IMG/VR virus record: IMGVR_UViG_3300031555_004524
Coordinates: 1-64,000 of that record
DNA from: a virus
Lineage: Duplodnaviria > Caudoviricetes
Direction: 5' to 3' (one strand)
DNA length: 64,000 nt
In this document: positions 1 through 64,000 of the stretch, piece after piece
How the letters are laid out: every line of letters starts with the position of its first letter
How positions within the stretch are numbered: position 1 is the stretch's first letter
Notes under the pieces: model-generated
Database searches by the model: none
The model's input: only the letters and a program-made list of their open reading frames with translations
Told to the model about the DNA's origin: nothing
Program-made: the position numbers and the translations under genes

Positions 1-21
1 AAAGAAATGTTATAATGGAGA

Positions 22-759
22 TTGATGTTAGAGCATTTACCACATTACTTAAATTATTTTGAAAAGTTCTATGACCAAGACCATGAACTTTTAGTGATAA
101 TCTATAGAATAAAATATATGATAGATTATCAGAAAGAGTATACTCCTGAAATGTTTTATAATGATTTAAATCGCTATATTATGTCAGACAGTATAACAAC
201 GAAAGCACATAGAATGAACGAAGATAATTATTGTCTTGGATTAGATTTAAAGAAATATAGAAATAATAAAAATTCTAGTCTACAATATACAGATAGACAT
301 GCGAAAATATTATGTTGGATGAGTCTTATGTATAATATGATGATACCTTTATTAACACACTTCATTTATGTGAAAAAAATAGCAGATGTAAATGGTTTCT
401 TATTAAAAGAAATTGATTATATCTTAGATTATATTGATAGAAATATGCACGTTAATATAGAAAGTAAGATCTTTGAAACTGCATATTCTAACACGGAAAA
501 GAACAGCAAAGACAATTCAGTATTATGGGACATGCAGGATATTAGATCAATTAATACTACTATCCATAGTTTGGATAGTAGAACAAATATTTTGCTAAAT
601 ATCGTTCCAAAATATCAGTATTCTCAAAATCTTATTTATTTAAACTATACAAGTATTCGTAAGAGTACAAAATACAATGTAACGGAAATTGATTATGAAT
701 TTAATTATATTCCATTGAGTAGCAGTAAACGTGATGCGGATAATAATTCTGAGTTCGAT
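22..759 (+). CDS. nvRNAP promoter-specificity (sigma-like) subunit, AR9 gp226/phiKZ gp68-like, exon 1 (5' end unclear at window edge)
   Basis: Joined to 1831-2421 it reads ...DNNSEFD|KFESFLIKQNE.... Segments KEYTPEMFYNDL, LQYTDRHAKIL..MSLMYNMMIPLLTHF and C-terminal IAEEIMMYVTLI match my recollection of AR9 gp226. Confidence 0.75.
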
Positions 760-1830
760 AAACTGAATGTCGCTTAGATATAGGAATATAGCTAAGGAAA
801 CCATCTTAATTGCTGGAACAGGCTAATGCTCAATAGGCTACAACGTAACCTGTAAAGGTAAGCGTGAATGCAGATGAAAATCGGAAAAAATTATTGAGAT
901 AACCTATGGTTAAAAGACCTAAGGGTGAGCGGAAGAATGTCTAATCAGCAGTCAAACTAATAATTATAATGAAAGGAGAATTAAATATGATAATACCAAA
1001 TAAAAATGAAATGGTTATGATGGAACTATGGGAAAAGATACCAGAATATGTAGTACCAGATACAAAACCTCATTATTTAATAAGTACTTGGGGTAGAATA
1101 TATAATATAGAAACTGATACTATATTACCTCAAAATATAAATTATAATAAAGATAAGTATATAACTATACGCTTATCTCCAAAAGAAGGAACTGGTAAAA
1201 CTGCAATTTTTGTGCAGCCACATAGAGTTCTGTTGATGACCTATTTTTATATAGAAGGTTGTGAAAATCTGGATGTGAATCATTTGGATGGAATAAAATA
1301 TCATAATTGGTTATGGAATTTGGAATGGGTAACAAGGAAAGAAAATATTCAACATGCATTATCTAACGGGCTATTTAATTTAGGTAGTACTAGAGGTAAT
1401 AGTAAACTAAACGAATTTCAAGTTAGAAGAATATGTGAATTAATTTCTGATGGTAAAGGTCCAAAAGAAATAGAAAAATTGATGAATATTCCAAATTGTA
1501 ATATAGAAAAAATTGTTCAAAATATAAAGAACGGATATAGTTGGAAACATATTTCTTGCGAATATGATTTTGGGCAATTAAATATAACCAATGAATCTCT
1601 GTAATAATTATTAGAAGATTCAACGACTATCGAAAATCATTTAATTGGTGAGTAGAGTAGAGCCAAGCGGTAGAGGCAGAGTAACTCACATAAGACCTCT
1701 TTAAATCGAAATGGATGGCACCCCAATGTCATAATGATAATGGGTGAAGATATAGTCTCGTCTTCTGGGTAACACCTAGAGAAGTTCATAAGAGAACTGC
1801 ATAGAAGTAGCGACTCTATGTGAAGGCACG
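760..1830 (+). mobile_element. Group I self-splicing intron (1071 nt) with homing endonuclease
   Basis: Exon 1 ends in U (CGAU, 756-759), pairing with intron GUCG through a U.G wobble. Core elements: P AATTGCTGGAA (~809), Q AATCAGCAG (~943), R TTCAACGACTA (~1619), S AAGATATAGTC (1747). Terminal G at 1830. Removal restores the reading frame. Confidence 0.93.
987..1604 (+). CDS. Intron-encoded NUMOD4-HNH homing endonuclease (I-HmuI-like) with C-terminal HTH
   Basis: WEKIP..YLISTWGRIYN (NUMOD4) and HRVLL..DVNHLDGIKYHNWLWNLEWVTRKENIQHA (HNH). AAGGAG precedes ATG 987 (track start 969). Lies between intron elements Q and R. Confidence 0.92.
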   Translation: MIIPNKNEMVMMELWEKIPEYVVPDTKPHYLISTWGRIYNIETDTILPQNINYNKDKYITIRLSPKEGTGKTAIFVQPHRVLLMTYFYIEGCENLDVNHLDGIKYHNWLWNLEWVTRKENIQHALSNGLFNLGSTRGNSKLNEFQVRRICELISDGKGPKEIEKLMNIPNCNIEKIVQNIKNGYSWKHISCEYDFGQLNITNESL

Positions 1831-2421
1831 AAATTCGAATCGTTTTTAATTAAACAGAATGAAGCATTATTCTTGCAATTGCAGGCTGCTTCAGATAAAA
1901 CTATTGAGAATATTGAATATCAGTATGGACCATTTGATGAAGCTGAGATTGATTATTATATATCTAGATTAAGCGATAATGATCATGACTTAGTAAATGG
2001 ATTTCAGAAGAATCTTATATTCAATTTATTCTATAAATATTTCGGTGATCCTATTAGTGCATATGGTATTAATAGTAGAGATTACGTGAAATTATTATTA
2101 GCTGCAAGAAAGATTTTATTGGCTAATAATATGGTTGTATTACCATATATCATTTCTAGTAAAGTGGAAAGATTACAGCTAAGAAAAAGTTTAAATAAGA
2201 AAGAAATGTTAAAGTTGCAAGCAAGTCCATACTATAAACAGATACAAGAAAAATATAAGAATGATAAACTTATGGATCATATCTTATCAATTATTGCTAC
2301 AATATTAGTGTCTGATTTTAGAATTATTGATTATCATAATAAAGAAATTGATGGTAAGATGATTGGAAATGTTTCCGATATGATTGCCGAAGAAATTATG
2401 ATGTATGTGACTTTAATTTAA
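1831..2421 (+). CDS. nvRNAP promoter-specificity subunit, exon 2
   Basis: Open from 1831 in the same frame as exon 1, with no RBS of its own. Confidence 0.8.
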   Translation, partial: KFESFLIKQNEALFLQLQAASDKTIENIEYQYGPFDEAEIDYYISRLSDNDHDLVNGFQKNLIFNLFYKYFGDPISAYGINSRDYVKLLLAARKILLANNMVVLPYIISSKVERLQLRKSLNKKEMLKLQASPYYKQIQEKYKNDKLMDHILSIIATILVSDFRIIDYHNKEIDGKMIGNVSDMIAEEIMMYVTLI

Positions 2422-2436
2422 ATATATTAAAATAAT

Positions 2437-2463
2437 CAAGGAGTATCATAGAGATACTCCTTG
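2437..2463 (+). terminator. Intrinsic terminator
   Basis: CAAGGAGTATC/GATACTCCTTG stem followed by a T-run. Confidence 0.8.
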
Positions 2464-2504
2464 TTTTTAATACATAATAATGAAATATTAAAAAGGAGAG
2501 AAGT

Positions 2505-3515
2505 ATGAGAAAAGTGCAAGATTTTTTTAAGAGTAAAACTCGTTTAGAAAAATTATTAGAAGGAACAGATATTATAGATTTTTGTATAAAAGTAAATGAA
2601 GTAGATATAGAATGTTATACCTGTAAAATAGATGCAGTATTAACAGATAATATCAATATACGAATATCATCGTGTTTGAAAATTAATCATAATATTTCTC
2701 AAATTTTAGTAGATATTTTAGAAGTTCGTATTGATTTTGAGGGGAATTGCAATAACTGTTCTGAATATTATTTGATATATAATAAAGCATATGATATATT
2801 AGATATTGGATATCTGGAAATATTGAAAAATAAAGTTTCATATTTTAAAGACAATAGTGTCATTGATATTATAAATACATTAAAATCTAGTATTTATAAA
2901 CATATCGGCTCTACAAAGATAGAATATTATAATTATATTGTAGAATATGATCCATTATCTAACGATGAATTATTTGATACTAATGATCAATCGGAAACAG
3001 TATTAGGTATACCAGATAATATTAGAAAGGAAGATGAACCTATGTTTGAGAGAATTATTAAAGATTTAGGATTGAATGAGATTGATATCAAACCTATTCA
3101 TGGATTTATTGTCAAGGAGCTTATTCCAAATAAAAGAGGAAATACTGTTGATATTAGACACGTAGAACATGTATACATTGTTCAAGGTGGAAAATTTATT
3201 GTTGAAATTCATTTCTCTATTACAGCGTTGATTCCATCGAAACAATACAGTATATTACCTATAATTGGAATTATACAATCTGCTGGACATATACCATTAT
3301 TCTTATTTGATATGAGGGATGGTAATATTAAAATTTCTCAAGAATATTTAGATGAATTACGAAATATTGAAATATATAGTGGAGATTTTAATAGTTATTT
3401 TGAGCAAATTAAAGATCCTTTAATTGAAATTGATCCTAGTCTTTCATATCTATTAGAATATGAAAAGATACAAACTGATAAATTTGGATATATTGATCCA
3501 TTTAAAAAATCTTAA
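2505..3515 (+). CDS. Hypothetical protein
   Basis: 336-aa ORF with AAGGAG RBS; no recognised motif. Confidence 0.8.
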   Translation: MRKVQDFFKSKTRLEKLLEGTDIIDFCIKVNEVDIECYTCKIDAVLTDNINIRISSCLKINHNISQILVDILEVRIDFEGNCNNCSEYYLIYNKAYDILDIGYLEILKNKVSYFKDNSVIDIINTLKSSIYKHIGSTKIEYYNYIVEYDPLSNDELFDTNDQSETVLGIPDNIRKEDEPMFERIIKDLGLNEIDIKPIHGFIVKELIPNKRGNTVDIRHVEHVYIVQGGKFIVEIHFSITALIPSKQYSILPIIGIIQSAGHIPLFLFDMRDGNIKISQEYLDELRNIEIYSGDFNSYFEQIKDPLIEIDPSLSYLLEYEKIQTDKFGYIDPFKKS

Positions 3516-3529
3516 TTATATTAAAAAAT

Positions 3530-3556
3530 AGAGAGTAGGAATAATTCCTACTCTCT
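3530..3556. terminator. Bidirectional terminator between convergent genes
   Basis: AGAGAGTAGGAA/TTCCTACTCTCT stem with A and T tracts on either side. Confidence 0.85.
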
Positions 3557-3565
3557 TTTATTTTT

Positions 3566-5773
3566 TTATTTAAATATTTTGTGTAATAAATTAGATATAG
3601 CATCTACTATAGATTTAATACCTTCCATAATTGTAGTAATTATATCTAATTTTCTATTAACGTCTTCCATAAACTCTCCAATATCAGCTCCATCTGAATC
3701 ATTATCAGTATCTGGAGTTTCTGATTCATCTGAAATTACTGGTTCTTCATCTGGTAATTCTGAGTCGGTTTCAGTATCTGATACTTCAGGTTCAGCAGGG
3801 TCTGTCTCATCAGTATTTGGAGTTTCTGGATCTGTATAATCTTCTTTAGGTTCTGATATTTCAGGTTCATTTGGAATTTCTTCATCAATATCTGGAACCT
3901 CTGGTATCTCATCTGTCACTTCTGTATCAGTAGTATTATCCTCATCAACAACTGGTGTTTCTGGAACTATTGGTTCTTCGTCTGGTAATTCTGGTTCAAT
4001 AGGTTTTACATCTTCTTCTACTTCTTCTTCCAATAAATCGAATCTAGACAAATTATATTTTTCAATCAAATTGCATAATTTATCAACGTATTTACTGTCT
4101 GTAGCATATCCACCGTCTTTTATAATCTGAGCAGCTATTCTATAATCAGTTTCGCCTTTTAACCCTTCATATCTTAATTTAGTACCTTTCATTGCTCCAT
4201 TTAAATAATCGCTATGATCTTTAATAGAAGCTTCTATTGTTTTATATGCTCTGAAAGTAGATAACTTATTTTCAATATTACCATTTGAATCTTCTTCTGG
4301 AGAATATTTTTTATATGTAGCTCCATCCCATTCACTAGCCCAAGTGTTTCCAGATAAAGTAGCTTTCATACCAAATATATTATTTGCATATAAAGATAAA
4401 TCTGACTGACCATCAGCAGACTCTAAGATACCTTGTGCTGTTGTGATAGAAGCTAAAATTCCAGTTTTTTCTAAATCTTTATTAGCTTTTTCTCCAAGAT
4501 ATTCAATGAAGTCTTCTCTAGAAAATCCATATACGGGACTAATAATTTCACGTTCTTCTTTAAGTGTTCCTGTAACGCTCTCTGATGGTTCTTCTGGAGT
4601 TGTTTGTTCAGCAGAAACGTTTTCGTTTTCTTTTTCTGTATCAGATTCCACATTATCGTTTGATTTTGTGGATGAATATACTACTTTGCCATCATTATCA
4701 AAAACATGATATCCTTTATATTGATCACATATAGACTTTGCATTATCTAATACTGAAAATGCTCCAACCTGAGATTTAATATCATCCCAAGATTTTCTTA
4801 CTCTATATATCTGTTTTTCTTCTACATATCCTGCACCGTAAACAGCTTGTCCGTCCCAGTTATATACAGTATATCCATCATTTTCGTCGCAGATTTTCTT
4901 AGCATTTTCTAATACAGAGAATGCTCCAATCTGTGAATTAATATCATCCCAAGATTTTCTTACACGATAAATCTTCTTTGGTTCTGAATACTCTTTACCA
5001 TATACTGCAGTTCCATTCCAATCATATACAGTATAACCATTGTGCTTATCACATTCGTTTTTCGCATTATCTAATTCAGCAAATGCACCTACCTGAGATT
5101 TAGCATTATCCCAAGATTCTCGTACTCTATATAATTTAGAAGTAGTATTTGAAGTAGATTCAGAAGTCATATCTGGATAATATTTCTGCACATATGCGAT
5201 GATAGCTTTAGCAACATCTTCACCCTGCTCTTTACAGAATGCTTCTCCTGCCATTAAATCAGCTTCAACTTTATTAGTCATGAAACCAATTTCTATTAAT
5301 GCGGCAGCCTTTACACCCATCTTATCACAATTACACATTGCTAAAGACTGCTCTTTTACTCCACGATTAGTTTGTGAAGTTCCTTTAATAATATAAGACT
5401 GAATCATTTCAGCAAATCGTAATGAATCGTTCTGATATGCTGTTACTGAATGGATTAAAGTTTCTACTCCCTTAGCAGAATTATAAGATGATCCATTTCC
5501 ATATGCATTAGCATGGAATGATACAGCAAAATCACAATTCGCATTATTAATAATTTTTTGTCTTGTTGTTAATGATAAATCATCATCATCTTTTGAATTT
5601 GTGTCGTCCCATGCTACTCTTAATACTTTAATATAAGAGGCATGAGCTAATAAATACTGTTCGCAAGCATAAGCTGTTTTTACATTAATCCAATGCTCTC
5701 TATATCCATCTGGAGTTCTTTTTCCAGCTGTTGAGCTACCATGCCCAGTGTCAATTGCAACTAAGAAACTCAT
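3566..5773 (-). CDS. Multidomain endolysin: Amidase_3 + 3 cell-wall-binding repeats + GH73 glucosaminidase + acidic linker + amphipathic tail
   Basis: IDTGHG..E, SFHANA, LIEIGFM (amidase_3); 3x YRVR.SWD...SQ.GAF..L.NAK; AQGILES..NNIFGMKA..FRAY..GYATD (GH73). Confidence 0.92.
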   Translation of the reverse strand: MSFLVAIDTGHGSSTAGKRTPDGYREHWINVKTAYACEQYLLAHASYIKVLRVAWDDTNSKDDDDLSLTTRQKIINNANCDFAVSFHANAYGNGSSYNSAKGVETLIHSVTAYQNDSLRFAEMIQSYIIKGTSQTNRGVKEQSLAMCNCDKMGVKAAALIEIGFMTNKVEADLMAGEAFCKEQGEDVAKAIIAYVQKYYPDMTSESTSNTTSKLYRVRESWDNAKSQVGAFAELDNAKNECDKHNGYTVYDWNGTAVYGKEYSEPKKIYRVRKSWDDINSQIGAFSVLENAKKICDENDGYTVYNWDGQAVYGAGYVEEKQIYRVRKSWDDIKSQVGAFSVLDNAKSICDQYKGYHVFDNDGKVVYSSTKSNDNVESDTEKENENVSAEQTTPEEPSESVTGTLKEEREIISPVYGFSREDFIEYLGEKANKDLEKTGILASITTAQGILESADGQSDLSLYANNIFGMKATLSGNTWASEWDGATYKKYSPEEDSNGNIENKLSTFRAYKTIEASIKDHSDYLNGAMKGTKLRYEGLKGETDYRIAAQIIKDGGYATDSKYVDKLCNLIEKYNLSRFDLLEEEVEEDVKPIEPELPDEEPIVPETPVVDEDNTTDTEVTDEIPEVPDIDEEIPNEPEISEPKEDYTDPETPNTDETDPAEPEVSDTETDSELPDEEPVISDESETPDTDNDSDGADIGEFMEDVNRKLDIITTIMEGIKSIVDAISNLLHKIFK

Positions 5774-5830
5774 ACTATAAAATCCTCCTTTTTAAAATAA
5801 ACTTATTATATTGTGAGATTAGTTAATAAA

Positions 5831-5861
5831 TATAGGATAGGTTATATTAACCTATCCTATA
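5831..5861 (-). terminator. Intrinsic terminator
   Basis: Perfect stem TATAGGATAGGTT/AACCTATCCTATA. Confidence 0.75.
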
Positions 5862-5874
5862 TATTATTTTTAAG

Positions 5875-6954
5875 TTATTCTCTTGGAGATATAACAGGTG
5901 AAGACTCATCAGATATTGGATTTTTTAATTTATCCAAAAATTCACGAATTCCCATACATGGAATAATTCCATTTAATTTATTTCCCATATATGCATTTCT
6001 CATGATATCATTATACTGCTGAGATAATATTTCTTCGCTAATATCATCTTCTAATGCTTTATATACTTCATCATAGTATCGTTTGCACCATTTAAAGTTT
6101 GTTTCTGCGTGATCTTTTGCTCTAGCATAGCATTCAATATAATATTCATATATATTCAACATGCAGTTTACAGCCCACATAGTAATGAATCCATTATATG
6201 GTTTTTCTTTCTTGGCTTTTTTAACAGCATAGATCATATTTTCTACATATCCATAGAAGCTATCTCTTATACTACTTCCATAACTATATTGACAATCATT
6301 TGCTCTAGTGATACTATTTGGACTTTCATGCCAATAATATACATGTGCTGGAATGAAATTGATTTGCTCCTGATCACTACAACATAATCTAACTATTGTG
6401 TTAAATCCATTATCCTCATTTGCTCTGGAAGTTTCATGGAAACGAATATTATATTTTTCAATAAAACTTCTTCTATATAATTTTCCAAACATCCATATCA
6501 TATCTCTATCATGCTGTAACAAGATAGGACCTTCACCTGGCTGTAATCCTTCTTCGTGTACTTCGTCAAATATACCAACACATGCTTGAAATACACCATT
6601 ATTCATTTCAATGCCATTTCTTAATGCTTTTAATGCGAAAGACCCATTAAATGTATCATCAGCATCGATGAATGTCATGTATCCATTAGATGTATGATCA
6701 ATACCGTACTGTCTAGCTACACCTGGTCCTCCATTTTTTTCATATCTTAAAATATTAATTTTAAGAATAGATTCGAAACATGATGCTACTTTATGATAGT
6801 TCTGTTCAGTGGAAGCATCATCTACAATAGTAACTTCTAAATCACTAGCAATATCCTGACACGCAATACTAGCTAAACAGCGAAAGATAATATTATCAGG
6901 CACATTATAAGCTGGGATAATTATATCAATTTTACGATTATTTTTTTTAGCCAT
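5875..6954 (-). CDS. Glycosyltransferase family 2
   Basis: IIIPAYN, IVDDAST, GPGVARQYG, FIDADD, NED motifs. Confidence 0.93.
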   Translation of the reverse strand: MAKKNNRKIDIIIPAYNVPDNIIFRCLASIACQDIASDLEVTIVDDASTEQNYHKVASCFESILKINILRYEKNGGPGVARQYGIDHTSNGYMTFIDADDTFNGSFALKALRNGIEMNNGVFQACVGIFDEVHEEGLQPGEGPILLQHDRDMIWMFGKLYRRSFIEKYNIRFHETSRANEDNGFNTIVRLCCSDQEQINFIPAHVYYWHESPNSITRANDCQYSYGSSIRDSFYGYVENMIYAVKKAKKEKPYNGFITMWAVNCMLNIYEYYIECYARAKDHAETNFKWCKRYYDEVYKALEDDISEEILSQQYNDIMRNAYMGNKLNGIIPCMGIREFLDKLKNPISDESSPVISPRE

Positions 6955-7021
6955 AATTTTACTCTCCTTATTATTGATTTATATTATTATAAGGTTAATT
7001 CTATATAAAAATATTAATAAA

Positions 7022-7048
7022 GAAGGATAGGAAAAATTCCTATCCTTC
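7022..7048 (-). terminator. Intrinsic terminator
   Basis: GAAGGATAGGAA/TTCCTATCCTTC stem. Confidence 0.75.
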
Positions 7049-7060
7049 ATTAATTTATAC

Positions 7061-9322
7061 TTATTCCCCATTATTTATTCTTGATTGTTCTACATTAGAT
7101 ACTGGATATATGTAGATATTTTCTACTGTATTATAATATCTATTATTAGTAGTATCATTAGTCCATGTAATAGTATTACCTATCATACTATTTCTATTAT
7201 TAATCAAACAAGTATTCATACTAATACTATCTTTTAATACATATATATTTAACATGTTAGATGTATTTCTACCGTTGAAACAATATTGCATATTCGCTAC
7301 GTTAGGAGAATACATATACATGTTACCGTATAAATTATAACACTTATAATATGTATAACCCATACTTGTTACTTTATTTCCACATACTGGATTATCTGTA
7401 AGATTAGAGCAATTCCAATAAGTAAAATTCATATCTGTTACTTTATCACCACATACAGGATTACCTGTAATGTTATAGCAATTATAATATGTACTATTCA
7501 TAGCTGTTACATTATCTCCGCATACTGGACTACCTGTGAGGTTGGAGCAACCCTTATATGTATAATTCATATCTGTTACTTTATCTCCGCATACTGGACT
7601 ACCTGTAAGGTTAGAGCAATAATAATAAGTATAATACATATTTGTTACATTATTACCACATACTGGACTACCTGTAAGATTACTACAGCCGTGATATGTC
7701 TCATACATATCTGTTACATTATGTCCACATACTGGATTACCTGTAAGATTATTACACCAAACATATGTCCTACTCATACTTGTTACATTAGGTCCACATA
7801 CGGGACTACCTGTAAGATTAGTACACCAAACATATGTCCTACTCATACTTGTTACATTAGGTCCACATACGGGACTACCTGTAAGATTAGTACAATTACT
7901 ATATGTGCTGCCCATATATATTACTTTATCTCCACATACTGGACTACCTGTAAGGTTATAGCAATTACTATATGTGCTGCCCATATATATTACTTTATCT
8001 CCACATACTGGACTACCTGTAAGATTGTAGCAATCAGAATATGCACCACTCATACTTGTTACATTATTACCACATACTGGACTACCTGTAAGGTTAGTGC
8101 AATAGCGATATGTATGAGTCAGATCTGTTACATTATTACCACATGCCGGATTACCTGTAAGATTAGTACAATTATTATATGCACCACTCATAGTTGTTAC
8201 ATTATCTCCGCATACTGGGCTACCTGTTAGGTTGGAGCAATTAGTATATGTATTATTCATATTTGTTACATTATGTCCACATACTGGACTACCTGTAAGG
8301 TTATAACAATTACTATATGTCTCCCACATAGCTGTTACATTATTACCACATACTGGACTACCTGTAAGATTAGTGCAATTATTATATGTACTGATCATAC
8401 TTGTTACATTAGGTCCACATATTGGATTACCTGTAAGATTAGTGCAATTATCATATGCACAACCCATATCTGTTACTTTAGGTCCACATACTGGATTACC
8501 TGTAAGATTATAGCACATCTCATATGTATGTAACATACTTGTTACATTAGGTCCACACACTGGACTATCTGTTAATTTTGTACATCCAGAATATGCACTA
8601 GTCATACTTGTTACATTAGGTCCACATACGGGACTACCTGTAAGATTGAGGCAATTATAATATGCATATGCCATATCTGTTACTTTATTTCCACATACTG
8701 GACTACCTGTAATACTATTACACCAAAGATATGTACGACTCATATTTGTTACATTAGGTCCACATACTGGATTACCAGTAAGGTTATAACAATATTCATA
8801 TGTACTACTCATATCTGTTACATTATTACCGCATACTGGACTACCTGTAATACTATTACACCAAAGATATGTACGACTCATATCTGTTACATTATTACCG
8901 CATACTGGACTACCTGTAAGATTATAGCAAAAATAATACATAGCGGATATATTTGTTACATCTTGGCAATTTATGTTGGTTGTTTTTAAAGATTTCATAC
9001 CAGAAAATGCTCCGAATAAGCTATTGTTATACACACTAACATTATTTTGTATAGTTATACTAGTCATAGTTTTATATTGCGTAAAGTCTATATTGTAAAT
9101 TTGAATATATTTTTCATTTGGTATTTCGCATATTGTGCTTGGAACTCCGTTTAATGTGCCCTTCCATCCAGTAATTTTAGCTATACCATTTTCCACATAA
9201 TATTCAAAATCAATCAAGTTAAATTTGTCCCATACCATCGTGTTATCGAAATATACAGCATCCAAATCGACTCCTTCAAAAGTTATTGCTGTTATTTCAA
9301 CACCATTTACAATTATACTCAT
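7061..9322 (-). CDS. Cys-rich LRR-like (BspA/DUF285-type) repeat protein A, putative receptor-binding fibre tip
   Basis: N-cap DFEY..ITGWKGTLNGVPST, then 23 repeats of CxNLTGSPVCGxNVTxMxx(T/A)Yxx and a C-cap; lies in the fibre cluster. Confidence 0.75.
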   Translation of the reverse strand: MSIIVNGVEITAITFEGVDLDAVYFDNTMVWDKFNLIDFEYYVENGIAKITGWKGTLNGVPSTICEIPNEKYIQIYNIDFTQYKTMTSITIQNNVSVYNNSLFGAFSGMKSLKTTNINCQDVTNISAMYYFCYNLTGSPVCGNNVTDMSRTYLWCNSITGSPVCGNNVTDMSSTYEYCYNLTGNPVCGPNVTNMSRTYLWCNSITGSPVCGNKVTDMAYAYYNCLNLTGSPVCGPNVTSMTSAYSGCTKLTDSPVCGPNVTSMLHTYEMCYNLTGNPVCGPKVTDMGCAYDNCTNLTGNPICGPNVTSMISTYNNCTNLTGSPVCGNNVTAMWETYSNCYNLTGSPVCGHNVTNMNNTYTNCSNLTGSPVCGDNVTTMSGAYNNCTNLTGNPACGNNVTDLTHTYRYCTNLTGSPVCGNNVTSMSGAYSDCYNLTGSPVCGDKVIYMGSTYSNCYNLTGSPVCGDKVIYMGSTYSNCTNLTGSPVCGPNVTSMSRTYVWCTNLTGSPVCGPNVTSMSRTYVWCNNLTGNPVCGHNVTDMYETYHGCSNLTGSPVCGNNVTNMYYTYYYCSNLTGSPVCGDKVTDMNYTYKGCSNLTGSPVCGDNVTAMNSTYYNCYNITGNPVCGDKVTDMNFTYWNCSNLTDNPVCGNKVTSMGYTYYKCYNLYGNMYMYSPNVANMQYCFNGRNTSNMLNIYVLKDSISMNTCLINNRNSMIGNTITWTNDTTNNRYYNTVENIYIYPVSNVEQSRINNGE
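7343..8929 (-). repeat. Tandem array of 23 x 69-bp repeats (23 aa)
   Basis: Counted from the translation; recurring core CCACATACTGGACTACCTGTAAG on the + strand. Confidence 0.95.
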
Positions 9323-9349
9323 ATCATATACCTCCCTATTTTTTTATTT

Positions 9350-11083
9350 TTAAAGAGTTATATGTAAAGTGGTACCATCTAATACGAATTTTGGTCCAGC
9401 TTCTATATCATCTGGGAGATATTCTTTTTTCAATTTATATGTTGAATCAGCACCAAAACCAGAATATCCAGGTATAGTGATTTTTGAAATATATCCTTCA
9501 CTGCCCATGTCTGGAACATAAATACCTTTGTTAGCTAATGTAATTCCTTGAAGAGATATATTACTTTCTGTTGCTATAAATAGTATTGATCCTAATTCAT
9601 CTGAACCGATCGCATATAAATTAGATCCAAATGCCGTTACACCATCTGCTATTATATCCATAGTTTCAACGCCATCTGGTGTTGTAATTTCAATTGTCAT
9701 TCCATTAGCAATATCATCATATGTTATATCTGCTTCCGAAATATTGTATAACATGCCCTGTACGTTATATAATCCTGTTATATCACCGTTCCATTCTAAT
9801 GTATCAGTTCCACCAGATGTTACTTTTTCAAAAGGTTCCAACCATTTAGGTGTAATTACATAATCATTACCAGAAGAGTCAGCATAATAGAATTCAACAG
9901 TATATTCGCCATCTTCATGAATTGAACGAGTAAGCATTTGAACCATGGCTGTCAATCTCATACCAAGATTTTCGTCGCTCATAACCATAAAAATACACAA
10001 TATATCTTCTCCTGTATCAGGCATAGCCATCTCATCGTCAGGCATTAATCCCATATTTCCTAAGACGTATGCCTCTTGAGTGGTACCACTATCATCAGTA
10101 TCAGACATCAGCAACATTGGTGTTCCTTCAATATAACTACCATTCACTGCTACTTTCATATTTTTTGTAGGATCTAAGGTTGTTATCGGATCATTATAAT
10201 CCATTATTTCAACCCCTGCCATTGCAGCGTCCGTGCCCATACTTCCCATATACATAAATTCTAGAGCTAGATCTAAAGCTTTTGTATATGAAGAACCTCC
10301 AGACAAACATGGAATGAGACTCTTTTTAATTTTAGGACCGTCATATTCATTTCCCCCACCTACAGAGAACATATACCCAGGGATATATAAAGATGATGTA
10401 TATGTATAAACATATTCATCATCAGTAGTCTTACAAAAATAAATACCTTTTTTCGGGAAAATAACACCGTATAATGAGAAATTATCTGACGGAACTACCA
10501 TTATAGTCATATCAAATCTCATTAGAACTCCATCTACCACCTCCATAAATTGGCTACCATCTTCTTCTTCTGTTGTATTCTCAATAATATCATCATAATT
10601 GACATCAGTTATTCCAAAAGTATATCCATTCGCAAGATCATCCATTGTTAATACACTATTACTTACATGATATAATGCCAACGTACTATCAGGCACAGTA
10701 ATAAAAGTGTCACCATTTCCAGAAAAAGTTAATAATTCTGGAACTACAGAAGAAGCACCAGAAGATTCTAATAATCCTAATTTATTTAATGCTTCATCAG
10801 CAGTTGATGCACCAGTACCACCATTTGTTATAGGTAAAACACCTACAACCCCAGGAGTTGCATCTTCACTTCCATCAAATGAAGCGCTCATATCACTTTC
10901 TAAATCAACTAATATTTCTCTAGCATTTTTAAACTTTTCAACTGTTTTCTGTTCAGGATGAACATGATCACCTCTTGCTATAGTATCAGAAGAACCAGGT
11001 GTTTCTTCTCCAGCTATTTTTGGTAAGTCATCACAGAAGGCTAAGTCTTGATCGCTTAAATATGTTTTCATCTTATCACTCAT
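9350..11083 (-). CDS. Tail fibre-like protein with repeated modules
   Basis: ARGDHVHP and GVLPITNGGTGA fibre motifs; two ~120-aa modules ending K(K)GIY..IPGY; C-terminal FVLDGTTLHITL. Confidence 0.7.
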   Translation of the reverse strand: MSDKMKTYLSDQDLAFCDDLPKIAGEETPGSSDTIARGDHVHPEQKTVEKFKNAREILVDLESDMSASFDGSEDATPGVVGVLPITNGGTGASTADEALNKLGLLESSGASSVVPELLTFSGNGDTFITVPDSTLALYHVSNSVLTMDDLANGYTFGITDVNYDDIIENTTEEEDGSQFMEVVDGVLMRFDMTIMVVPSDNFSLYGVIFPKKGIYFCKTTDDEYVYTYTSSLYIPGYMFSVGGGNEYDGPKIKKSLIPCLSGGSSYTKALDLALEFMYMGSMGTDAAMAGVEIMDYNDPITTLDPTKNMKVAVNGSYIEGTPMLLMSDTDDSGTTQEAYVLGNMGLMPDDEMAMPDTGEDILCIFMVMSDENLGMRLTAMVQMLTRSIHEDGEYTVEFYYADSSGNDYVITPKWLEPFEKVTSGGTDTLEWNGDITGLYNVQGMLYNISEADITYDDIANGMTIEITTPDGVETMDIIADGVTAFGSNLYAIGSDELGSILFIATESNISLQGITLANKGIYVPDMGSEGYISKITIPGYSGFGADSTYKLKKEYLPDDIEAGPKFVLDGTTLHITL

Positions 11084-11120
11084 AATTATAAATTACCTCC
11101 TTTAATATGATTTAGTATTT

Positions 11121-11513
11121 TTAACCATTATTGAGTTCTTTGGCTACAATATTTCTATATACAACTGGCACTTTTTCTATTGAAACTTTTTCATCTTTAA
11201 TTTTCTGAATATAAGATTTAATGATTTGAGCAGTTATAATATTAACTTTATCTAAGTCAATATCTGGTTTATCCTCTTCAGAAATTTCAACAACATTGCC
11301 ATCTATATATTTATAATTATAACGACCAAATGTATCTTTTAATCCCTTTTTGAAATATTTTTTCTCCACCTGAATTAATTTAATAATAATATCTTCTTCA
11401 TGGATTTCAATATAATCCATTTCACTTGCATTTTTAGTAATAATAGAATTTGAGCATGAAATTACATTATTCTCAGCATCTACTTTTATATATAATTTAA
11501 TTTTAGTTAACAT
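11121..11513 (-). CDS. Tail-fibre assembly/chaperone-like protein (C-terminal CD1375/XkdX-like segment)
   Basis: GRYNYKYIDG and YIQKIKDEKVSIEKVPVVYRNIVAKEL motifs; position between fibre genes. Confidence 0.55.
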   Translation of the reverse strand: MLTKIKLYIKVDAENNVISCSNSIITKNASEMDYIEIHEEDIIIKLIQVEKKYFKKGLKDTFGRYNYKYIDGNVVEISEEDKPDIDLDKVNIITAQIIKSYIQKIKDEKVSIEKVPVVYRNIVAKELNNG

Positions 11514-11559
11514 TGGATATGTCCCCTTTCGTAATCGATTTATTATTATGTGAAAATGA

Positions 11560-11587
11560 AGAGAGATGGATTTAAATCCATCTCTCT
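11560..11587 (-). terminator. Intrinsic terminator
   Basis: AGAGAGATGGATTT/AAATCCATCTCTCT palindrome. Confidence 0.75.
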
Positions 11588-11590
11588 AAA

Positions 11591-13213
11591 TTACAGCATA
11601 ATATATGCATTGTCTGGAATTATTAATTCTGTGCTTGATTTACCCCGATAAGTTCCTTTCCAATCTGTCAGGGTATACATTCCAGTATCTTCATCATATG
11701 TGTATTCAAAATCTATTAATGCTTCCTCCATAGATTTTATATCAAGTGGAACGTCAACTGATACTGTTTCGCCCATTTCTGTATAGTATACTTCTACAGA
11801 TGTAGCATTCATTGATATATATTCATCATATGTATATTCATTAGATTCTAATATTCTATTAGTACCATCCTGATATACAGCAGATATTACCATTCCAGTT
11901 GGATCAAATTTTTCTCCCTCAATATAGTCAACTCTTGTAGGCATTGCACTAATAGCTAGACCGGCTACGCCGTCACCTCTACGAAAAGATACAAGACTTC
12001 CGTTCTGCATCTGAACAATATACTCTTCTCCAGTAATAGCATCTATCATTATGATATTTCTATATTTAACTTCCCCGATTTCATCCAATTCTTTTAAAAT
12101 ATCTTCTTTAACAGTATCAACATATTTCTTTGTAACTGGATGATAATCTTCGGTAGGAGTATACTCTTCTGTATTAGATTTAGATAATACATCTTTAATA
12201 CGAGCCAAAGTATCTGGAATATATTTTTCATCTAGAGTTTTTGTAGTTTCTTTGGAGATTTTAAGGTACGTAGCTCCACTCTCCACAAACATCATCTCAA
12301 TGAGATATAAACCAGCTTTTTCCACTGTTGTATTTACACCTAACACATCTTCTGTAAGTACATAGCCATCAGTTGGAAATCCATAAACAAATTCTATTGC
12401 TCTGTAGAACCCATCATTAAACCCATGAATCGCACTTTCAGGTATCTCTTCATAAATCGCAACCAATCCGTCTTCGATTGTATCTGCAACAGCTTTTGCT
12501 CCATACAGTTCTTCTTTTGGTACATAGTCAGCCACTCTTACAAAATTAATACCACCAACAATTTCAATTCTCTCTGCGTCATCAAAGTTTCCATCAGTCT
12601 CCAGGATTACTTTTCCATCGCTGTAAAAAGGTTTATCTTCTAAATCATTCCAACTGTGAGAGTGTTTAGGGAGATATTTTTCGTCTAATTTATGAACTGT
12701 TTCATTTATTGAATGTACTGAAACTGTATGTTCATCTGTATTACCATCTGAAAAAGCTAATACTGCTATAGCAGACATATTATTACCAGTCATAATACCA
12801 AATACAAATGGTAAGTTATCATATTTAGGATTAAGATCTTGGTCAAATTCTCCATAATAATGTGTCATTTGTTGGTTACCTGAAATAGTACTTACGCATT
12901 GTATATTCTCATACTTAACTCCATCAATATAAATATTTACAGGTTCATTATTCACAGGCATATTAGATATAGTAATACTTGTTGGATTAAAATTACTATC
13001 CCAACCAGAAATAATTGTTGCATTTTCAACAATAGATCCATTATCTTCATACACTAAATAGTGTGTTTTATTTTTAATGAAACCAGGAGCAGTTGCATTG
13101 CTTTGATTCCAATCAGATTGCTGTTCATTTAAACTAGGCAGATTGGCTAAAGATTTATAGTCGATCGGTTTAGGGCCATCTGCCGTCATTATGCTTTTAA
13201 TATAATCAGCCAT
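11591..13213 (-). CDS. Tail fibre-like protein with bacterial Ig-like domain, ending in an LRR N-cap
   Basis: QSDWNQ..FIKNK, KLDEKYLP, HSWNDLEDKP, YHPVTKKYVD fibre motifs; PTRVDYIEGEKFDPTGM (Big-like). Confidence 0.7.
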   Translation of the reverse strand: MADYIKSIMTADGPKPIDYKSLANLPSLNEQQSDWNQSNATAPGFIKNKTHYLVYEDNGSIVENATIISGWDSNFNPTSITISNMPVNNEPVNIYIDGVKYENIQCVSTISGNQQMTHYYGEFDQDLNPKYDNLPFVFGIMTGNNMSAIAVLAFSDGNTDEHTVSVHSINETVHKLDEKYLPKHSHSWNDLEDKPFYSDGKVILETDGNFDDAERIEIVGGINFVRVADYVPKEELYGAKAVADTIEDGLVAIYEEIPESAIHGFNDGFYRAIEFVYGFPTDGYVLTEDVLGVNTTVEKAGLYLIEMMFVESGATYLKISKETTKTLDEKYIPDTLARIKDVLSKSNTEEYTPTEDYHPVTKKYVDTVKEDILKELDEIGEVKYRNIIMIDAITGEEYIVQMQNGSLVSFRRGDGVAGLAISAMPTRVDYIEGEKFDPTGMVISAVYQDGTNRILESNEYTYDEYISMNATSVEVYYTEMGETVSVDVPLDIKSMEEALIDFEYTYDEDTGMYTLTDWKGTYRGKSSTELIIPDNAYIML

Positions 13214-13302
13214 AATTAATTTCTATCTCCTTTCCATTAAACTGGGTATTTAATAATATGTGAATAGAAACCATATTTAAGGCGTTTTAATCATAAAATC
13301 AA

Positions 13303-13330
13303 GGAGAGAGTATTACACAATACTCTCTCC
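13303..13330 (-). terminator. Intrinsic terminator
   Basis: GGAGAGAGTATT/AATACTCTCTCC stem. Confidence 0.75.
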
Positions 13331-13333
13331 AAT

Positions 13334-13978
13334 TTATTCTACAGTTAAAACACCTTCACTTGATAACAAAGCTGTTTCTCCAAACATTAATACTCCATCG
13401 TCTGATAATACAGGATTTCTATTCACTGGAATAATTTTTCCTGTAAGATCAACCCCAAGAATAGTTCCATAAAATTCTTCAGTGAGAGTACTATCTAATT
13501 TTTTAGCTAATGCATCACCTGTTGCTTTTGCATCGGCTGCTTTACCTTGAACTGATAATGTATCATCTAAAGCAATAATTTCAATATCAGTTAAAGTTTC
13601 GATACCATTACCCAATGTTAATGTAATTTTTCCATCTGTAACGCCCATATTTTTAATATATGTGCTTGCAATATCCTGCCCGAGACTGTCTTTTGCTCCA
13701 AGTGGGTTCCAGCTAGTTCCATCATAGAATTGAAATTCTCTTGTGTCAGTGATGAAATATATTCCGTTTGTGATTGGAGTAATAGTTGATTTCTCGGCAG
13801 AAGTTATTTTATAAAGATTGGATACCTGAATACGAACGGTATCAGTAATATCAAGGAAAATTTTTCCAGTATCCATTGTGTAAATAACTTGACCTTCTTT
13901 AATAGTCAAAGCATTTACCTGATATTCATATAATTTATAATGTTTAACTCTTGCCATAGTATTTGCCACCACTTTCAA
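13334..13978 (-). CDS. Fibre adaptor-like structural protein
   Basis: GQVIYTMDTGKIFLD, GIYFITDT..YDGTSW and DDTLSVQGKAADAKATGD motifs typical of Firmicute phage fibres; start uncertain. Confidence 0.6.
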   Translation of the reverse strand: MKVVANTMARVKHYKLYEYQVNALTIKEGQVIYTMDTGKIFLDITDTVRIQVSNLYKITSAEKSTITPITNGIYFITDTREFQFYDGTSWNPLGAKDSLGQDIASTYIKNMGVTDGKITLTLGNGIETLTDIEIIALDDTLSVQGKAADAKATGDALAKKLDSTLTEEFYGTILGVDLTGKIIPVNRNPVLSDDGVLMFGETALLSSEGVLTVE

Positions 13979-14045
13979 CTTAAAATATCAGGAGGAGGAA
14001 AGATTACACCTCCTCCTCCTATAATATTGTTAGTTTATTAGAATA

Positions 14046-15197
14046 TTATTCCATTGTTCCCCAAGACATAGCAGCTTCTACCTGTTCATCTACATAAGCT
14101 TTAGCATCTTCTAATGCTTTATCAGCTTTTTCTGTAGCGTCAGCTTTAGCCAGTGCAAGAACACCTGTTTCTTCATTGTTAATAGCAGCGATATCATCTG
14201 CATTTTTCTTAACTGCAGCATCGTTAGCTTCTTTGTATGCATTTAATGCATCTTCAACAGCTTTAGCTGAACCAGCAGCATCGAAGTCAGCTGCTTCCAT
14301 AAATGCAGCACTCTTAAGACCTGTTACCTGAACATCTGCACCTCTAACAGCGATTGCACCATTAGCAGCACCAGCTGTAATATCAGCAACCTGAAGAGCA
14401 GAATCAGCTTTACCTAAAGAAGCCTGAACGTTAACATCGAGTTTAGCTAATGTTACGTTAGCGTCAGCGATTTTAGCTGTAACAACAGCAGCGTCAGCTA
14501 ATTCTGTAGTTCCAACAGAACCAGCAACGATTGTTGCGCTAATTTCGCGACCAACCATAGATAACTGTACCTGAGCAGCGTTAGCCTGTACAGTATAGAT
14601 ATCAACAAGTGTACCAACGTTTACATAGATCTTATCTTCTGTAGCGTTAGCAAGTGTAATTTCAAGATATGTACCAGCTGGCTGTCCTTCTGGATTTTCA
14701 ACAACCTGACCAGATTTAACTACCATATCTTTTGGAATGTTTACTGCACCAATTGCAGCACCATTCTGTTTAAATGTATAAACTTTTGCGTAATCTGAAG
14801 ATTCAGATTCTTCAATTGTTACGATACCAGCAGAACCTGTAGTTCCGATTAATGTCTTTAATTCGTTGATAGCAGAAACTACATTAGTTTTTTCTACTGT
14901 TTCTAATGCAGTAACATCACCAAGCTGAGCCTGAAGTTCAGCTTTAGCGTCTTCTACCATCTTAGCTACTGAGCCTTCTCCATCACTTGTGAGAACTGCT
15001 AATGTTTCGTTAATTGTAACGATAGCCTGTTCATTTTCAGCAACGCGAGCTACTGCGTCTGCAAGATCAGCAGCGTTAGAAAGTTTAATACTTCCAAGAT
15101 ATAAATCTGTATTGTCAATAAAATAGAAAGTATCCACAACTGGAGTTGTGAGAGCTGCGTACTGAGCAGCTGTACCTTTTAAGAATTTAACTGCCAT
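14046..15197 (-). CDS. Fibre/whisker-like coiled-coil structural protein
   Basis: N-terminal VKFLKGTAAQY..FYF..DLYLG; IPKDMVV; Ala-rich heptads; codon usage like the capsid gene. Confidence 0.65.
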   Translation of the reverse strand: MAVKFLKGTAAQYAALTTPVVDTFYFIDNTDLYLGSIKLSNAADLADAVARVAENEQAIVTINETLAVLTSDGEGSVAKMVEDAKAELQAQLGDVTALETVEKTNVVSAINELKTLIGTTGSAGIVTIEESESSDYAKVYTFKQNGAAIGAVNIPKDMVVKSGQVVENPEGQPAGTYLEITLANATEDKIYVNVGTLVDIYTVQANAAQVQLSMVGREISATIVAGSVGTTELADAAVVTAKIADANVTLAKLDVNVQASLGKADSALQVADITAGAANGAIAVRGADVQVTGLKSAAFMEAADFDAAGSAKAVEDALNAYKEANDAAVKKNADDIAAINNEETGVLALAKADATEKADKALEDAKAYVDEQVEAAMSWGTME

Positions 15198-15264
15198 TTT
15201 AAATAGCCTCCTTTTAAAAATTTTCTTATTACAATGTTAAAATGAATTATGGTCATCTTTTATA

Positions 15265-17454
<2,190 letters not shown>

Positions 17455-17542
17455 TTTATGTATAAACTCCTTTCGATAGTTATTTATCTAAAATGATATT
17501 TAATTTAATGTGAATTTCATTTTATAGATATTATGTTAAATA

Positions 17543-17571
17543 AGAGGTATAGGGATTATCCCTATACCTCT
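17543..17571 (-). terminator. Intrinsic terminator
   Basis: AGAGGTATAGGGA/TCCCTATACCTCT stem. Confidence 0.75.
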
Positions 17572-17580
17572 ATTATTTTA

Positions 17581-20500
17581 TTAAGCCATTAAGCTTGATA
17601 AATTTACTGTATATGTAACAACATCGCCATTCATATATACTAATGAAGACCCTTCAATAACAACATCTGTAAATTTGATAGGAGCTTTTGTTAAGTTAAG
17701 ATTCATAGCATCATTATCAGCAATAACTCCTGCTACATAAGTACCAGAAACTTTTTCATTACTTGTAACTCCGCCATTTCTTCCAGGAATGATAGAAGCA
17801 ATTTTACCTCCATTTACATGAAGCTCTGATTTACAATAAACAGCTGTACAAGTATCATCTTCTTCAGCTCCAGCGATTAAACTTTCAATTTCTCCGCCTT
17901 CTACTGTAATAGAAATATTATTAATTGTACCTCTACTGCATCCATCTGCAACTTTAACTTTTCCTCCATTAATAATCATTTCTCCAGATTCAACGTTACC
18001 ATTTGAACCTGCTGGTGTGATCCACTGAACTTCCCCACCGTTCATTACCACTTTTGTAGTTCCAGCTGTTGTTAAACCATTAATACCAGCTCCATATACT
18101 GCAACTATTGCAGCTTCTGTATCATTAATGATTACGTCTGTGCATCCTACAAGTGATTTATAGTGAACGTTTCCATAATATCCAACTCCAGCTCCACCAA
18201 CACCAGTAATTGTACCTCCATTTATAACAATAGATGCGTGCCCCATAGTACCATTGCCCAAAGAGCCACCAATTACTCTCTTGATTTTACCACTATAAAC
18301 TGTAAGGCTTCCTGCTGGATAGTATACTACTCTTTCTCTACCATCCCCTCCACCATATACATCTCCACCTTCTGGGAAGACTATAGATTTACAAGTTTTA
18401 GAGTCTCTATCGACATTCCATTCTGCTCTCACATAACCGTCTTTGTCAGCATGGAAATCTACATGTACACCACATGCAAAGAATGCTTTGATTTCTTCAT
18501 CATAATATGGAACGGCTGGTAAATCTCCAAGAACTTTAACAAGGTTCATCTCTTCAGCAACTTTTGTAAATGCGTCTGATAATACTCCATCTCTGAATGT
18601 ACCAGAAACACATGATACATCAGCAACACCGTTATTCTGACCAGCACCAAGTTTTGTAACTACTGTTCCACCATTGATATAGAGTTCCGCTTTATTATAT
18701 GCTGCTGTAGCAGCTCCTGCATATAATCTATCAATTGTTCCACCATTTACAGTAATTTTAGCATCACCAAGTTTACCATTATTACCAGCCTGAGCTACAG
18801 TAATTTCTCCACCATTGATAACTAATTCTGCAATTCCAGTATAACCATTTGATCCACCTGCAACTGCGAATTCCATTTTACCACCATTGATTGTAGTATG
18901 AGCATGATTTGTAACTCCGAGACCATTACATCCTGCACCATATACTGCTGTTTCATTGAGATTTTCATTATCATTTACAATAACTTCTGCATATCCAACT
19001 GTATTGTTATAGTATACACCATTAAGATGAGCAATACCGCCGCCAGCAATAGCAGAACATGATCCGCCATTAACTACAACTAATGTGTGTCCTACTGTAC
19101 CATGTCCAAGCGAACCACCATTGAGACGTTTAACGAGACCGCTATTAACTGTTACACTACCTGCTGCATAGTGTACAGGATTTTCTAATCCATTTCCGCC
19201 ACCATAGATATCTGTATTTTCTGGGAATACTAATGATTTCTGTAATTTTCCACCATTTTCATCCCATACAGCTTTAAGTGTACCAGCCTCTTCACCAGCA
19301 TAGATTTCAACATGTGTTCCGCATGCAAAGAATGCTTTAATTTCTTCATCAAAGTATGGTTCATGTGGCATTTTAGCACATACCGTATCTACCATTTCTT
19401 TTTTATCTTCTTCTGTAAAGTAGTCTGTTCCTTTTACAGGTGTATATCCATCTAAACCTTTTGGACCCTGATCACCTTTAAGACCCTGAGGACCCATTGG
19501 ACCTGTTGGTCCTACTTCACCCTGTGGACCCTGGATACCCTGTGGACCCATTGGACCAGTTTCACCCTGATCGCCTTTATCGCCTTTTTCGCCCTGGATA
19601 CCCTGAGGACCCATTGGGCCTACTTCACCCTGTGGACCTGCTTCTCCAGTTTCACCTTTTTCACCCTGGATTCCCTGCGGGCCCATTGGACCAGTTTCAC
19701 CCTGATCACCTTTATCACCTTTTTCACCCTGTGGACCTACTGGACCCTGTTCGCCAGTTTCGCCTTTAAGACCCTGTGGACCCATTGGACCTACTTCGCC
19801 TTGTTCTCCCTGAGGACCCTGAATACCCTGTGGACCTACTTCACCCTGGATACCTTGAATACCCTGGATACCCTGTTCTCCCTGTGGACCCTGGATACCT
19901 GCTGCTCCAGATAAGTCAACAACAAATGCAAATCCTTCAGCTACTCTAATGTATAATTTAGCATTATCTTCATCTTCTACATGGCTGCAAATAAGAACAA
20001 ATTCGCCGATTTTAACATTATCTTTATCAGCTTCCATAGCAGCTACAGAAGTATATGTATTAGCAACAGAGAATGGGTCACCTTTATCACCTTTTTCGCC
20101 CTGGATACCCTGTTCACCCTGGATACCCTGTGGACCTACTTCTCCCTGAAGACCCTGAACACCCTGGATACCACGTTCTCCCTGGTCTCCTTTGTCACCT
20201 TTATCTCCTTTATCACCTTTTTCACCCTGTGGACCCATTGGACCTGTTGGTCCTACTTCACCCTGTGGACCCTGGATACCCTGTTCACCCTGGATACCCT
20301 GTTCGCCCTGAGGACCCATTGGACCTACTTCGCCCTGTGGACCTACTTCCCCAGTTTCACCTTTTTCGCCCTGGATTCCCTGAGGACCCTGAATACCTGT
20401 CATGCCTGATAAATCTACTACAAATTTAAATTCATCTGCACCTTTAACGTATAATTTAGCATTGTCTTCATCTTCTACATTACTGCTAATAAGAACAAAT

Positions 20501-20955
20501 TTTCCTTCAGCAATATTAGCGACATCTGCATTCATTTCTTCAACAGAAGCATATACTTTCTCTACAGCAAAAGGAGCACCAGCAGCACCAGTTTCACCTT
20601 TTTCACCTTTTTCACCTTTAGCTCCTGTTTCACCTTTTTCTCCCTTTTCACCTTTAACTCCCTGGATACCCTGAACACCCTGGATACCCTGAACACCCTG
20701 AGGTCCCTGAGGGATAGAAAAATTAATTTTTCTAGTACCCTGTTCTGCATCAAATTCAGTTGTTACTGCAGCTTCTGAAGCATCAGCTACAATTTTAACT
20801 TCACCTACAGAAATATCAGCACTATTAAGTTTAACCTGTTCTTCTAAATGTTCCATATGGGCTACTGTAAGAACAGCGTTGTTAGCTTTATTTTCTTCAA
20901 ATGTTTTTGTATTATCATATGCGTTATATTTATTTGGAGTATAGTTATAAGCCAT
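17581..20955 (-). CDS. Collagen-like fibre protein 1 (1124 aa)
   Basis: Three Gly-X-Y segments separated by two copies of a ~58-aa domain ([16 protein letters not shown]); two tandem [13 protein letters not shown] beta-helix-like domains. Confidence 0.88.
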
Positions 20956-20994
20956 TATACTAATCCTACCTTTCTTTTAATTATTATTTAGTTT

Positions 20995-21339
20995 TTATTC
21001 ATAAAAGCGCGCGAGATCATATCCGCCAGTTTCAAATCCAGTAACATCATGTGTTACTAGACCTTCCATACCTTCATCTGGGATAATAGGATCAGTTGCA
21101 CTTCCAAGAGCTTCGTCTGAATTGTCATCATTGAAATTCTCTTTATCTAATAGAATCTCACTGTTATCTTCAAGAACTTCATATACATCTGCATAGTTTA
21201 ATGCACGAATGACTTCTTTACGGTTTAATTCTAATACTATTTCTTCATGAATACGATCAGGAAGAATATCAGGTACACCTATATCAAACTTAGGTATAAT
21301 TCTTACCTTTTTTGTTGCTGTAAAACTACCTGTATGCAT
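20995..21339 (-). CDS. Hypothetical (probable virion) protein
   Basis: 114-aa ORF with AAGGAG RBS and late promoter at 21364-21375. Confidence 0.75.
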   Translation of the reverse strand: MHTGSFTATKKVRIIPKFDIGVPDILPDRIHEEIVLELNRKEVIRALNYADVYEVLEDNSEILLDKENFNDDNSDEALGSATDPIIPDEGMEGLVTHDVTGFETGGYDLARFYE

Positions 21340-21393
21340 TTACACTTCTCCTTTCAATATATTTAATATAATGTGAATTTAGTCAAAGTAATA

Positions 21394-21422
21394 ATGAGAG
21401 ATGGTATTTTACCATCTCTCAT
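21394..21422 (-). terminator. Intrinsic terminator
   Basis: ATGAGAGATGGTA/TACCATCTCTCAT stem. Confidence 0.7.
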
Positions 21423-21433
21423 CTTTTATTTAT

Positions 21434-24373
21434 TTAATCACCATTATCTATTCTGGCTTTTTCAACATTTGCAACTGGATATATATGTATACCATATCCA
21501 ACAATTGTATGACTATTATTACCATTATCAATTATAGTTACTTCTTCTCCAACTATAGATGATATATTGTAATGCAAACAACTTTCTAACGATTTGCTAT
21601 TTTCTAATACGTAGATATTAAGGTCATTCTCCTTATTTCTTCCTGAGAAGCAACCAATCATAGTTTCTACATTAGGTGAATACATGTACATATTTCCATA
21701 TAAATTATAACAATTCTGATATGTAAACCACATATTTGTTACATTAGCTCCACATACTGGACTACCTGTGAGATTGTAGCAATTATAATATGCCATATCA
21801 AAATATTTAACATTATTTCCACATACTGGACTACCTGTGAGATTGTAGCAATCATAATAAGCATTGTCCATAGCTGTTACATTAGCTCCACATACTGGAC
21901 TACCTGTAAGGTTAGAGCATCCTGTATATGCATTTGATAAAAATGTTACATTATTTCCACATGCTGGACTACCTGTGAGATTGGAGCAATATGTATATGC
22001 ATTACTCATACTCCTTACTTTATTACCACATACTGGACTACCTGTGAGATTGTAGCAATACATGTATGTTTTAGTCATATTAGTTACATTAGGTCCACAC
22101 ACTGGATTACCTGTAATATGCATGCAACCATGATATGTACTAGCCATACTTGTTACCTTATTTCCACATACTGGACTACCTGTAAGATTGTAGCAATTAT
22201 AATATGCATATTCCATATATGTTACATTATTACCACATACTGGACTACCTGTAATTTTATAGCAATTATAATATGTCATATACATATCTGTTACATTAGG
22301 TCCACACACTGGACTTCCTGTAATATTGTAGCAATGATAGTATGTATAACGCATATTTGTTACATTATTTCCACACACTGGACTTCCTGTAAGGTTACGG
22401 CAACTATGATAAGCATAACTCATATCTGTAACTTTATTCCCACATACTGGATCACCTGTAAGGTTATAGCACATCTCATATGTATGTAACATACTTGTTA
22501 CATTAGGTCCACACACTGGACTATCTGTTAATTTTGTACATCCAGAATATGCACTAGTCATACTTGTTACATTAGGTCCACATACTGGACTACCTGTGAG
22601 ATTAATACATCCTGTATATGTATATCTCATATCTTTTACGTTATTACCACACACTGGACTTCCTGTAAGGTTAGTGCAATCATAATATGTGCTATACATA
22701 TTTAGAACATTTTCTCCACATGATGGATTATCAATAAGCTTTTCGCACCAAGTATACATATTAGCCATATTTGATACATATTGATGGTCAAACTCCACGT
22801 GTTTCAGATTACTCATTGAATAAAAAGCATTACTCATATCAGTGTTTTCAATAACTATAGTATCAGGTATACTGATTTCAGTAATATTTGAATATTTTCT
22901 AAAATTCATTGTTTCGCCTAATTTCACTCCATAATAATCTGGAAGTTGGCATATTGTACTTGGAACTCCATTTAATGTACCTTTCCATCCAGTTATTTCA
23001 ACAACATGATCTTCGTAAACATATTCAAAATCAGTTAGAAGCATATTGAAATAGTATTCATCGATATTCATACTCTTGTATAATACTGGTTCTACGCTAA
23101 AATTAGTATAGTCTATATCCTTACTTAACCATAATTTTATAGTAATAGGTGTTTCATAATCTTCTATAACAAATTCGCATCCTCCGCCAATATCGCATAC
23201 ATCTTCTCTACTACCTTGATTTGTAGTGTCAGCTGATCGTGTTATTCCAGGTATCTCTTTTCCATTACTATAAACCTTAACACCAAACATATTATGCTCA
23301 TATGAAGATTTATCCAAACTAGTATTGTCATTTAAACCAATTAATTTGTAAGCTCCAGCTGGTAACATCAATGGGCATTCATCAGATATTATTGGAATTA
23401 ATTGATCACTAGTCTGTTCAGAAGAAGTGACTGTTACATCTTTATTATGTAATGAAAAACGAAGTCCATCGATTATGGTTGAACCTTGTTTCAACCCAGC
23501 CCATGTATCAGGTATTAAATCTACAGTACCTGGAGTCAAATCATTTGTAGGCCCGCATACTAATGCCCCATATAATGGTCTTGCATATAAGAATGGTTGT
23601 AAGTCATAAATTGATGATCTAATAAGACCTCTATCAGCTCCAGAATTATCCATATGCAGATAATGCTCACTGTCAGTCATAATACCAACATGATTTATTC
23701 CCATTATGAAATCTGGATTTGTTAAAGTTCCATCATCATTTTCAGTATATAAAAAGCATAAGTCTCCAGATCTAGCATAAGATGTATCAAAGAACCATGT
23801 AAATCCCATTCTATCATAATATAATGCCATATCTCCAGCAGTTAATACTCTTAAATAATCATGCTGATCCATATATTCGTAATATGGAAAAACATATGGT
23901 TCTTCGTATCTAACTGATTGTAAATCAAAATATTCTTCCACCCATTTTTTATCATAATCGCATTCTATTAATGATGGATTACACTCTGCATTGTTTTTAG
24001 AATATGGGCTCTGATGATAAGATATACCCCTTAATACCAAACCTATGAATGTTGAATCATCCATGATGGCATTTCCATTATTATCTCGAATAGTAGCTTC
24101 TGTTTCGCCTTTCAAACAGCCTGTTTCTTCTACATATTTAAAAGATTTTTCTCCATTAATAGATGAATTCATGTATGTCATCGCTAATTTTACAGCTTCC
24201 CATGCATTATCAAAATTTGAATAATATACACCCATAGGTGTACTTATATCCATATAATTCACAGGTATATTATCTATCTCTTTAGCAAAATTATTTGCTA
24301 TAATAAGGCTAGTTCTTTTACTCTTACCGCGAATTTTATCCGCAATTTCTTGAAATTTTTCTGCTTGAGTCAT
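21434..24373 (-). CDS. Repeat protein B: IADKIR adaptor + degenerate NlpC/P60-like domain + beta-sandwich + Cys-rich LRR-like array
   Basis: FQEIADKIRGK N-terminus; MDDSTFIGLVLRG..RSGDLCF..INHVGIM; same N-cap, repeats and C-cap as 7061-9322. Confidence 0.75.
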   Translation of the reverse strand: MTQAEKFQEIADKIRGKSKRTSLIIANNFAKEIDNIPVNYMDISTPMGVYYSNFDNAWEAVKLAMTYMNSSINGEKSFKYVEETGCLKGETEATIRDNNGNAIMDDSTFIGLVLRGISYHQSPYSKNNAECNPSLIECDYDKKWVEEYFDLQSVRYEEPYVFPYYEYMDQHDYLRVLTAGDMALYYDRMGFTWFFDTSYARSGDLCFLYTENDDGTLTNPDFIMGINHVGIMTDSEHYLHMDNSGADRGLIRSSIYDLQPFLYARPLYGALVCGPTNDLTPGTVDLIPDTWAGLKQGSTIIDGLRFSLHNKDVTVTSSEQTSDQLIPIISDECPLMLPAGAYKLIGLNDNTSLDKSSYEHNMFGVKVYSNGKEIPGITRSADTTNQGSREDVCDIGGGCEFVIEDYETPITIKLWLSKDIDYTNFSVEPVLYKSMNIDEYYFNMLLTDFEYVYEDHVVEITGWKGTLNGVPSTICQLPDYYGVKLGETMNFRKYSNITEISIPDTIVIENTDMSNAFYSMSNLKHVEFDHQYVSNMANMYTWCEKLIDNPSCGENVLNMYSTYYDCTNLTGSPVCGNNVKDMRYTYTGCINLTGSPVCGPNVTSMTSAYSGCTKLTDSPVCGPNVTSMLHTYEMCYNLTGDPVCGNKVTDMSYAYHSCRNLTGSPVCGNNVTNMRYTYYHCYNITGSPVCGPNVTDMYMTYYNCYKITGSPVCGNNVTYMEYAYYNCYNLTGSPVCGNKVTSMASTYHGCMHITGNPVCGPNVTNMTKTYMYCYNLTGSPVCGNKVRSMSNAYTYCSNLTGSPACGNNVTFLSNAYTGCSNLTGSPVCGANVTAMDNAYYDCYNLTGSPVCGNNVKYFDMAYYNCYNLTGSPVCGANVTNMWFTYQNCYNLYGNMYMYSPNVETMIGCFSGRNKENDLNIYVLENSKSLESCLHYNISSIVGEEVTIIDNGNNSHTIVGYGIHIYPVANVEKARIDNGD
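21713..22747 (-). repeat. Tandem array of 15 x 69-bp repeats (23 aa)
   Basis: Counted from the translation (first unit degenerate); same consensus as 7343-8929. Confidence 0.95.
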
Positions 24374-24374
24374 A

Positions 24375-25124
24375 TTAATATCTCGCCTCCCATGTCATAT
24401 CTATTGCTTCTTGAATTGCAGCATTAACATACTCTCGAACGTTTCTTATAGCTGAACCTACAGCAGCAGAATCTGCAGCAGCTCCAGTAACACTTAACGT
24501 TGTATCTACATTAATTTTCCCACTACCGTTTTCTATCATCTGTACAATGTCTGTGAATTTATCACCTACAGCTTTAGAATCCGCAGCGTATCCTTCTTTA
24601 GTTAAGGTATCATCTATTGCTATATTATTAGATGGACCTGCTGGACCTTGTTCGCCTTGTGGACCTGGATCTCCTTTATCTCCCTTATCACCTTTATCGC
24701 CTTTATCTCCCTTATCACCTTTATCGCCTTTATCTCCCTTATCACCTTTATCGCCTTTTTCCCCTCTAAGACCATCACCTCCAGGTGGACCCTGTAAACC
24801 TGTATCTCCTCTTTCCCCCTGAGGACCAGTTGGGCCTCTCTCTCCTCTATCACCTTTATCACCTTTTGGGCCTTGCGGACCTGGATCTCCTTTAGGACCA
24901 ACAGGTACATTTATATTTAGTAATCTCTTATCTGCAGTTTCTGTTATAGATGCAGATGGCGCATCGGCTACTTCTACAATACCAATCTCTAACGGTTTAT
25001 TAGCTGCATATATACCATCTTCAATATGTGCCATGTTATCTTCAGTAACTACAGCATTTCTATCTATATTTTCTTGTAACGTTAGATCAGGATCGAATGT
25101 ATTCCATTCTTGTTTTTCATACAT
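24375..25124 (-). CDS. Short collagen-like fibre protein 3
   Basis: Same N-terminal anchor as the other two collagen genes; (GDK)8 run; two D.TL...G.AADS.AVG modules. Confidence 0.85.
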
Positions 25125-25149
25125 TATACTTTAATCCTCCTTTGCTTAT

Positions 25150-25371
25150 AAAATAAATGGCTACCTAAAACGCAATTGGTAGCCACTACTATCTGCATGT
25201 TTACTGGTATGTTTTCATTTTGACAGGAGTTACCCAGAAGACTATTATATGTCTTCTGGGAAATGCGCGTAAGAAAAAATTTACATCATACCAATATGGC
25301 ATTTATGGGTCATAATTTTTTATAATAATCAGAAATGCTTTATTTGATAATTATGTATAGTATATCTGATT
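25150..25371 (-). promoter_or_regulatory. Structured ~220-nt leader or ncRNA ending in a terminator just upstream of the 25124 RBS
   Basis: Late promoter at 25371-25382; hairpins at 25233-25260 and 25158-25185 (the latter followed by U-rich sequence); no ORF. Confidence 0.55.
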
Positions 25372-25422
25372 ATGATAATGTTGTAATTTTATTCTTTTAT
25401 TTTACTATTAGTAATATCTCCT

Positions 25423-25743
25423 TCATAATTCTTCGGAAGAATCTGAAATTGGAGTTTTCTGTAGGAAAATATTCTTGCCTAACTGATGAGTACCAACAGC
25501 AGATGCAGCATTAATAATACCACTTAAAATATTATTTGCAACTGAAGCTGCTGATGAATTATCCCCACATGAAACACAGAATAAGATAGCTAATATAGCT
25601 AAAATTGCCGGAATAAGACGATTAGAGATACTTTCTGCAACTTTTAAATGTTTAATAAGAGCTCCAACTCCTAATAAACCGATGATAAGCGCACTATTAA
25701 TATATGCATCTAAATTAACACTTTCTAAGAGTAAATCTGTCAT
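25423..25743 (-). CDS. Holin
   Basis: 106 aa, three hydrophobic segments; ISNRLIPAILAIL..AVGTHQL pattern of Firmicute phage holins. Confidence 0.8.
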   Translation of the reverse strand: MTDLLLESVNLDAYINSALIIGLLGVGALIKHLKVAESISNRLIPAILAILAILFCVSCGDNSSAASVANNILSGIINAASAVGTHQLGKNIFLQKTPISDSSEEL

Positions 25744-25834
25744 AATAATTTACCTCCTTATATATTTATTTATCTTAATGTTTAGCGTCATGGACAACAT
25801 TGGGATAATCTTAATATAAAGGAGTTGATGAATA

Positions 25835-26098
25835 GTGTTATTTAATTATAGTAGCGATTTACGAATGAGGCTCAGAAAAGAAATAGTAAAATTTAAATAT
25901 TTTCCAGATTGCATAAGGGAATTTGATACTCATACATTCTGCAAATATATCAATAATGATATTATTGTTGATTTATATGAAGATACGATTCTTTTCACTG
26001 TTAATAATAATATAGAAAAATTATCATACGCTAATAGCAATATAGATTATATAAATACTATTTTGGGATTATATCATGAAAACTCAAAAAAGGAATAA
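25835..26098 (+). CDS. Hypothetical protein
   Basis: 87-aa ORF, AAGGAG upstream, late-type promoter at 25796-25807. Confidence 0.65.
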   Translation: MLFNYSSDLRMRLRKEIVKFKYFPDCIREFDTHTFCKYINNDIIVDLYEDTILFTVNNNIEKLSYANSNIDYINTILGLYHENSKKE

Positions 26099-26136
26099 AA
26101 TTTAACATACAGATAAACCATTGATGGGATGATTTT

Positions 26137-27276
26137 ATGGTTTATCATCTATTTTGGAATTTTATAGAAAGGAGGATAATTATTGGTATGCGTATAAAAA
26201 ATAATTCAAATCACGAAGAAAAAAGAAACAAATTGTGCAATATATGGCGACATAGAAGTCATCGTAATAAGTTGATTTTTGCAAAGACTCTATGTATCGC
26301 AGTAGCAATTTGTGTTATAGCATTAACATTCGTCTACATGCAAACCATTAATGAGATAAATACTTCTATGCATGACACAATCTCTATTCTTAAAGAAGAA
26401 AGATTTAATCAAATATATTTATATGCGATGGAATTAAGAAAAATGGCTTCAGATCAAGCCGAAGAAGTTGCTGTAAGCATAGAACAAGATATCAAATCCA
26501 ATATTGATATGGAACAATTAAAAATTGATCTGGATAGTAATCAAACGAATGAAGATTTACATATGGTATTCAGAAAAAATATTGCTAATGTCGGATTTAA
26601 TGGAATTGGAAATCAACGAGATGGTATATTTATAACTTCTATGGATGGTATATTGGAAGATATGAATCACTATAGAGCTAGTTCCAGTGTAACAGATAAA
26701 CGAGATTGGGAATATGAAATTGGACATGCGTATAATTCTTATTTGGAAAAAGAAGCAGTTAGAAAATTAACTAACCATTCCAAAGAAATTATTATAACAG
26801 AGCACGTTAATAGACTTACACAAGACGATTCCAATTATGAATCACATAAACTGATAAATAGTGCTAGTTATGACACTCTTAAATCAGTTTATATGGAAGA
26901 AGGAATCAATGGATTAAAGAACTATCAGTTTTTAAATCCAGCATATATTCTTGATACTGAAGATATTTTTGGGCAACCACAAATTATCGAAGGGTTAAAA
27001 CAAGAAACCCACACATTTATAGTAGTACAGGAATTTAATTTATATGATCAGATTAAAACTCATTATCCTAAATTAATGGATGATTCGTTTATAAAATCTG
27101 TGGAATTATACTATCACAATGTTTTAAATATTCTATACATTGTTGGGATTTTTTATGGAGTAATATTAGTAGTATTGCTAGCATTTGTATCCAATAAATA
27201 TAATAGATATTTTGATAAACATGATCTTGGTAATATTCCACCAAAAAATAATCATAATATGAAAATAAATGAATAA
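26137..27276 (+). CDS. Two-TM membrane protein with a large extracytoplasmic (Cache-like) domain
   Basis: TM segments near residues 47-67 and 329-351; AGGAGG suggests the true start is ~26188. Confidence 0.7.
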   Translation: MVYHLFWNFIERRIIIGMRIKNNSNHEEKRNKLCNIWRHRSHRNKLIFAKTLCIAVAICVIALTFVYMQTINEINTSMHDTISILKEERFNQIYLYAMELRKMASDQAEEVAVSIEQDIKSNIDMEQLKIDLDSNQTNEDLHMVFRKNIANVGFNGIGNQRDGIFITSMDGILEDMNHYRASSSVTDKRDWEYEIGHAYNSYLEKEAVRKLTNHSKEIIITEHVNRLTQDDSNYESHKLINSASYDTLKSVYMEEGINGLKNYQFLNPAYILDTEDIFGQPQIIEGLKQETHTFIVVQEFNLYDQIKTHYPKLMDDSFIKSVELYYHNVLNILYIVGIFYGVILVVLLAFVSNKYNRYFDKHDLGNIPPKNNHNMKINE

Positions 27277-27751
27277 TTACGGTATAAGGGGGAAAGATAG
27301 TATGGATGTAATATCACTTAATATACTACTGGAATACTTATACAAGCGATTTGTGGTGACATTTTTACTATGCTTAGTTGGAGCATTCATTAAAGAATCT
27401 ACTGTTACTGGTAAGATAAGTTTTACGAAAATATTATCATCTACTATATTTTCCTCTGTTCTTATTTGCGTATTAATGGATTACGTTGAAGTTCCATTCA
27501 GTTTATTCGCTGCAATCACTATATTAGTTGGTATGTGGAGTTCGTCATTAATTAAACTATTCTTGAACCTCAAATTTATACAGTCTCTCGGAAAGACTTT
27601 AATCAAAAACATTTCAGGTCCAGCAGCTAAAGTATTAGAAAGAATGGCTGAGGAAGCTGAAAATATTGAAGAGAAATTGGAAAGAGAGGCTAAAAGAAAT
27701 GCCGAGAAGGAAAAAGAAGAAAAAGAGAAGGATGATGACTCCTTAAAATAA
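27269..27751 (+). CDS. Three-TM membrane protein with charged C-terminus (holin-like)
   Basis: Hydrophobic segments followed by an E/K-rich tail; overlaps the upstream stop. Confidence 0.6.
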   Translation: MNNYGIRGKDSMDVISLNILLEYLYKRFVVTFLLCLVGAFIKESTVTGKISFTKILSSTIFSSVLICVLMDYVEVPFSLFAAITILVGMWSSSLIKLFLNLKFIQSLGKTLIKNISGPAAKVLERMAEEAENIEEKLEREAKRNAEKEKEEKEKDDDSLK

Positions 27752-27755
27752 ATAA

Positions 27756-27985
27756 GAGAGAGTGCTTACTTAAGCACTCTCTCAAAAAATGACAAAAAAA
27801 TAATTTGAATTATTTCTTTGACAATGTGATATGGGGGTGATAATTATTATTCTATTTGGGGTGGGATGTAATAATATTATAATAATTCAAATTGGAGTAT
27901 GAAATGAGTCACAACTCACCCCCATATCTTTTTGTCTGCAAAATAAAAAAGGAGAAACGCGATGAAAGATACTCGCTATTTCATA
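27756..27985 (-). ncRNA. Candidate ~230-nt structured early small RNA
   Basis: TATATTAT-N5-TGA promoter at 27976-28005; long interleaved inverted repeats; terminator at 27756-27783 with minus-strand U-tract; no ORF. Confidence 0.55.
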
Positions 27986-28005
27986 TTAATAATATATAAT
28001 TGAAA
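27976..28005 (-). promoter_or_regulatory. Early-type promoter TATATTAT-N5-TGA
   Basis: 27/30 identical to 41273-41302; same core at 41088, 47201 and 49415. Confidence 0.65.
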
Positions 28006-28012
28006 TTTAAAA

Positions 28013-29224
28013 TTAATACATAGTGTTCATTGTCATATAATTTTCTGGACTCATTGAAGCTAATGCATTATAATCTACAAATAAACCATACATCTTTCTT
28101 GAATATATAGGTTTCTTAATCATTTCATCTCTGAGCTTATCATATTTATCATATAACTTTTCCCAACGTTTTCTTTCAAAATCAGATAACTCTTCACTAC
28201 AGAGATAATCTTCAATAATTCCAATTCTACTATTAATCTGTCTCATAAGCAAAATTGCAGATGATTCATCGTCAATATTTTTAACTCTCATAGAATATTC
28301 ATACACATCGTCTTCTAATGATTTCATTCCATTGAGTTTAATATTTGTAAATAAACTCTTCTTTTTAGATTCTTCAATATAATTTATTTTATAATCTAAA
28401 GTTGTTAAAAATGTCAATGCTTGTTTAATAGCTCTTTTCATTAAAAGAGATCCAGTACAATATAATCCCTGTCTAAGAGTATATACTGGCAAAGTATCAT
28501 ATGCAGTATGATGTAAGAACCAATATAAACACCAGTTTAATGAAGTTGTAGGAAGTAATTCATTATCAAACTGAGGTCTTACTTTCTGCATTTTATCTAT
28601 AGCACTATCAAAATGAGACTCCAATCCCAAATATCTTACAAGTTCTCCAGCAAGAATTAATTTAGTGCTATCTTTTGCACAGCAAGAAAACATTCTATAC
28701 ATTGTTTCTTTTGTAGCATAAGAAAATAAACAATCTAACTCTTTTGTCATGTTATTATGTAAACCTTTTTTATCAATATCTAATCCACAACATATTGCAT
28801 CTACTGCTTCTTTATATTCTCTTACACTAGATCCACTTGTAAGTTTATCGATATCATCAATAATTAATGATAATGCTTCATATACATTAAGATCTGCAAT
28901 TGAATCAAATAATTTACTATCTAATTCCAATCTATAATTCGCAATGTGGAATGGTTCTGGTAATTCACCGCAATCGTATAGTATTCTTTCTACACCATTA
29001 ATCATTGGATCTACCATAATGCCAAAGAATTCAGTATCAGTATTTTTTGTAAATATAACTTCAACACACTTAATATCATCAAAGAACTGATTGAGTGCTT
29101 TCATAAATTCAAATGTGCCGTCTGAGCATTTTCCCATATGGCTAAATGTATGTGCAGAGGAACTTTTACTGAGTATAACTGATAAAGAGTCCAGTAAAGC
29201 TCCTAAATCTTTATTTCTGATCAT
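28013..29224 (-). CDS. Virion head-associated protein (AR9-like)
   Basis: Downstream of the capsid gene, own late promoter (29263-29274), YIEE|SK-type cleavage site before a basic C-terminal domain. Confidence 0.6.
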   Translation of the reverse strand: MIRNKDLGALLDSLSVILSKSSSAHTFSHMGKCSDGTFEFMKALNQFFDDIKCVEVIFTKNTDTEFFGIMVDPMINGVERILYDCGELPEPFHIANYRLELDSKLFDSIADLNVYEALSLIIDDIDKLTSGSSVREYKEAVDAICCGLDIDKKGLHNNMTKELDCLFSYATKETMYRMFSCCAKDSTKLILAGELVRYLGLESHFDSAIDKMQKVRPQFDNELLPTTSLNWCLYWFLHHTAYDTLPVYTLRQGLYCTGSLLMKRAIKQALTFLTTLDYKINYIEESKKKSLFTNIKLNGMKSLEDDVYEYSMRVKNIDDESSAILLMRQINSRIGIIEDYLCSEELSDFERKRWEKLYDKYDKLRDEMIKKPIYSRKMYGLFVDYNALASMSPENYMTMNTMY

Positions 29225-29288
29225 TATATTAAAACTCCTTTCAACTAGTTTTACTATTCATTTATATGTATGTTTTCCTATTAAGCTA

Positions 29289-29326
29289 CGAAATACCCAG
29301 AGTACCTTTCGATACTCTGAGTTTCG
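29289..29326 (-). terminator. Capsid-gene terminator
   Basis: Stem whose one non-Watson-Crick pair is a G.U on the minus strand (a C-A mismatch on the plus strand). Confidence 0.75.
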
Positions 29327-29399
29327 GGAGGTTGTAAAAATTATGAAACTAAACCAAACCTGTTCAAGATTGCAATTTTAGCACTTGTAGCAGCTTAGA

Positions 29400-31184
29400 T
29401 TATTCAACAACTCTAACTGGAAATGCATTATATGTTTCCTGATTAATTCCATTTGGATGAAGAATGTTGATACGTCCCTGAACTGGTGTGTATTCAACAA
29501 ATTTCCATCTTTCAAATGAGTGAATTGCAGGAAGTGCTGGGTTATCTGCATTTCTAATTTCATTTGAAAGGTACATCTGGTAATCGTAAATTCTGTAAAG
29601 AATACGATCTGTACCATTTGGACAAAGAACTAAGATAAATTCTGTTGTTCCACGAAGTTTATCAGAACCGATGAACTGATAATGTCTTCTATCTGATGTA
29701 TAAACTGTCTTTGTGAAGTCAAGTTCTACTGGTCCGATAGAAGCTGGTGTCTGATAAGAGTATGTTGTAGGTGTGATCTTACGTACAAGATCTGGATCAC
29801 CGTAAATTGTAACTGTCATGTTAGGATCATTGAGTGCCTGTAAGAGTTTTGTTACCTGACTATCTAAGAAATCAAGGAATGTATCTCTTCTCCACTGGAT
29901 ATGATCCCCAGCGTATCCTTTGATTGGTGCCCAATCGTATTCACCATAAGATGAACTTCTTGCATCAAGTCTTGAATAAGAATCGTTAAGATTTCTTAAG
30001 ATTTTATCATCTTTGTAGTTAGCAAGAACTGATTTCATCATATGCATGATCTTTGTTACCTGGTTTACATTGTAAAGAGCATTGATATCTTTTACTTCTT
30101 CTGGAGAAATTGTAACGTTAATTGGAATAGCGTTTGGAATTTCTTCATAGATTGTATCTGCTCTCCAAGCTACACTACATGTTGTAGCACGAGCATTTGA
30201 AGTATCGATTCTAGACTGAATACGGATACCAGCAACGTTACCTTCAAGAGCCATTACGTTAAGACGGTCTTTCTTCATTGTACCTGTAATAGTATCTGTG
30301 ATAACTGCTGTTTCTGTGTCGCTTACTTTGTATTCCCAGTTGAATCTATAAGCAAGAGTTCTGTCAAAACCTTTACCCATCTGTCCAGCATAACCTGGTG
30401 TAAATGGAGCTTTAACTTTTACCCATACATCCATTGTTGTAGCTTCTGTAGCAATTTCTCCCTTAGGTTCGATATAACCTTCAGCGTTTGGAAGAATATC
30501 GCCAATTGCGAAATAAACGTCTTTTACTAATACAGCATAAACGTTTGTTTCTACTGAAAGATGATCAACTCCAGCTAAACCACCAAGGAAATCATGAACG
30601 ATTTCTGTAGCTTCTGTAAGTGGAAGAGTTGTAACATCGAATGTCTGCAGCGGAGCTGTAGCTTCGATTGCATCTGTCATCTTGTTCTGTTCTTTGAACA
30701 TGTCGATTTCATTACCTTCTGTATCTATAAGGTAACGTGTTTCCTGAGAAATTGTAAATGCAGGAGACTGAGTTACAACTTTAGGAATACCACCTTTATC
30801 AAATACCATGTTCATTAAGATCCATTTGTGCATTGGGAATGTCATACCAATAACTGGATTCATTGTAGACATATAAGTGTTTTCTAAGATACCTTCACGG
30901 TCATTATCAAAGAGTGCACCCATAGACTCACAATGTTCTTCGATTTCATATGCATCCATTCCATCTGGATCGTAAGAACCTTCGATAAAGTAATTTCTTA
31001 ATGTTTCATTTGCATACTGGTTGTTTAATGTTCTTCTAATGTCCTGATATACATCAACTGCACCCATAGCAGATTCCTGTACGACATTAGCGATATTTGT
31101 AAACTGCTCAGCAAAGGCATACATTTCATTCTTTCTGTAGTTGCCCTGAGCCATTTTAGCTTGCTTTCTTTCGCCGACTACCAT
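29400..31184 (-). CDS. Major capsid protein precursor
   Basis: Strongest codon bias in the window; between head-protein genes near the protease; YQMYLSNEIRN..NPALPAIHSFERW resembles AR9/PBS1 MCP (recall). AAGGAG RBS supports ATG 31184 (track start 31256). Confidence 0.8.
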   Translation of the reverse strand: MVVGERKQAKMAQGNYRKNEMYAFAEQFTNIANVVQESAMGAVDVYQDIRRTLNNQYANETLRNYFIEGSYDPDGMDAYEIEEHCESMGALFDNDREGILENTYMSTMNPVIGMTFPMHKWILMNMVFDKGGIPKVVTQSPAFTISQETRYLIDTEGNEIDMFKEQNKMTDAIEATAPLQTFDVTTLPLTEATEIVHDFLGGLAGVDHLSVETNVYAVLVKDVYFAIGDILPNAEGYIEPKGEIATEATTMDVWVKVKAPFTPGYAGQMGKGFDRTLAYRFNWEYKVSDTETAVITDTITGTMKKDRLNVMALEGNVAGIRIQSRIDTSNARATTCSVAWRADTIYEEIPNAIPINVTISPEEVKDINALYNVNQVTKIMHMMKSVLANYKDDKILRNLNDSYSRLDARSSSYGEYDWAPIKGYAGDHIQWRRDTFLDFLDSQVTKLLQALNDPNMTVTIYGDPDLVRKITPTTYSYQTPASIGPVELDFTKTVYTSDRRHYQFIGSDKLRGTTEFILVLCPNGTDRILYRIYDYQMYLSNEIRNADNPALPAIHSFERWKFVEYTPVQGRINILHPNGINQETYNAFPVRVVE

Positions 31185-31288
31185 AATTGTGTTAGCTCCT
31201 TTCATTATATGTATTAATTTTTGAATATTGTTGTATGTAAATATACGATCTATCATTTTTGAATAAAATCGATAAATAGATCTATAAT

Positions 31289-31300
31289 TACTATATTGTT
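31289..31300 (-). promoter_or_regulatory. Late nvRNAP promoter AACA-N6-TA (capsid)
   Basis: AACAATATAGTA; identical 12-mer at 34943-34954. Confidence 0.75.
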
Positions 31301-31324
31301 AGATTTTTATTTTCTGTTAGGAGA

Positions 31325-41689: not shown

Positions 41690-43285
41690 TCATTCTATTT
41701 TATGAAATAATTTAATTGGTCTATCTGGATCAATTTTATTAAATAGTCTAATAAGATTAGGTTTATTTCGTTCTTCCATTATATCCTTATATTTAGCATG
41801 TAATTCTGGCATAGATAAATTAATTTCAGAACAACTTGTAGCGTATTTTTTATATATAGGTTTTTTGGCATAATAATAATTTCTACAATGCGTAAAACCT
41901 TTATCTACACATTCTATACATATAGTATCATTATCTCGCGTTCTACCCAACAACTGTCTAGCTATAACTTCTGATTTAAAAGGTTCTGCTAACACTACAG
42001 TCATTTTCAATCCTTTTATATCAATTGCAGCTCCAGCAGATTTGGTTGTTGTTAGTATTATTCTTTTAGATAATGCTAATTGTTTATCTTCTTGGGAAAC
42101 TATTGAAGTATATATACCAATATCATTTTCTAATTCTTGGAAGTTTTCTATAAGCCATTGGTATACTGTCATTATTGCATTATTTGTTCCTATATATAGC
42201 ATAAACTTGTCACCAGGAAGTTTTGTTCTCTTTATTCCCATATTCATAATTACAGTTAATAATTTATAAAACTCTGGTTGTTTTACTACATAGTTTGTAT
42301 ATTTATTCCTATCCATTCCATACGTATTATTTCTACAATTACTTATATCCTGCGGAAGAGGATTGCTATTATACATAATTGCAAAATATGCAGTATGTGG
42401 GTCATTTTCTTCATCAAATAAATCTATAGCTGGAACATTTTTAAATGCAGCTTGATATATTTGATTTTCTCTCTGATTTGATTTAGCTGGTGTAGCTGTC
42501 AGATAATATGTTTTATATACATTGGTAAAGAAATCTATCATGCAAATATTATCAAAATCTAAATGAGCTTCATCATAGATCTTAATACCAATCTTTAAAT
42601 ATTCAAATAACTCTCCAACTTTTTCCCATCCATATGTGGACCCATAACTTTGTAAAGTATCGTGAGTTACTAAAAATAGTTTATATCGTTTTAATTTATC
42701 TTCAGTTAAATTTAATAATCTAAATATTGTTTTAGATCCTTCTATAATACAAATATCTTTTTCATTAATATTTGTATATTCAACTGTTCTATTTTTCCAC
42801 TGTTTTAACCAATCCACTGTATCGGTTATAACTATTCCTCTAATAGAAAAATATGCCAAAGTTGCTATAGTTATATACGTTTTGCCTTTTCCTGTAGGAA
42901 GGTTTATGGATAACTGAGATTTCAAAGCAGTATATCTATACTCTCCTTGACCAACAGAAAATCGTAATGCTTCTTTCTGAACTTCATCTCTAGGTAAAGT
43001 CTTTATATAAATATCATTAAAACACTGATATTTATAACATTTATTCTCTAAAATTGTAGCGTCTGCATTTAAGCATTTTTCGACAAACCAAATATCTATA
43101 CCTCTCGGGAGGTATAGTTTCTTATTTTTCTTATCATAATAGATTCCCATATAATAAAAACTATGAGTTACAGGATTATATAATTTGAAATTATTTTCCA
43201 ATTGTGTAGAATCTCCAAATTCATAATTATTTATTATAACTGCACTATTCGTAACTTCTATTTTATTCATAATATTTTTCTCCAC
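41690..43285 (-). CDS. Superfamily 2 (DEAH) helicase
   Basis: LPTGKGKT, DEAH, LTATP, RQLLGRTR. Confidence 0.92.
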   Translation of the reverse strand: MEKNIMNKIEVTNSAVIINNYEFGDSTQLENNFKLYNPVTHSFYYMGIYYDKKNKKLYLPRGIDIWFVEKCLNADATILENKCYKYQCFNDIYIKTLPRDEVQKEALRFSVGQGEYRYTALKSQLSINLPTGKGKTYITIATLAYFSIRGIVITDTVDWLKQWKNRTVEYTNINEKDICIIEGSKTIFRLLNLTEDKLKRYKLFLVTHDTLQSYGSTYGWEKVGELFEYLKIGIKIYDEAHLDFDNICMIDFFTNVYKTYYLTATPAKSNQRENQIYQAAFKNVPAIDLFDEENDPHTAYFAIMYNSNPLPQDISNCRNNTYGMDRNKYTNYVVKQPEFYKLLTVIMNMGIKRTKLPGDKFMLYIGTNNAIMTVYQWLIENFQELENDIGIYTSIVSQEDKQLALSKRIILTTTKSAGAAIDIKGLKMTVVLAEPFKSEVIARQLLGRTRDNDTICIECVDKGFTHCRNYYYAKKPIYKKYATSCSEINLSMPELHAKYKDIMEERNKPNLIRLFNKIDPDRPIKLFHKIE

Positions 43286-43367
43286 GATTTTTTTATCATG
43301 TATTACTATAAAGTTAATTATTTTGTCATATTTTACAGGGATAGTATAATACTATCCCCGAATATAT

Positions 43368-43502
43368 TTATTTTACTAAATGAAGAACTCCAGCTTCTAT
43401 TAAAATATTTTCTACTTCCATAATTATATCTGGATGTTTTTCTCTTACGTCTTTTATGCTAAGTTTACCTTGCATGATTTGTGTAGCTAAATAATCAGCC
43501 AT
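43368..43502 (-). CDS. 44-aa CD1375/XkdX-like small protein (not in ORF track)
   Basis: GGGAGG RBS; MADYLATQIMQGKLSIKDVREKHPDIIMEVENILIEAGVLHLVK; followed by a hairpin at 43338-43358. Confidence 0.75.
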   Translation of the reverse strand: MADYLATQIMQGKLSIKDVREKHPDIIMEVENILIEAGVLHLVK

Positions 43503-43527
43503 TCTTTTATCCTCCCTTTGCATGTTC

Positions 43528-43824
43528 TTATAATTTACCATTCATTATTGATTCATTCAATAAATTCTCTATAGAATCTAATCTATCAGTTACACTTAAT
43601 GGTCTAGCTTCATATGTATAATAAACTTCTTTAGTTTTTCTATTATATCTAGGAACGGCAATACGCCCTTTAATTTGTTCTGGTTTTGGAATTTCTCTTA
43701 CAAAAAATCCACTCTCCAGTAATTCTTCTTTAGTTAATCCTAATCCATGTTTAGGATCAAATGGAACTCTGTGCATTAACGTTACAACGTCATCTTTTCC
43801 AACTTTAATATATATATCAGTCAT
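43528..43824 (-). CDS. XkdW-like tail-fibre assembly protein
   Basis: H.VPFDPKHGLG.TKEEL..G..V.EIP.PE...G....RYN..EVYY.YE.RP pattern; paired with the XkdX-like gene. Confidence 0.6.
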   Translation of the reverse strand: MTDIYIKVGKDDVVTLMHRVPFDPKHGLGLTKEELLESGFFVREIPKPEQIKGRIAVPRYNRKTKEVYYTYEARPLSVTDRLDSIENLLNESIMNGKL

Positions 43825-43931
43825 CTTTCAATCACTCCTTTGTAAAGATATTATGATTATTACAATGTTGCGTTTATCATTTTTTCACATCCTTATAATA
43901 TATTCTTTTAAAAAGAAAGGAGTATGTGTGA

Positions 43932-44171
43932 ATGAAAAACAAGAATAAGAAAGAAAATATGTTTCAAGATATTACACTCACTATAGCAGTCATAATAGCA
44001 TGTTGCATAATGGGGCAAATATACAATGAAGATTTAAATTTTCTACATATTTATACTGCAAAAGACTATTTCTTATATTCGTGTGGATTATTTATAATAA
44101 TCAAAATTGTATATAATACTGTAATGCATATTCATCGAGCTTTGGTTAATTCAGGAGACAATAAAGGGTAG
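43932..44171 (+). CDS. Small two-TM membrane protein
   Basis: AAGGAG RBS; late promoter at 43886-43897. Confidence 0.65.
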   Translation: MKNKNKKENMFQDITLTIAVIIACCIMGQIYNEDLNFLHIYTAKDYFLYSCGLFIIIKIVYNTVMHIHRALVNSGDNKG

Positions 44172-44191
44172 ACTAATAATAGTCTACCCTT
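44164..44191. terminator. Terminator between convergent genes
   Basis: AAGGGTAGACTA/TAGTCTACCCTT stem. Confidence 0.8.
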
Positions 44192-44202
44192 ACATTTTTA
44201 TT

Positions 44203-46347
44203 TTATAAACTAATTATATTTGTATAATTTATTGTATTTTTACCCATCTTATTAATACCACAAGATTCAATTGGGAAGTTAGATATCGAATCATTTATAA
44301 TTGTAGTATAATCAATAAATTCTTTAATCCAATCTGGAGTTTCCACATCTGTTGGAATAGATATTGCTGTTATTTCACCTTGACCAATTTTCTTTTTAGC
44401 TTTATCTCTTACATCATCTGTGCCAAATTTTTGAATTTCTGGGTTTCTCAATACTGCTAAAACTTTTTCATAAGTTTCTGGATAAGTTTCTTTAATTCTA
44501 TCAATATTTTTTTCATTGATAATAACCTTAACAATATCTACAGTATTTCTAGTTGATAAATCTATTGCCTCTAAATCTTCATCTCTGGTCATATTCCATA
44601 CAACTGCAGCTTTTACACCTTGAATTCTCATCGGATCTTCATAATTTGATAATGATTTAATTGCTGCTGGTTTATAGAATTCTTTCTTTCCTGCTCGTAA
44701 AGATTCGTATATCTGTTTTTCAAATATAGCTAAATCTTTTATAATTTGAAGTTGATTAATTTCTCTTGTATTTAAAACGTCTTCATATAGAATACGTTTT
44801 AACTCTTCTCTAGATCTAGCGTTTAATGTAGATTTGTTTATAGGCAATCCCTTAATGTCCAATGCAGTTGACAATCCATCTGGAATCATTTTTCCTTCTT
44901 GGATTTCCTGTTTAGATGCATAATTCTTTTTATTATTTGTCAATAATACTCTATAAAATAAGAACTCATTCTTACTAATTATAAGACATTCTTTATCTCC
45001 TCTATATGAATGAGTTTGTTTTGTATATGAAATCATATATTCATTTACCAATATACCACACACATATGACATTATATTGATAATAGAATATCTCAAACCA
45101 TCCTCTGCAATTATCTTATTAGGCTTAATTGCTCTTTTAATCTCTATAATTTCATCATTATAAAAATCATAATCCAATACAGTTTCTACCTTTTCAGTAC
45201 ACTGCTCTCCTTCCATATATGATACTGGGTCTGTTTCGACTTGAGTAATTGGGAATGGAATTCCTTTAACTTTATTTAATACATATCTATACCATCCATC
45301 CATAGATACAATAGCACTATCAGTATCTGATAACGCTGCTACATTTTTAATCATAAATTCATTTCTATCTATTCTGTCGATAATCTGATAATTATAGAAT
45401 ACATACTCTCTAATCAATTCTGTAAACGTATCTAGCTCAACTTTTATTTCTTTTGGCGGATGATTAGGGTCCATATATGGAGCTTCTAATCTATTTAAAA
45501 TATAAATTAATGCATTTGTAATTGATTTATTATCGCAAAATGCGATTAAGTTATTTTTATAATATATTCTATTTATATCTTCTTGGGAGAGTTTTGAAAT
45601 TATTTCCCAAATAATATTTAAATCTTTCATATCAGGAACCCATTTCAATTCTCCTCTACGGAAATCTCCGATAGTATATACTAATTTAGTAAAACATTCT
45701 TCATGTGTAATATTTCTATCTAATATATCTCTATCATCGAACTTTCGATCATTTTTCTCACTCAGCACGTTATTGATAAACACAACAATTTCATCTAATG
45801 ATGCAAACTTTACATTGTTTGCTAATATCATTTCAAAAAACATAATTACTGATGAAATCAATGATCTACCTTGCCCTGTAATTGATGCTGCCACGTTAAG
45901 ATTATAGAAAATACTACTCCATTTTCCTAATGCCCCATATATACTATTACAGTCCTGTTTATCAAGTAACTGCAAAATATTATATTTTGCAAATTCATCT
46001 GTTCCTTTAGGATATTTAAACATCTCAGCTTTATGCACTCCACGCAAATCCATGAATTCTTTAATCATGTCCATCAATGGATTAGGTACAGTTCCATGTT
46101 TTCTAAACAAAACTCCCCAAGAAGTACATATTGGCTCTCTAGACAATATGCAATTTGTGAGATCTTTCAAAGTCATCTCAGCATTTGTATTTTTATAACT
46201 ATTATGCACATTAATAGTTGTATTTCTTTCCCTATTTGCAACAGACCAATCCAATACTGAATCAAATTCATCTGCATGCAACCCTGGATATATGAATTTC
46301 GTCATTTTATACATAACGTCTCTATATTTTTTAGTTATCATATCCAT
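44203..46347 (-). CDS. Split family-B DNA polymerase, subunit with motifs B and C
   Basis: KQDCNSIYG (motif B), SDTDS (motif C), KKNYA; motif A absent. AAGGAG supports ATG 46347. Confidence 0.9.
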   Translation of the reverse strand: MDMITKKYRDVMYKMTKFIYPGLHADEFDSVLDWSVANRERNTTINVHNSYKNTNAEMTLKDLTNCILSREPICTSWGVLFRKHGTVPNPLMDMIKEFMDLRGVHKAEMFKYPKGTDEFAKYNILQLLDKQDCNSIYGALGKWSSIFYNLNVAASITGQGRSLISSVIMFFEMILANNVKFASLDEIVVFINNVLSEKNDRKFDDRDILDRNITHEECFTKLVYTIGDFRRGELKWVPDMKDLNIIWEIISKLSQEDINRIYYKNNLIAFCDNKSITNALIYILNRLEAPYMDPNHPPKEIKVELDTFTELIREYVFYNYQIIDRIDRNEFMIKNVAALSDTDSAIVSMDGWYRYVLNKVKGIPFPITQVETDPVSYMEGEQCTEKVETVLDYDFYNDEIIEIKRAIKPNKIIAEDGLRYSIINIMSYVCGILVNEYMISYTKQTHSYRGDKECLIISKNEFLFYRVLLTNNKKNYASKQEIQEGKMIPDGLSTALDIKGLPINKSTLNARSREELKRILYEDVLNTREINQLQIIKDLAIFEKQIYESLRAGKKEFYKPAAIKSLSNYEDPMRIQGVKAAVVWNMTRDEDLEAIDLSTRNTVDIVKVIINEKNIDRIKETYPETYEKVLAVLRNPEIQKFGTDDVRDKAKKKIGQGEITAISIPTDVETPDWIKEFIDYTTIINDSISNFPIESCGINKMGKNTINYTNIISL

Positions 46348-46525
46348 TATAAATATGGCTCCTTTCATCATGTATGATCACTTTAGACTTTTATATATTA
46401 GTTGTAGTTGATGTATTTTTTGATTTATATTACTAATAATTTAACATGTATATAAAAATACTAATGATTAAAATATGACATGTCATAGTATTATATATTT
46501 CGAAATATAAAGGAGGACTTTAATC

Positions 46526-46996
46526 ATGGGAATGTTTACAGGAATTGGTAGCGTAAACGAATCAATTGAACAGATGTTCAGCGATCCTAATAGAGTAATG
46601 GAGCTTTTTATCGTAGACGAAGTTAGTCAGCTTCCAGATGAGCTCGTACATGAATTTTGTAAAGAAGGTGGAGTTGGTCAGCAGTTAGTTGCAGAAGGAA
46701 AACTCCGTAAGAAAACATTAGTTCGTCTCAGCAAGAAAGATGACTTAGCTAGACGTGAAACTATGATTGCTATGCAGCTCGCTAAAGAACATAACGATCC
46801 ACTTTGGAAGAAGTTTATGATCAATACTAAAAAGCGTAATGAACTTAAAGCAGCTATGCTTAAAAAGTATGGAACAAAAGCAACTAGAGGAGCTAAACAG
46901 GCACAGCAGATGTTCCTTAAAGGTGGAGCAAAGAAAACTGGAATTCTTCCAAAAGATTTCCAGCGTAGTGTTAAAAATGATGAAAATAGAAAATAA
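46526..46996 (+). CDS. Basic internal head (DNA-binding-like) protein
   Basis: SVNE|S site, K/R-rich C-terminal half, high-expression codons, late promoter at 46443-46454. Confidence 0.6.
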   Translation: MGMFTGIGSVNESIEQMFSDPNRVMELFIVDEVSQLPDELVHEFCKEGGVGQQLVAEGKLRKKTLVRLSKKDDLARRETMIAMQLAKEHNDPLWKKFMINTKKRNELKAAMLKKYGTKATRGAKQAQQMFLKGGAKKTGILPKDFQRSVKNDENRK

Positions 46997-47014
46997 GGTA
47001 TTAAACATATAATT

Positions 47015-47189
47015 GATGGACCAGCACTGTCCATACAACCAAAAAAAACGCTCATTTTGGTGTATTTTGTACTTTCTATTTTCATTTTTTCGTTAGTCGG
47101 AAAATATCTTTTGTCCTTTGTAAATTTTTAATTGTACGGAAACAACAGTGAATTACACGTAGTATCATTTAGATGCTACGTGTAACTTC
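47015..47189 (+). ncRNA. Candidate late small RNA or structured 3' UTR
   Basis: AACA-N6-TG at 47004-47015; two 5' hairpins, a U-rich middle, and a long stem at 47150-47189 whose G.U pair works only on the + strand. Confidence 0.4.
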
Positions 47190-47200
47190 ATGTCTAATTA

Positions 47201-47216
47201 TATATTATATATATGA
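47201..47216 (+). promoter_or_regulatory. Early-type promoter of RNAP beta'
   Basis: TATATTAT-ATATA-TGA. Confidence 0.6.
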
Positions 47217-47277
47217 TAAGTTGAAAATAACTATATTTTTAACTTTATAATAATTTATGAAAAAGGAGAGAAAAATA

Positions 47278-49377
47278 ATGAACACACAAATATTCTATGA
47301 TGAATCGACAGCATTACAGAATTATCAGAATTATGGTCCATATGTACAGTTAGTTCAATATGGTCAAATTGAAGTATTTGCTAAAGATTTTACTAGAGAA
47401 AATATTGAGTATCATATTCAGTGCATTGAAAATATATTTGCAGATGGAATTGAAACTCAACGAGTTAGACATATGAAAGTAATGGTACATTTTCCAGATT
47501 CAGTTAGTCTGAATCTGACTATTTTTGATTATTTCTTTAATATTATCTTCTGGATACTACCACTTTCTGTTGGGGCTAATATTACTTCATCAGATTTATT
47601 CTTTGAAGAGAATTTTACACAGGGAGGAATCAAAAATTATATTGATGAGTTATTTTTAGATAGGTATAGAACAACTGTACCTAATATAAACTTAAATAAT
47701 ATTATAGATGAAATGATGTTTCAGATTAGAAAAGTTGATAGATTTTCTAAATATTTCTTAAATACTATCAATAATGAAGACACTATTGCGCTAATGGATG
47801 CAAATCCAGAATTTGACGCTTTGATGCATACTAATATAGCCAATGTGCCATTAGATCAAGTTAGAGATTATGGTATGGATATGACAAATAGAATGATAGA
47901 TATTATTAGAGAAACAGATCATTGTATGGCTAATGCATTTAATTGTGGGCAGGGTATTAATAAGAAACAGTTCAAAGAGTTCATGGTTAATATTGGTACT
48001 AAACCTGATGGTAAAGGCGGATTGTTCAATGGTGCAATCAATCAGTCTTATGTAAATGGAGGATTAAATAGAGTATTATATGACTTCATGGATGCAACTG
48101 TATCTAGAGAGGCAGAAATTATTAAGAAAGATAACGTTGGAAGCTCTGGGCATTTATCTCGATTAATGGGATTAAATAACCAGAGTACTAAATTACATTT
48201 AGATCCAACATATTCTTGCCATACCAAGAATCTTGTTGAAATTTATTTAAAAGATTCTAAACTGATAGATAAGTATAAGAATAGATGGTATAGATTTCAT
48301 CCAGATGGTCCAGAGTATAAAATGAGCTCCAGTCCATCAAAATATGATTCTCATCTTATTGGTCAAACTGTATATTTCAGAAGCCCAATGACTTGCGAAT
48401 CAAATGCTAAAGGTCATGGTATTTGTTATAAATGCTATGGGGATTTGGCATATGTAAATGCAGATATTAATATAGGTAAAATGGCGGCAGAAATACTTTG
48501 TTCAATATTAACACAGAAGTTATTATCTGCAAAGCATCTCTTACAGTCTGATGCTAAAGCTACACATTGGGTTCAGGAATTTTCAGATCTTTGTGAAGTA
48601 TCATTCAATATTATATCTATTAAAAATGATTTAGATTTAATGAATAAATATACTTTATTGATTTATCCAGAATCTATTCAGCAGGAGAATGAAGAAGATG
48701 ATTTCGAATACAATGATTATATTGATTATTTCGAAGTAGAATATCCATCTGGAGAAATTAAACAAATCTTCAATATGGATGACGACACTAACCAGAAAGG
48801 TCCAATTTATTTATCAAATGATTTAATAGAATATCTTCAAAGAATACCAGATCCAGGAGAAGAACCATATCGTATTTCATTTGATAAGATAAAAGATATA
48901 AGTTTATTCTTAATGAAAATTTCTAATAATGAAATTTCCAAAACATTGGATCAGTTAAAAGACTTAGTAAATAAATTATCTAGTATTCAGAATAAAACTT
49001 ATAGCCAGTGGATTCAAGAATTAGTTGAAATTACAGAACACGGTGGAGTGAATATAGATGCTGTTCATCTCGAAGTAATATTATCTAATCAGATACGAAA
49101 TATAAATGATATATTAGATAATCCAAACTGGGAATATCCAAACGAACCGTATCAGTTACTTACACTTGGCAAAGCATTAGCAAATCATCCAAGTATTGTA
49201 ACTACTCTAGTATATGAGGATTTACCTAAAGTATTAATTGAGCCTACTTCATATAGAAAGAGAAAAGCTGCTGAAATCGATTTATTCTTTATGGAACAAC
49301 CACAAGAAGAAATGAATGTAACAATTCAAGAAGAACATGTTGATGGATTAAAACCATTATTCTATAAGATAGAATAG
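47278..49377 (+). CDS. Multisubunit RNA polymerase beta' C-terminal subunit (probably nvRNAP)
   Basis: NIGTKPDGKG, bridge helix ..VGSSGHLSR, Zn site RSPMTC..ICYKCYG, trigger loop TQKLLSAKH; preceded by an early promoter. AAGGAG supports ATG 47278. Confidence 0.9.
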   Translation: MNTQIFYDESTALQNYQNYGPYVQLVQYGQIEVFAKDFTRENIEYHIQCIENIFADGIETQRVRHMKVMVHFPDSVSLNLTIFDYFFNIIFWILPLSVGANITSSDLFFEENFTQGGIKNYIDELFLDRYRTTVPNINLNNIIDEMMFQIRKVDRFSKYFLNTINNEDTIALMDANPEFDALMHTNIANVPLDQVRDYGMDMTNRMIDIIRETDHCMANAFNCGQGINKKQFKEFMVNIGTKPDGKGGLFNGAINQSYVNGGLNRVLYDFMDATVSREAEIIKKDNVGSSGHLSRLMGLNNQSTKLHLDPTYSCHTKNLVEIYLKDSKLIDKYKNRWYRFHPDGPEYKMSSSPSKYDSHLIGQTVYFRSPMTCESNAKGHGICYKCYGDLAYVNADINIGKMAAEILCSILTQKLLSAKHLLQSDAKATHWVQEFSDLCEVSFNIISIKNDLDLMNKYTLLIYPESIQQENEEDDFEYNDYIDYFEVEYPSGEIKQIFNMDDDTNQKGPIYLSNDLIEYLQRIPDPGEEPYRISFDKIKDISLFLMKISNNEISKTLDQLKDLVNKLSSIQNKTYSQWIQELVEITEHGGVNIDAVHLEVILSNQIRNINDILDNPNWEYPNEPYQLLTLGKALANHPSIVTTLVYEDLPKVLIEPTSYRKRKAAEIDLFFMEQPQEEMNVTIQEEHVDGLKPLFYKIE

Positions 49378-49414
49378 AAAAAATGGATTTTGTAAAAATT
49401 CGTATTTGTGATAG

Positions 49415-49430
49415 TATATTATAATAGTGA
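49415..49430 (+). promoter_or_regulatory. Early-type promoter of the small membrane protein
   Basis: TATATTAT-AATAG-TGA. Confidence 0.6.
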
Positions 49431-49493
49431 TATAATACAATATTGTATCAATACACATACACAAAAATATACAATACGAAGGAGAAATGAATC

Positions 49494-49805
49494 ATGACAA
49501 CAGCAAGAAAAATTAAAAACCCAGCAAAAGATGTACATCACATCGAAGACGCAGCAAGAAGAAACAAAGAAGAATCTATCAAAGCTATTAAGTTAGTATC
49601 AGGTGTAGGAATTGCATTAGTAGTAATAGGATTTATTATGGTAGCAGCTTCATTAGAAAGTTATGAGATTGGAGTATTTTCATTACAGGTAGCTTTTCCT
49701 CTTACAATAATAGGATTATTATTAGCAGCTATTGGAGTATTCTTTGTAGTTAAAGCTGAAAAATATGCTAAGAAAAATAAAATAAAAATATACGAGTGCA
49801 TGTAA
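49494..49805 (+). CDS. Early two-TM small membrane protein
   Basis: Early promoter at 49415-49430, GAAGGAG RBS, own terminator at 49790-49818. Confidence 0.8.
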   Translation: MTTARKIKNPAKDVHHIEDAARRNKEESIKAIKLVSGVGIALVVIGFIMVAASLESYEIGVFSLQVAFPLTIIGLLLAAIGVFFVVKAEKYAKKNKIKIYECM

Positions 49806-49834
49806 TGTGCACTCGTATTTTTTTTGTCTCTTTT

Positions 49835-49846
49835 CACATCCGTATA
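49835..49846 (+). promoter_or_regulatory. Late nvRNAP promoter (terminase)
   Basis: CACA-TCCGTA-TA. Confidence 0.65.
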
Positions 49847-49883
49847 AATATCTCATAATAGATAGGATGTGAAATAATAAGAT

Positions 49884-52103
49884 ATGGTATTACGACAAAA
49901 TGCAGTTCCAATGCAAATATCAATACATTGGAATACAACTAATAAAAGTTTCCTCGACATGCATTATTTTTTAAAAATGAAAGGTATTAAGAATAATGCA
50001 TTCTTTCTCTCTATATATGATACAGACTTAATAAATATAGATCCTAGAGATCCAAATCTTCCTAGGATGTATAAAGTGAAAGTTTTACGCGAATGTCAAT
50101 TTAACTACTGGTATTTCTTACGAGAAATTGTTAGAATTCCTGATACTGGTGGTGTTGTTGGTGGCGGTGTTCCTTATAAATTAGATAGAGGAAATCTTGC
50201 GTTAAACTTTGGATTCACATTAAACTGGAATATGTTCCTGGAATTACCTCGACAGTTCGGTAAAACAACTTCAGCATTATGCTGGTATTTATGGGTATTC
50301 AACTTCGGAACAACTAACTCAGAAATCATGTTTATGAATAAGAAGCATGATGACTCTAAGATGAACTTACGAAGATTAAAAGATATGAGAAAAGCATTAC
50401 CAGAATACTTACAAATGGACTCTGCTTATGGTCCTGATGGTAAGAAAATGCGTCCTGTATCTAACGTTGAAACATTATCTCATATTAGTAATGGTAATAA
50501 AATCACCACAAAACCTGGTGCAAATAGTAAAGCTAAAGCAAATGGGCTTGGTCGTGGTTGCACCATGCCAATGCAATGGTATGATGAGTATGCGTTCATC
50601 TTATATAATAAACTTATTTACATGGCTGCTACACCTGCCTTCTCTACCGCTTCACGTAATGCTAAGAATAATGGAAAACCTTATGGTATCCTTATTACAA
50701 CTACACCTGGAGATTTGACGACTAATGAAGGTATGAATGCTAATGTGACACGATGTGCAGCTACTGTATTCAATGAAAGATTTTATGATAGTTCTGCTCA
50801 AGAATTGGAAGAAATTCGTAGAGCAAATACTAAATCTAACTTCTTTTATATTCGATTTACTTATATTCAACTTGGTGCTGGGGATGATTATTTCCAGTCA
50901 ATGGTTAAAGACTTGGAAAAAGATTGGCCTACTATCAGACGAGAAGTACTACTTGAATGGGCTACTATGGCTAATAATAGTCCGTTTACACAACAAGATC
51001 TTGATATGGTTGGTACATTTATACAGAAAGATCCTATTACTCAAATTAAACTTGGACCTGCATACTTCTTAGACGTATGGGGGCAAACCGACTTGCTTAG
51101 ATATCCTCCTATCATTGGGGTGGACATAAGCGGGGGATTTTCACAAGACTCATCTGCTATAACTATTATAGATAGTAGAACGACTAAAGTATTATGTACA
51201 TTTAACTGTAACTTTATTTCACCTATAGATTTAGCTAAAGTAATATATCATATTGTAGTTAAGTATATGCCGAATGCTATTATAAATATAGAACGAAATG
51301 GCGGTTATGGATCTTCAGTAATTGGATATCTGGTTAAGACGGATATCAAAAAGAACTTATATTATGAAATTAAAGATAGAGTTGTTGAAGAAAAATTCAA
51401 CGGTATGACCATGGTTAAACGTAAACAGCAAACTAAAGTATATGGATTAGACCAGACTCATGATACTAGAGAATTACTTATGGAAATTCTTAGAGACCGT
51501 ATGAATAATCATAAACAGAAATTCATATCTCCTTTAATTTACGAAGAATTGAAAACGTTAGAAATTAAGAAGAATGGTCGTATTGAGCATGCTGATGGAG
51601 CTCACGATGACCAGGTATTCTCATACTTATTAGCATTATATGTATGGTATGAAGGAAAGAACTTAATGGAAAGATTTGGTCTTGAAATTAGAGAACTTAA
51701 AACAGATAATGCTATTGATGAAACCATGGATATTGAAACTTATAACGGTCAGAAAAATATTGCTGGGGATTTAGAAGATCTTACTTCTGAATACTCACAT
51801 GATTCTGAATCAGAGGTTCAAAAACAGTTAAAATATTTAAGTCAAGCTCGTAGTATATCATATGAGCAATGGTTAGAACAGCAGCAAGCTGAAAATAATT
51901 TAGCTATACAGACTTTATTGAAAACTAAACATGGTAGAGATGCTTATATAAAAGCATATCATCAAGATCCAGATGATGTAAAAATGTATTCTGGAACTAT
52001 AACTTTACCAGACTCTGTATTTGATATGGATTATGAAGATAGACGTCCAACCAAAGCAGATGTGATGAAAAAAACCTTCCAGAATATGATGGATATAAGA
52101 TAA
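49884..52103 (+). CDS. terL: Terminase large subunit
   Basis: Walker A PRQFGKT, Walker B WYDE, coupling motif TTT, nuclease GVDISGG..DSS..HDD; phiKZ/AR9-type N-terminus TTNKSFL. Confidence 0.93.
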   Translation: MVLRQNAVPMQISIHWNTTNKSFLDMHYFLKMKGIKNNAFFLSIYDTDLINIDPRDPNLPRMYKVKVLRECQFNYWYFLREIVRIPDTGGVVGGGVPYKLDRGNLALNFGFTLNWNMFLELPRQFGKTTSALCWYLWVFNFGTTNSEIMFMNKKHDDSKMNLRRLKDMRKALPEYLQMDSAYGPDGKKMRPVSNVETLSHISNGNKITTKPGANSKAKANGLGRGCTMPMQWYDEYAFILYNKLIYMAATPAFSTASRNAKNNGKPYGILITTTPGDLTTNEGMNANVTRCAATVFNERFYDSSAQELEEIRRANTKSNFFYIRFTYIQLGAGDDYFQSMVKDLEKDWPTIRREVLLEWATMANNSPFTQQDLDMVGTFIQKDPITQIKLGPAYFLDVWGQTDLLRYPPIIGVDISGGFSQDSSAITIIDSRTTKVLCTFNCNFISPIDLAKVIYHIVVKYMPNAIINIERNGGYGSSVIGYLVKTDIKKNLYYEIKDRVVEEKFNGMTMVKRKQQTKVYGLDQTHDTRELLMEILRDRMNNHKQKFISPLIYEELKTLEIKKNGRIEHADGAHDDQVFSYLLALYVWYEGKNLMERFGLEIRELKTDNAIDETMDIETYNGQKNIAGDLEDLTSEYSHDSESEVQKQLKYLSQARSISYEQWLEQQQAENNLAIQTLLKTKHGRDAYIKAYHQDPDDVKMYSGTITLPDSVFDMDYEDRRPTKADVMKKTFQNMMDIR

Positions 52104-52213
52104 AATTATTTGGGATACTGTATTTTGCAGTATCCCAATATTTTACATATTTACTAGGCTTTAAATATCTAAGTAATATATATCGATAATCTATTAAGGA
52201 GGAAATTTTATAT

Positions 52214-53005
52214 ATGATTTCATCAACAAATTCAGAATATGCTATTGCATCTGATAGAGAGATTGCAGCTGTAATTGGAAACTTTGGCCCAGAAATGTTC
52301 CTTGCAACTCTAAATAATATATTAGAAGATCGCAATAGGGAAAATTATTTACAAGTAGGCAATTTAGTTGCTGCTTATGAATCAAATTATAAAATGATTC
52401 AAGACACATATCCAGATAACCGAGATGCGATAATGGAAACGCGTCAAGCTACATATGAAATGGTAATTAATAAGCTATGTGAACATTTTAATCTAAGTAT
52501 AAATATAACACCAGATATGGATATTTATACTGTAGCTTTTTTGTTATACAGATTTTTAATATCAGATTTTCAGCAGAATATTATTACTTTTTTTACAAAC
52601 TTCATTGTAAATGAACAGGCTAACCTTTATCAGTCTTTTGATTTAGAAACATTAAAAAAAGCAAAAGATTCTGCATCTGCATATAGTAGAAAATTATTTG
52701 GAAATAATGATAATAGCGGAAGATTAGCAGCTATACATTCAAACTTAGATCCAATCTTGACTGGTATTACTGCACATGATATTTCCTTAAATCAAATTAT
52801 AAATTTAATGTATATGGGAGATATATACACTTGTAATTTCTTAGCGAATATAATGTATGACAATGGAGATTTCTATAAAGATTTTATTGTAAAACATGTA
52901 AATGGTCCGCATAGAGCAGAAATAGTTACATATATAAGATTACAATTAAATCCATATATTATGCCAGAAGCTGTATCCATAACAACAATGGATACAAATA
53001 TATAA
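52214..53005 (+). CDS. Hypothetical (probable virion) protein
   Basis: AAGGAGG RBS; between terminase and sheath. Confidence 0.75.
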   Translation: MISSTNSEYAIASDREIAAVIGNFGPEMFLATLNNILEDRNRENYLQVGNLVAAYESNYKMIQDTYPDNRDAIMETRQATYEMVINKLCEHFNLSINITPDMDIYTVAFLLYRFLISDFQQNIITFFTNFIVNEQANLYQSFDLETLKKAKDSASAYSRKLFGNNDNSGRLAAIHSNLDPILTGITAHDISLNQIINLMYMGDIYTCNFLANIMYDNGDFYKDFIVKHVNGPHRAEIVTYIRLQLNPYIMPEAVSITTMDTNI

Positions 53006-53026
53006 AAACACGGAGGATTTTATAAT

Positions 53027-54259
53027 ATGGGGACTACTGAAAATTTAACAGATGAAAACATTGATAAAGCATATGATGCTTTATTGAAAGCTGGTGATGG
53101 AGAAAAACTCGCCGAAGATGAAGCTGCCAGACTTAGTGGTATTATGGAAGAATTTTTATCAGATGATGATAAATTAATGAGAGATATTGAATCTGGAAAT
53201 ATTCAGATTGAAACTGCTGACTGCCCAGAATCAATAAATGCAAAAGTTACTATTGATCCATTCTCTGGAAAGGGGACAAAGATCGATCTCGAAGATGATA
53301 CTGATATTATGTCACTTGATGATATATTGGATAATGGTGGAATTATGAATTCTATAGATTATAAAGAAATAGAATATTCAGAATCTGCTATTGCAGCTGC
53401 ATTAAAAACTACATATAAAATAGAAATATCTGATAATGAAATATCAGCTCTAACTGCAGCTCTTATTAAAGCTACTAAAGGTGAGCCTGTAAAATACAAT
53501 GATCTTCCACCTTCAATTAAATCAAAAATTGCCAATACGATTATGGCAGAAAAAGGATCAATATATACTGGAAATCTTGAATTAAAAAATCAAATGGCTA
53601 AAATATTTGTAGACGCATTAATGCAAGAAGTCATGAATGAAGAGATTAAAGAGATTTTTGTAGATCTTCAAGATTCTATTAAATCTATTGCTCAAGAAGG
53701 AATTAATTCTGTATATGGTAATGCATATAGTTCTCAAAGAGATATTTTAGAAAATGATCTTCTCAAAATTGCCAATGAAATAGAAAGTGAAAATCCAGAG
53801 AAAGCCAAATTATTAAGAAATATGCATCATGCATATCAGCAATCATATAAGTTAGAAGAGATGCTTAATACTTATATAACTACTGGAAAATGTAAAATAA
53901 AGAAATATGATTTAGAAAAAGTTGATAGAGTTTACGAAGGTTTCAACAGAAAGTATGAGAAATCTAAATGGGTAGTTAGAGATGTGAGTATGCTCGAACC
54001 AGTATTATCTAGAAAACTTTCTCAAGACTTTAATATCAATCATATCAGAGCATTCTTGATAGTATTCTGCAAGTATACAATGAATATGAACCCAGATGAA
54101 AGTTTAGTTGATCACACATTCATGTATTATTTCATAATGAATATACTAAATCTTGATATCTTTGATCCAGAAAACGAAAATGATGTATTATTCTATAATA
54201 CATTAGTAGAAACAATAGAAAACTTTATTAATAAAATTAGAGAAAAAGCTAAAATATAA
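53027..54259 (+). CDS. Hypothetical (probable virion) protein
   Basis: GGAGG RBS; followed by a terminator at 54264-54291. Confidence 0.75.
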   Translation: MGTTENLTDENIDKAYDALLKAGDGEKLAEDEAARLSGIMEEFLSDDDKLMRDIESGNIQIETADCPESINAKVTIDPFSGKGTKIDLEDDTDIMSLDDILDNGGIMNSIDYKEIEYSESAIAAALKTTYKIEISDNEISALTAALIKATKGEPVKYNDLPPSIKSKIANTIMAEKGSIYTGNLELKNQMAKIFVDALMQEVMNEEIKEIFVDLQDSIKSIAQEGINSVYGNAYSSQRDILENDLLKIANEIESENPEKAKLLRNMHHAYQQSYKLEEMLNTYITTGKCKIKKYDLEKVDRVYEGFNRKYEKSKWVVRDVSMLEPVLSRKLSQDFNINHIRAFLIVFCKYTMNMNPDESLVDHTFMYYFIMNILNLDIFDPENENDVLFYNTLVETIENFINKIREKAKI

Positions 54260-54317
54260 TTACATAGAGAAGGATATTAATCCTTCTCTATAAATTTAAT
54301 CATGGAGGTATAAAATT

Positions 54318-55145
54318 ATGTTTTTATTAAAAAGATTAATTAATAAAATTGATAAAATAGACAAAGAAAATACGACCGAATGTTATTCAATAATTCAAGA
54401 TAAAAGTCCTACTATAATATTTCCGCGATATTTAAAAATAGATGATATAGAAAAAATACCACCTAAATATACATATATTTCAAAAATAGCTATATTAAAA
54501 TTACCTTATATGGAAATATTTGGACCTTCCAAAACAACCAGTATCACAACTTATTTGGAAGAAAGAGGGGTTGACTCTTCTTTTGAAAATAAAAAACAAT
54601 TAGCAGAATTTGTAAAAATATATGATTATACTGAAGCAAAGGATGCAGAATTATTACGTCTATTAAAAAATATTCATGAACTAAGAGGTTTATCAGAACC
54701 TGCAGAATATTATATGTGTACAGATGAACATAAATGGACAAAATTAAAAAGTAAACCTACTCTTTTTACAGAATCTGAAATTCCGATATATAATAGTTTA
54801 TCCAGTGTAATATCTCCATTGTATAAATATTCAATAATATATACTATAGATGATGATTCATATTGGATTAATCTTGGAGAAGAAGATCATAGATCTAATT
54901 TATTTGCATTTATTGGAACTAAACAAGAAATTGGTGTATTAGAATCCAATATTGCAGATATATGTGAACAGAATGATGAAATGCCTATTATAACATTATC
55001 AGCAAATATCGAAAACAAAATAGTAGTGCGCAAAAAGATAATTAATAGTAATACTATTAGTTATGATATTTACAGAAAATGCGATTCATATTATGAAAAA
55101 TGTGACACTGCAATTGTATATAAGGAGGAAATTTACAATGGATAG
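54318..55145 (+). CDS. Hypothetical protein
   Basis: 275-aa ORF with GGAGG RBS. Confidence 0.75.
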   Translation: MFLLKRLINKIDKIDKENTTECYSIIQDKSPTIIFPRYLKIDDIEKIPPKYTYISKIAILKLPYMEIFGPSKTTSITTYLEERGVDSSFENKKQLAEFVKIYDYTEAKDAELLRLLKNIHELRGLSEPAEYYMCTDEHKWTKLKSKPTLFTESEIPIYNSLSSVISPLYKYSIIYTIDDDSYWINLGEEDHRSNLFAFIGTKQEIGVLESNIADICEQNDEMPIITLSANIENKIVVRKKIINSNTISYDIYRKCDSYYEKCDTAIVYKEEIYNG

Positions 55146-55701
55146 ATATATTATTAATGGGTGCGAAATAGCACTGGCTAAAAAGATAACAGTTATACTT
55201 ATCAATAGACCTACAACTGAAGAGGATAAGAAAAATGTAAGTGTATACACAGGGGATCTTATCAGTATATTATATACAGAAAATATGGCAGATGTTGGCA
55301 AAAAAGATAAGATATACAGAGGAAGAATATTAGATGTGGTATATAAACCAACTGCACATATAAAGGCATGGCGCCCAAATGCATCATATGCTAGAGAAAA
55401 TGATTATTTAGAAGTATTACCATATAATATGGTAAATAATAATATTTCATGCGAAAAAAAATTAGTTGGACAAGGTATTGATTGGGATCACATCTATATC
55501 AAAATGGATATATCCACTGCTCATAATTCAGAAGTAAAACTATTTAGAGTATCACATATCTTAGATATTAACGATGTAGACTATGAATACCAACCAGATA
55601 ATCCAGAAATTTTAGAATGTACATGTAACCTAAAAATAGAAGAAGATATCGATCATGATCCAGTAAAAGATATAGAAGTTATTGTAGAAACAGTAAATTA
55701 G
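55138..55701 (+). CDS. Hypothetical protein
   Basis: AAGGAGG supports ATG 55138 (track start 55063). Confidence 0.75.
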   Translation: MDRYIINGCEIALAKKITVILINRPTTEEDKKNVSVYTGDLISILYTENMADVGKKDKIYRGRILDVVYKPTAHIKAWRPNASYARENDYLEVLPYNMVNNNISCEKKLVGQGIDWDHIYIKMDISTAHNSEVKLFRVSHILDINDVDYEYQPDNPEILECTCNLKIEEDIDHDPVKDIEVIVETVN

Positions 55702-55725
55702 TATATTATATAGGAGAGTGATAAT

Positions 55726-56499
55726 ATGAATGAAACTATTCCTAGTTGGTTAAAATTAAAAGATCGTGCCTTATATTATAATGACACAGGAGAATTTTGT
55801 TTCTTTGTTCCAGAGATATTCTTCGAAAGAAATCATGCTATATCAGAAGGTGAATTTATTCATCTTATAGGCATGCTAAATTATACAAGATTAAAACCAG
55901 GAAGTAATGAGTATACAAAAGATGTAAAATCATTTAACTTTCCTACAGCTTTTACTACCAAACCAGGTAGAGTTGAAAAGGTAAAGAATCTTAAATTAAT
56001 AGATTCTCAACCTGGAGAGGATTATCGAATTCTCCATTACGAAAACAATGGAGATGATCAAATTGTTGTATCTATAGAAGTTCCACAGGATATTGCAAAT
56101 GTAGAAGAATTTATGCAAATTTGTTTTACTACAGGAAAGATTCCTAAAAATATTAGATATGATGAATTACAAAATTATCTATATGATAATATGAAACTTA
56201 ATGGAAATTCTTACGGTATTACTGCACAGATTTATGGTATAGTATGGTCGGAAGTATGTAGAGATCCTAACAATCTAGAAGTGCCGTATAGATTATCAAA
56301 GAAATTTGATGAAAAGAATCCTACTAATTATCAATCTATTTCTATTAAAGAGGTACCTAAAATTATATCTCCATTTACAGCTGTTACAACGGAGAACTGG
56401 GATGAGGCTGTAATATCAGCATGTATTATCCCACCAGATCAGATTAAAGGTACACCTATGGAAAAAATTATGACTGGAACTGGATTTGATGATGAATAA
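55726..56499 (+). CDS. Conserved protein resembling the extreme C-terminal segment of RNAP beta' (candidate virion RNAP piece)
   Basis: GITAQIYGIVWSEVCRD..YQSISIKEVPKIISPFTAVTTENWDEAV aligns by eye with the C-terminal part of 47278-49377. Confidence 0.5.
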   Translation: MNETIPSWLKLKDRALYYNDTGEFCFFVPEIFFERNHAISEGEFIHLIGMLNYTRLKPGSNEYTKDVKSFNFPTAFTTKPGRVEKVKNLKLIDSQPGEDYRILHYENNGDDQIVVSIEVPQDIANVEEFMQICFTTGKIPKNIRYDELQNYLYDNMKLNGNSYGITAQIYGIVWSEVCRDPNNLEVPYRLSKKFDEKNPTNYQSISIKEVPKIISPFTAVTTENWDEAVISACIIPPDQIKGTPMEKIMTGTGFDDE

Positions 56500-56510
56500 A
56501 AAACACAATT

Positions 56511-56540
56511 AAGGGTAAGAGATTAATTTCTCTTACCCTT
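56511..56540 (+). terminator. Intrinsic terminator
   Basis: AAGGGTAAGAGA/TCTCTTACCCTT stem followed by T-rich sequence. Confidence 0.8.
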
Positions 56541-56577
56541 TCTTTATATATAAAATCCGCTAAAAGTGTCCCCTGAT

Positions 56578-56589
56578 AACATATCAATA
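56578..56589 (+). promoter_or_regulatory. Late nvRNAP promoter (sheath/tube)
   Basis: AACA-TATCAA-TA. Confidence 0.7.
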
Positions 56590-56655
56590 AATTACATTTG
56601 GATTGAAAATGTATTTAAATTTTTATTAATAAAATTATAAAGGAGGACACAAAAA

Positions 56656-58791
56656 ATGAGAAAACCCACTACTACATTTAAATGGGTTGACAACAGTGGT
56701 GCTTTAGTTAACGCTCCTGTATTGGAAGTTAGACCACTGTGTTTGACAGCTTCTTCATTTGATAAAGGCCCAGAAGGGTTAATGACTGTGTATGGCGATA
56801 ATTTCTATAAGTTATTTGGTTCAAATATTTCATATGTAAAACATGGACAGCCAGCTATTCAGGCAGCTAATATCATTGATAACGGTGGAGAATTATTAAT
56901 CAAACGTGTTGTTGCTCCAGATTCACTCCTTGCAAACCTTATTCTCACAGCTTCTGTTTCTCAGGCTAGAGTAGAAAAAGTTGATGAACTTACAGGAAAA
57001 CCTGTATATGTCGATGCTGTTACTGGAAGCGAAACATTAGAAGCTACTACAGAAGATGGAACAAGCAATGAAAGAGCAATGATCAATACTGCAGTTATCA
57101 AGTATGATGTAGCAAACGTTACAGATGCTAAAACATTAGCAGATGTAGTTACTCAGGCTAAAACTCTTTCAACTGAAAGAGAATCTAGTCTTGATATCGA
57201 AGGTGCAGGAGATCCATCTACATGGATAACTGTAAATGCAACTCTTGAGGATGGCGGAGATGCTCCAGATATGAGTGTTTCTGTAGGTTATTCTGCGCTT
57301 AACGAAAATGCAGCATTAGTTGGCGAAGCAGAAGTAGGAACAGCAGAACTTCTTGCTGAAGTAACTGAAACATTATTTGATATCGGAACTATCCTCATTG
57401 ATAACAACTTTAATGTATTTGAAGTTGTAGCTGATAATAAATTAGTATTACTTGGTAATACATCAGCAGAATTTACATACCCAATCCTTGTTGTTGCTGA
57501 CAATGGTAGAGGTGTAAGTGATAAGAGATTCAATATCACATGCGATTATACAATTAGTAAATCAGTACACTTTGCTATGTATCAGCTTAACTACTTAGGA
57601 GTACAGGATTTCGATGCTGAATTTACAAGATTCTCTGCAAATCCAGATCAGATTTACAATAACGTAAGCTATTCTCTTAAAATGGCTGCTAAATCTGCAA
57701 TGCAGCTTCAGGCACAGGATCTTGAAGCAGAATTAGAAGCATTTATTGCTAAAGTTTCAGAATTCTCTGGTATCGCACAGGATGAACTCCTCGGCATGGA
57801 TATCTTATTTGGACGTAATCTTAAAGGTATGCCTGTGCAGCAGATTACAATCGATGAAACAGGTTACCAGTTAGATGCTGAATATGGTATGATGCTTCAG
57901 GGTGGTTCTTATGGTTCATTCGGAGATGCTCCATTCGGAACAGAAGCATACTCAGAAGAACTCGTTGCATTCTTCTCAGGAGAATCTGATGATACTATCT
58001 ATGATAGAGATAGATGGAAAATTGAAGTGTGCTTAGATGCTAACTATCCACTTGAAGTTAAAGAAGCTATTTCTCAGCTTGCTACAGATAGAGAAGACTT
58101 CTTCTTCTTCAGAGATTATGGTCTTGGAAATACAACAATGGATGTTATTAAGCTCATGAGAGATTCAATGAATATCAATAATAAATTCATGGGCGATTAT
58201 TGTACATCATATGATGTAATTGATAAGTTTACAAGAAAACAGATTCCTGTAACTATCATGTACTCATTAGCAAGATTAATAATACCACATTTAAATTCAA
58301 ATAGAAATGCTCCACTTATGGGTATTTTATATGGATTTACAATTCCAGAAGCAATTGAAGGAACTGTAAACTTCATTCCAAAAGATACACCAAAAGTTGA
58401 TCAGAAAACTATGTGTATCGAAGAACAGATTAACTATGCTAGCTATGTAAACGGAGTTCTTACTCTTGAAACTCAGATCACAGCTCAGGAAAAAGAAACT
58501 CAGTGTTCACATATCAACAATATCCTTACAGTTCAGGAAACAATGCGTGACATTAGAACACTTTGTCCAAAACTTAGAGGATCATTTATTGATGCTAGTG
58601 ATGGGCTTGAAAAATATGCTCAGAAAGTTAAAGATGTTATTGATAAACATAGGGAAGAATACAATAGTATTGAATTTGCATGGACTGCAGATGAAGTTAT
58701 GTTAGCTCATAAGATCTTTGATGCAGCTATCAAAGTAACATTCAAGAACTATGTTGGCTCAGAAGAATTTACTATCTACACATTAGACTAA
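56656..58791 (+). CDS. Tail sheath protein
   Basis: KHGQPAIQA..LLIKRVV, DNGRG, LDANYPLEVKEAI..L...RED; high-expression codons; followed by the tube gene. Confidence 0.85.
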   Translation: MRKPTTTFKWVDNSGALVNAPVLEVRPLCLTASSFDKGPEGLMTVYGDNFYKLFGSNISYVKHGQPAIQAANIIDNGGELLIKRVVAPDSLLANLILTASVSQARVEKVDELTGKPVYVDAVTGSETLEATTEDGTSNERAMINTAVIKYDVANVTDAKTLADVVTQAKTLSTERESSLDIEGAGDPSTWITVNATLEDGGDAPDMSVSVGYSALNENAALVGEAEVGTAELLAEVTETLFDIGTILIDNNFNVFEVVADNKLVLLGNTSAEFTYPILVVADNGRGVSDKRFNITCDYTISKSVHFAMYQLNYLGVQDFDAEFTRFSANPDQIYNNVSYSLKMAAKSAMQLQAQDLEAELEAFIAKVSEFSGIAQDELLGMDILFGRNLKGMPVQQITIDETGYQLDAEYGMMLQGGSYGSFGDAPFGTEAYSEELVAFFSGESDDTIYDRDRWKIEVCLDANYPLEVKEAISQLATDREDFFFFRDYGLGNTTMDVIKLMRDSMNINNKFMGDYCTSYDVIDKFTRKQIPVTIMYSLARLIIPHLNSNRNAPLMGILYGFTIPEAIEGTVNFIPKDTPKVDQKTMCIEEQINYASYVNGVLTLETQITAQEKETQCSHINNILTVQETMRDIRTLCPKLRGSFIDASDGLEKYAQKVKDVIDKHREEYNSIEFAWTADEVMLAHKIFDAAIKVTFKNYVGSEEFTIYTLD

Positions 58792-58807
58792 TTAAGGAGG
58801 GTAATAT

Positions 58808-59698
58808 ATGAATACTTATAAGAAGAAACCGTATTCGATTGCCTCTTACACTAAAATGCGTGGGGTAATCGACTTCAGTAATGCTAGTCAGTTCAATATG
58901 TACGAATCTGGATATCAGTTCTTAACTATTATCTCTAGACCACGTTATATTGAAATGCTTGCCGAAGAAGATGCTGAAGTTGCTAACTCATTAAATCTCT
59001 TCTGCTGGATTCTTGAAAACGAATTCCGTGGATTAGATGGTATCGAAAATATCACAGTAGACTCTCTTGAATTTACAGATAATATTTCTACATTAAATAC
59101 TATCGGTAAAGTAAATCAGCAGTCTGCTTCAGAAATTACAATGACATTTACAGAAAGATCTGGTGCAGCTATGACTGGATTTATTGATTACTTCTTAAGA
59201 GGTATCAAAGATCCACGTACACAGGCTAAAACATACCATGGTCTTATTAAGAAAGGTAAATTAGCTGCAGGATTTGAAAATGAAGTATTCCATCTGTTAT
59301 ACATGGTAACAGACAATACTACATTAGGTCTTGAAAAAGCTTACCTTCTTGCAAGTGCTTGGCCTTCAACAGCACAGCTTGACATCTATAATGGTGAAAA
59401 AGGTACTATTGAAAAGAAAGAAATTTCTGTACCTTGGCAGTGCTTCCCAATCGATGGAGATGAAGTTGATAAGAGAGCTTTACGTATGCTCGCATACATC
59501 AGTGAAGATGATGCAGTTGCTAACGCTAACTCTGTTAACGGATCTTCTAAGAACGCTCTCGCAGTGGCTAAAGAAATTAAGAGTTACTCAAATAACCAGG
59601 TTATCAATGACTCTAATACATACCAGTATGCTGGTCTTAGCCTCATCGAAAACGTTTACAAAGATGCAGTTGTTGAACAGACAAGACGTACTGTATAA
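58808..59698 (+). CDS. Tail tube protein
   Basis: Directly after the sheath gene; EFRGLDGI, ERSG, GIKDPRT, LYMVTDNT motifs recalled from AR9/phiKZ-like tubes. Confidence 0.75.
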   Translation: MNTYKKKPYSIASYTKMRGVIDFSNASQFNMYESGYQFLTIISRPRYIEMLAEEDAEVANSLNLFCWILENEFRGLDGIENITVDSLEFTDNISTLNTIGKVNQQSASEITMTFTERSGAAMTGFIDYFLRGIKDPRTQAKTYHGLIKKGKLAAGFENEVFHLLYMVTDNTTLGLEKAYLLASAWPSTAQLDIYNGEKGTIEKKEISVPWQCFPIDGDEVDKRALRMLAYISEDDAVANANSVNGSSKNALAVAKEIKSYSNNQVINDSNTYQYAGLSLIENVYKDAVVEQTRRTV

Positions 59699-59710
59699 TG
59701 AAATAAATAT

Positions 59711-59739
59711 TAGGAGTGTACCAAATCGGTACACTCCTA
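59711..59739. terminator. Bidirectional terminator
   Basis: TAGGAGTGTACC/GGTACACTCCTA stem between convergent genes. Confidence 0.85.
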
Positions 59740-59748
59740 TTTTTATAT

Positions 59749-62076
59749 TTACATATCCATATCTCCACCAGAGTTTCCTCCACCACCACTATCCGTAGTA
59801 GTGTTATTATTATCTGAAACTGATACTTCCAATTCAACTGCTTCTTTTAATCTATCTACTAGACTAGATTTTACATAAGATGCAAGTAAATGTCTATTCA
59901 TTTTTCTAATAAACTTAGCTCTTTTTACATCTACATTTGGATCTGAATCTCCTTCATATTCATATGTAGCAATAGCTGTAGAATAATCATTAGCATTCTG
60001 TAAAAGCTGAGAAGTATTTGTAAGTGTTAAAAACATTGGAGGTGGTAACTGAGCTTCAACTTCAACTGGTTCTTCTTCATATTCGCATGCATATATTTTA
60101 GTTAATAATTTGCTTAAGAATGTTTCTGTTATTCCTTGTCTATGAAATACAGTTCTTAATACTTTAATACTTGTTGATGTGAACTGAGTTGCAAAATCTG
60201 GAGAATTTCTGTTCTGAACCAATTCTATATTAACTCCAGTACTGTTTACTGCCATTTCTTCTAGCATATTATAAAGATCAGTATCTATATCAAATTGCTG
60301 TCCTGGCATAACTTCAAATTGCACTGGTGCATCCCCAGAAGGTCCCACTGGAATTACATAATCATTATATCTGCCAGTAATATTAAGAATATTATTGAGA
60401 TTCTGAATCTGTCTAATTCCAAAGTTACCCTTTTTAATCTGGTTAATTACATTTAATAATGTTTGAGATATATTTGTATCGATAGTCTGTTTTACATAAT
60501 ATACTCTCTTATCCTGACCTCTTGTTAATTTACCAAGGGTATCAGTAATATATAAACAAGATAACAATTTTGCTGGAATTAATCCATCTAAGCAATCTGA
60601 AATTCCTCTATGTGTATCTGGATCTATATTGTATGCTAATCTCAAGACATCTTCTTCTGGTAAGAATGAAATTCTAACGTCTAATAATCCTCGTTTAGCA
60701 TTATAAATATCATTATGAAGGAGAATTGCATAGATTTCTTTTGTAAGATCCTGATTTGCATTTATGAATCGCTTATTCAGCTCTTTAGAGATAGTTGCAG
60801 AAAGCTGTCTAATCATATCATTAACTTTTTTCTCTTCTACTGCATTTCTTGTAACTTGCTGCATTCCTTCTAATCCAGTAGTAGCTGTAGAAGTTGCAGT
60901 AGTTATAGAACCATCACTATACTGTGTTGACATATTTGCATATAAATCATTAGCAAGCTGATCATCTGTAAATTCTAAATAATAATATCCCAAACATACG
61001 TCATCGTCAACATAGAGAGGTATAACATTTTCTCTTTTTAATGCTTTGATAACTGCACCTCTAACTTTCAATTCACTAGGAGATACTGTTCTGGATGAAT
61101 TATGTAATAACCCATCAGCAGAAGTATCATCCCTTAATTCCTTAGGAACTTCTAATTCATTTGGAATGGTTATATCAAGTTTTGTTTTCTTATGAATACT
61201 GCTCGCTTCATTCAATGCTTCATTTAAGCTATAAGTTCCTTGCTTTACGATATTATTAGAAATCTTAGCAGATTCAATACAAGATTTCAATGTGCAAGAT
61301 AAATCAAATTCAACATTAACAGAATATGCATGTTTTTTCTGATCTGCTGTAGCTTTATCATCTAATATACCATTTTCATTAAGTAAATAATTTCCATATG
61401 TGGATGCTGTATTGGCTTTATTTGTAAGTAATTTAGCAATAGCAACTTTATATGGAACTACGTATACAAACTGTTCTCCGTATTTTGAAGTATTCATATA
61501 CCACATATTCAGCTTATTTTGAATATCATATTTCTTAATGAGCTTTCCCATTCTCATTTCAAATGAAGCCATATCTGAATCTGCAGAATATGCAGGAGTT
61601 TTTGCACTAATAATATCTTTGGAGAAACTATCTGCAGATAATACTGCATCTCTCATTAATAATAATGCTTCCATCATTTTGGTACAATATTTAAGTACCA
61701 TATCTATTTCATTATCTAAATCTTTAATCCATTTATTTCCAGTATAGCTAGCTAAAATTTCATCTGTTAAAGGATTATTATCAAATAAATTCTTTATAGC
61801 ATCTACTGTATCTTTAGAGTTTACAGTATTTCTTAAATGAGTTCTAGCATATAATTGTGAAACTTTGGATGTATCATTGTTTTTATTACGACGAACAATC
61901 GCTGCAATTTTGTCTTCAATTCCATCAGCGATATTATTCAAATCTTTGGAATTGCTTCTATCGGAATAATATGTATTTCTATACACATTATCCATTCCAC
62001 TACCTAAACCACCTAATAATTGATTAATCCTTCCGGTATTAAATCTTCTAGGAGATTTTTGTGATCTTTCGGCCAT
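59749..62076 (-). CDS. Portal protein
   Basis: SKYGEQFVY, LTRGQDKRVYYV, DYVIP..FEVMPG (T4 gp20-like pattern); late promoter at 62110-62121. Confidence 0.8.
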   Translation of the reverse strand: MAERSQKSPRRFNTGRINQLLGGLGSGMDNVYRNTYYSDRSNSKDLNNIADGIEDKIAAIVRRNKNNDTSKVSQLYARTHLRNTVNSKDTVDAIKNLFDNNPLTDEILASYTGNKWIKDLDNEIDMVLKYCTKMMEALLLMRDAVLSADSFSKDIISAKTPAYSADSDMASFEMRMGKLIKKYDIQNKLNMWYMNTSKYGEQFVYVVPYKVAIAKLLTNKANTASTYGNYLLNENGILDDKATADQKKHAYSVNVEFDLSCTLKSCIESAKISNNIVKQGTYSLNEALNEASSIHKKTKLDITIPNELEVPKELRDDTSADGLLHNSSRTVSPSELKVRGAVIKALKRENVIPLYVDDDVCLGYYYLEFTDDQLANDLYANMSTQYSDGSITTATSTATTGLEGMQQVTRNAVEEKKVNDMIRQLSATISKELNKRFINANQDLTKEIYAILLHNDIYNAKRGLLDVRISFLPEEDVLRLAYNIDPDTHRGISDCLDGLIPAKLLSCLYITDTLGKLTRGQDKRVYYVKQTIDTNISQTLLNVINQIKKGNFGIRQIQNLNNILNITGRYNDYVIPVGPSGDAPVQFEVMPGQQFDIDTDLYNMLEEMAVNSTGVNIELVQNRNSPDFATQFTSTSIKVLRTVFHRQGITETFLSKLLTKIYACEYEEEPVEVEAQLPPPMFLTLTNTSQLLQNANDYSTAIATYEYEGDSDPNVDVKRAKFIRKMNRHLLASYVKSSLVDRLKEAVELEVSVSDNNNTTTDSGGGGNSGGDMDM

Positions 62077-62109
62077 GTTTCATCCGTCCTTCCTTCTAGA
62101 TTTTTCGCT

Positions 62110-62121
62110 TATCTGAATGTT
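62110..62121 (-). promoter_or_regulatory. Late nvRNAP promoter (portal)
   Basis: AACA-TTCAGA-TA. Confidence 0.7.
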
Positions 62122-62143
62122 TCGCGGGTAAAATACGATACCT

Positions 62144-62665
62144 CTAAATATTGAGGTATCGTATATATTCACGTATTTGATAATTTTTTTTCTGAATAAT
62201 AAATTCTGATATGAATGAATGTTCTCCTGCTGAATATATCGATAAGTGTATTGTATCAGATTTATTCAATGGATGTAATGATGAAAAATTACTCATTACA
62301 TATTCTTCATATTTAAACATTTTCGCTCCATCACCAGCTTTAATATTTCTAGAAGTATTCACAAATGATTCAAACGATGTAATATCTTTTTCATATATTA
62401 TAGGTGGTGTATCTGTCAATATCATCACTACGTTTAATAAATATCTAAATTTATTTATTAATATTTCTGGAGTCATACATTCAGCAAAATCTGGTTTCGA
62501 TCTACCATCTAATTCTGCCATTGTACCTAGATACTCTTCATCTGAATTTGTATATATTATACTAAGGGTTCCTAAATTTACATCGGAACCCAAAATATAT
62601 CGTGGTGTTATCCATATATAATCACGTTTCATACTTTTAGCCATTTTTATAATATTTGCATCCAT
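62144..62665 (-). CDS. Hypothetical protein
   Basis: 173-aa ORF directly after the polymerase subunit; GGAGG RBS. Confidence 0.75.
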   Translation of the reverse strand: MDANIIKMAKSMKRDYIWITPRYILGSDVNLGTLSIIYTNSDEEYLGTMAELDGRSKPDFAECMTPEILINKFRYLLNVVMILTDTPPIIYEKDITSFESFVNTSRNIKAGDGAKMFKYEEYVMSNFSSLHPLNKSDTIHLSIYSAGEHSFISEFIIQKKNYQIREYIRYLNI

Positions 62666-62671
62666 TTTAAA

Positions 62672-64000
62672 TTACCCCTCCATTATTTTTTTCATATAAG
62701 GTTCCATATCTATTTCTGGTGTTATTTTATGGAATAATATATATGGTTCGTTTGGATCTATTTTATGGAATAATTTAATTGGCCCTGGAGTTCCTTCAAA
62801 TTTATGGAATAATTTTCTTGGATCTCTATCAATATTGAAACTTGGCATTTGTATATATCTAAAATAATATTCAATATCATCTAAGATTTGTCTGAAGTTT
62901 GCATATCCCAACCACCTATGACAGAATAATATAATATTCTGAGAGGTTAAATCTTCTATATACGATCCTCCTCTATCATATTTTTCATTACCAAATGGAT
63001 TTTCATATATATGAACTTTTTCTGGAATAAGAATTTTTCCTATCTGGGTATTAGGTGCCATATTATGCTCCCTTGCAATGCTAGGATAAAGTGATTTAAA
63101 GTCAAAGTCTACCAAATTATCCATAATATTCAATATCTGACCTAGATTATTTATCTTAGAAAAGTCACTATTATTTCTAGGATCAGTTACAATTGCACCA
63201 GCAAATTTTTCATTCTTTGTATCTTCTTCTCCGTAATCATCATTAACTTTAGTTGTAGCTGAGTTTCTATTATATTTATTGACATTATTTCCTATAATAA
63301 ATCCTCTAGCTGCAAATTCTTTTGTAGCTCGATTTGCAAGGTATACGGTTTGTCTATGAGCCTTATCATATCTAGTATTATTCATGATGCATTTCCCACA
63401 TACATAGTTTATATCTTGCACTTCTTCCTCTATACAATTCTGAACAATTGTATCCATGATATTATAGAATACAAATGTTTTATAATCCAAGTATGGTAAT
63501 TTTGAGATATTTGTGGTTATATGGCTATAATTTAATTTTCTAACTTTTGCTATAATACTACCAGCTGTATCCAATTTAAAGTTTGGAAATGCAGCTTGAC
63601 CTTTTCTTCTTGATGCAAAATGAATTAACTGGTCTAAATATACAGTGTGTGATGATATAGTATATTTATCACCTCTTAATGAATATTCATTTTTATGCTC
63701 TTCATCTATAAAATATTTTGCAACTTTTTCATTAGGTTTAAATGATGGATGACACATTATATCCGCAGGATTATAACCCAATGCAATTAATCTTTCATAT
63801 AAATATGGAACGTCGAATGCCATATTCCAAGCTAATAAGAAATCTGGTTCTTCTGAATTTATAATATCAAATAAATCTCTTATTAATTCTATTTCATAAT
63901 CGTAAAAGAAAAATTCAAATTCTAATTTATCTATATTAAATTTCTTAGCCCTTTCAATTCCGCCTACATTATCAATTATAAAATCTTGTAACTCTTTAAA
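62672..64000 (-). CDS. Split family-B DNA polymerase, exonuclease + motif A subunit (5' truncated by window)
   Basis: Frame open to the window edge; ExoII LAWNMAFD, ExoIII YNIMD, motif A DFDFKSLYPS. Confidence 0.9.
   Translation of the reverse strand, partial: FKELQDFIIDNVGGIERAKKFNIDKLEFEFFFYDYEIELIRDLFDIINSEEPDFLLAWNMAFDVPYLYERLIALGYNPADIMCHPSFKPNEKVAKYFIDEEHKNEYSLRGDKYTISSHTVYLDQLIHFASRRKGQAAFPNFKLDTAGSIIAKVRKLNYSHITTNISKLPYLDYKTFVFYNIMDTIVQNCIEEEVQDINYVCGKCIMNNTRYDKAHRQTVYLANRATKEFAARGFIIGNNVNKYNRNSATTKVNDDYGEEDTKNEKFAGAIVTDPRNNSDFSKINNLGQILNIMDNLVDFDFKSLYPSIAREHNMAPNTQIGKILIPEKVHIYENPFGNEKYDRGGSYIEDLTSQNIILFCHRWLGYANFRQILDDIEYYFRYIQMPSFNIDRDPRKLFHKFEGTPGPIKLFHKIDPNEPYILFHKITPEIDMEPYMKKIMEG

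Follow-up and report, generated by a model that had tools for sequence, protein, structure and literature searches.

DGRs, as in Bordetella phage BPP-1 with its protein Mtd, vary a receptor-binding protein at defined surface positions while the scaffold remains invariant. In the pilE/pilS system of Neisseria, vlsE of Borrelia and the VLR of the lamprey, one expression site is combined with promoterless silent cassettes, and variation arises at high frequency within a clone. Repeat evolution in phage tail proteins that is independent of reverse transcriptase (RT) has been described for the BACON domain arrays of crAss-like phages (PMC6949934), and the tail fibre of phage EfV12-phi1 acquired 1.8-kb in-frame tandem duplications during coevolution (PMC6365445). 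Large multigene families of surface repeat proteins are likewise formed by the BspA/DUF285 proteins, among them Tannerella BspA, Mycoplasma lipoproteins and the BspA-like proteins of Trichomonas (PMC2843621).

Here we describe three repeat genes, A, B and C, of an uncultured jumbo phage, two of which share an identical block of 122 nt. Like DGR/Mtd, the locus shows variation at defined surface positions over an invariant scaffold. However, an RT is absent from the genome, close variants differ only modestly, and there is no pair of template and variable repeats with adenine mismatches: the shared block is free of mismatches and near-duplicate units differ by mixed substitutions. Invertase or shufflon switching (Gin/Cin/Rci) differs from the locus in that the phage genome has no serine or tyrosine recombinase. 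As in pilE/pilS, vlsE and VLR, short segments appear to move between homologous repeat loci with junctions in conserved sequence, but each of the three loci here is a complete gene, and identical alleles turn up in other samples. With the BACON arrays and EfV12-phi1 the locus has in common an RT-independent, in-frame duplication or exchange of modules in gut or Firmicutes phages by what would be ordinary recombination; it differs from them in its 69-bp units, their number of 66 per genome, the presence of three paralogs, the tract shared between genes and the hypervariable face. Unlike BspA/DUF285 proteins, the repeats have a strict 23-residue period with two invariant cysteines and a GSPVCG linker, and they are encoded by a phage within a tail-fibre module. 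Among the papers searched, none joins the terms 'jumbo phage' and 'BspA-like'. Taken together, the shared block probably represents a recent ectopic gene-conversion tract against a background of concerted evolution by ordinary homologous recombination, with no dedicated device for diversification.

Repeat genes in the tail-fibre region

The window analysed comprises the first 64 kb of the 248,149-bp IMG/VR record IMGVR_UViG_3300031555_004524, which has a GC content of about 30% and is rated complete by CheckV. Between 3.5 and 31 kb all genes lie on the minus strand and, according to Pfam and PHROG, form a late structural and lysis module. It consists, in this order, of an endolysin with a GT2 protein, gene A, a tail-fibre-like protein, a Big_3 protein, a protein with a tail-tip domain, two collagen-repeat fibres, gene B, a third collagen protein, a holin and the major head protein. 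The endolysin (amidase and glucosaminidase) and the GT2 glycosyltransferase (3566..6954, minus strand) adjoin gene A, and the two collagen-repeat tail-fibre genes that lie between A and B (15265..20955, minus strand) match Pfam Collagen and PHROG tail-fibre families. The 540-aa fibre-like protein with the Big_3 domain (11591..13213, minus strand) carries the N-cap motif DFEYTY...LTDWKGTYRG...IIPD at its C-terminus with no array attached. No Rfam RNA family was detected in 6900-25300, and a megablast search with 20 kb of the locus revealed no similar DNA in the phage database.

Gene A (7061..9322, minus strand) encodes a protein of 753 aa which, judged from its open reading frame and translation, is made up of a short N-terminal region, an N-cap, 23 repeat units and a C-terminal cap domain. 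Its array (7322..8908, minus strand) is an indel-free run of 23 units of 69 bp, as seen from the register, the unit list and the period of 69. Gene B (21434..24373, minus strand; 979 aa) combines a unique N-terminal domain with an N-cap, 15 units and a C-terminal cap, and the register and unit list place its array at 21692..22726 (minus strand; 15 units of 69 bp). The earlier count of 38 units, 23 in A and 15 in B, was thus correct. When the search for arrays was extended to the rest of the genome, as the sequence-only reading had advised, a third paralog was found beyond the 64-kb window, namely gene C (793 aa, 28 units; genome 232214-234595, plus strand), which brings the number of units per genome to 66. 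No further array was detected in the whole genome beyond A, B and C. The units follow the consensus PVCGxNVTxMxxTYxxCxNLTGS, in which 23 residues correspond to 69 bp, and the arrays of A and B are uninterrupted. In each coil the scaffold P1, C3, V7, M10, Y14, C17, L20 and G22 is fixed, and the variable surface positions 5, 9, 11, 12, 15, 16 and 18 are rich in Tyr, Ser and Asn.

Outside the arrays the three proteins are related to different degrees. The N-termini of A and B had been called unrelated, which holds for the first ~447 residues of B: these are unique, match no family, and a scan of IMG/VR with the B N-terminal domain, in which near-identical records were excluded, returned no relatives. 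It does not hold for the N-cap directly ahead of the array, ITGWKGTLNGVPSTIC, which is common to A and B with 16 identical residues and 43 of 48 nt. The C-terminal cap domains of A and B are homologous (54% aa identity), and that of C is 89% identical to that of A. For the gene C protein there is neither an exact copy on record nor any close variant.

Protein family, predicted fold and putative role

The motif NVTxMxxTYxxCxNLT fits what we take to be the DUF285/BspA pattern, with the N-cap presumably being its usual hairpin. B passes the cut-off of Pfam LRR_5 (PF13306), which is 27.7, with 30.8 bits over residues 491-615, where the N-cap and the first units lie; A stays below the threshold with 17.5 bits, and the units themselves are also below Pfam thresholds. 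DUF285 (PF03382) was not reported for A or B at E <= 0.01, and a precomputed match of B to it is 'faint'. When the PDB was searched by sequence, nothing emerged beyond a weak match to the LRR of a plant NLR (7crb, E 1.4e-5). Matches to Kazal_2, nitrite reductase and GSU0071 were discarded as low-complexity noise from the Cys repeats. Judged by their sequence, A, B and C are a 23-residue, two-cysteine variant of the BspA/DUF285-type repeats.

At least 2,900 homologues are present in metagenomes, many of them on contigs of 130-340 kb. Among the 120 homologues listed none has an informative name (a few are called 'hypothetical protein'), and many carry precomputed matches to PF03382 and PF13306. 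In IMG/VR only one relative of A was found, and it ends at the contig end. A large family of 23-residue, two-cysteine putative beta-solenoids, with at least 2,900 matches, thus stands in the source databases with no functional annotation and is poorly described.

The AF2 model of A, which was calculated from the single sequence, predicts an all-beta solenoid with pLDDT values of 80-92 over residues ~140-640. A Foldseek search of the PDB with this model gave nothing at E <= 0.001. Structural alignment with VIA-align yielded Z scores of 18-21 for phi29 gp12, the tailspikes of Phi92, CBA120 and HK620, and pertactin-like adhesins, with values of about 19-21 for phi29 gp12 and the Phi92 and CBA120 tailspikes. 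The best VIA-align matches are right-handed beta-helix tailspikes and adhesins, and the top 50 include no solved chain of a BspA-type LRR; unlike the curved BspA-type LRR, the model of A would thus be nearer to right-handed beta-helix tailspikes. Genomic context and predicted fold suggest receptor-binding fibres or spikes as the most likely role of A, B and C. The repeat family as a whole probably comprises host-recognition proteins of gut phages of this kind.

An identical block in two repeat genes

The sequence-only reading had pointed to a 122-bp identity between units 5-6 of A and units 3-4 of B. The copies in A (8508..8629, minus strand) and B (22464..22585, minus strand) are indeed equal base for base over 122 nt. 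The block begins 3 nt into A05 (B03) and stops 56 nt into A06 (B04), so that two full sets of variable residues fall within it, and it has its ends in the NLTGSPVCG-coding core. No other exact match of 40 nt or more exists between A and B. Mean identity over all 2145 unit pairs is 0.738 (sd 0.056), as compared to 0.986 for A05/B03 and 0.971 for A06/B04. Chance was modelled by simulation with column-specific match rates, with A and B compared in register. The longest A-B run in 2000 such runs was 33±4 nt and never exceeded 54, against the 122 observed; the analytic probability of a 122-nt run is about 1e-21.5 per start, which with 345 possible starts gives an overall P of about 1e-19. Furthermore, the block contains the rare core variant TKLTD, which among the 66 units occurs only in A05 and B03.

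Copies of units are also found within genes. The near-copies reported earlier for A were recovered by unit identities of 0.94 for A14/15, 0.97 for A16/17 and 0.93 for A01/A03. Gene C contains duplicates that are out of order: C5-7 resemble C24-26 with 123 nt exact, C8 equals C22, C23 is one base off, and C12 resembles C18 and C21. Near-duplicate units of this genome differ by 28 non-synonymous and 17 synonymous substitutions, and the non-synonymous ones are almost all at variable positions. A donor test by profile likelihood leaned slightly to an A/C-type donor of the block, with B's own units not being reliably classified.

These observations support the earlier proposal that the block is a product of recombination or gene conversion, with both ends in the conserved core (NLTGSPVCG) and with a process that is independent of an RT. 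In the mechanism that we favour, about two units would have passed as a copy from one of the genes A and B to a non-allelic position in the other, either by gene conversion or by a double crossover, and both ends of the tract would have been resolved within the NLTGSPVCG-coding core, which would have been the source of the homology. General homologous recombination, by a phage UvsX-like recombinase and/or the host RecA, together with replication slippage, would have been the machinery. The same process would account for the duplicated units of A and C, tandem as well as dispersed, and would keep the cores homogeneous within the genome, while selection would diversify the surface residues. Exchange would in this case be an evolutionary by-product of a repeat architecture in a recombination-proficient phage. 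The block would then be a clean and statistically unambiguous case in which paralogous repeat genes, located in the tail-fibre region of an uncultured jumbo phage, have undergone ectopic gene conversion.

The block might instead have been brought into A or B from a co-infecting related phage by horizontal module exchange. Genes of the tail-fibre region do turn over far faster than core genes, as a comparison of two related phages (L017 and L018, see below) indicates. However, a single genome contains both copies, and as these are 100% identical the simplest source of either is the other; the 93-nt core of the block found no match in metagenome contigs (in a search set that holds no near-identical records), and the phage database holds no similar DNA. 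We consider a donor outside this genome decidedly unlikely.

A further possibility is an assembly artefact, in which a path switch in the de Bruijn graph through the 69-bp repeats moved units of A into B or vice versa. Exact matches of up to ~46 nt between cores leave the arrays ambiguous for short k-mers, one related contig (G001) terminates within an array, and the exact protein of gene C is on record in no other assembly. Our support for the tract comes from concordant assemblies. The exact protein B is also encoded on contigs of 8.4 and 8.0 kb from the JGI samples 3300032167 and 3300029705, and the exact protein A on one contig of 8.8 kb from sample 3300032167. On these contigs the gene neighbours are unchanged, and the contig breaks fall within collagen genes and outside the arrays. 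Since the full 979-aa B is thus identical in two other samples and the 753-aa A in one, with unchanged neighbours, misassembly is unlikely; it would moreover need two in-phase switches that preserved the array length, along with the disappearance of B's true units. An artefact of this kind is in our view highly improbable.

Recombination machinery and donor sequences

It had been stated that the window contains no RT and no site-specific recombinase, and this extends to the whole 248-kb genome. RT (PF00078) was unmatched in the 248,149-bp genome at E <= 0.1, and neither a serine (PF00239) nor a tyrosine recombinase (PF00589) was found in the whole genome; controls were positive in both cases. 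What the genome does encode is a UvsX-like recombinase (genome 84067-85323; phrog_97, E 6e-38), for which the RecA match in Pfam is just under the cut-off. A, B and C are all complete genes, each provided with its own RBS, ATG start and downstream terminator hairpin, which means that none of them is a silent cassette. Guide- or template-like copies of the core were not found elsewhere in the genome, where only chance 12-mers occur. The sole 15-mer considered as a TnpB/TIGR-guided or TR-like donor, at position 152467, proved to be a normal junction between genes, RBS included, and was rejected.

These results bear on the question whether the arrays form an evolved, RT-independent system of cassette shuffling, in which DNA-conserved cores were selected as substrates and units were exchanged at high frequency, both inside each of the three genes and from one to another, to create new binding surfaces. 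Such a system would be comparable to VLR assembly in the lamprey or to antigenic variation of the pilS/vls type. The presence of one tract between genes, the mosaic of out-of-order duplicated units in gene C and the Tyr/Ser/Asn-rich hypervariable positions would all be expected of such a system. However, with A, B and C each complete there are no silent donor cassettes, the genome lacks RT, invertase and integrase, and the rest of it contains nothing like a guide copy of the core. Core codons and natural variants, which are described in the following sections, provide evidence on both sides as well, and overall we regard a shuffling system as unlikely. The suggestion of an undescribed dedicated system, which the sequence-only reading had put first, was accordingly not borne out: all genes are complete, the only recombinase is a general UvsX-like one, and no conserved cis site was found; in addition, exact A and B recur, unit-rich relatives are devoid of recent exchange, and the variability of the arrays is at most ~2.4x that of other parts.

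Since the evidence points to ordinary recombination acting on repeats, the main value of the locus is descriptive. If, on the other hand, the exchange of units alters host range, phages would have in it a second way of diversifying receptor binding that needs no RT.

Homogenization of the repeat cores

Synonymous codons in the cores vary far less than would be expected from the codon usage of the genome. Specifically, L20 is encoded by CTT in 44 of 56 units, whereas the genome prefers TTA (58%); S23 is AGT in 46 of 48 units as compared to 21% genome-wide, and T8 is ACA in 55 of 56 units as compared to 46% genome-wide. Identity at four-fold sites between A and B is 0.74 for the units and 0.33 for the C-terminal domains, the latter being based on just 12 sites. 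Among units it amounts to 0.80 in this phage versus 0.57-0.60 in three related phage loci. The relatives also prefer other core codons, namely TTA or CTA for L20, ACT for T8 and TCT for S23. Core codons are thus unlike between phage lineages, which argues against a conserved cis-acting DNA signal.

Uniform cores and duplicated units are, on sequence grounds, the mark of concerted evolution that is specific to the lineage. The unusual uniformity of synonymous sites in the cores is also what a shuffling system would show, and it could reflect selection for recombinability; the differences in core codons between related phages speak against such a system, as they leave no conserved cis signal. 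In the strongest form of this idea, the 66 units would make up a combinatorial, recombination-based repertoire for receptor binding, with the cores kept identical at the DNA level by selection for frequent UvsX-driven exchange, in which half-units coding for the surface would move inside one fibre gene or from one to another. If true, phages would possess an equivalent of VLR- or pilS-type diversification that works with no RT, and this would account for the expansion of the family to thousands of members in jumbo-phage metagenomes. We find this quite unlikely and prefer concerted evolution by ordinary homologous recombination as an explanation for the uniform cores.

Natural variants and related phages

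In line with the earlier proposal of recombination, natural populations of relatives show gain and loss of units in register. Their close variants are set apart by indels of exactly 1, 2 or 3 units that have their breakpoints in the core. Within one cluster of relatives, the only difference between proteins is a stretch of exactly 69 aa (3 units), whose junction is at NL|TGSPVC. In another, near-identical proteins of 1111, 1088 and 1065 aa correspond to a difference of 0, 1 and 2 units. Such polymorphism in unit number would be in line with cassette shuffling, too.

Natural variants were compared in nine clusters at >=90% identity. The proportion of variable columns was 6-33% in the arrays and 3-26% in the non-array parts, with ratios between 0.5 and 2.4. 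Variation was concentrated at phases 5, 6, 8, 9, 11, 12, 15, 16 and 18, while the scaffold was fixed. From these alignments the variant pattern looks like ordinary surface divergence and not like hypermutation. In clusters of close variants the arrays are therefore only 0.5-2.4x as variable as the remainder of the proteins, which would speak against high-frequency shuffling, as would the recurrence of exact A and B across samples; the 90% cluster of protein B consists of one single sequence.

Two related phages, L017 and L018, share the gene order [giant DUF285 protein][multi-array protein][...][A-like gene][GT2]. GT2 lies next to the A-like gene in the relatives, and identity to the GT2 of L017 is 75%. 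Both loci contain 67-72 units in 14 kb, and their longest exact repeat measures 36-37 nt. An identical tract shared by paralogs was seen in 1 of the 3 genomes examined. That such unit-rich loci have no long exact repeats implies that recent exchange is sporadic and not constitutive, and the lack of any exact repeat above 37 nt in relatives with this many units is again contrary to what a shuffling system would predict. Core proteins of L017 and L018 are 95-97% identical, whereas the syntenic A-like gene shows 54% identity and units that are not collinear; the locus thus turns over fast, as receptor-binding genes of phages usually do.

On a finer scale, one related phage sampled twice shows differences at 7 of 16,289 nt, 4 of which lie in a stretch of 16 nt inside a repeat core. 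This patch of four substitutions in the repeat core of the relative is a micro-conversion patch. The other three differences are clustered in non-repeat sequence, and clustering alone is therefore not specific to arrays. A difference in length was also noted outside the A-like gene, in the giant DUF285 gene upstream, which differs by 26 aa between L018 and L019.

Array genes and modules beyond the window

Our analysis did reveal a third paralog of the array genes A and B, located outside the window. This gene, C (genome 232214-234595 on the whole 248,149-bp record, corresponding to L002:1297-3678 on the stretch that carries it; plus strand), encodes a protein of 793 aa with 28 units. Its C-terminal cap shows 89% identity to that of A. 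The ~75 residues with which the N-terminal region of A begins are missing from C. Units within C are duplicated and their order is shuffled, i.e. the gene is an internal mosaic, and an exact repeat of 123 nt is shared between units 5-7 and units 24-26. No record of the exact C protein was found among other assemblies. The genome also encodes a UvsX-like recombinase (84067-85323, corresponding to L020:768-2024; minus strand; phrog_97, E 6e-38), which is a phage-encoded general strand-exchange protein.

In a related 216-kb phage, a 1486-aa protein (L018:3511-7971, plus strand) contains four array-plus-cap modules strung together. An array with its C-terminal cap thus acts as a mobile building block, copies of which can be joined one after another. 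Between two samples of this phage (L018 and L019) we identified three clustered substitutions at positions 9781-9794, which give FAAISETK versus FATRSEIK in a stretch outside the repeats of a 625-aa DUF285 protein. The gene calls for the giant DUF285 protein encoded upstream also differ between the samples (2424 versus 2398 aa), and the 26 aa by which they differ correspond to roughly one DUF285 unit. The related 184-kb viral contig IMGVR_UViG_3300020112_000604 ends within a two-array gene of the A/B/C family (L010:1-2943), which suggests that short-read assemblies are broken by these 23-residue repeat arrays.

N-terminal regions and additional reading frames

The large N-terminal domain of B (residues 1-447; gene at window 21434-24373, minus strand) had no matches in Pfam, PHROG or NCBIfam, and no relatives of it were found in IMG/VR. 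A candidate NlpC/P60-like stretch (DLCFLY...GINHVGIM) was seen in this domain by eye, unsupported by any model. Long antisense ORFs inside the arrays (window 7691-8230, 8273-8533 and 22118-22489, plus strand) are stop-free repeat artefacts rather than genes. A 540-aa fibre-like protein with a Big_3 domain (window 11591-13213, minus strand) carries at its C-terminal end the same N-cap motif that A and B have ahead of their arrays, and terminates there without an array.

Follow-up and report, generated by a model that had tools for sequence, protein, structure and literature searches.

The Question Raised by the Locus

What does an early promoter do when it points into DNA that has no open reading frame (ORF) on its strand? 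The question arises in a 261-nt gap between two convergent genes, here called B and C, of an uncultured jumbo phage of ~248 kb. The window analyzed is the whole stretch of DNA made up of the first 64 kb of a 248,149-bp IMG/VR virus record, with a GC content of ~30%. Its genes include collagen-like tail fibres and a large capsid protein that is ~20-21% identical to those of Staphylococcus jumbo phages and of Yersinia phage phiR1-37. The phage encodes a family B DNA polymerase and a phage-type multisubunit RNA polymerase (RNAP) beta-like subunit (phrog_3015, E 1.6e-44). The element that occupies the gap contains a promoter match, a terminator, an insert, and repeats, and its minus strand carries no ORF.

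Gene B (27269-27751, plus strand, 160 aa) closes the late-type A-B pair, and its stop codon lies 4 nt ahead of a terminator hairpin. Gene C (28013-29224, minus strand, 403 aa) is a late gene downstream of the capsid gene; it is uncharacterized, and none of its 188 homologues is annotated. Late-type AACA-N6-TA motifs, the mark of late promoters in phage AR9 (PMC5312081), are found at 26104 on the plus strand for the A-B unit and at 29274 on the minus strand for gene C. A scan of both strands found no such motif inside the B-C gap. Between the capsid gene and gene C (29289-29399, minus strand), a CAT-N11-CCTCC string, the complement of a Shine-Dalgarno (SD) sequence plus ATG, directly precedes a hairpin, and the late-type motif of gene C at 29274 follows that hairpin. 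A replication origin at the element was considered and rejected, because the GC skew, examined for a turn at this position, has none there.

An Insert in Front of a Conserved Terminator

The boundary between genes B and C is marked by an intrinsic terminator (27745-27783, minus strand). A 12-13-bp GAGAG...CUCUC hairpin at 27756-27783, with a 4-nt loop, precedes the run UUAUUUAUUUU, or TTATTTATTT as called on the minus strand. It is the sole terminator called in 27000-28800, and none is called between the gene C stop (28013) and 27783. The hairpin is common to the two convergent genes, and the terminator is that of gene C. Because gene C has no other terminator, the element should be carried in the late gene C mRNA as its 3' untranslated region (UTR).

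Four relatives (L004 and L010-L012) have a hairpin at the same position, lying at approximately 5572-5597 in L004, 4227-4256 in L010, 3525-3553 in L011, and 3224-3252 in L012. Its GAGAG/CTCTC ends are invariant, and the changes in its interior are compensatory. The hairpin persists across phages that share only 39-54% protein identity: L010-L012 are the closest available relatives, with gene C 53-54% identical, and L004 is more distant, with gene A at 39%. The stem, the short loop, the U-run, and the retention in relatives all identify an intrinsic terminator.

The spacing around this hairpin differs from that in the relatives. Genes B and C are 37-48 nt apart in the four nearest relatives examined, a gap that is the hairpin itself, versus 261 nt here. 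Given the short gap in the relatives, 27784-28012 can be recognized as an insert of 229 bp that separates the gene C stop from the terminator, and by the sequence comparisons it is confined to this phage lineage. Three short, independent metagenome contigs from other samples have an identical insert in the same orientation. The phage is present in JGI samples 3300024269, 3300024270, 3300018494, and 3300029705 and in ENA ERZ27248314. On the plus-strand side, the hairpin is followed by AAAAAAA and no U-run, in contrast to the U-rich runs on both sides in relatives; the insert has replaced the gene B-side U-run by an A-run in this phage. In a fifth relative (L005/L006), the corresponding site is filled by 190 nt of unrelated sequence. 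This filler (L005 5554-5744, identical in L006, a distant and GC-richer relative) includes two GC-rich hairpins and an AGGAGG-N9-ATG signal with a 21-codon ORF on the A-B strand, and has no detectable similarity to the insert.

Searches for homologues of the insert return its promoter and little else. Megablast and blastn against 50,697 phage records give no homologue beyond the promoter part, an exact-pattern scan of IMG/VR gives none, and blastn-short finds no match to the insert in the syntenic loci of the five relatives. A pattern scan of metagenome contigs yields a single match (L013), which is an unrelated, long palindromic sequence at the end of a contig. In two related genomes, BLAST matches the promoter part only. 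The initial annotation had suggested an Infernal search of jumbo phages; the covariance model R1 finds no match in the same two related genomes, and neither the conservation nor the covariation of a small RNA (sRNA) is seen, the relatives being without the insert and the three other copies being identical. All Rfam 15 scores are below the gathering threshold, with tsr26 (26.7 versus 141 bits) and BTnc231 (25.5 versus 80.4 bits) as the best, and these two scores stem from the terminator and the AU content. ARAGORN detects no tRNA or tmRNA in the element.

A Consensus Early Promoter

The insert carries a promoter of the early phage type (27982-28003, minus strand) in which the core TATATTAT at 27996-27989 is followed by 6 nt and a G(+1) at 27982. 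The AR9 early promoter consensus is AAATATATATTAT-(6N)-G(+1), a motif that was mapped by dRNA-seq and primer extension and ascribed to the injected virion RNA polymerase; dRNA-seq confirmed 33 of 34 predicted AR9 early promoters (PMC5312081). The minus strand from 28001 to 27982 reads AATTATATATTAT-TAATAT-G, which matches 12 of the 13 AR9 consensus positions with exact spacing.

The TATATTAT-N6-G motif has 58 copies genome-wide, and 36 are intergenic versus 1.8 +/- 1.4 expected in the 10% of the genome that counts as intergenic. Most of the intergenic copies have, 26-110 nt downstream on the same strand, a gene that carries a strong SD; the gene of the RNAP beta-like subunit is among these. 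The extended consensus, the intergenic enrichment toward genes, and the phage's own multisubunit RNAP are sequence features of an AR9/phiKZ-type early promoter. By blastn, the promoter part alone matches related genomes as well as Listeria and Staphylococcus jumbo phages. No SD-led ORF is present on the minus strand of the element, and the initial annotation was thus right to describe an early promoter directed into ORF-less DNA, one that proves to be a consensus copy of a genome-wide motif of AR9 form. A host-type promoter on the plus strand, with TTGACA at 27818-27823, was rejected for its poor -10 (AATTAT at 18 nt); host-type matches are about as common as in shuffles (16 versus 12.8).

The element promoter has a 20-nt exact match to the copy at 41279 (41284-41303), with ~88% identity over 34 nt. 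This sister early promoter (minus strand, 41110-41310, +1 at 41279) reads into ~95-115 nt without an SD-led ORF. The sister unit ends at a GGAGGUAUAC...GUGUACCUCC hairpin and is followed by a second early promoter (+1 at 41089) that serves the gene at 40303-41052. The 41110-41310 window has the lowest fold z-score (-9.3) of the genome's long intergenic windows.

Other early-type promoters precede arrays with a 36-nt period (ATATAGTTA-N9-AATGAATTA-N9, minus strand) at genome positions 105100-105400, 107250-107900, and 129360-129680. The extended upstream box ATTTCA is common to the promoter of the 129-kb array and those at 27982 and 41279. A TIGR-Tas guide array at the element was rejected, as the 36-nt ATATAGTTA/AATGAATTA periodicity is missing from it. 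Targeting of the element by a TIGR guide was likewise rejected: 30 spacers give 11 one-mismatch matches versus 6.3 +/- 3.2 in random windows, and no exact match.

Inverted Repeats and the Predicted Fold

The insert contains two long-range repeats. The initial annotation reported two perfect 13-bp pairings and one of 8 bp, in interleaved order, and all of these are exact. Segment A (27802-27814, minus strand, AATTTGAATTATT) is the perfect 13-bp complement of A' (27881-27893), which lies 66 nt away, and B (27828-27840, GATATGGGGGTGA) is the perfect 13-bp complement of B' (27916-27928), 75 nt away, so that the order is A-B-A'-B'. The 8-bp pairing joins 27791-27798 to 27929-27936. An alternative local hairpin over A, claimed in the same annotation, is also present, with 27790-27805 facing 27808-27823 and 14 of 16 positions paired. 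In addition, 3 of the genome's 14 copies of GGGGTG, counted on both strands, are clustered within 100 nt at the element.

Chance is a poor explanation for the repeats. When 27784-28012 is shuffled 2000 times with its dinucleotides preserved, 0.6% of the shuffles contain one perfect inverted repeat of at least 13 bp and 0% contain two. The genome has 27 perfect intergenic inverted repeats of at least 13 bp, of which 25 are hairpins with loops of 3-10 nt; A/A' and B/B' are the sole long-range ones. The statistical oddity of A/A' suggests that something selects for it. That A resembles the TIGR repeat probably reflects chance, because TGAATTAT occurs 64 times in the genome, near the composition-based estimate of ~48, and an iteron-like reading of A was rejected on the same count.

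Transcription from the early promoter would yield a predicted non-coding RNA of ~236 nt (27745-27982, minus strand), whose sequence is also 3' UTR of late gene C. Counted through the last base of the U-run, the unit spans 238 nt from +1 (27982 to 27745), and the 3' end is expected near 27747. The nested minimum free energy of the minus strand is -67.1 kcal/mol. Its fold z-score of -7.6 ranks second among 138 long intergenic windows, compared with -4.8 for the plus strand (separate calculations give -7.6 and -6.0), and the first rank belongs to the unit behind the sister promoter at 41279, likewise on the promoter strand. Structure is predicted on both strands because the repeats are inverted repeats in DNA, and the z-scores differ because a G.U pair on one strand corresponds to an A-C mismatch on its complement. 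The local AU hairpin, for example, is better on the minus strand by virtue of one G.U pair. The strand difference offers modest support for the minus strand being the one that folds.

The fold is predicted to have five parts: a 5' hairpin, a free CUCCUUUUUU, a B'-B helix, an AU hairpin with A, and the terminator. The 5' hairpin (27954-27982, minus strand) comprises nt 1-29 from +1, and its loop contains part of the sequence complementary to the plus-strand ATG region. Next to it, the pyrimidine tract UUUCUCCUUUUUUAU (27943-27957, minus strand), the complement of the plus-strand AAGGAG, is predicted to be largely unpaired, and the free tract UCCUUUUUUA has predicted unpaired probabilities of 0.9-1.0 over nt 30-39. 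In the main helix, B' contributes the 5' arm, with an SD-like GAUAUGGGGGUGA on the RNA, and B contributes the 3' arm, with an anti-SD-like UCACCCCCAUAUC. The SD-like GGGGGUGA would thus be paired to the anti-SD-like UCACCCCC, and the pair probability of the helix is 0.96. The helix encloses a small hairpin and an AU hairpin cap (27842-27856/27873-27887, inverted repeat I5). The 16-nt, C-rich apical loop of this cap, AUUACAUCCCACCCCA (27857-27872, minus strand), is predicted to be unpaired with a probability of 1.0 throughout and would leave its CCCACCCC exposed. A' is divided between the multiloop and the base of this AU hairpin, inside helix B'-B. A is at the tip of the local AU hairpin (27790-27823, minus strand, nt 160-193, inverted repeats I2 and I6), of which 27791-27798 could alternatively pair with 27929-27936.

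Pairing of A with A' would create a pseudoknot because it crosses B'-B, and the initial annotation proposed such a structure. With connecting loops of 22, 40, and 13 nt, coexistence of both helices is sterically possible. Each of A and A' is occupied by a local hairpin, however, and keeping both free costs 9.5 kcal/mol (-57.6 versus -67.1). The all-AU A-A' duplex is worth -9.4 kcal/mol before the pseudoknot penalty, and forcing A-A' in a nested model gives -53.8. Because freeing A and A' costs 9.5 and the duplex returns 9.4 before any penalty, the nested state is favoured and the two states are close. With the usual penalty, the 13-bp AU helix does not recover the 9.5 kcal/mol, and the pseudoknot is accordingly possible and not favoured. 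In these models, the least costly use of the A/A' complementarity is predicted to be a ~7-bp loop-to-single-strand contact. A-A' pairing may represent an optional tertiary contact or an alternative state.

A Possible Pair of Overlapping 3' Ends

An alternative that dispenses with any role in trans is that the element consists of overlapping 3' ends, serving as a two-terminator spacer or as a cis-antisense zone. A-B transcripts would end at B-B' followed by UUUUU (27929-27933), and gene C transcripts would end at 27756; in the cis-antisense variant, the early minus-strand RNA and a 3' extension of the A-B transcript would form double-stranded RNA. The late-type motifs of both A-B and C are consistent with two such converging transcripts, as is TTTTTGT, which follows B' on the plus strand only. 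The A-run behind the conserved hairpin, where relatives are U-rich on both sides, also fits a displaced end for A-B. A terminator at B-B', however, would have a 75-nt 'loop' and would be unique beside the 25 perfect hairpins with short loops. Overlapping 3' ends also leave the consensus early promoter and the A/A' repeat unexplained, and the fold is better on the minus strand. Taken together, this alternative is unlikely.

Anti-SD Motifs or Plus-strand Ribosome Sites

The initial annotation recognized in the 5' part of the RNA the exact complement of an SD plus AUG. This match is real: 27940-27967, when reverse-complemented, gives the U/C-rich string quoted there, and the plus strand has AAGGAG-N7-ATG. 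Its further description of an exposed anti-SD survives in part, as the CUCCUUUUUU tract is predicted to be unpaired, but the same sequence is equally readable as true plus-strand ribosome sites. Both CUCCUUUUUU and CCCACCCC are predicted to be unpaired, and their generic complementarity to SD sequences is indistinguishable from that of a real plus-strand ribosome-binding site (RBS). The minus-strand RNA can be read as having several anti-RBS motifs and one internal SD mimic, and the plus strand as having ribosome sites.

The plus-strand sites head two short ORFs, one of 31 codons (27904-27999, GGAG-N6-ATG) and the other of 13 codons (27962-28003, AAGGAG-N7-ATG). All intergenic DNA of the genome contains 11 orphan SD-ATG signals with ORFs of <40 codons, and 2 of the 11 are here, which makes them unlikely to be accidents; we estimate the chance expectation in 230 nt at ~0.03 per strand. 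Strong SDs of this phage include AGGAGG and GGGGTG, with AAAGGAGA as a typical RBS, and the plus strand at the tract has 12-15-nt identities to several real RBSs of the genome.

These signals raise the possibility that micro-proteins of 31 aa (from 27904) and 13 aa (from 27962) are made from plus-strand read-through of A-B, with the minus-strand RNA acting as an antisense regulator or being incidental. Both signals match the spacing and flanks of the genome's real RBSs, and the phage has other likely genes of 20-38 codons. The RNA reading is nevertheless favoured because the plus strand has neither an early nor a late promoter motif, because no plus-strand terminator follows the mini-ORFs, whose ends are 10-14 nt short of the gene C stop, and because the two overlap out of frame. 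It is also favoured because B' and its U5 are inside the longer ORF, whose product has no tblastn match in the 50,697 phage records. Neither peptide is membrane-toxin-like. Synthesis of micro-proteins is thus quite unlikely to account for the element. A type I toxin-antitoxin system was rejected as well, since neither ORF gives a small hydrophobic membrane peptide: residues of the 31-aa product are mainly charged or polar, and the second ORF is only 13 codons long.

A specific target was sought among the phage's own start regions. A scan for RNA-mRNA duplexes against all of them was discarded as uninformative because it allowed huge loops. The sole extended specific match is that of the 13-mer TATGGGGGTGATA (27830-27842), which recurs exactly in the RBS of a gene that starts at genome 101613, with a composition expectation of 0.003; it uses B, which is buried in the main helix. 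Neither a specific target nor the host factor suggested in the initial annotation finds support here. At this locus (genome 101613-101631, minus strand; locus L018 714-732), the gene encodes ~85 aa, is uncharacterized, and has the unusual SD GGGGGTGAT. Its RBS reads UAUGGGGGUGAUA...AUG and matches the B arm at 17 of 18 positions when the TTAT just downstream is counted. GGGGTG is the SD of four phage genes, this one and three others.

A DNA-level element or relic is very unlikely. On this view the insert would hold operator-like boxes to which a protein binds (three G-rich TGGGG(G)TG boxes and the A/A' pair), a small segment that inverts, or decaying recombined gene starts including the promoter. 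The B arms do extend to GACAA-N4-GATATGGGGGTGA on both strands, further G-rich boxes are found at 27855-27863 (the third) and in the RBS of the gene at 101613 (the fourth), and the insert has no homologue, but two perfect 13-bp long-range repeats are unexpected in decaying DNA, the A-B-A'-B' order is impossible from one inverted duplication, the three independent contigs share one orientation with no sign of inversion, and no recombinase or regulator gene is adjacent among the neighbours.

A Proposed Early RNA

The preferred explanation is that the element is a probable early non-coding RNA, made by the virion polymerase and regulating translation, an explanation that we regard, taken whole, as evenly balanced between right and wrong. 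Its parts differ in strength, and we infer the accumulation, timing, fold, and targets of the RNA. The insert would bring an AR9-type consensus early promoter that is read by the virion RNA polymerase. A minus-strand transcript starting at G 27982 and ending at the pre-existing terminator would produce the ~236-nt RNA early in infection, and in late infection gene C transcripts would carry the same sequence as their 3' UTR. Production of a discrete RNA seems reasonably likely. That the element functions as RNA is a more tentative proposal, which falls somewhat short of probable.

How such an RNA might act is more speculative. The exposed pyrimidine-rich segments may pair with purine-rich RBSs, on mRNAs of the phage or of its host, and so reduce their translation, while helix B'-B would lock the RNA intramolecularly; this mode of action is doubtful. 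A more elaborate mechanism is an early riboregulator in which the SD-mimic/anti-SD helix and the A-A' pseudoknot switch between closed and open states. The open state would mask G-rich RBSs (that at 101613 and those of host mRNAs) or titrate 30S subunits, and the RNA would be one of a set of anti-RBS RNAs that reprogram translation. As a complete scheme, this is improbable.

If the preferred explanation is true, the locus offers a concrete system in which RNA-level control of translation at the onset of jumbo-phage infection can be tested. The insertion would also illustrate how such a unit arises, by placement of a promoter and ~200 nt before an existing terminator.

Comparison with Known Systems

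MicL and DapZ of enterobacteria are sRNAs embedded in mRNA 3' ends that have their own promoter. Similarly, the RNA predicted here is directly downstream of a same-strand gene, with which it has a common terminator, and has a separate promoter. In this case, however, the promoter is past the stop codon and in a recent insert, its temporal class and RNA polymerase differ from those of the parent gene, and the RNA is predicted only.

In RsaE/RoxS-type sRNAs of Firmicutes, C-rich loops pair with G-rich SD sequences. The candidate RNA likewise has C-runs (CCCACCCC, CACCCCC, and CUCC) in an otherwise AU-rich sequence, one of them in an apical loop and another in single-stranded sequence. It differs in having no sequence or Rfam match, in locking one C-run to an internal SD mimic, and in being phage-encoded and lineage-specific.

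Phages have antisense and anti-RBS RNAs of their own, exemplified by lambda OOP and the c4 RNA of P1/P7. Like OOP, the candidate would be a short phage transcript that converges on a neighbouring operon, although its overlap with gene B is limited to the last few codons. The parallel with c4 is the presence of two short complementary segments in interleaved order, including an RBS-like site, as in c4 a'/b' and a2/b2. In the element, unlike c4, both partners of each pair are within the same predicted RNA.

To our knowledge, none of the jumbo phages with their own RNA polymerases, although they receive intensive study, has a validated regulatory small RNA. The dRNA-seq study of phiKZ predicted a single sRNA, of 75 nt, but failed to confirm it (PMC8244752). 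The closest comparison for the transcription unit is with the early units of AR9. The promoter grammar is the same, an AT-rich ...TATATATTAT, 6 nt, and G(+1), and this phage too has a multisubunit RNAP beta-like subunit and late-type AACA-N6-TA motifs, although its capsid is only ~20% identical to those of known jumbo phages. AR9 early promoters were reported to precede protein genes (PMC5312081), whereas the promoter at 27982 precedes 236 nt that are ORF-less on its strand. The candidate RNA would be new and lineage-specific, but its kind, the phage-encoded small RNA, is already known.

Follow-up and report, generated by a model that had tools for sequence, protein, structure and literature searches.

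The window (the whole 64,000-nucleotide stretch of DNA analysed) is the first 64 kb of the complete 248-kb genome, with 29% GC, of an uncultured AR9-like jumbo phage from the gut. Three of its genes, coding for an SF2 DNA/RNA helicase, the exonuclease half of the PolB DNA polymerase (PolB-exo), and a subunit of RNA polymerase (RNAP), were described in the first-pass annotation as sharing a C-terminal peptide, and each of these tails was read back from the sequence as described. The helicase ends with ..LIRLFNKIDPDRPIKLFHKIE, and the copies in PolB-exo read KLFHKF, KLFHKI, and ILFHKI (Table 1). Within the long ORFs of the window, LF[HYN]K[IF] was confined to these three tails. One point is corrected: the RNAP protein is the C-terminal half of beta-prime (beta-prime-C) of the non-virion polymerase. 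The catalytic half of PolB ends with NYTNIISL, which is kept clade-wide and in AR9.

Table 1. Tag carriers and related genes (window positions unless marked as genome positions)
Feature	Position	Strand	Remarks
Fifth non-virion RNAP subunit	25..2421 (exons 25-777, 1873-2421)	+	AR9 g226-like
HNH_3/NUMOD4 endonuclease ORF	969-1604		Splits the fifth RNAP subunit gene
Fifth RNAP subunit, N-terminal exon	genome 247829-248149		Across the contig junction; tag MIPLIRKIE
249-aa protein	40303..41052	-	Degenerate N-terminal tag MGVKLIHQI, about 41026-41043
SF2 DNA/RNA helicase	41690..43270	-	Orthologue of AR9 g156
SF2 helicase C-terminal tags (n = 2)	RLFNKI 41732-41746; KLFHKI 41696-41710	-
PolB catalytic half	44203..46371	-	No tag in this genome
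Non-virion RNAP beta-prime, C-terminal half, 706 aa	47257..49377	+	Orthologue of AR9 g154
RNAP beta-prime-C tag PLFYKIE	49357-49371	+	Single C-terminal copy; tail LKPLFYKIE
173-aa protein	62144..62665	-	No tag; directly after PolB-exo; putative receptor/hub, best candidate
PolB exonuclease half	62672..64000 in window; gene to genome position 64633	-
PolB-exo tandem tags (3)	62798-62812, 62759-62773, 62723-62737	-	Followed by conserved end
Whirly/PUR-fold ssDNA-binding protein (Whirly-like SSB)	genome 239740-240546		Disordered linker, acidic tip, no tag

The core of the tag is five residues, L-F-x-K-(I/V/M), placed on flexible protein ends. A scan of the proteome and of relatives had been proposed as a check. 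Genome-wide, 8 proteins together had 12 matches to the strict pattern LFxK[IVMF] within their last 50 residues, where 0.89 were expected; 0 of 2000 residue shuffles gave as many, and the 58,633 internal residues contained only 4. In the relatives, local tags were found. The back-translated pattern gave 5 matches against 0.62 expected. The 25/26 nt identity reported between 41694-41719 and 62757-62782, each encoding PIKLFHKI, was reproduced. Codons differ synonymously between copies (TTA/CTA/TTG/CTG, TTT/TTC, AAA/AAG, ATA/ATT, and CAT/CAC), indicating selection on the protein, and copies lie on both strands. L-F-x-K-(I/V/M) was thus shown to be a short linear motif, selected at the protein level, with approximately 18 DNA-acting carriers. 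An AT-rich genome might produce such copies by chance, through codon bias, or as a DNA/RNA-level element, as the near-identical pair and the GC content might suggest, but this is already refuted by the synonymous differences at each position, the use of both strands, the enrichment above all shuffles, and the relatives of other GC content that bear other peptides at equal protein positions.

The approximately 18 carriers, a count including degenerate copies at N-termini and in linkers, all act on phage DNA in copying, repair, or transcription. They include both helicases (SF2 and DnaB), PolB-exo, the ligase, three nucleases, small zinc-ribbon proteins, and 4 of the 5 non-virion RNAP polypeptides (beta-prime-C, beta-N, beta-C, and the fifth subunit). 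Structural proteins had been noted as free of the peptide; this was borne out, and other virion proteins, the virion RNAP, and metabolic proteins, including those of nucleotide metabolism, likewise had 0 tags. UvsX, gyrase, RecD, primase, and SSB were also without it. No paper describing the tag system was found in the literature.

Recoding of the tag among related phages

Eight complete genomes (this phage and seven relatives, designated by G numbers where needed) and three further loci were compared. In all seven relatives, the equivalent proteins carried, at equivalent places, a different peptide that was uniform within each genome (MVxF, VVxRV, MCxRV, FMxRD, and others). The carriers in the three loci likewise bore different tags. 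For example, the SF2 helicase orthologues in G3-G6 end with each genome's local tag, and the G3 orthologue of the 249-aa protein, for which no Pfam family was found, begins with MQPMVTF, the tag of G3. Terminus similarity across carrier families was 14.42 within genomes versus 12.24 between them in a permutation test (z = 11.6, with 0 of 2000 permutations as extreme), and ten non-carrier families used as the control gave z = 1.2. This recoding was seen between phages with core proteins 45–55% identical. The local tag was also found on HNH homing endonucleases, 3 of 4 in G6 and 2 of 3 in G5; those tagged in these two genomes are intron endonucleases. The cultured relatives AR9, MarsHill, BpSp, and phiR1-37 were without the tag.

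A terminal or linker motif on unrelated proteins that changes in step between lineages is the general pattern of a docking motif with one co-evolving reader, and this pattern was observed here. Because the peptide on these proteins takes a different form in each related phage, the tag appears, from these comparisons, to be a co-evolving docking or address tag. The core of the first-pass proposal, a docking or targeting tag with a common partner, is strongly supported since the tag changes in step on the same proteins across eight genomes; the partner may be a clamp, SSB, scaffold, or import factor. The covariation also argues that all tags of one phage would, very probably, be read by one common, phage-encoded, co-evolving partner.

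A hub on phage DNA as candidate reader

We tentatively propose, at slightly less than an even chance, that the reader may be a hub on phage DNA or at replication forks, a "toolbelt" like the T4 sliding clamp. Such a hub would bring the DNA-processing enzymes (polymerase, helicases, ligase, and nucleases) together with the late, non-virion RNA polymerase on phage DNA, and this gathering would link replication, repair, and late transcription to one another. Avidity would be set by the number of tags per particle, i.e., 3 on PolB-exo, 6 on a DnaB hexamer, and approximately 5 on the RNA polymerase. A role for copy number had been put forward earlier, and PolB-exo, with 1582 homologous clusters, fits this idea in that three copies are kept in more than 100 protein clusters while their sequences are lineage-specific; the three copies suggest a trimeric or multi-site reader. 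The carrier list resembles client lists of clamps or SSB, which is consistent with a hub; the tagging of the non-virion but not the virion RNAP favours the overall explanation given below. Against a hub, this tag is recoded between related phages, unlike clamp-binding motifs elsewhere, which stay conserved over vast distances. Taken together, a selected terminal tag, a common co-evolving reader, and a DNA-bound hub form what we consider the best explanation overall, with about equal chances of being right or wrong.

The clients of the gp45 sliding clamp in T4 and RB69 are the C-terminal tails of the gp43 polymerase and of the late-transcription proteins gp33 and gp55. The present system is similar in that one short terminal peptide is found on a polymerase, replication enzymes, and the late transcription machinery; PolB-exo shares its tag with RNAP beta-prime-C, beta-N, beta-C, and the fifth subunit, and the shared peptide would, as in T4, couple replication to late transcription. 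It differs in that the motif is unrelated in sequence to the T4 clamp tails, the carriers are more numerous (approximately 18, with DnaB, nucleases, homing endonucleases, and four RNAP polypeptides among them), tags occur also at N-termini and in linkers, and the tag is recoded between close relatives. The T4 analogy drawn by the first-pass annotation therefore holds as logic but not as membership, there being no recognisable clamp or clamp loader and a motif unlike known clamp-binding motifs. The bacterial beta-clamp motif is QL[SD]LF and the PIP box is Qxx[LIM]xx[FY][FY]; in 19 copies of the tag, the residue preceding LF is K, R, P, or I, and there is no conserved Gln. The host beta-clamp was ruled out as reader by reasoning, because its pocket and motif are conserved and the tag is lineage-private.

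With profiles of beta-clamp, PCNA, and gp45 (PF02916, PF00705, and PF00712), nothing matched at E<=1 in G000, G001, G003, G004, and G006; these sequence-profile searches detected the control genomes. For the clamp loader, the only match to PF13177 was 11.7 bits, under the 27-bit cut-off, and classical AAA ATPases scored above theirs in just 3 of 5 genomes. Nor did PHROG and Pfam scans covering approximately 85 proteins turn up a clamp, a clamp loader, an SSB family, or a shell.

The gene directly following PolB-exo encodes the best candidate for the putative receptor or hub. It occupies the equivalent position, frequently with an overlap of the PolB stop codon, in 9 of 10 tag-bearing genomes or loci, and no homologue was present at the equivalent spot in the tagless cultured relatives. 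The proteins are small (173-235 aa), fast-evolving (17-45% identity), and clade-specific; profile comparisons revealed no similarity to PDB chains, a phage collection, T4 gp45, AR9 g131, or MarsHill gp139.

Also considered as readers, for the PolB-exo tail (residues 596-653), were the Whirly-SSB core, a 306-aa tubulin-coupled protein, and the zinc-ribbon domain encoded at 110515-111357. Three proteins were rejected: a 222-aa SSB-coupled gene as hub, because of a DxD HAD-like signature; the AAA ATPase beside the DHH gene (97704-98981), because it is not universal; and a 624-aa acidic protein (211980-213854), which is universal but lies among virion RNAP genes, matches no family, and is probably a virion protein. 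Tubulin was discarded as a carrier, its tail motif, [DS]FFxx-hydrophobic, being lineage-conserved and not tracking the local tag.

Bacterial SSB binds RecJ, RecQ, ExoI, Pol II, PriA, and others through its acidic C-terminal tip. The carriers here resemble that interactome in including a DHH/RecJ-like nuclease, an SF2 helicase, PolB, and other nucleases, but the polarity is reversed, with the peptide on the clients and not on SSB. The tip of the phage SSB, DD(I/L)E, is conserved across lineages and does not covary with the tags.

Alternative readings

It is possible, although we consider it unlikely, that the tag is a linear targeting signal, similar to a nuclear localisation signal (NLS) or an encapsulation peptide, by which all proteins needed at phage DNA enter a replication-transcription factory. 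A phage scaffold would build this factory, perhaps as a bounded compartment or as a condensate, and a lineage-private code would exclude foreign proteins. Cargo peptides of microcompartments and encapsulins and eukaryotic nuclear localisation signals are short, flexible N- or C-terminal extensions on functionally related cargo. The tag is likewise position-independent and sometimes present in multiple copies; unlike those widely conserved signals, however, it differs from lineage to lineage. Its occurrence at both termini and in linkers, the rapid recoding in step across carriers, the tagging of 4 of the 5 separately encoded non-virion RNAP polypeptides with none on virion RNAP, structural, or nucleotide-metabolism proteins, and the acquisition of the local tag by selfish HNH endonucleases (the G5 and G6 cases above) are in agreement with a targeting signal. 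The four tagged RNAP polypeptides, the tagged homing endonucleases, and the N-terminal and linker tags fit such an address label at least as well as the toolbelt. In addition, a tubulin/PhuZ-like protein is encoded in 8 of 8 genomes and lacking in AR9, and a possible scaffold, a zinc-ribbon protein containing a long disordered stretch rich in Q, P, and Y, was found in 7 of 8.

Chimalliviruses import equivalent protein classes species-specifically, choosing replication and recombination proteins and the non-virion RNAP, not virion RNAP or metabolic enzymes, in PicA import (PMC11087766). The present phages are similar in this choice, in species-specific selectivity, and in having tubulin. They differ in that no homologue of chimallin or PicA was found and the signal here would be a plain linear peptide; for chimallivirus import, no such signal has been identified, and recognition is thought to rely on surface patches (PMC11087766). 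Chimallin (phrog_4795) and PicA (phrog_3141, the phiKZ gp69 family) gave no match at E<=1 in G000-G002, while phrog_4795 recovered phiKZ gp54 at 1.8e-232 as the positive control. Also against an address label, AR9-like phages are described as being without a phage nucleus (PMC13282480; bioRxiv 10.1101/2023.02.24.529968), no shell or receptor candidate was found, and UvsX, gyrase, RecD, primase, and SSB are untagged and would therefore need another entry route. The more specific proposal, that the tag is a phage linear "nuclear localisation signal" letting replication, repair, and late-transcription proteins into a chimallin-independent replication compartment or condensate organised with the phage tubulin, is unlikely as well and, if anything, a shade less probable; selfish nucleases would in that case have copied the tag, and recoding would exclude host and rival-phage proteins.

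Recognition by an enzyme, with the tag acting as a degron for an AAA+ protease, a handle for a chaperonin, or a dock for a clade-specific kinase-like protein, is improbable. The tag is terminal, mixes basic and hydrophobic residues, and loosely recalls ClpX N-motif-1 (polar-hydrophobic-hydrophobic-basic-hydrophobic), and a GroEL-like protein and a protein-kinase-like protein (151114-152454) are present in 8 of 8 genomes. AR9, however, has a GroEL-like protein and no tags; a degron in up to three or more copies on all essential replication and transcription enzymes is implausible; and the conserved pockets of host proteases would not account for a lineage-private code.

Improbable too, and marginally more so, is a model with no separate receptor, in which tags bind each other as short strand-forming stickers and multivalent carriers form a network on phage DNA. 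The uniformity of tags within a genome would suit it, as would the multivalency of the machines: PolB-exo has 3 tags, a DnaB hexamer 6, and RNAP beta-C in G1 and G6 up to 4-6. However, five residues make a very short core for specific self-association, and in some lineages Pro or Gly lies inside the core. A membrane-binding amphipathic helix was rejected by reasoning, as it would not need an exact motif uniform across a genome and some lineages have Pro or Gly in the core.

Significance for jumbo phages

PIP boxes, SSB tips, and the clamp tails of T4 are known examples of shared docking peptides. The unusual feature in the present case is a tag spread through the proteome, on 18 to 30 proteins, and rewritten wholesale from one related phage to another. 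Should the finding hold, the tag would supply a simple sequence rule for listing all proteins that are directed to a phage's own DNA, those of unknown function and mobile nucleases among them, and a handle with which to fish out whatever organises replication and late transcription in a very large clade of uncultured gut jumbo phages. It would also provide a natural set of orthogonal peptide-receptor pairs, and protein sorting in msRNAP jumbo phages without a chimallin shell would become testable.

Tag-bearing proteins of the phage

The source contig is 248,149 bp long with 29% GC, the window being its first 64 kb, and the record is complete since its final 150 bp repeat the contig start. The phage is distantly related to Bacillus phage AR9/PBS1 (~30% protein identity), as judged from its multisubunit RNA polymerases (RNAPs) and the split of its PolB. 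Given a clear thymidylate synthase gene (phrog_160, 2e-80), the phage DNA may hold thymine or a derivative, in contrast to the uracil of AR9/PBS1.

The first-pass annotation had described a shared C-terminal peptide on a helicase, the exonuclease half of PolB (PolB-exo) and an RNAP subunit, and all three tails were found as described (see table). The stretches at 41694-41719 and 62757-62782, identical at 25/26 nt, both encode PIKLFHKI. Among the long ORFs of the window the motif was restricted to these three tails, and its back-translated pattern gave 5 matches versus 0.62 expected. Scanning of the full proteome (simple ORF call, 266 genes) found the strict form LFxK[IVMF] 12 times within the last 50 residues, in 8 proteins, and at 4 places among the 58,633 internal residues; with residues shuffled, the mean was 0.89 terminal matches, and none of 2000 shuffles attained 12. 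The structural proteins were untagged in this genome-wide scan, which bears out the earlier remark on them. Synonymous codons differ among the copies (Leu TTA/CTA/TTG/CTG, Phe TTT/TTC, Lys AAA/AAG, Ile ATA/ATT, His CAT/CAC) and carriers of the tag lie on both strands, indicating selection on the peptide rather than on the DNA.

Coordinates of tag-bearing proteins and other genes discussed (above 64,000, genome positions; L001 and L010 are fetched stretches with local coordinates)
Product	Position (strand)	Tag
Fifth non-virion RNAP subunit	1-2421 + L010:3829-4149	N-terminal, MIPLIRKIE at 247829, across contig junction
HNH_3/NUMOD4 endonuclease ORF	969-1604	
249-aa protein	40303-41052	N-terminal, KLIHQI
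SF2 helicase	41690-43270 (-)	C-terminal, 2 copies: RLFNKI, KLFHKI
PolB catalytic half (PolB-cat)	44203-46371 (-)	none
Non-virion RNAP beta-prime-C, 706 aa	47257-49377 (+)	C-terminal, PLFYKIE
173-aa protein	62144-62665 (-)	none
PolB-exo	62672 to beyond window end (-)	C-terminal, 3 copies: KLFHKF, KLFHKI, ILFHKI
316-aa protein	64747-65697	N-terminal, LIRLMTPI
Non-virion RNAP beta-N	71169-72956	C-terminal
216-aa protein	73109-73759	linker
Non-virion RNAP beta-C	79569-80000	C-terminal, 2 copies
Tubulin/PhuZ-like GTPase and 306-aa protein	85436-87519 (-)	
DHH phosphoesterase	99069-100091	C-terminal
Q/P/Y/M-rich zinc-ribbon protein	110515-111357 (-)	none
DnaB-like helicase	115989-117833	C-terminal
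Cas4-like exonuclease	122485-123216	C-terminal, weaker, ..LFTKREV
Thymidylate synthase	147720-148568	none
220-aa protein	150425-151087	C-terminal
Protein-kinase-like protein, 446 aa	151114-152454	none
Whirly/PUR-fold protein, 268 aa	239740-240546 (+)	none
Zinc-ribbon family, N-terminally tagged	L001:6582-6854	N-terminal
Two zinc-ribbon proteins		N-terminal, MKRLFHKI and MGKRLFTKL
SbcD		N-terminal, MIPLFTPI
145-aa protein		N-terminal, MGIPLMQKI
NAD ligase		linker, KRLFEKI, residue 115 of N-terminal extension

No tag was seen on any of the four virion RNAP orthologues, on thymidylate synthase or guanylate kinase, or on UvsX, gyrase A/B, RecD, primase, SbcC, RNase H, PolB-cat and SSB. Some of these could ride tagged partners: PolB-cat with PolB-exo, SbcC with SbcD, and primase with DnaB. 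The beta-C ORF is a 3′ exon downstream of a TnpB intron, and in relatives one ORF spans both exons in the alignment. For the fifth non-virion RNAP subunit (AR9 g226-like), the gene is broken by the contig junction and an endonuclease ORF; as this ORF interrupts the gene, it is probably intron-split, and its counterpart in the relative G1 is a single ORF of 559 aa.

Two further terminal peptides were observed. The N-terminally tagged zinc-ribbon family, with homologues in the fetched stretches L027 and L028, keeps a C-terminal (D/E)(Y/F)NPF, which may be a second docking motif. PolB-cat ends in ..NYTNI(I/V/L)x(L/F) in 8/8 genomes (..PTNILTF in AR9); this peptide does not co-vary with the tags and may be a contact with the exonuclease half or an accessory factor.

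Genome-specific tags in related phages

Searching metagenomes for PolB-exo homologues gave 1582 clusters. Of the best 120, whose tails were inspected, almost all bear at the C-terminus three hydrophobic motifs, short and in tandem, at a spacing of some 12-13 residues, and the motif is lineage-specific, with KLMIKV, RAFSSY, GLISPIEYY, MKPFQV and LIRGVHY among the examples. On three contigs around such homologues, neighbouring proteins bear the local version; one has LIRGVLYF on beta-N and the N-termini MLKRGIVY, MIRGVIY and MDLIKGITY.

The comparison covered seven IMG/VR relatives with complete or almost complete genomes (G1-G7), whose core proteins are 43-55% identical to those of this phage (G0). 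The scan of relatives that the first-pass annotation had proposed showed the same carrier families tagged, each genome with its own peptide: LFxKI in G0, PLF(E/R)x(I/V) and ..PLWE in G1, (K/P)MVxF(K) in G3, VVxRV or VIERV in G4, MCxRV or MVRVV in G5, (K)xFMxR(D) in G6 and VIxRV in G7. The internal ligase site matches the local code in 8/8 genomes. Common to many lineages is a core that reads hydrophobic-hydrophobic-any-basic-hydrophobic, often with K, R or P before it and D or E after it.

In an unsupervised test of ten carrier families, scored by the best match of 5-mers (BLOSUM62) when termini were compared across families, the within-genome value was 14.42 and the between-genome value 12.24 (z = 11.6; 0/2000 genome-label permutations as high), versus z = 1.2 for ten non-carrier families. 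The G6 pattern x-F-M-x-R had 21 terminal and 11 "internal" matches, most of the latter in tails or linkers of carrier families and the remainder in unidentified proteins. Intron-type HNH_3/NUMOD4 homing endonucleases also bear the local tag, 3/4 in G6 (MKTFMTR, MNVFMQR, MKSFMIR) and 2/3 in G5. In the cultured relatives AR9, Staphylococcus phage MarsHill, Bacillus phage BpSp and Yersinia phage phiR1-37, PolB-exo ends before the tagged extension, and no terminal peptide is common to the carriers' orthologues in AR9.

Candidates for a common binding partner

Uniformity within genomes and divergence between them, across more than 10 unrelated proteins, make it very likely that one common, phage-encoded and co-evolving partner (the reader) serves all tags of a phage. 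The logic is that of the clients of T4 gp45, but the phage differs from that system in clamp, loader and motif: in five genomes nothing matched the beta-clamp, PCNA or gp45 families at E<=1, no clamp-loader family rose above its cut-off, and only some of the genomes have classical AAA ATPases. Import in chimalliviruses selects the same protein classes, but the chimallin (phrog_4795) and PicA (phrog_3141) profiles had no match at E<=1 in G0-G2, the chimallin profile recovering phiKZ gp54 at 1.8e-232 as control. No linear import signal has been found in chimalliviruses (PMC11087766), and AR9-like phages are described as having neither chimallin nor a phage nucleus (PMC13282480; bioRxiv 10.1101/2023.02.24.529968).

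Proteins were filtered as reader candidates for being clade-universal, absent from AR9, non-carriers and probably not structural. Tubulin (PF00091, 37 bits), present in 8/8 genomes and lacking in AR9, passed; it is translationally coupled to a 306-aa helical partner, and its conserved tail, [DS]-F-F-x-x-hydrophobic, is independent of the local tag. Also listed was a Whirly/PUR-fold protein, found in 8/8 genomes and unnamed in the databases searched, whose linker is disordered and N/S/G-rich and whose acidic tip, ..DD(I/L)E.., is conserved. Its model (pLDDT 72; Foldseek probability 1.0 to PUR-alpha, Whirly and MRP1/2) suggests that it is probably a phage ssDNA-binding protein. The third, in the replication gene cluster and kept in 7/8 genomes, has a zinc ribbon and a helical domain followed by 100-200 disordered, low-complexity residues rich in Q/P/Y/M/G, and is a possible condensate-type scaffold. 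The fourth, a universal protein, combines a zinc ribbon with motifs like those of protein kinases (glycine-rich loop, VIKVA, D..N, DFP) and has a tail that is long, charged and disordered; its gene adjoins a tagged one. Separately, an SSB-family match in G7 (fetched stretch L189, ~genome 28450-29100) contains one in-frame TGA, for which a sequencing error, local recoding or the decay of the gene into a pseudogene might account; for that genome as a whole, code 4 is not favoured by gene-call statistics.

The untagged 173-aa product is encoded immediately after PolB-exo. Homologues of 148-235 aa, with 17-45% identity to it, occupy the same position in 9/10 tag-bearing genomes or loci, often overlapping the PolB stop codon. 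It had no match in PDB, the phage collection or T4 gp45, and no detectable relation to the same-position genes of the tagless AR9 and MarsHill.

Possible roles of the tag

We tentatively place first the possibility that the reader is a DNA-borne hub or toolbelt. In support, the carriers resemble client lists of clamps and SSBs, the polymerase has conserved its three tags, its gene is coupled to one that evolves fast, and T4 offers a case of late transcription coupled to replication. It is somewhat less probable that the tag acts as a label addressing proteins to a replication-transcription factory. For such a label speak its presence on four of the five separately encoded non-virion RNAP polypeptides, its placement independent of position in the protein, its acquisition by homing endonucleases, its lack on virion RNAP and metabolic enzymes, its rapid recoding, in contrast to clamp motifs, and the presence of tubulin. 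The DNA-borne hub is kept slightly ahead.

A full-text literature search returned no description of such a tag in jumbo phages. The tag system is a kind of shared docking or targeting peptide, unusual in its breadth and in its wholesale rewriting between lineages.
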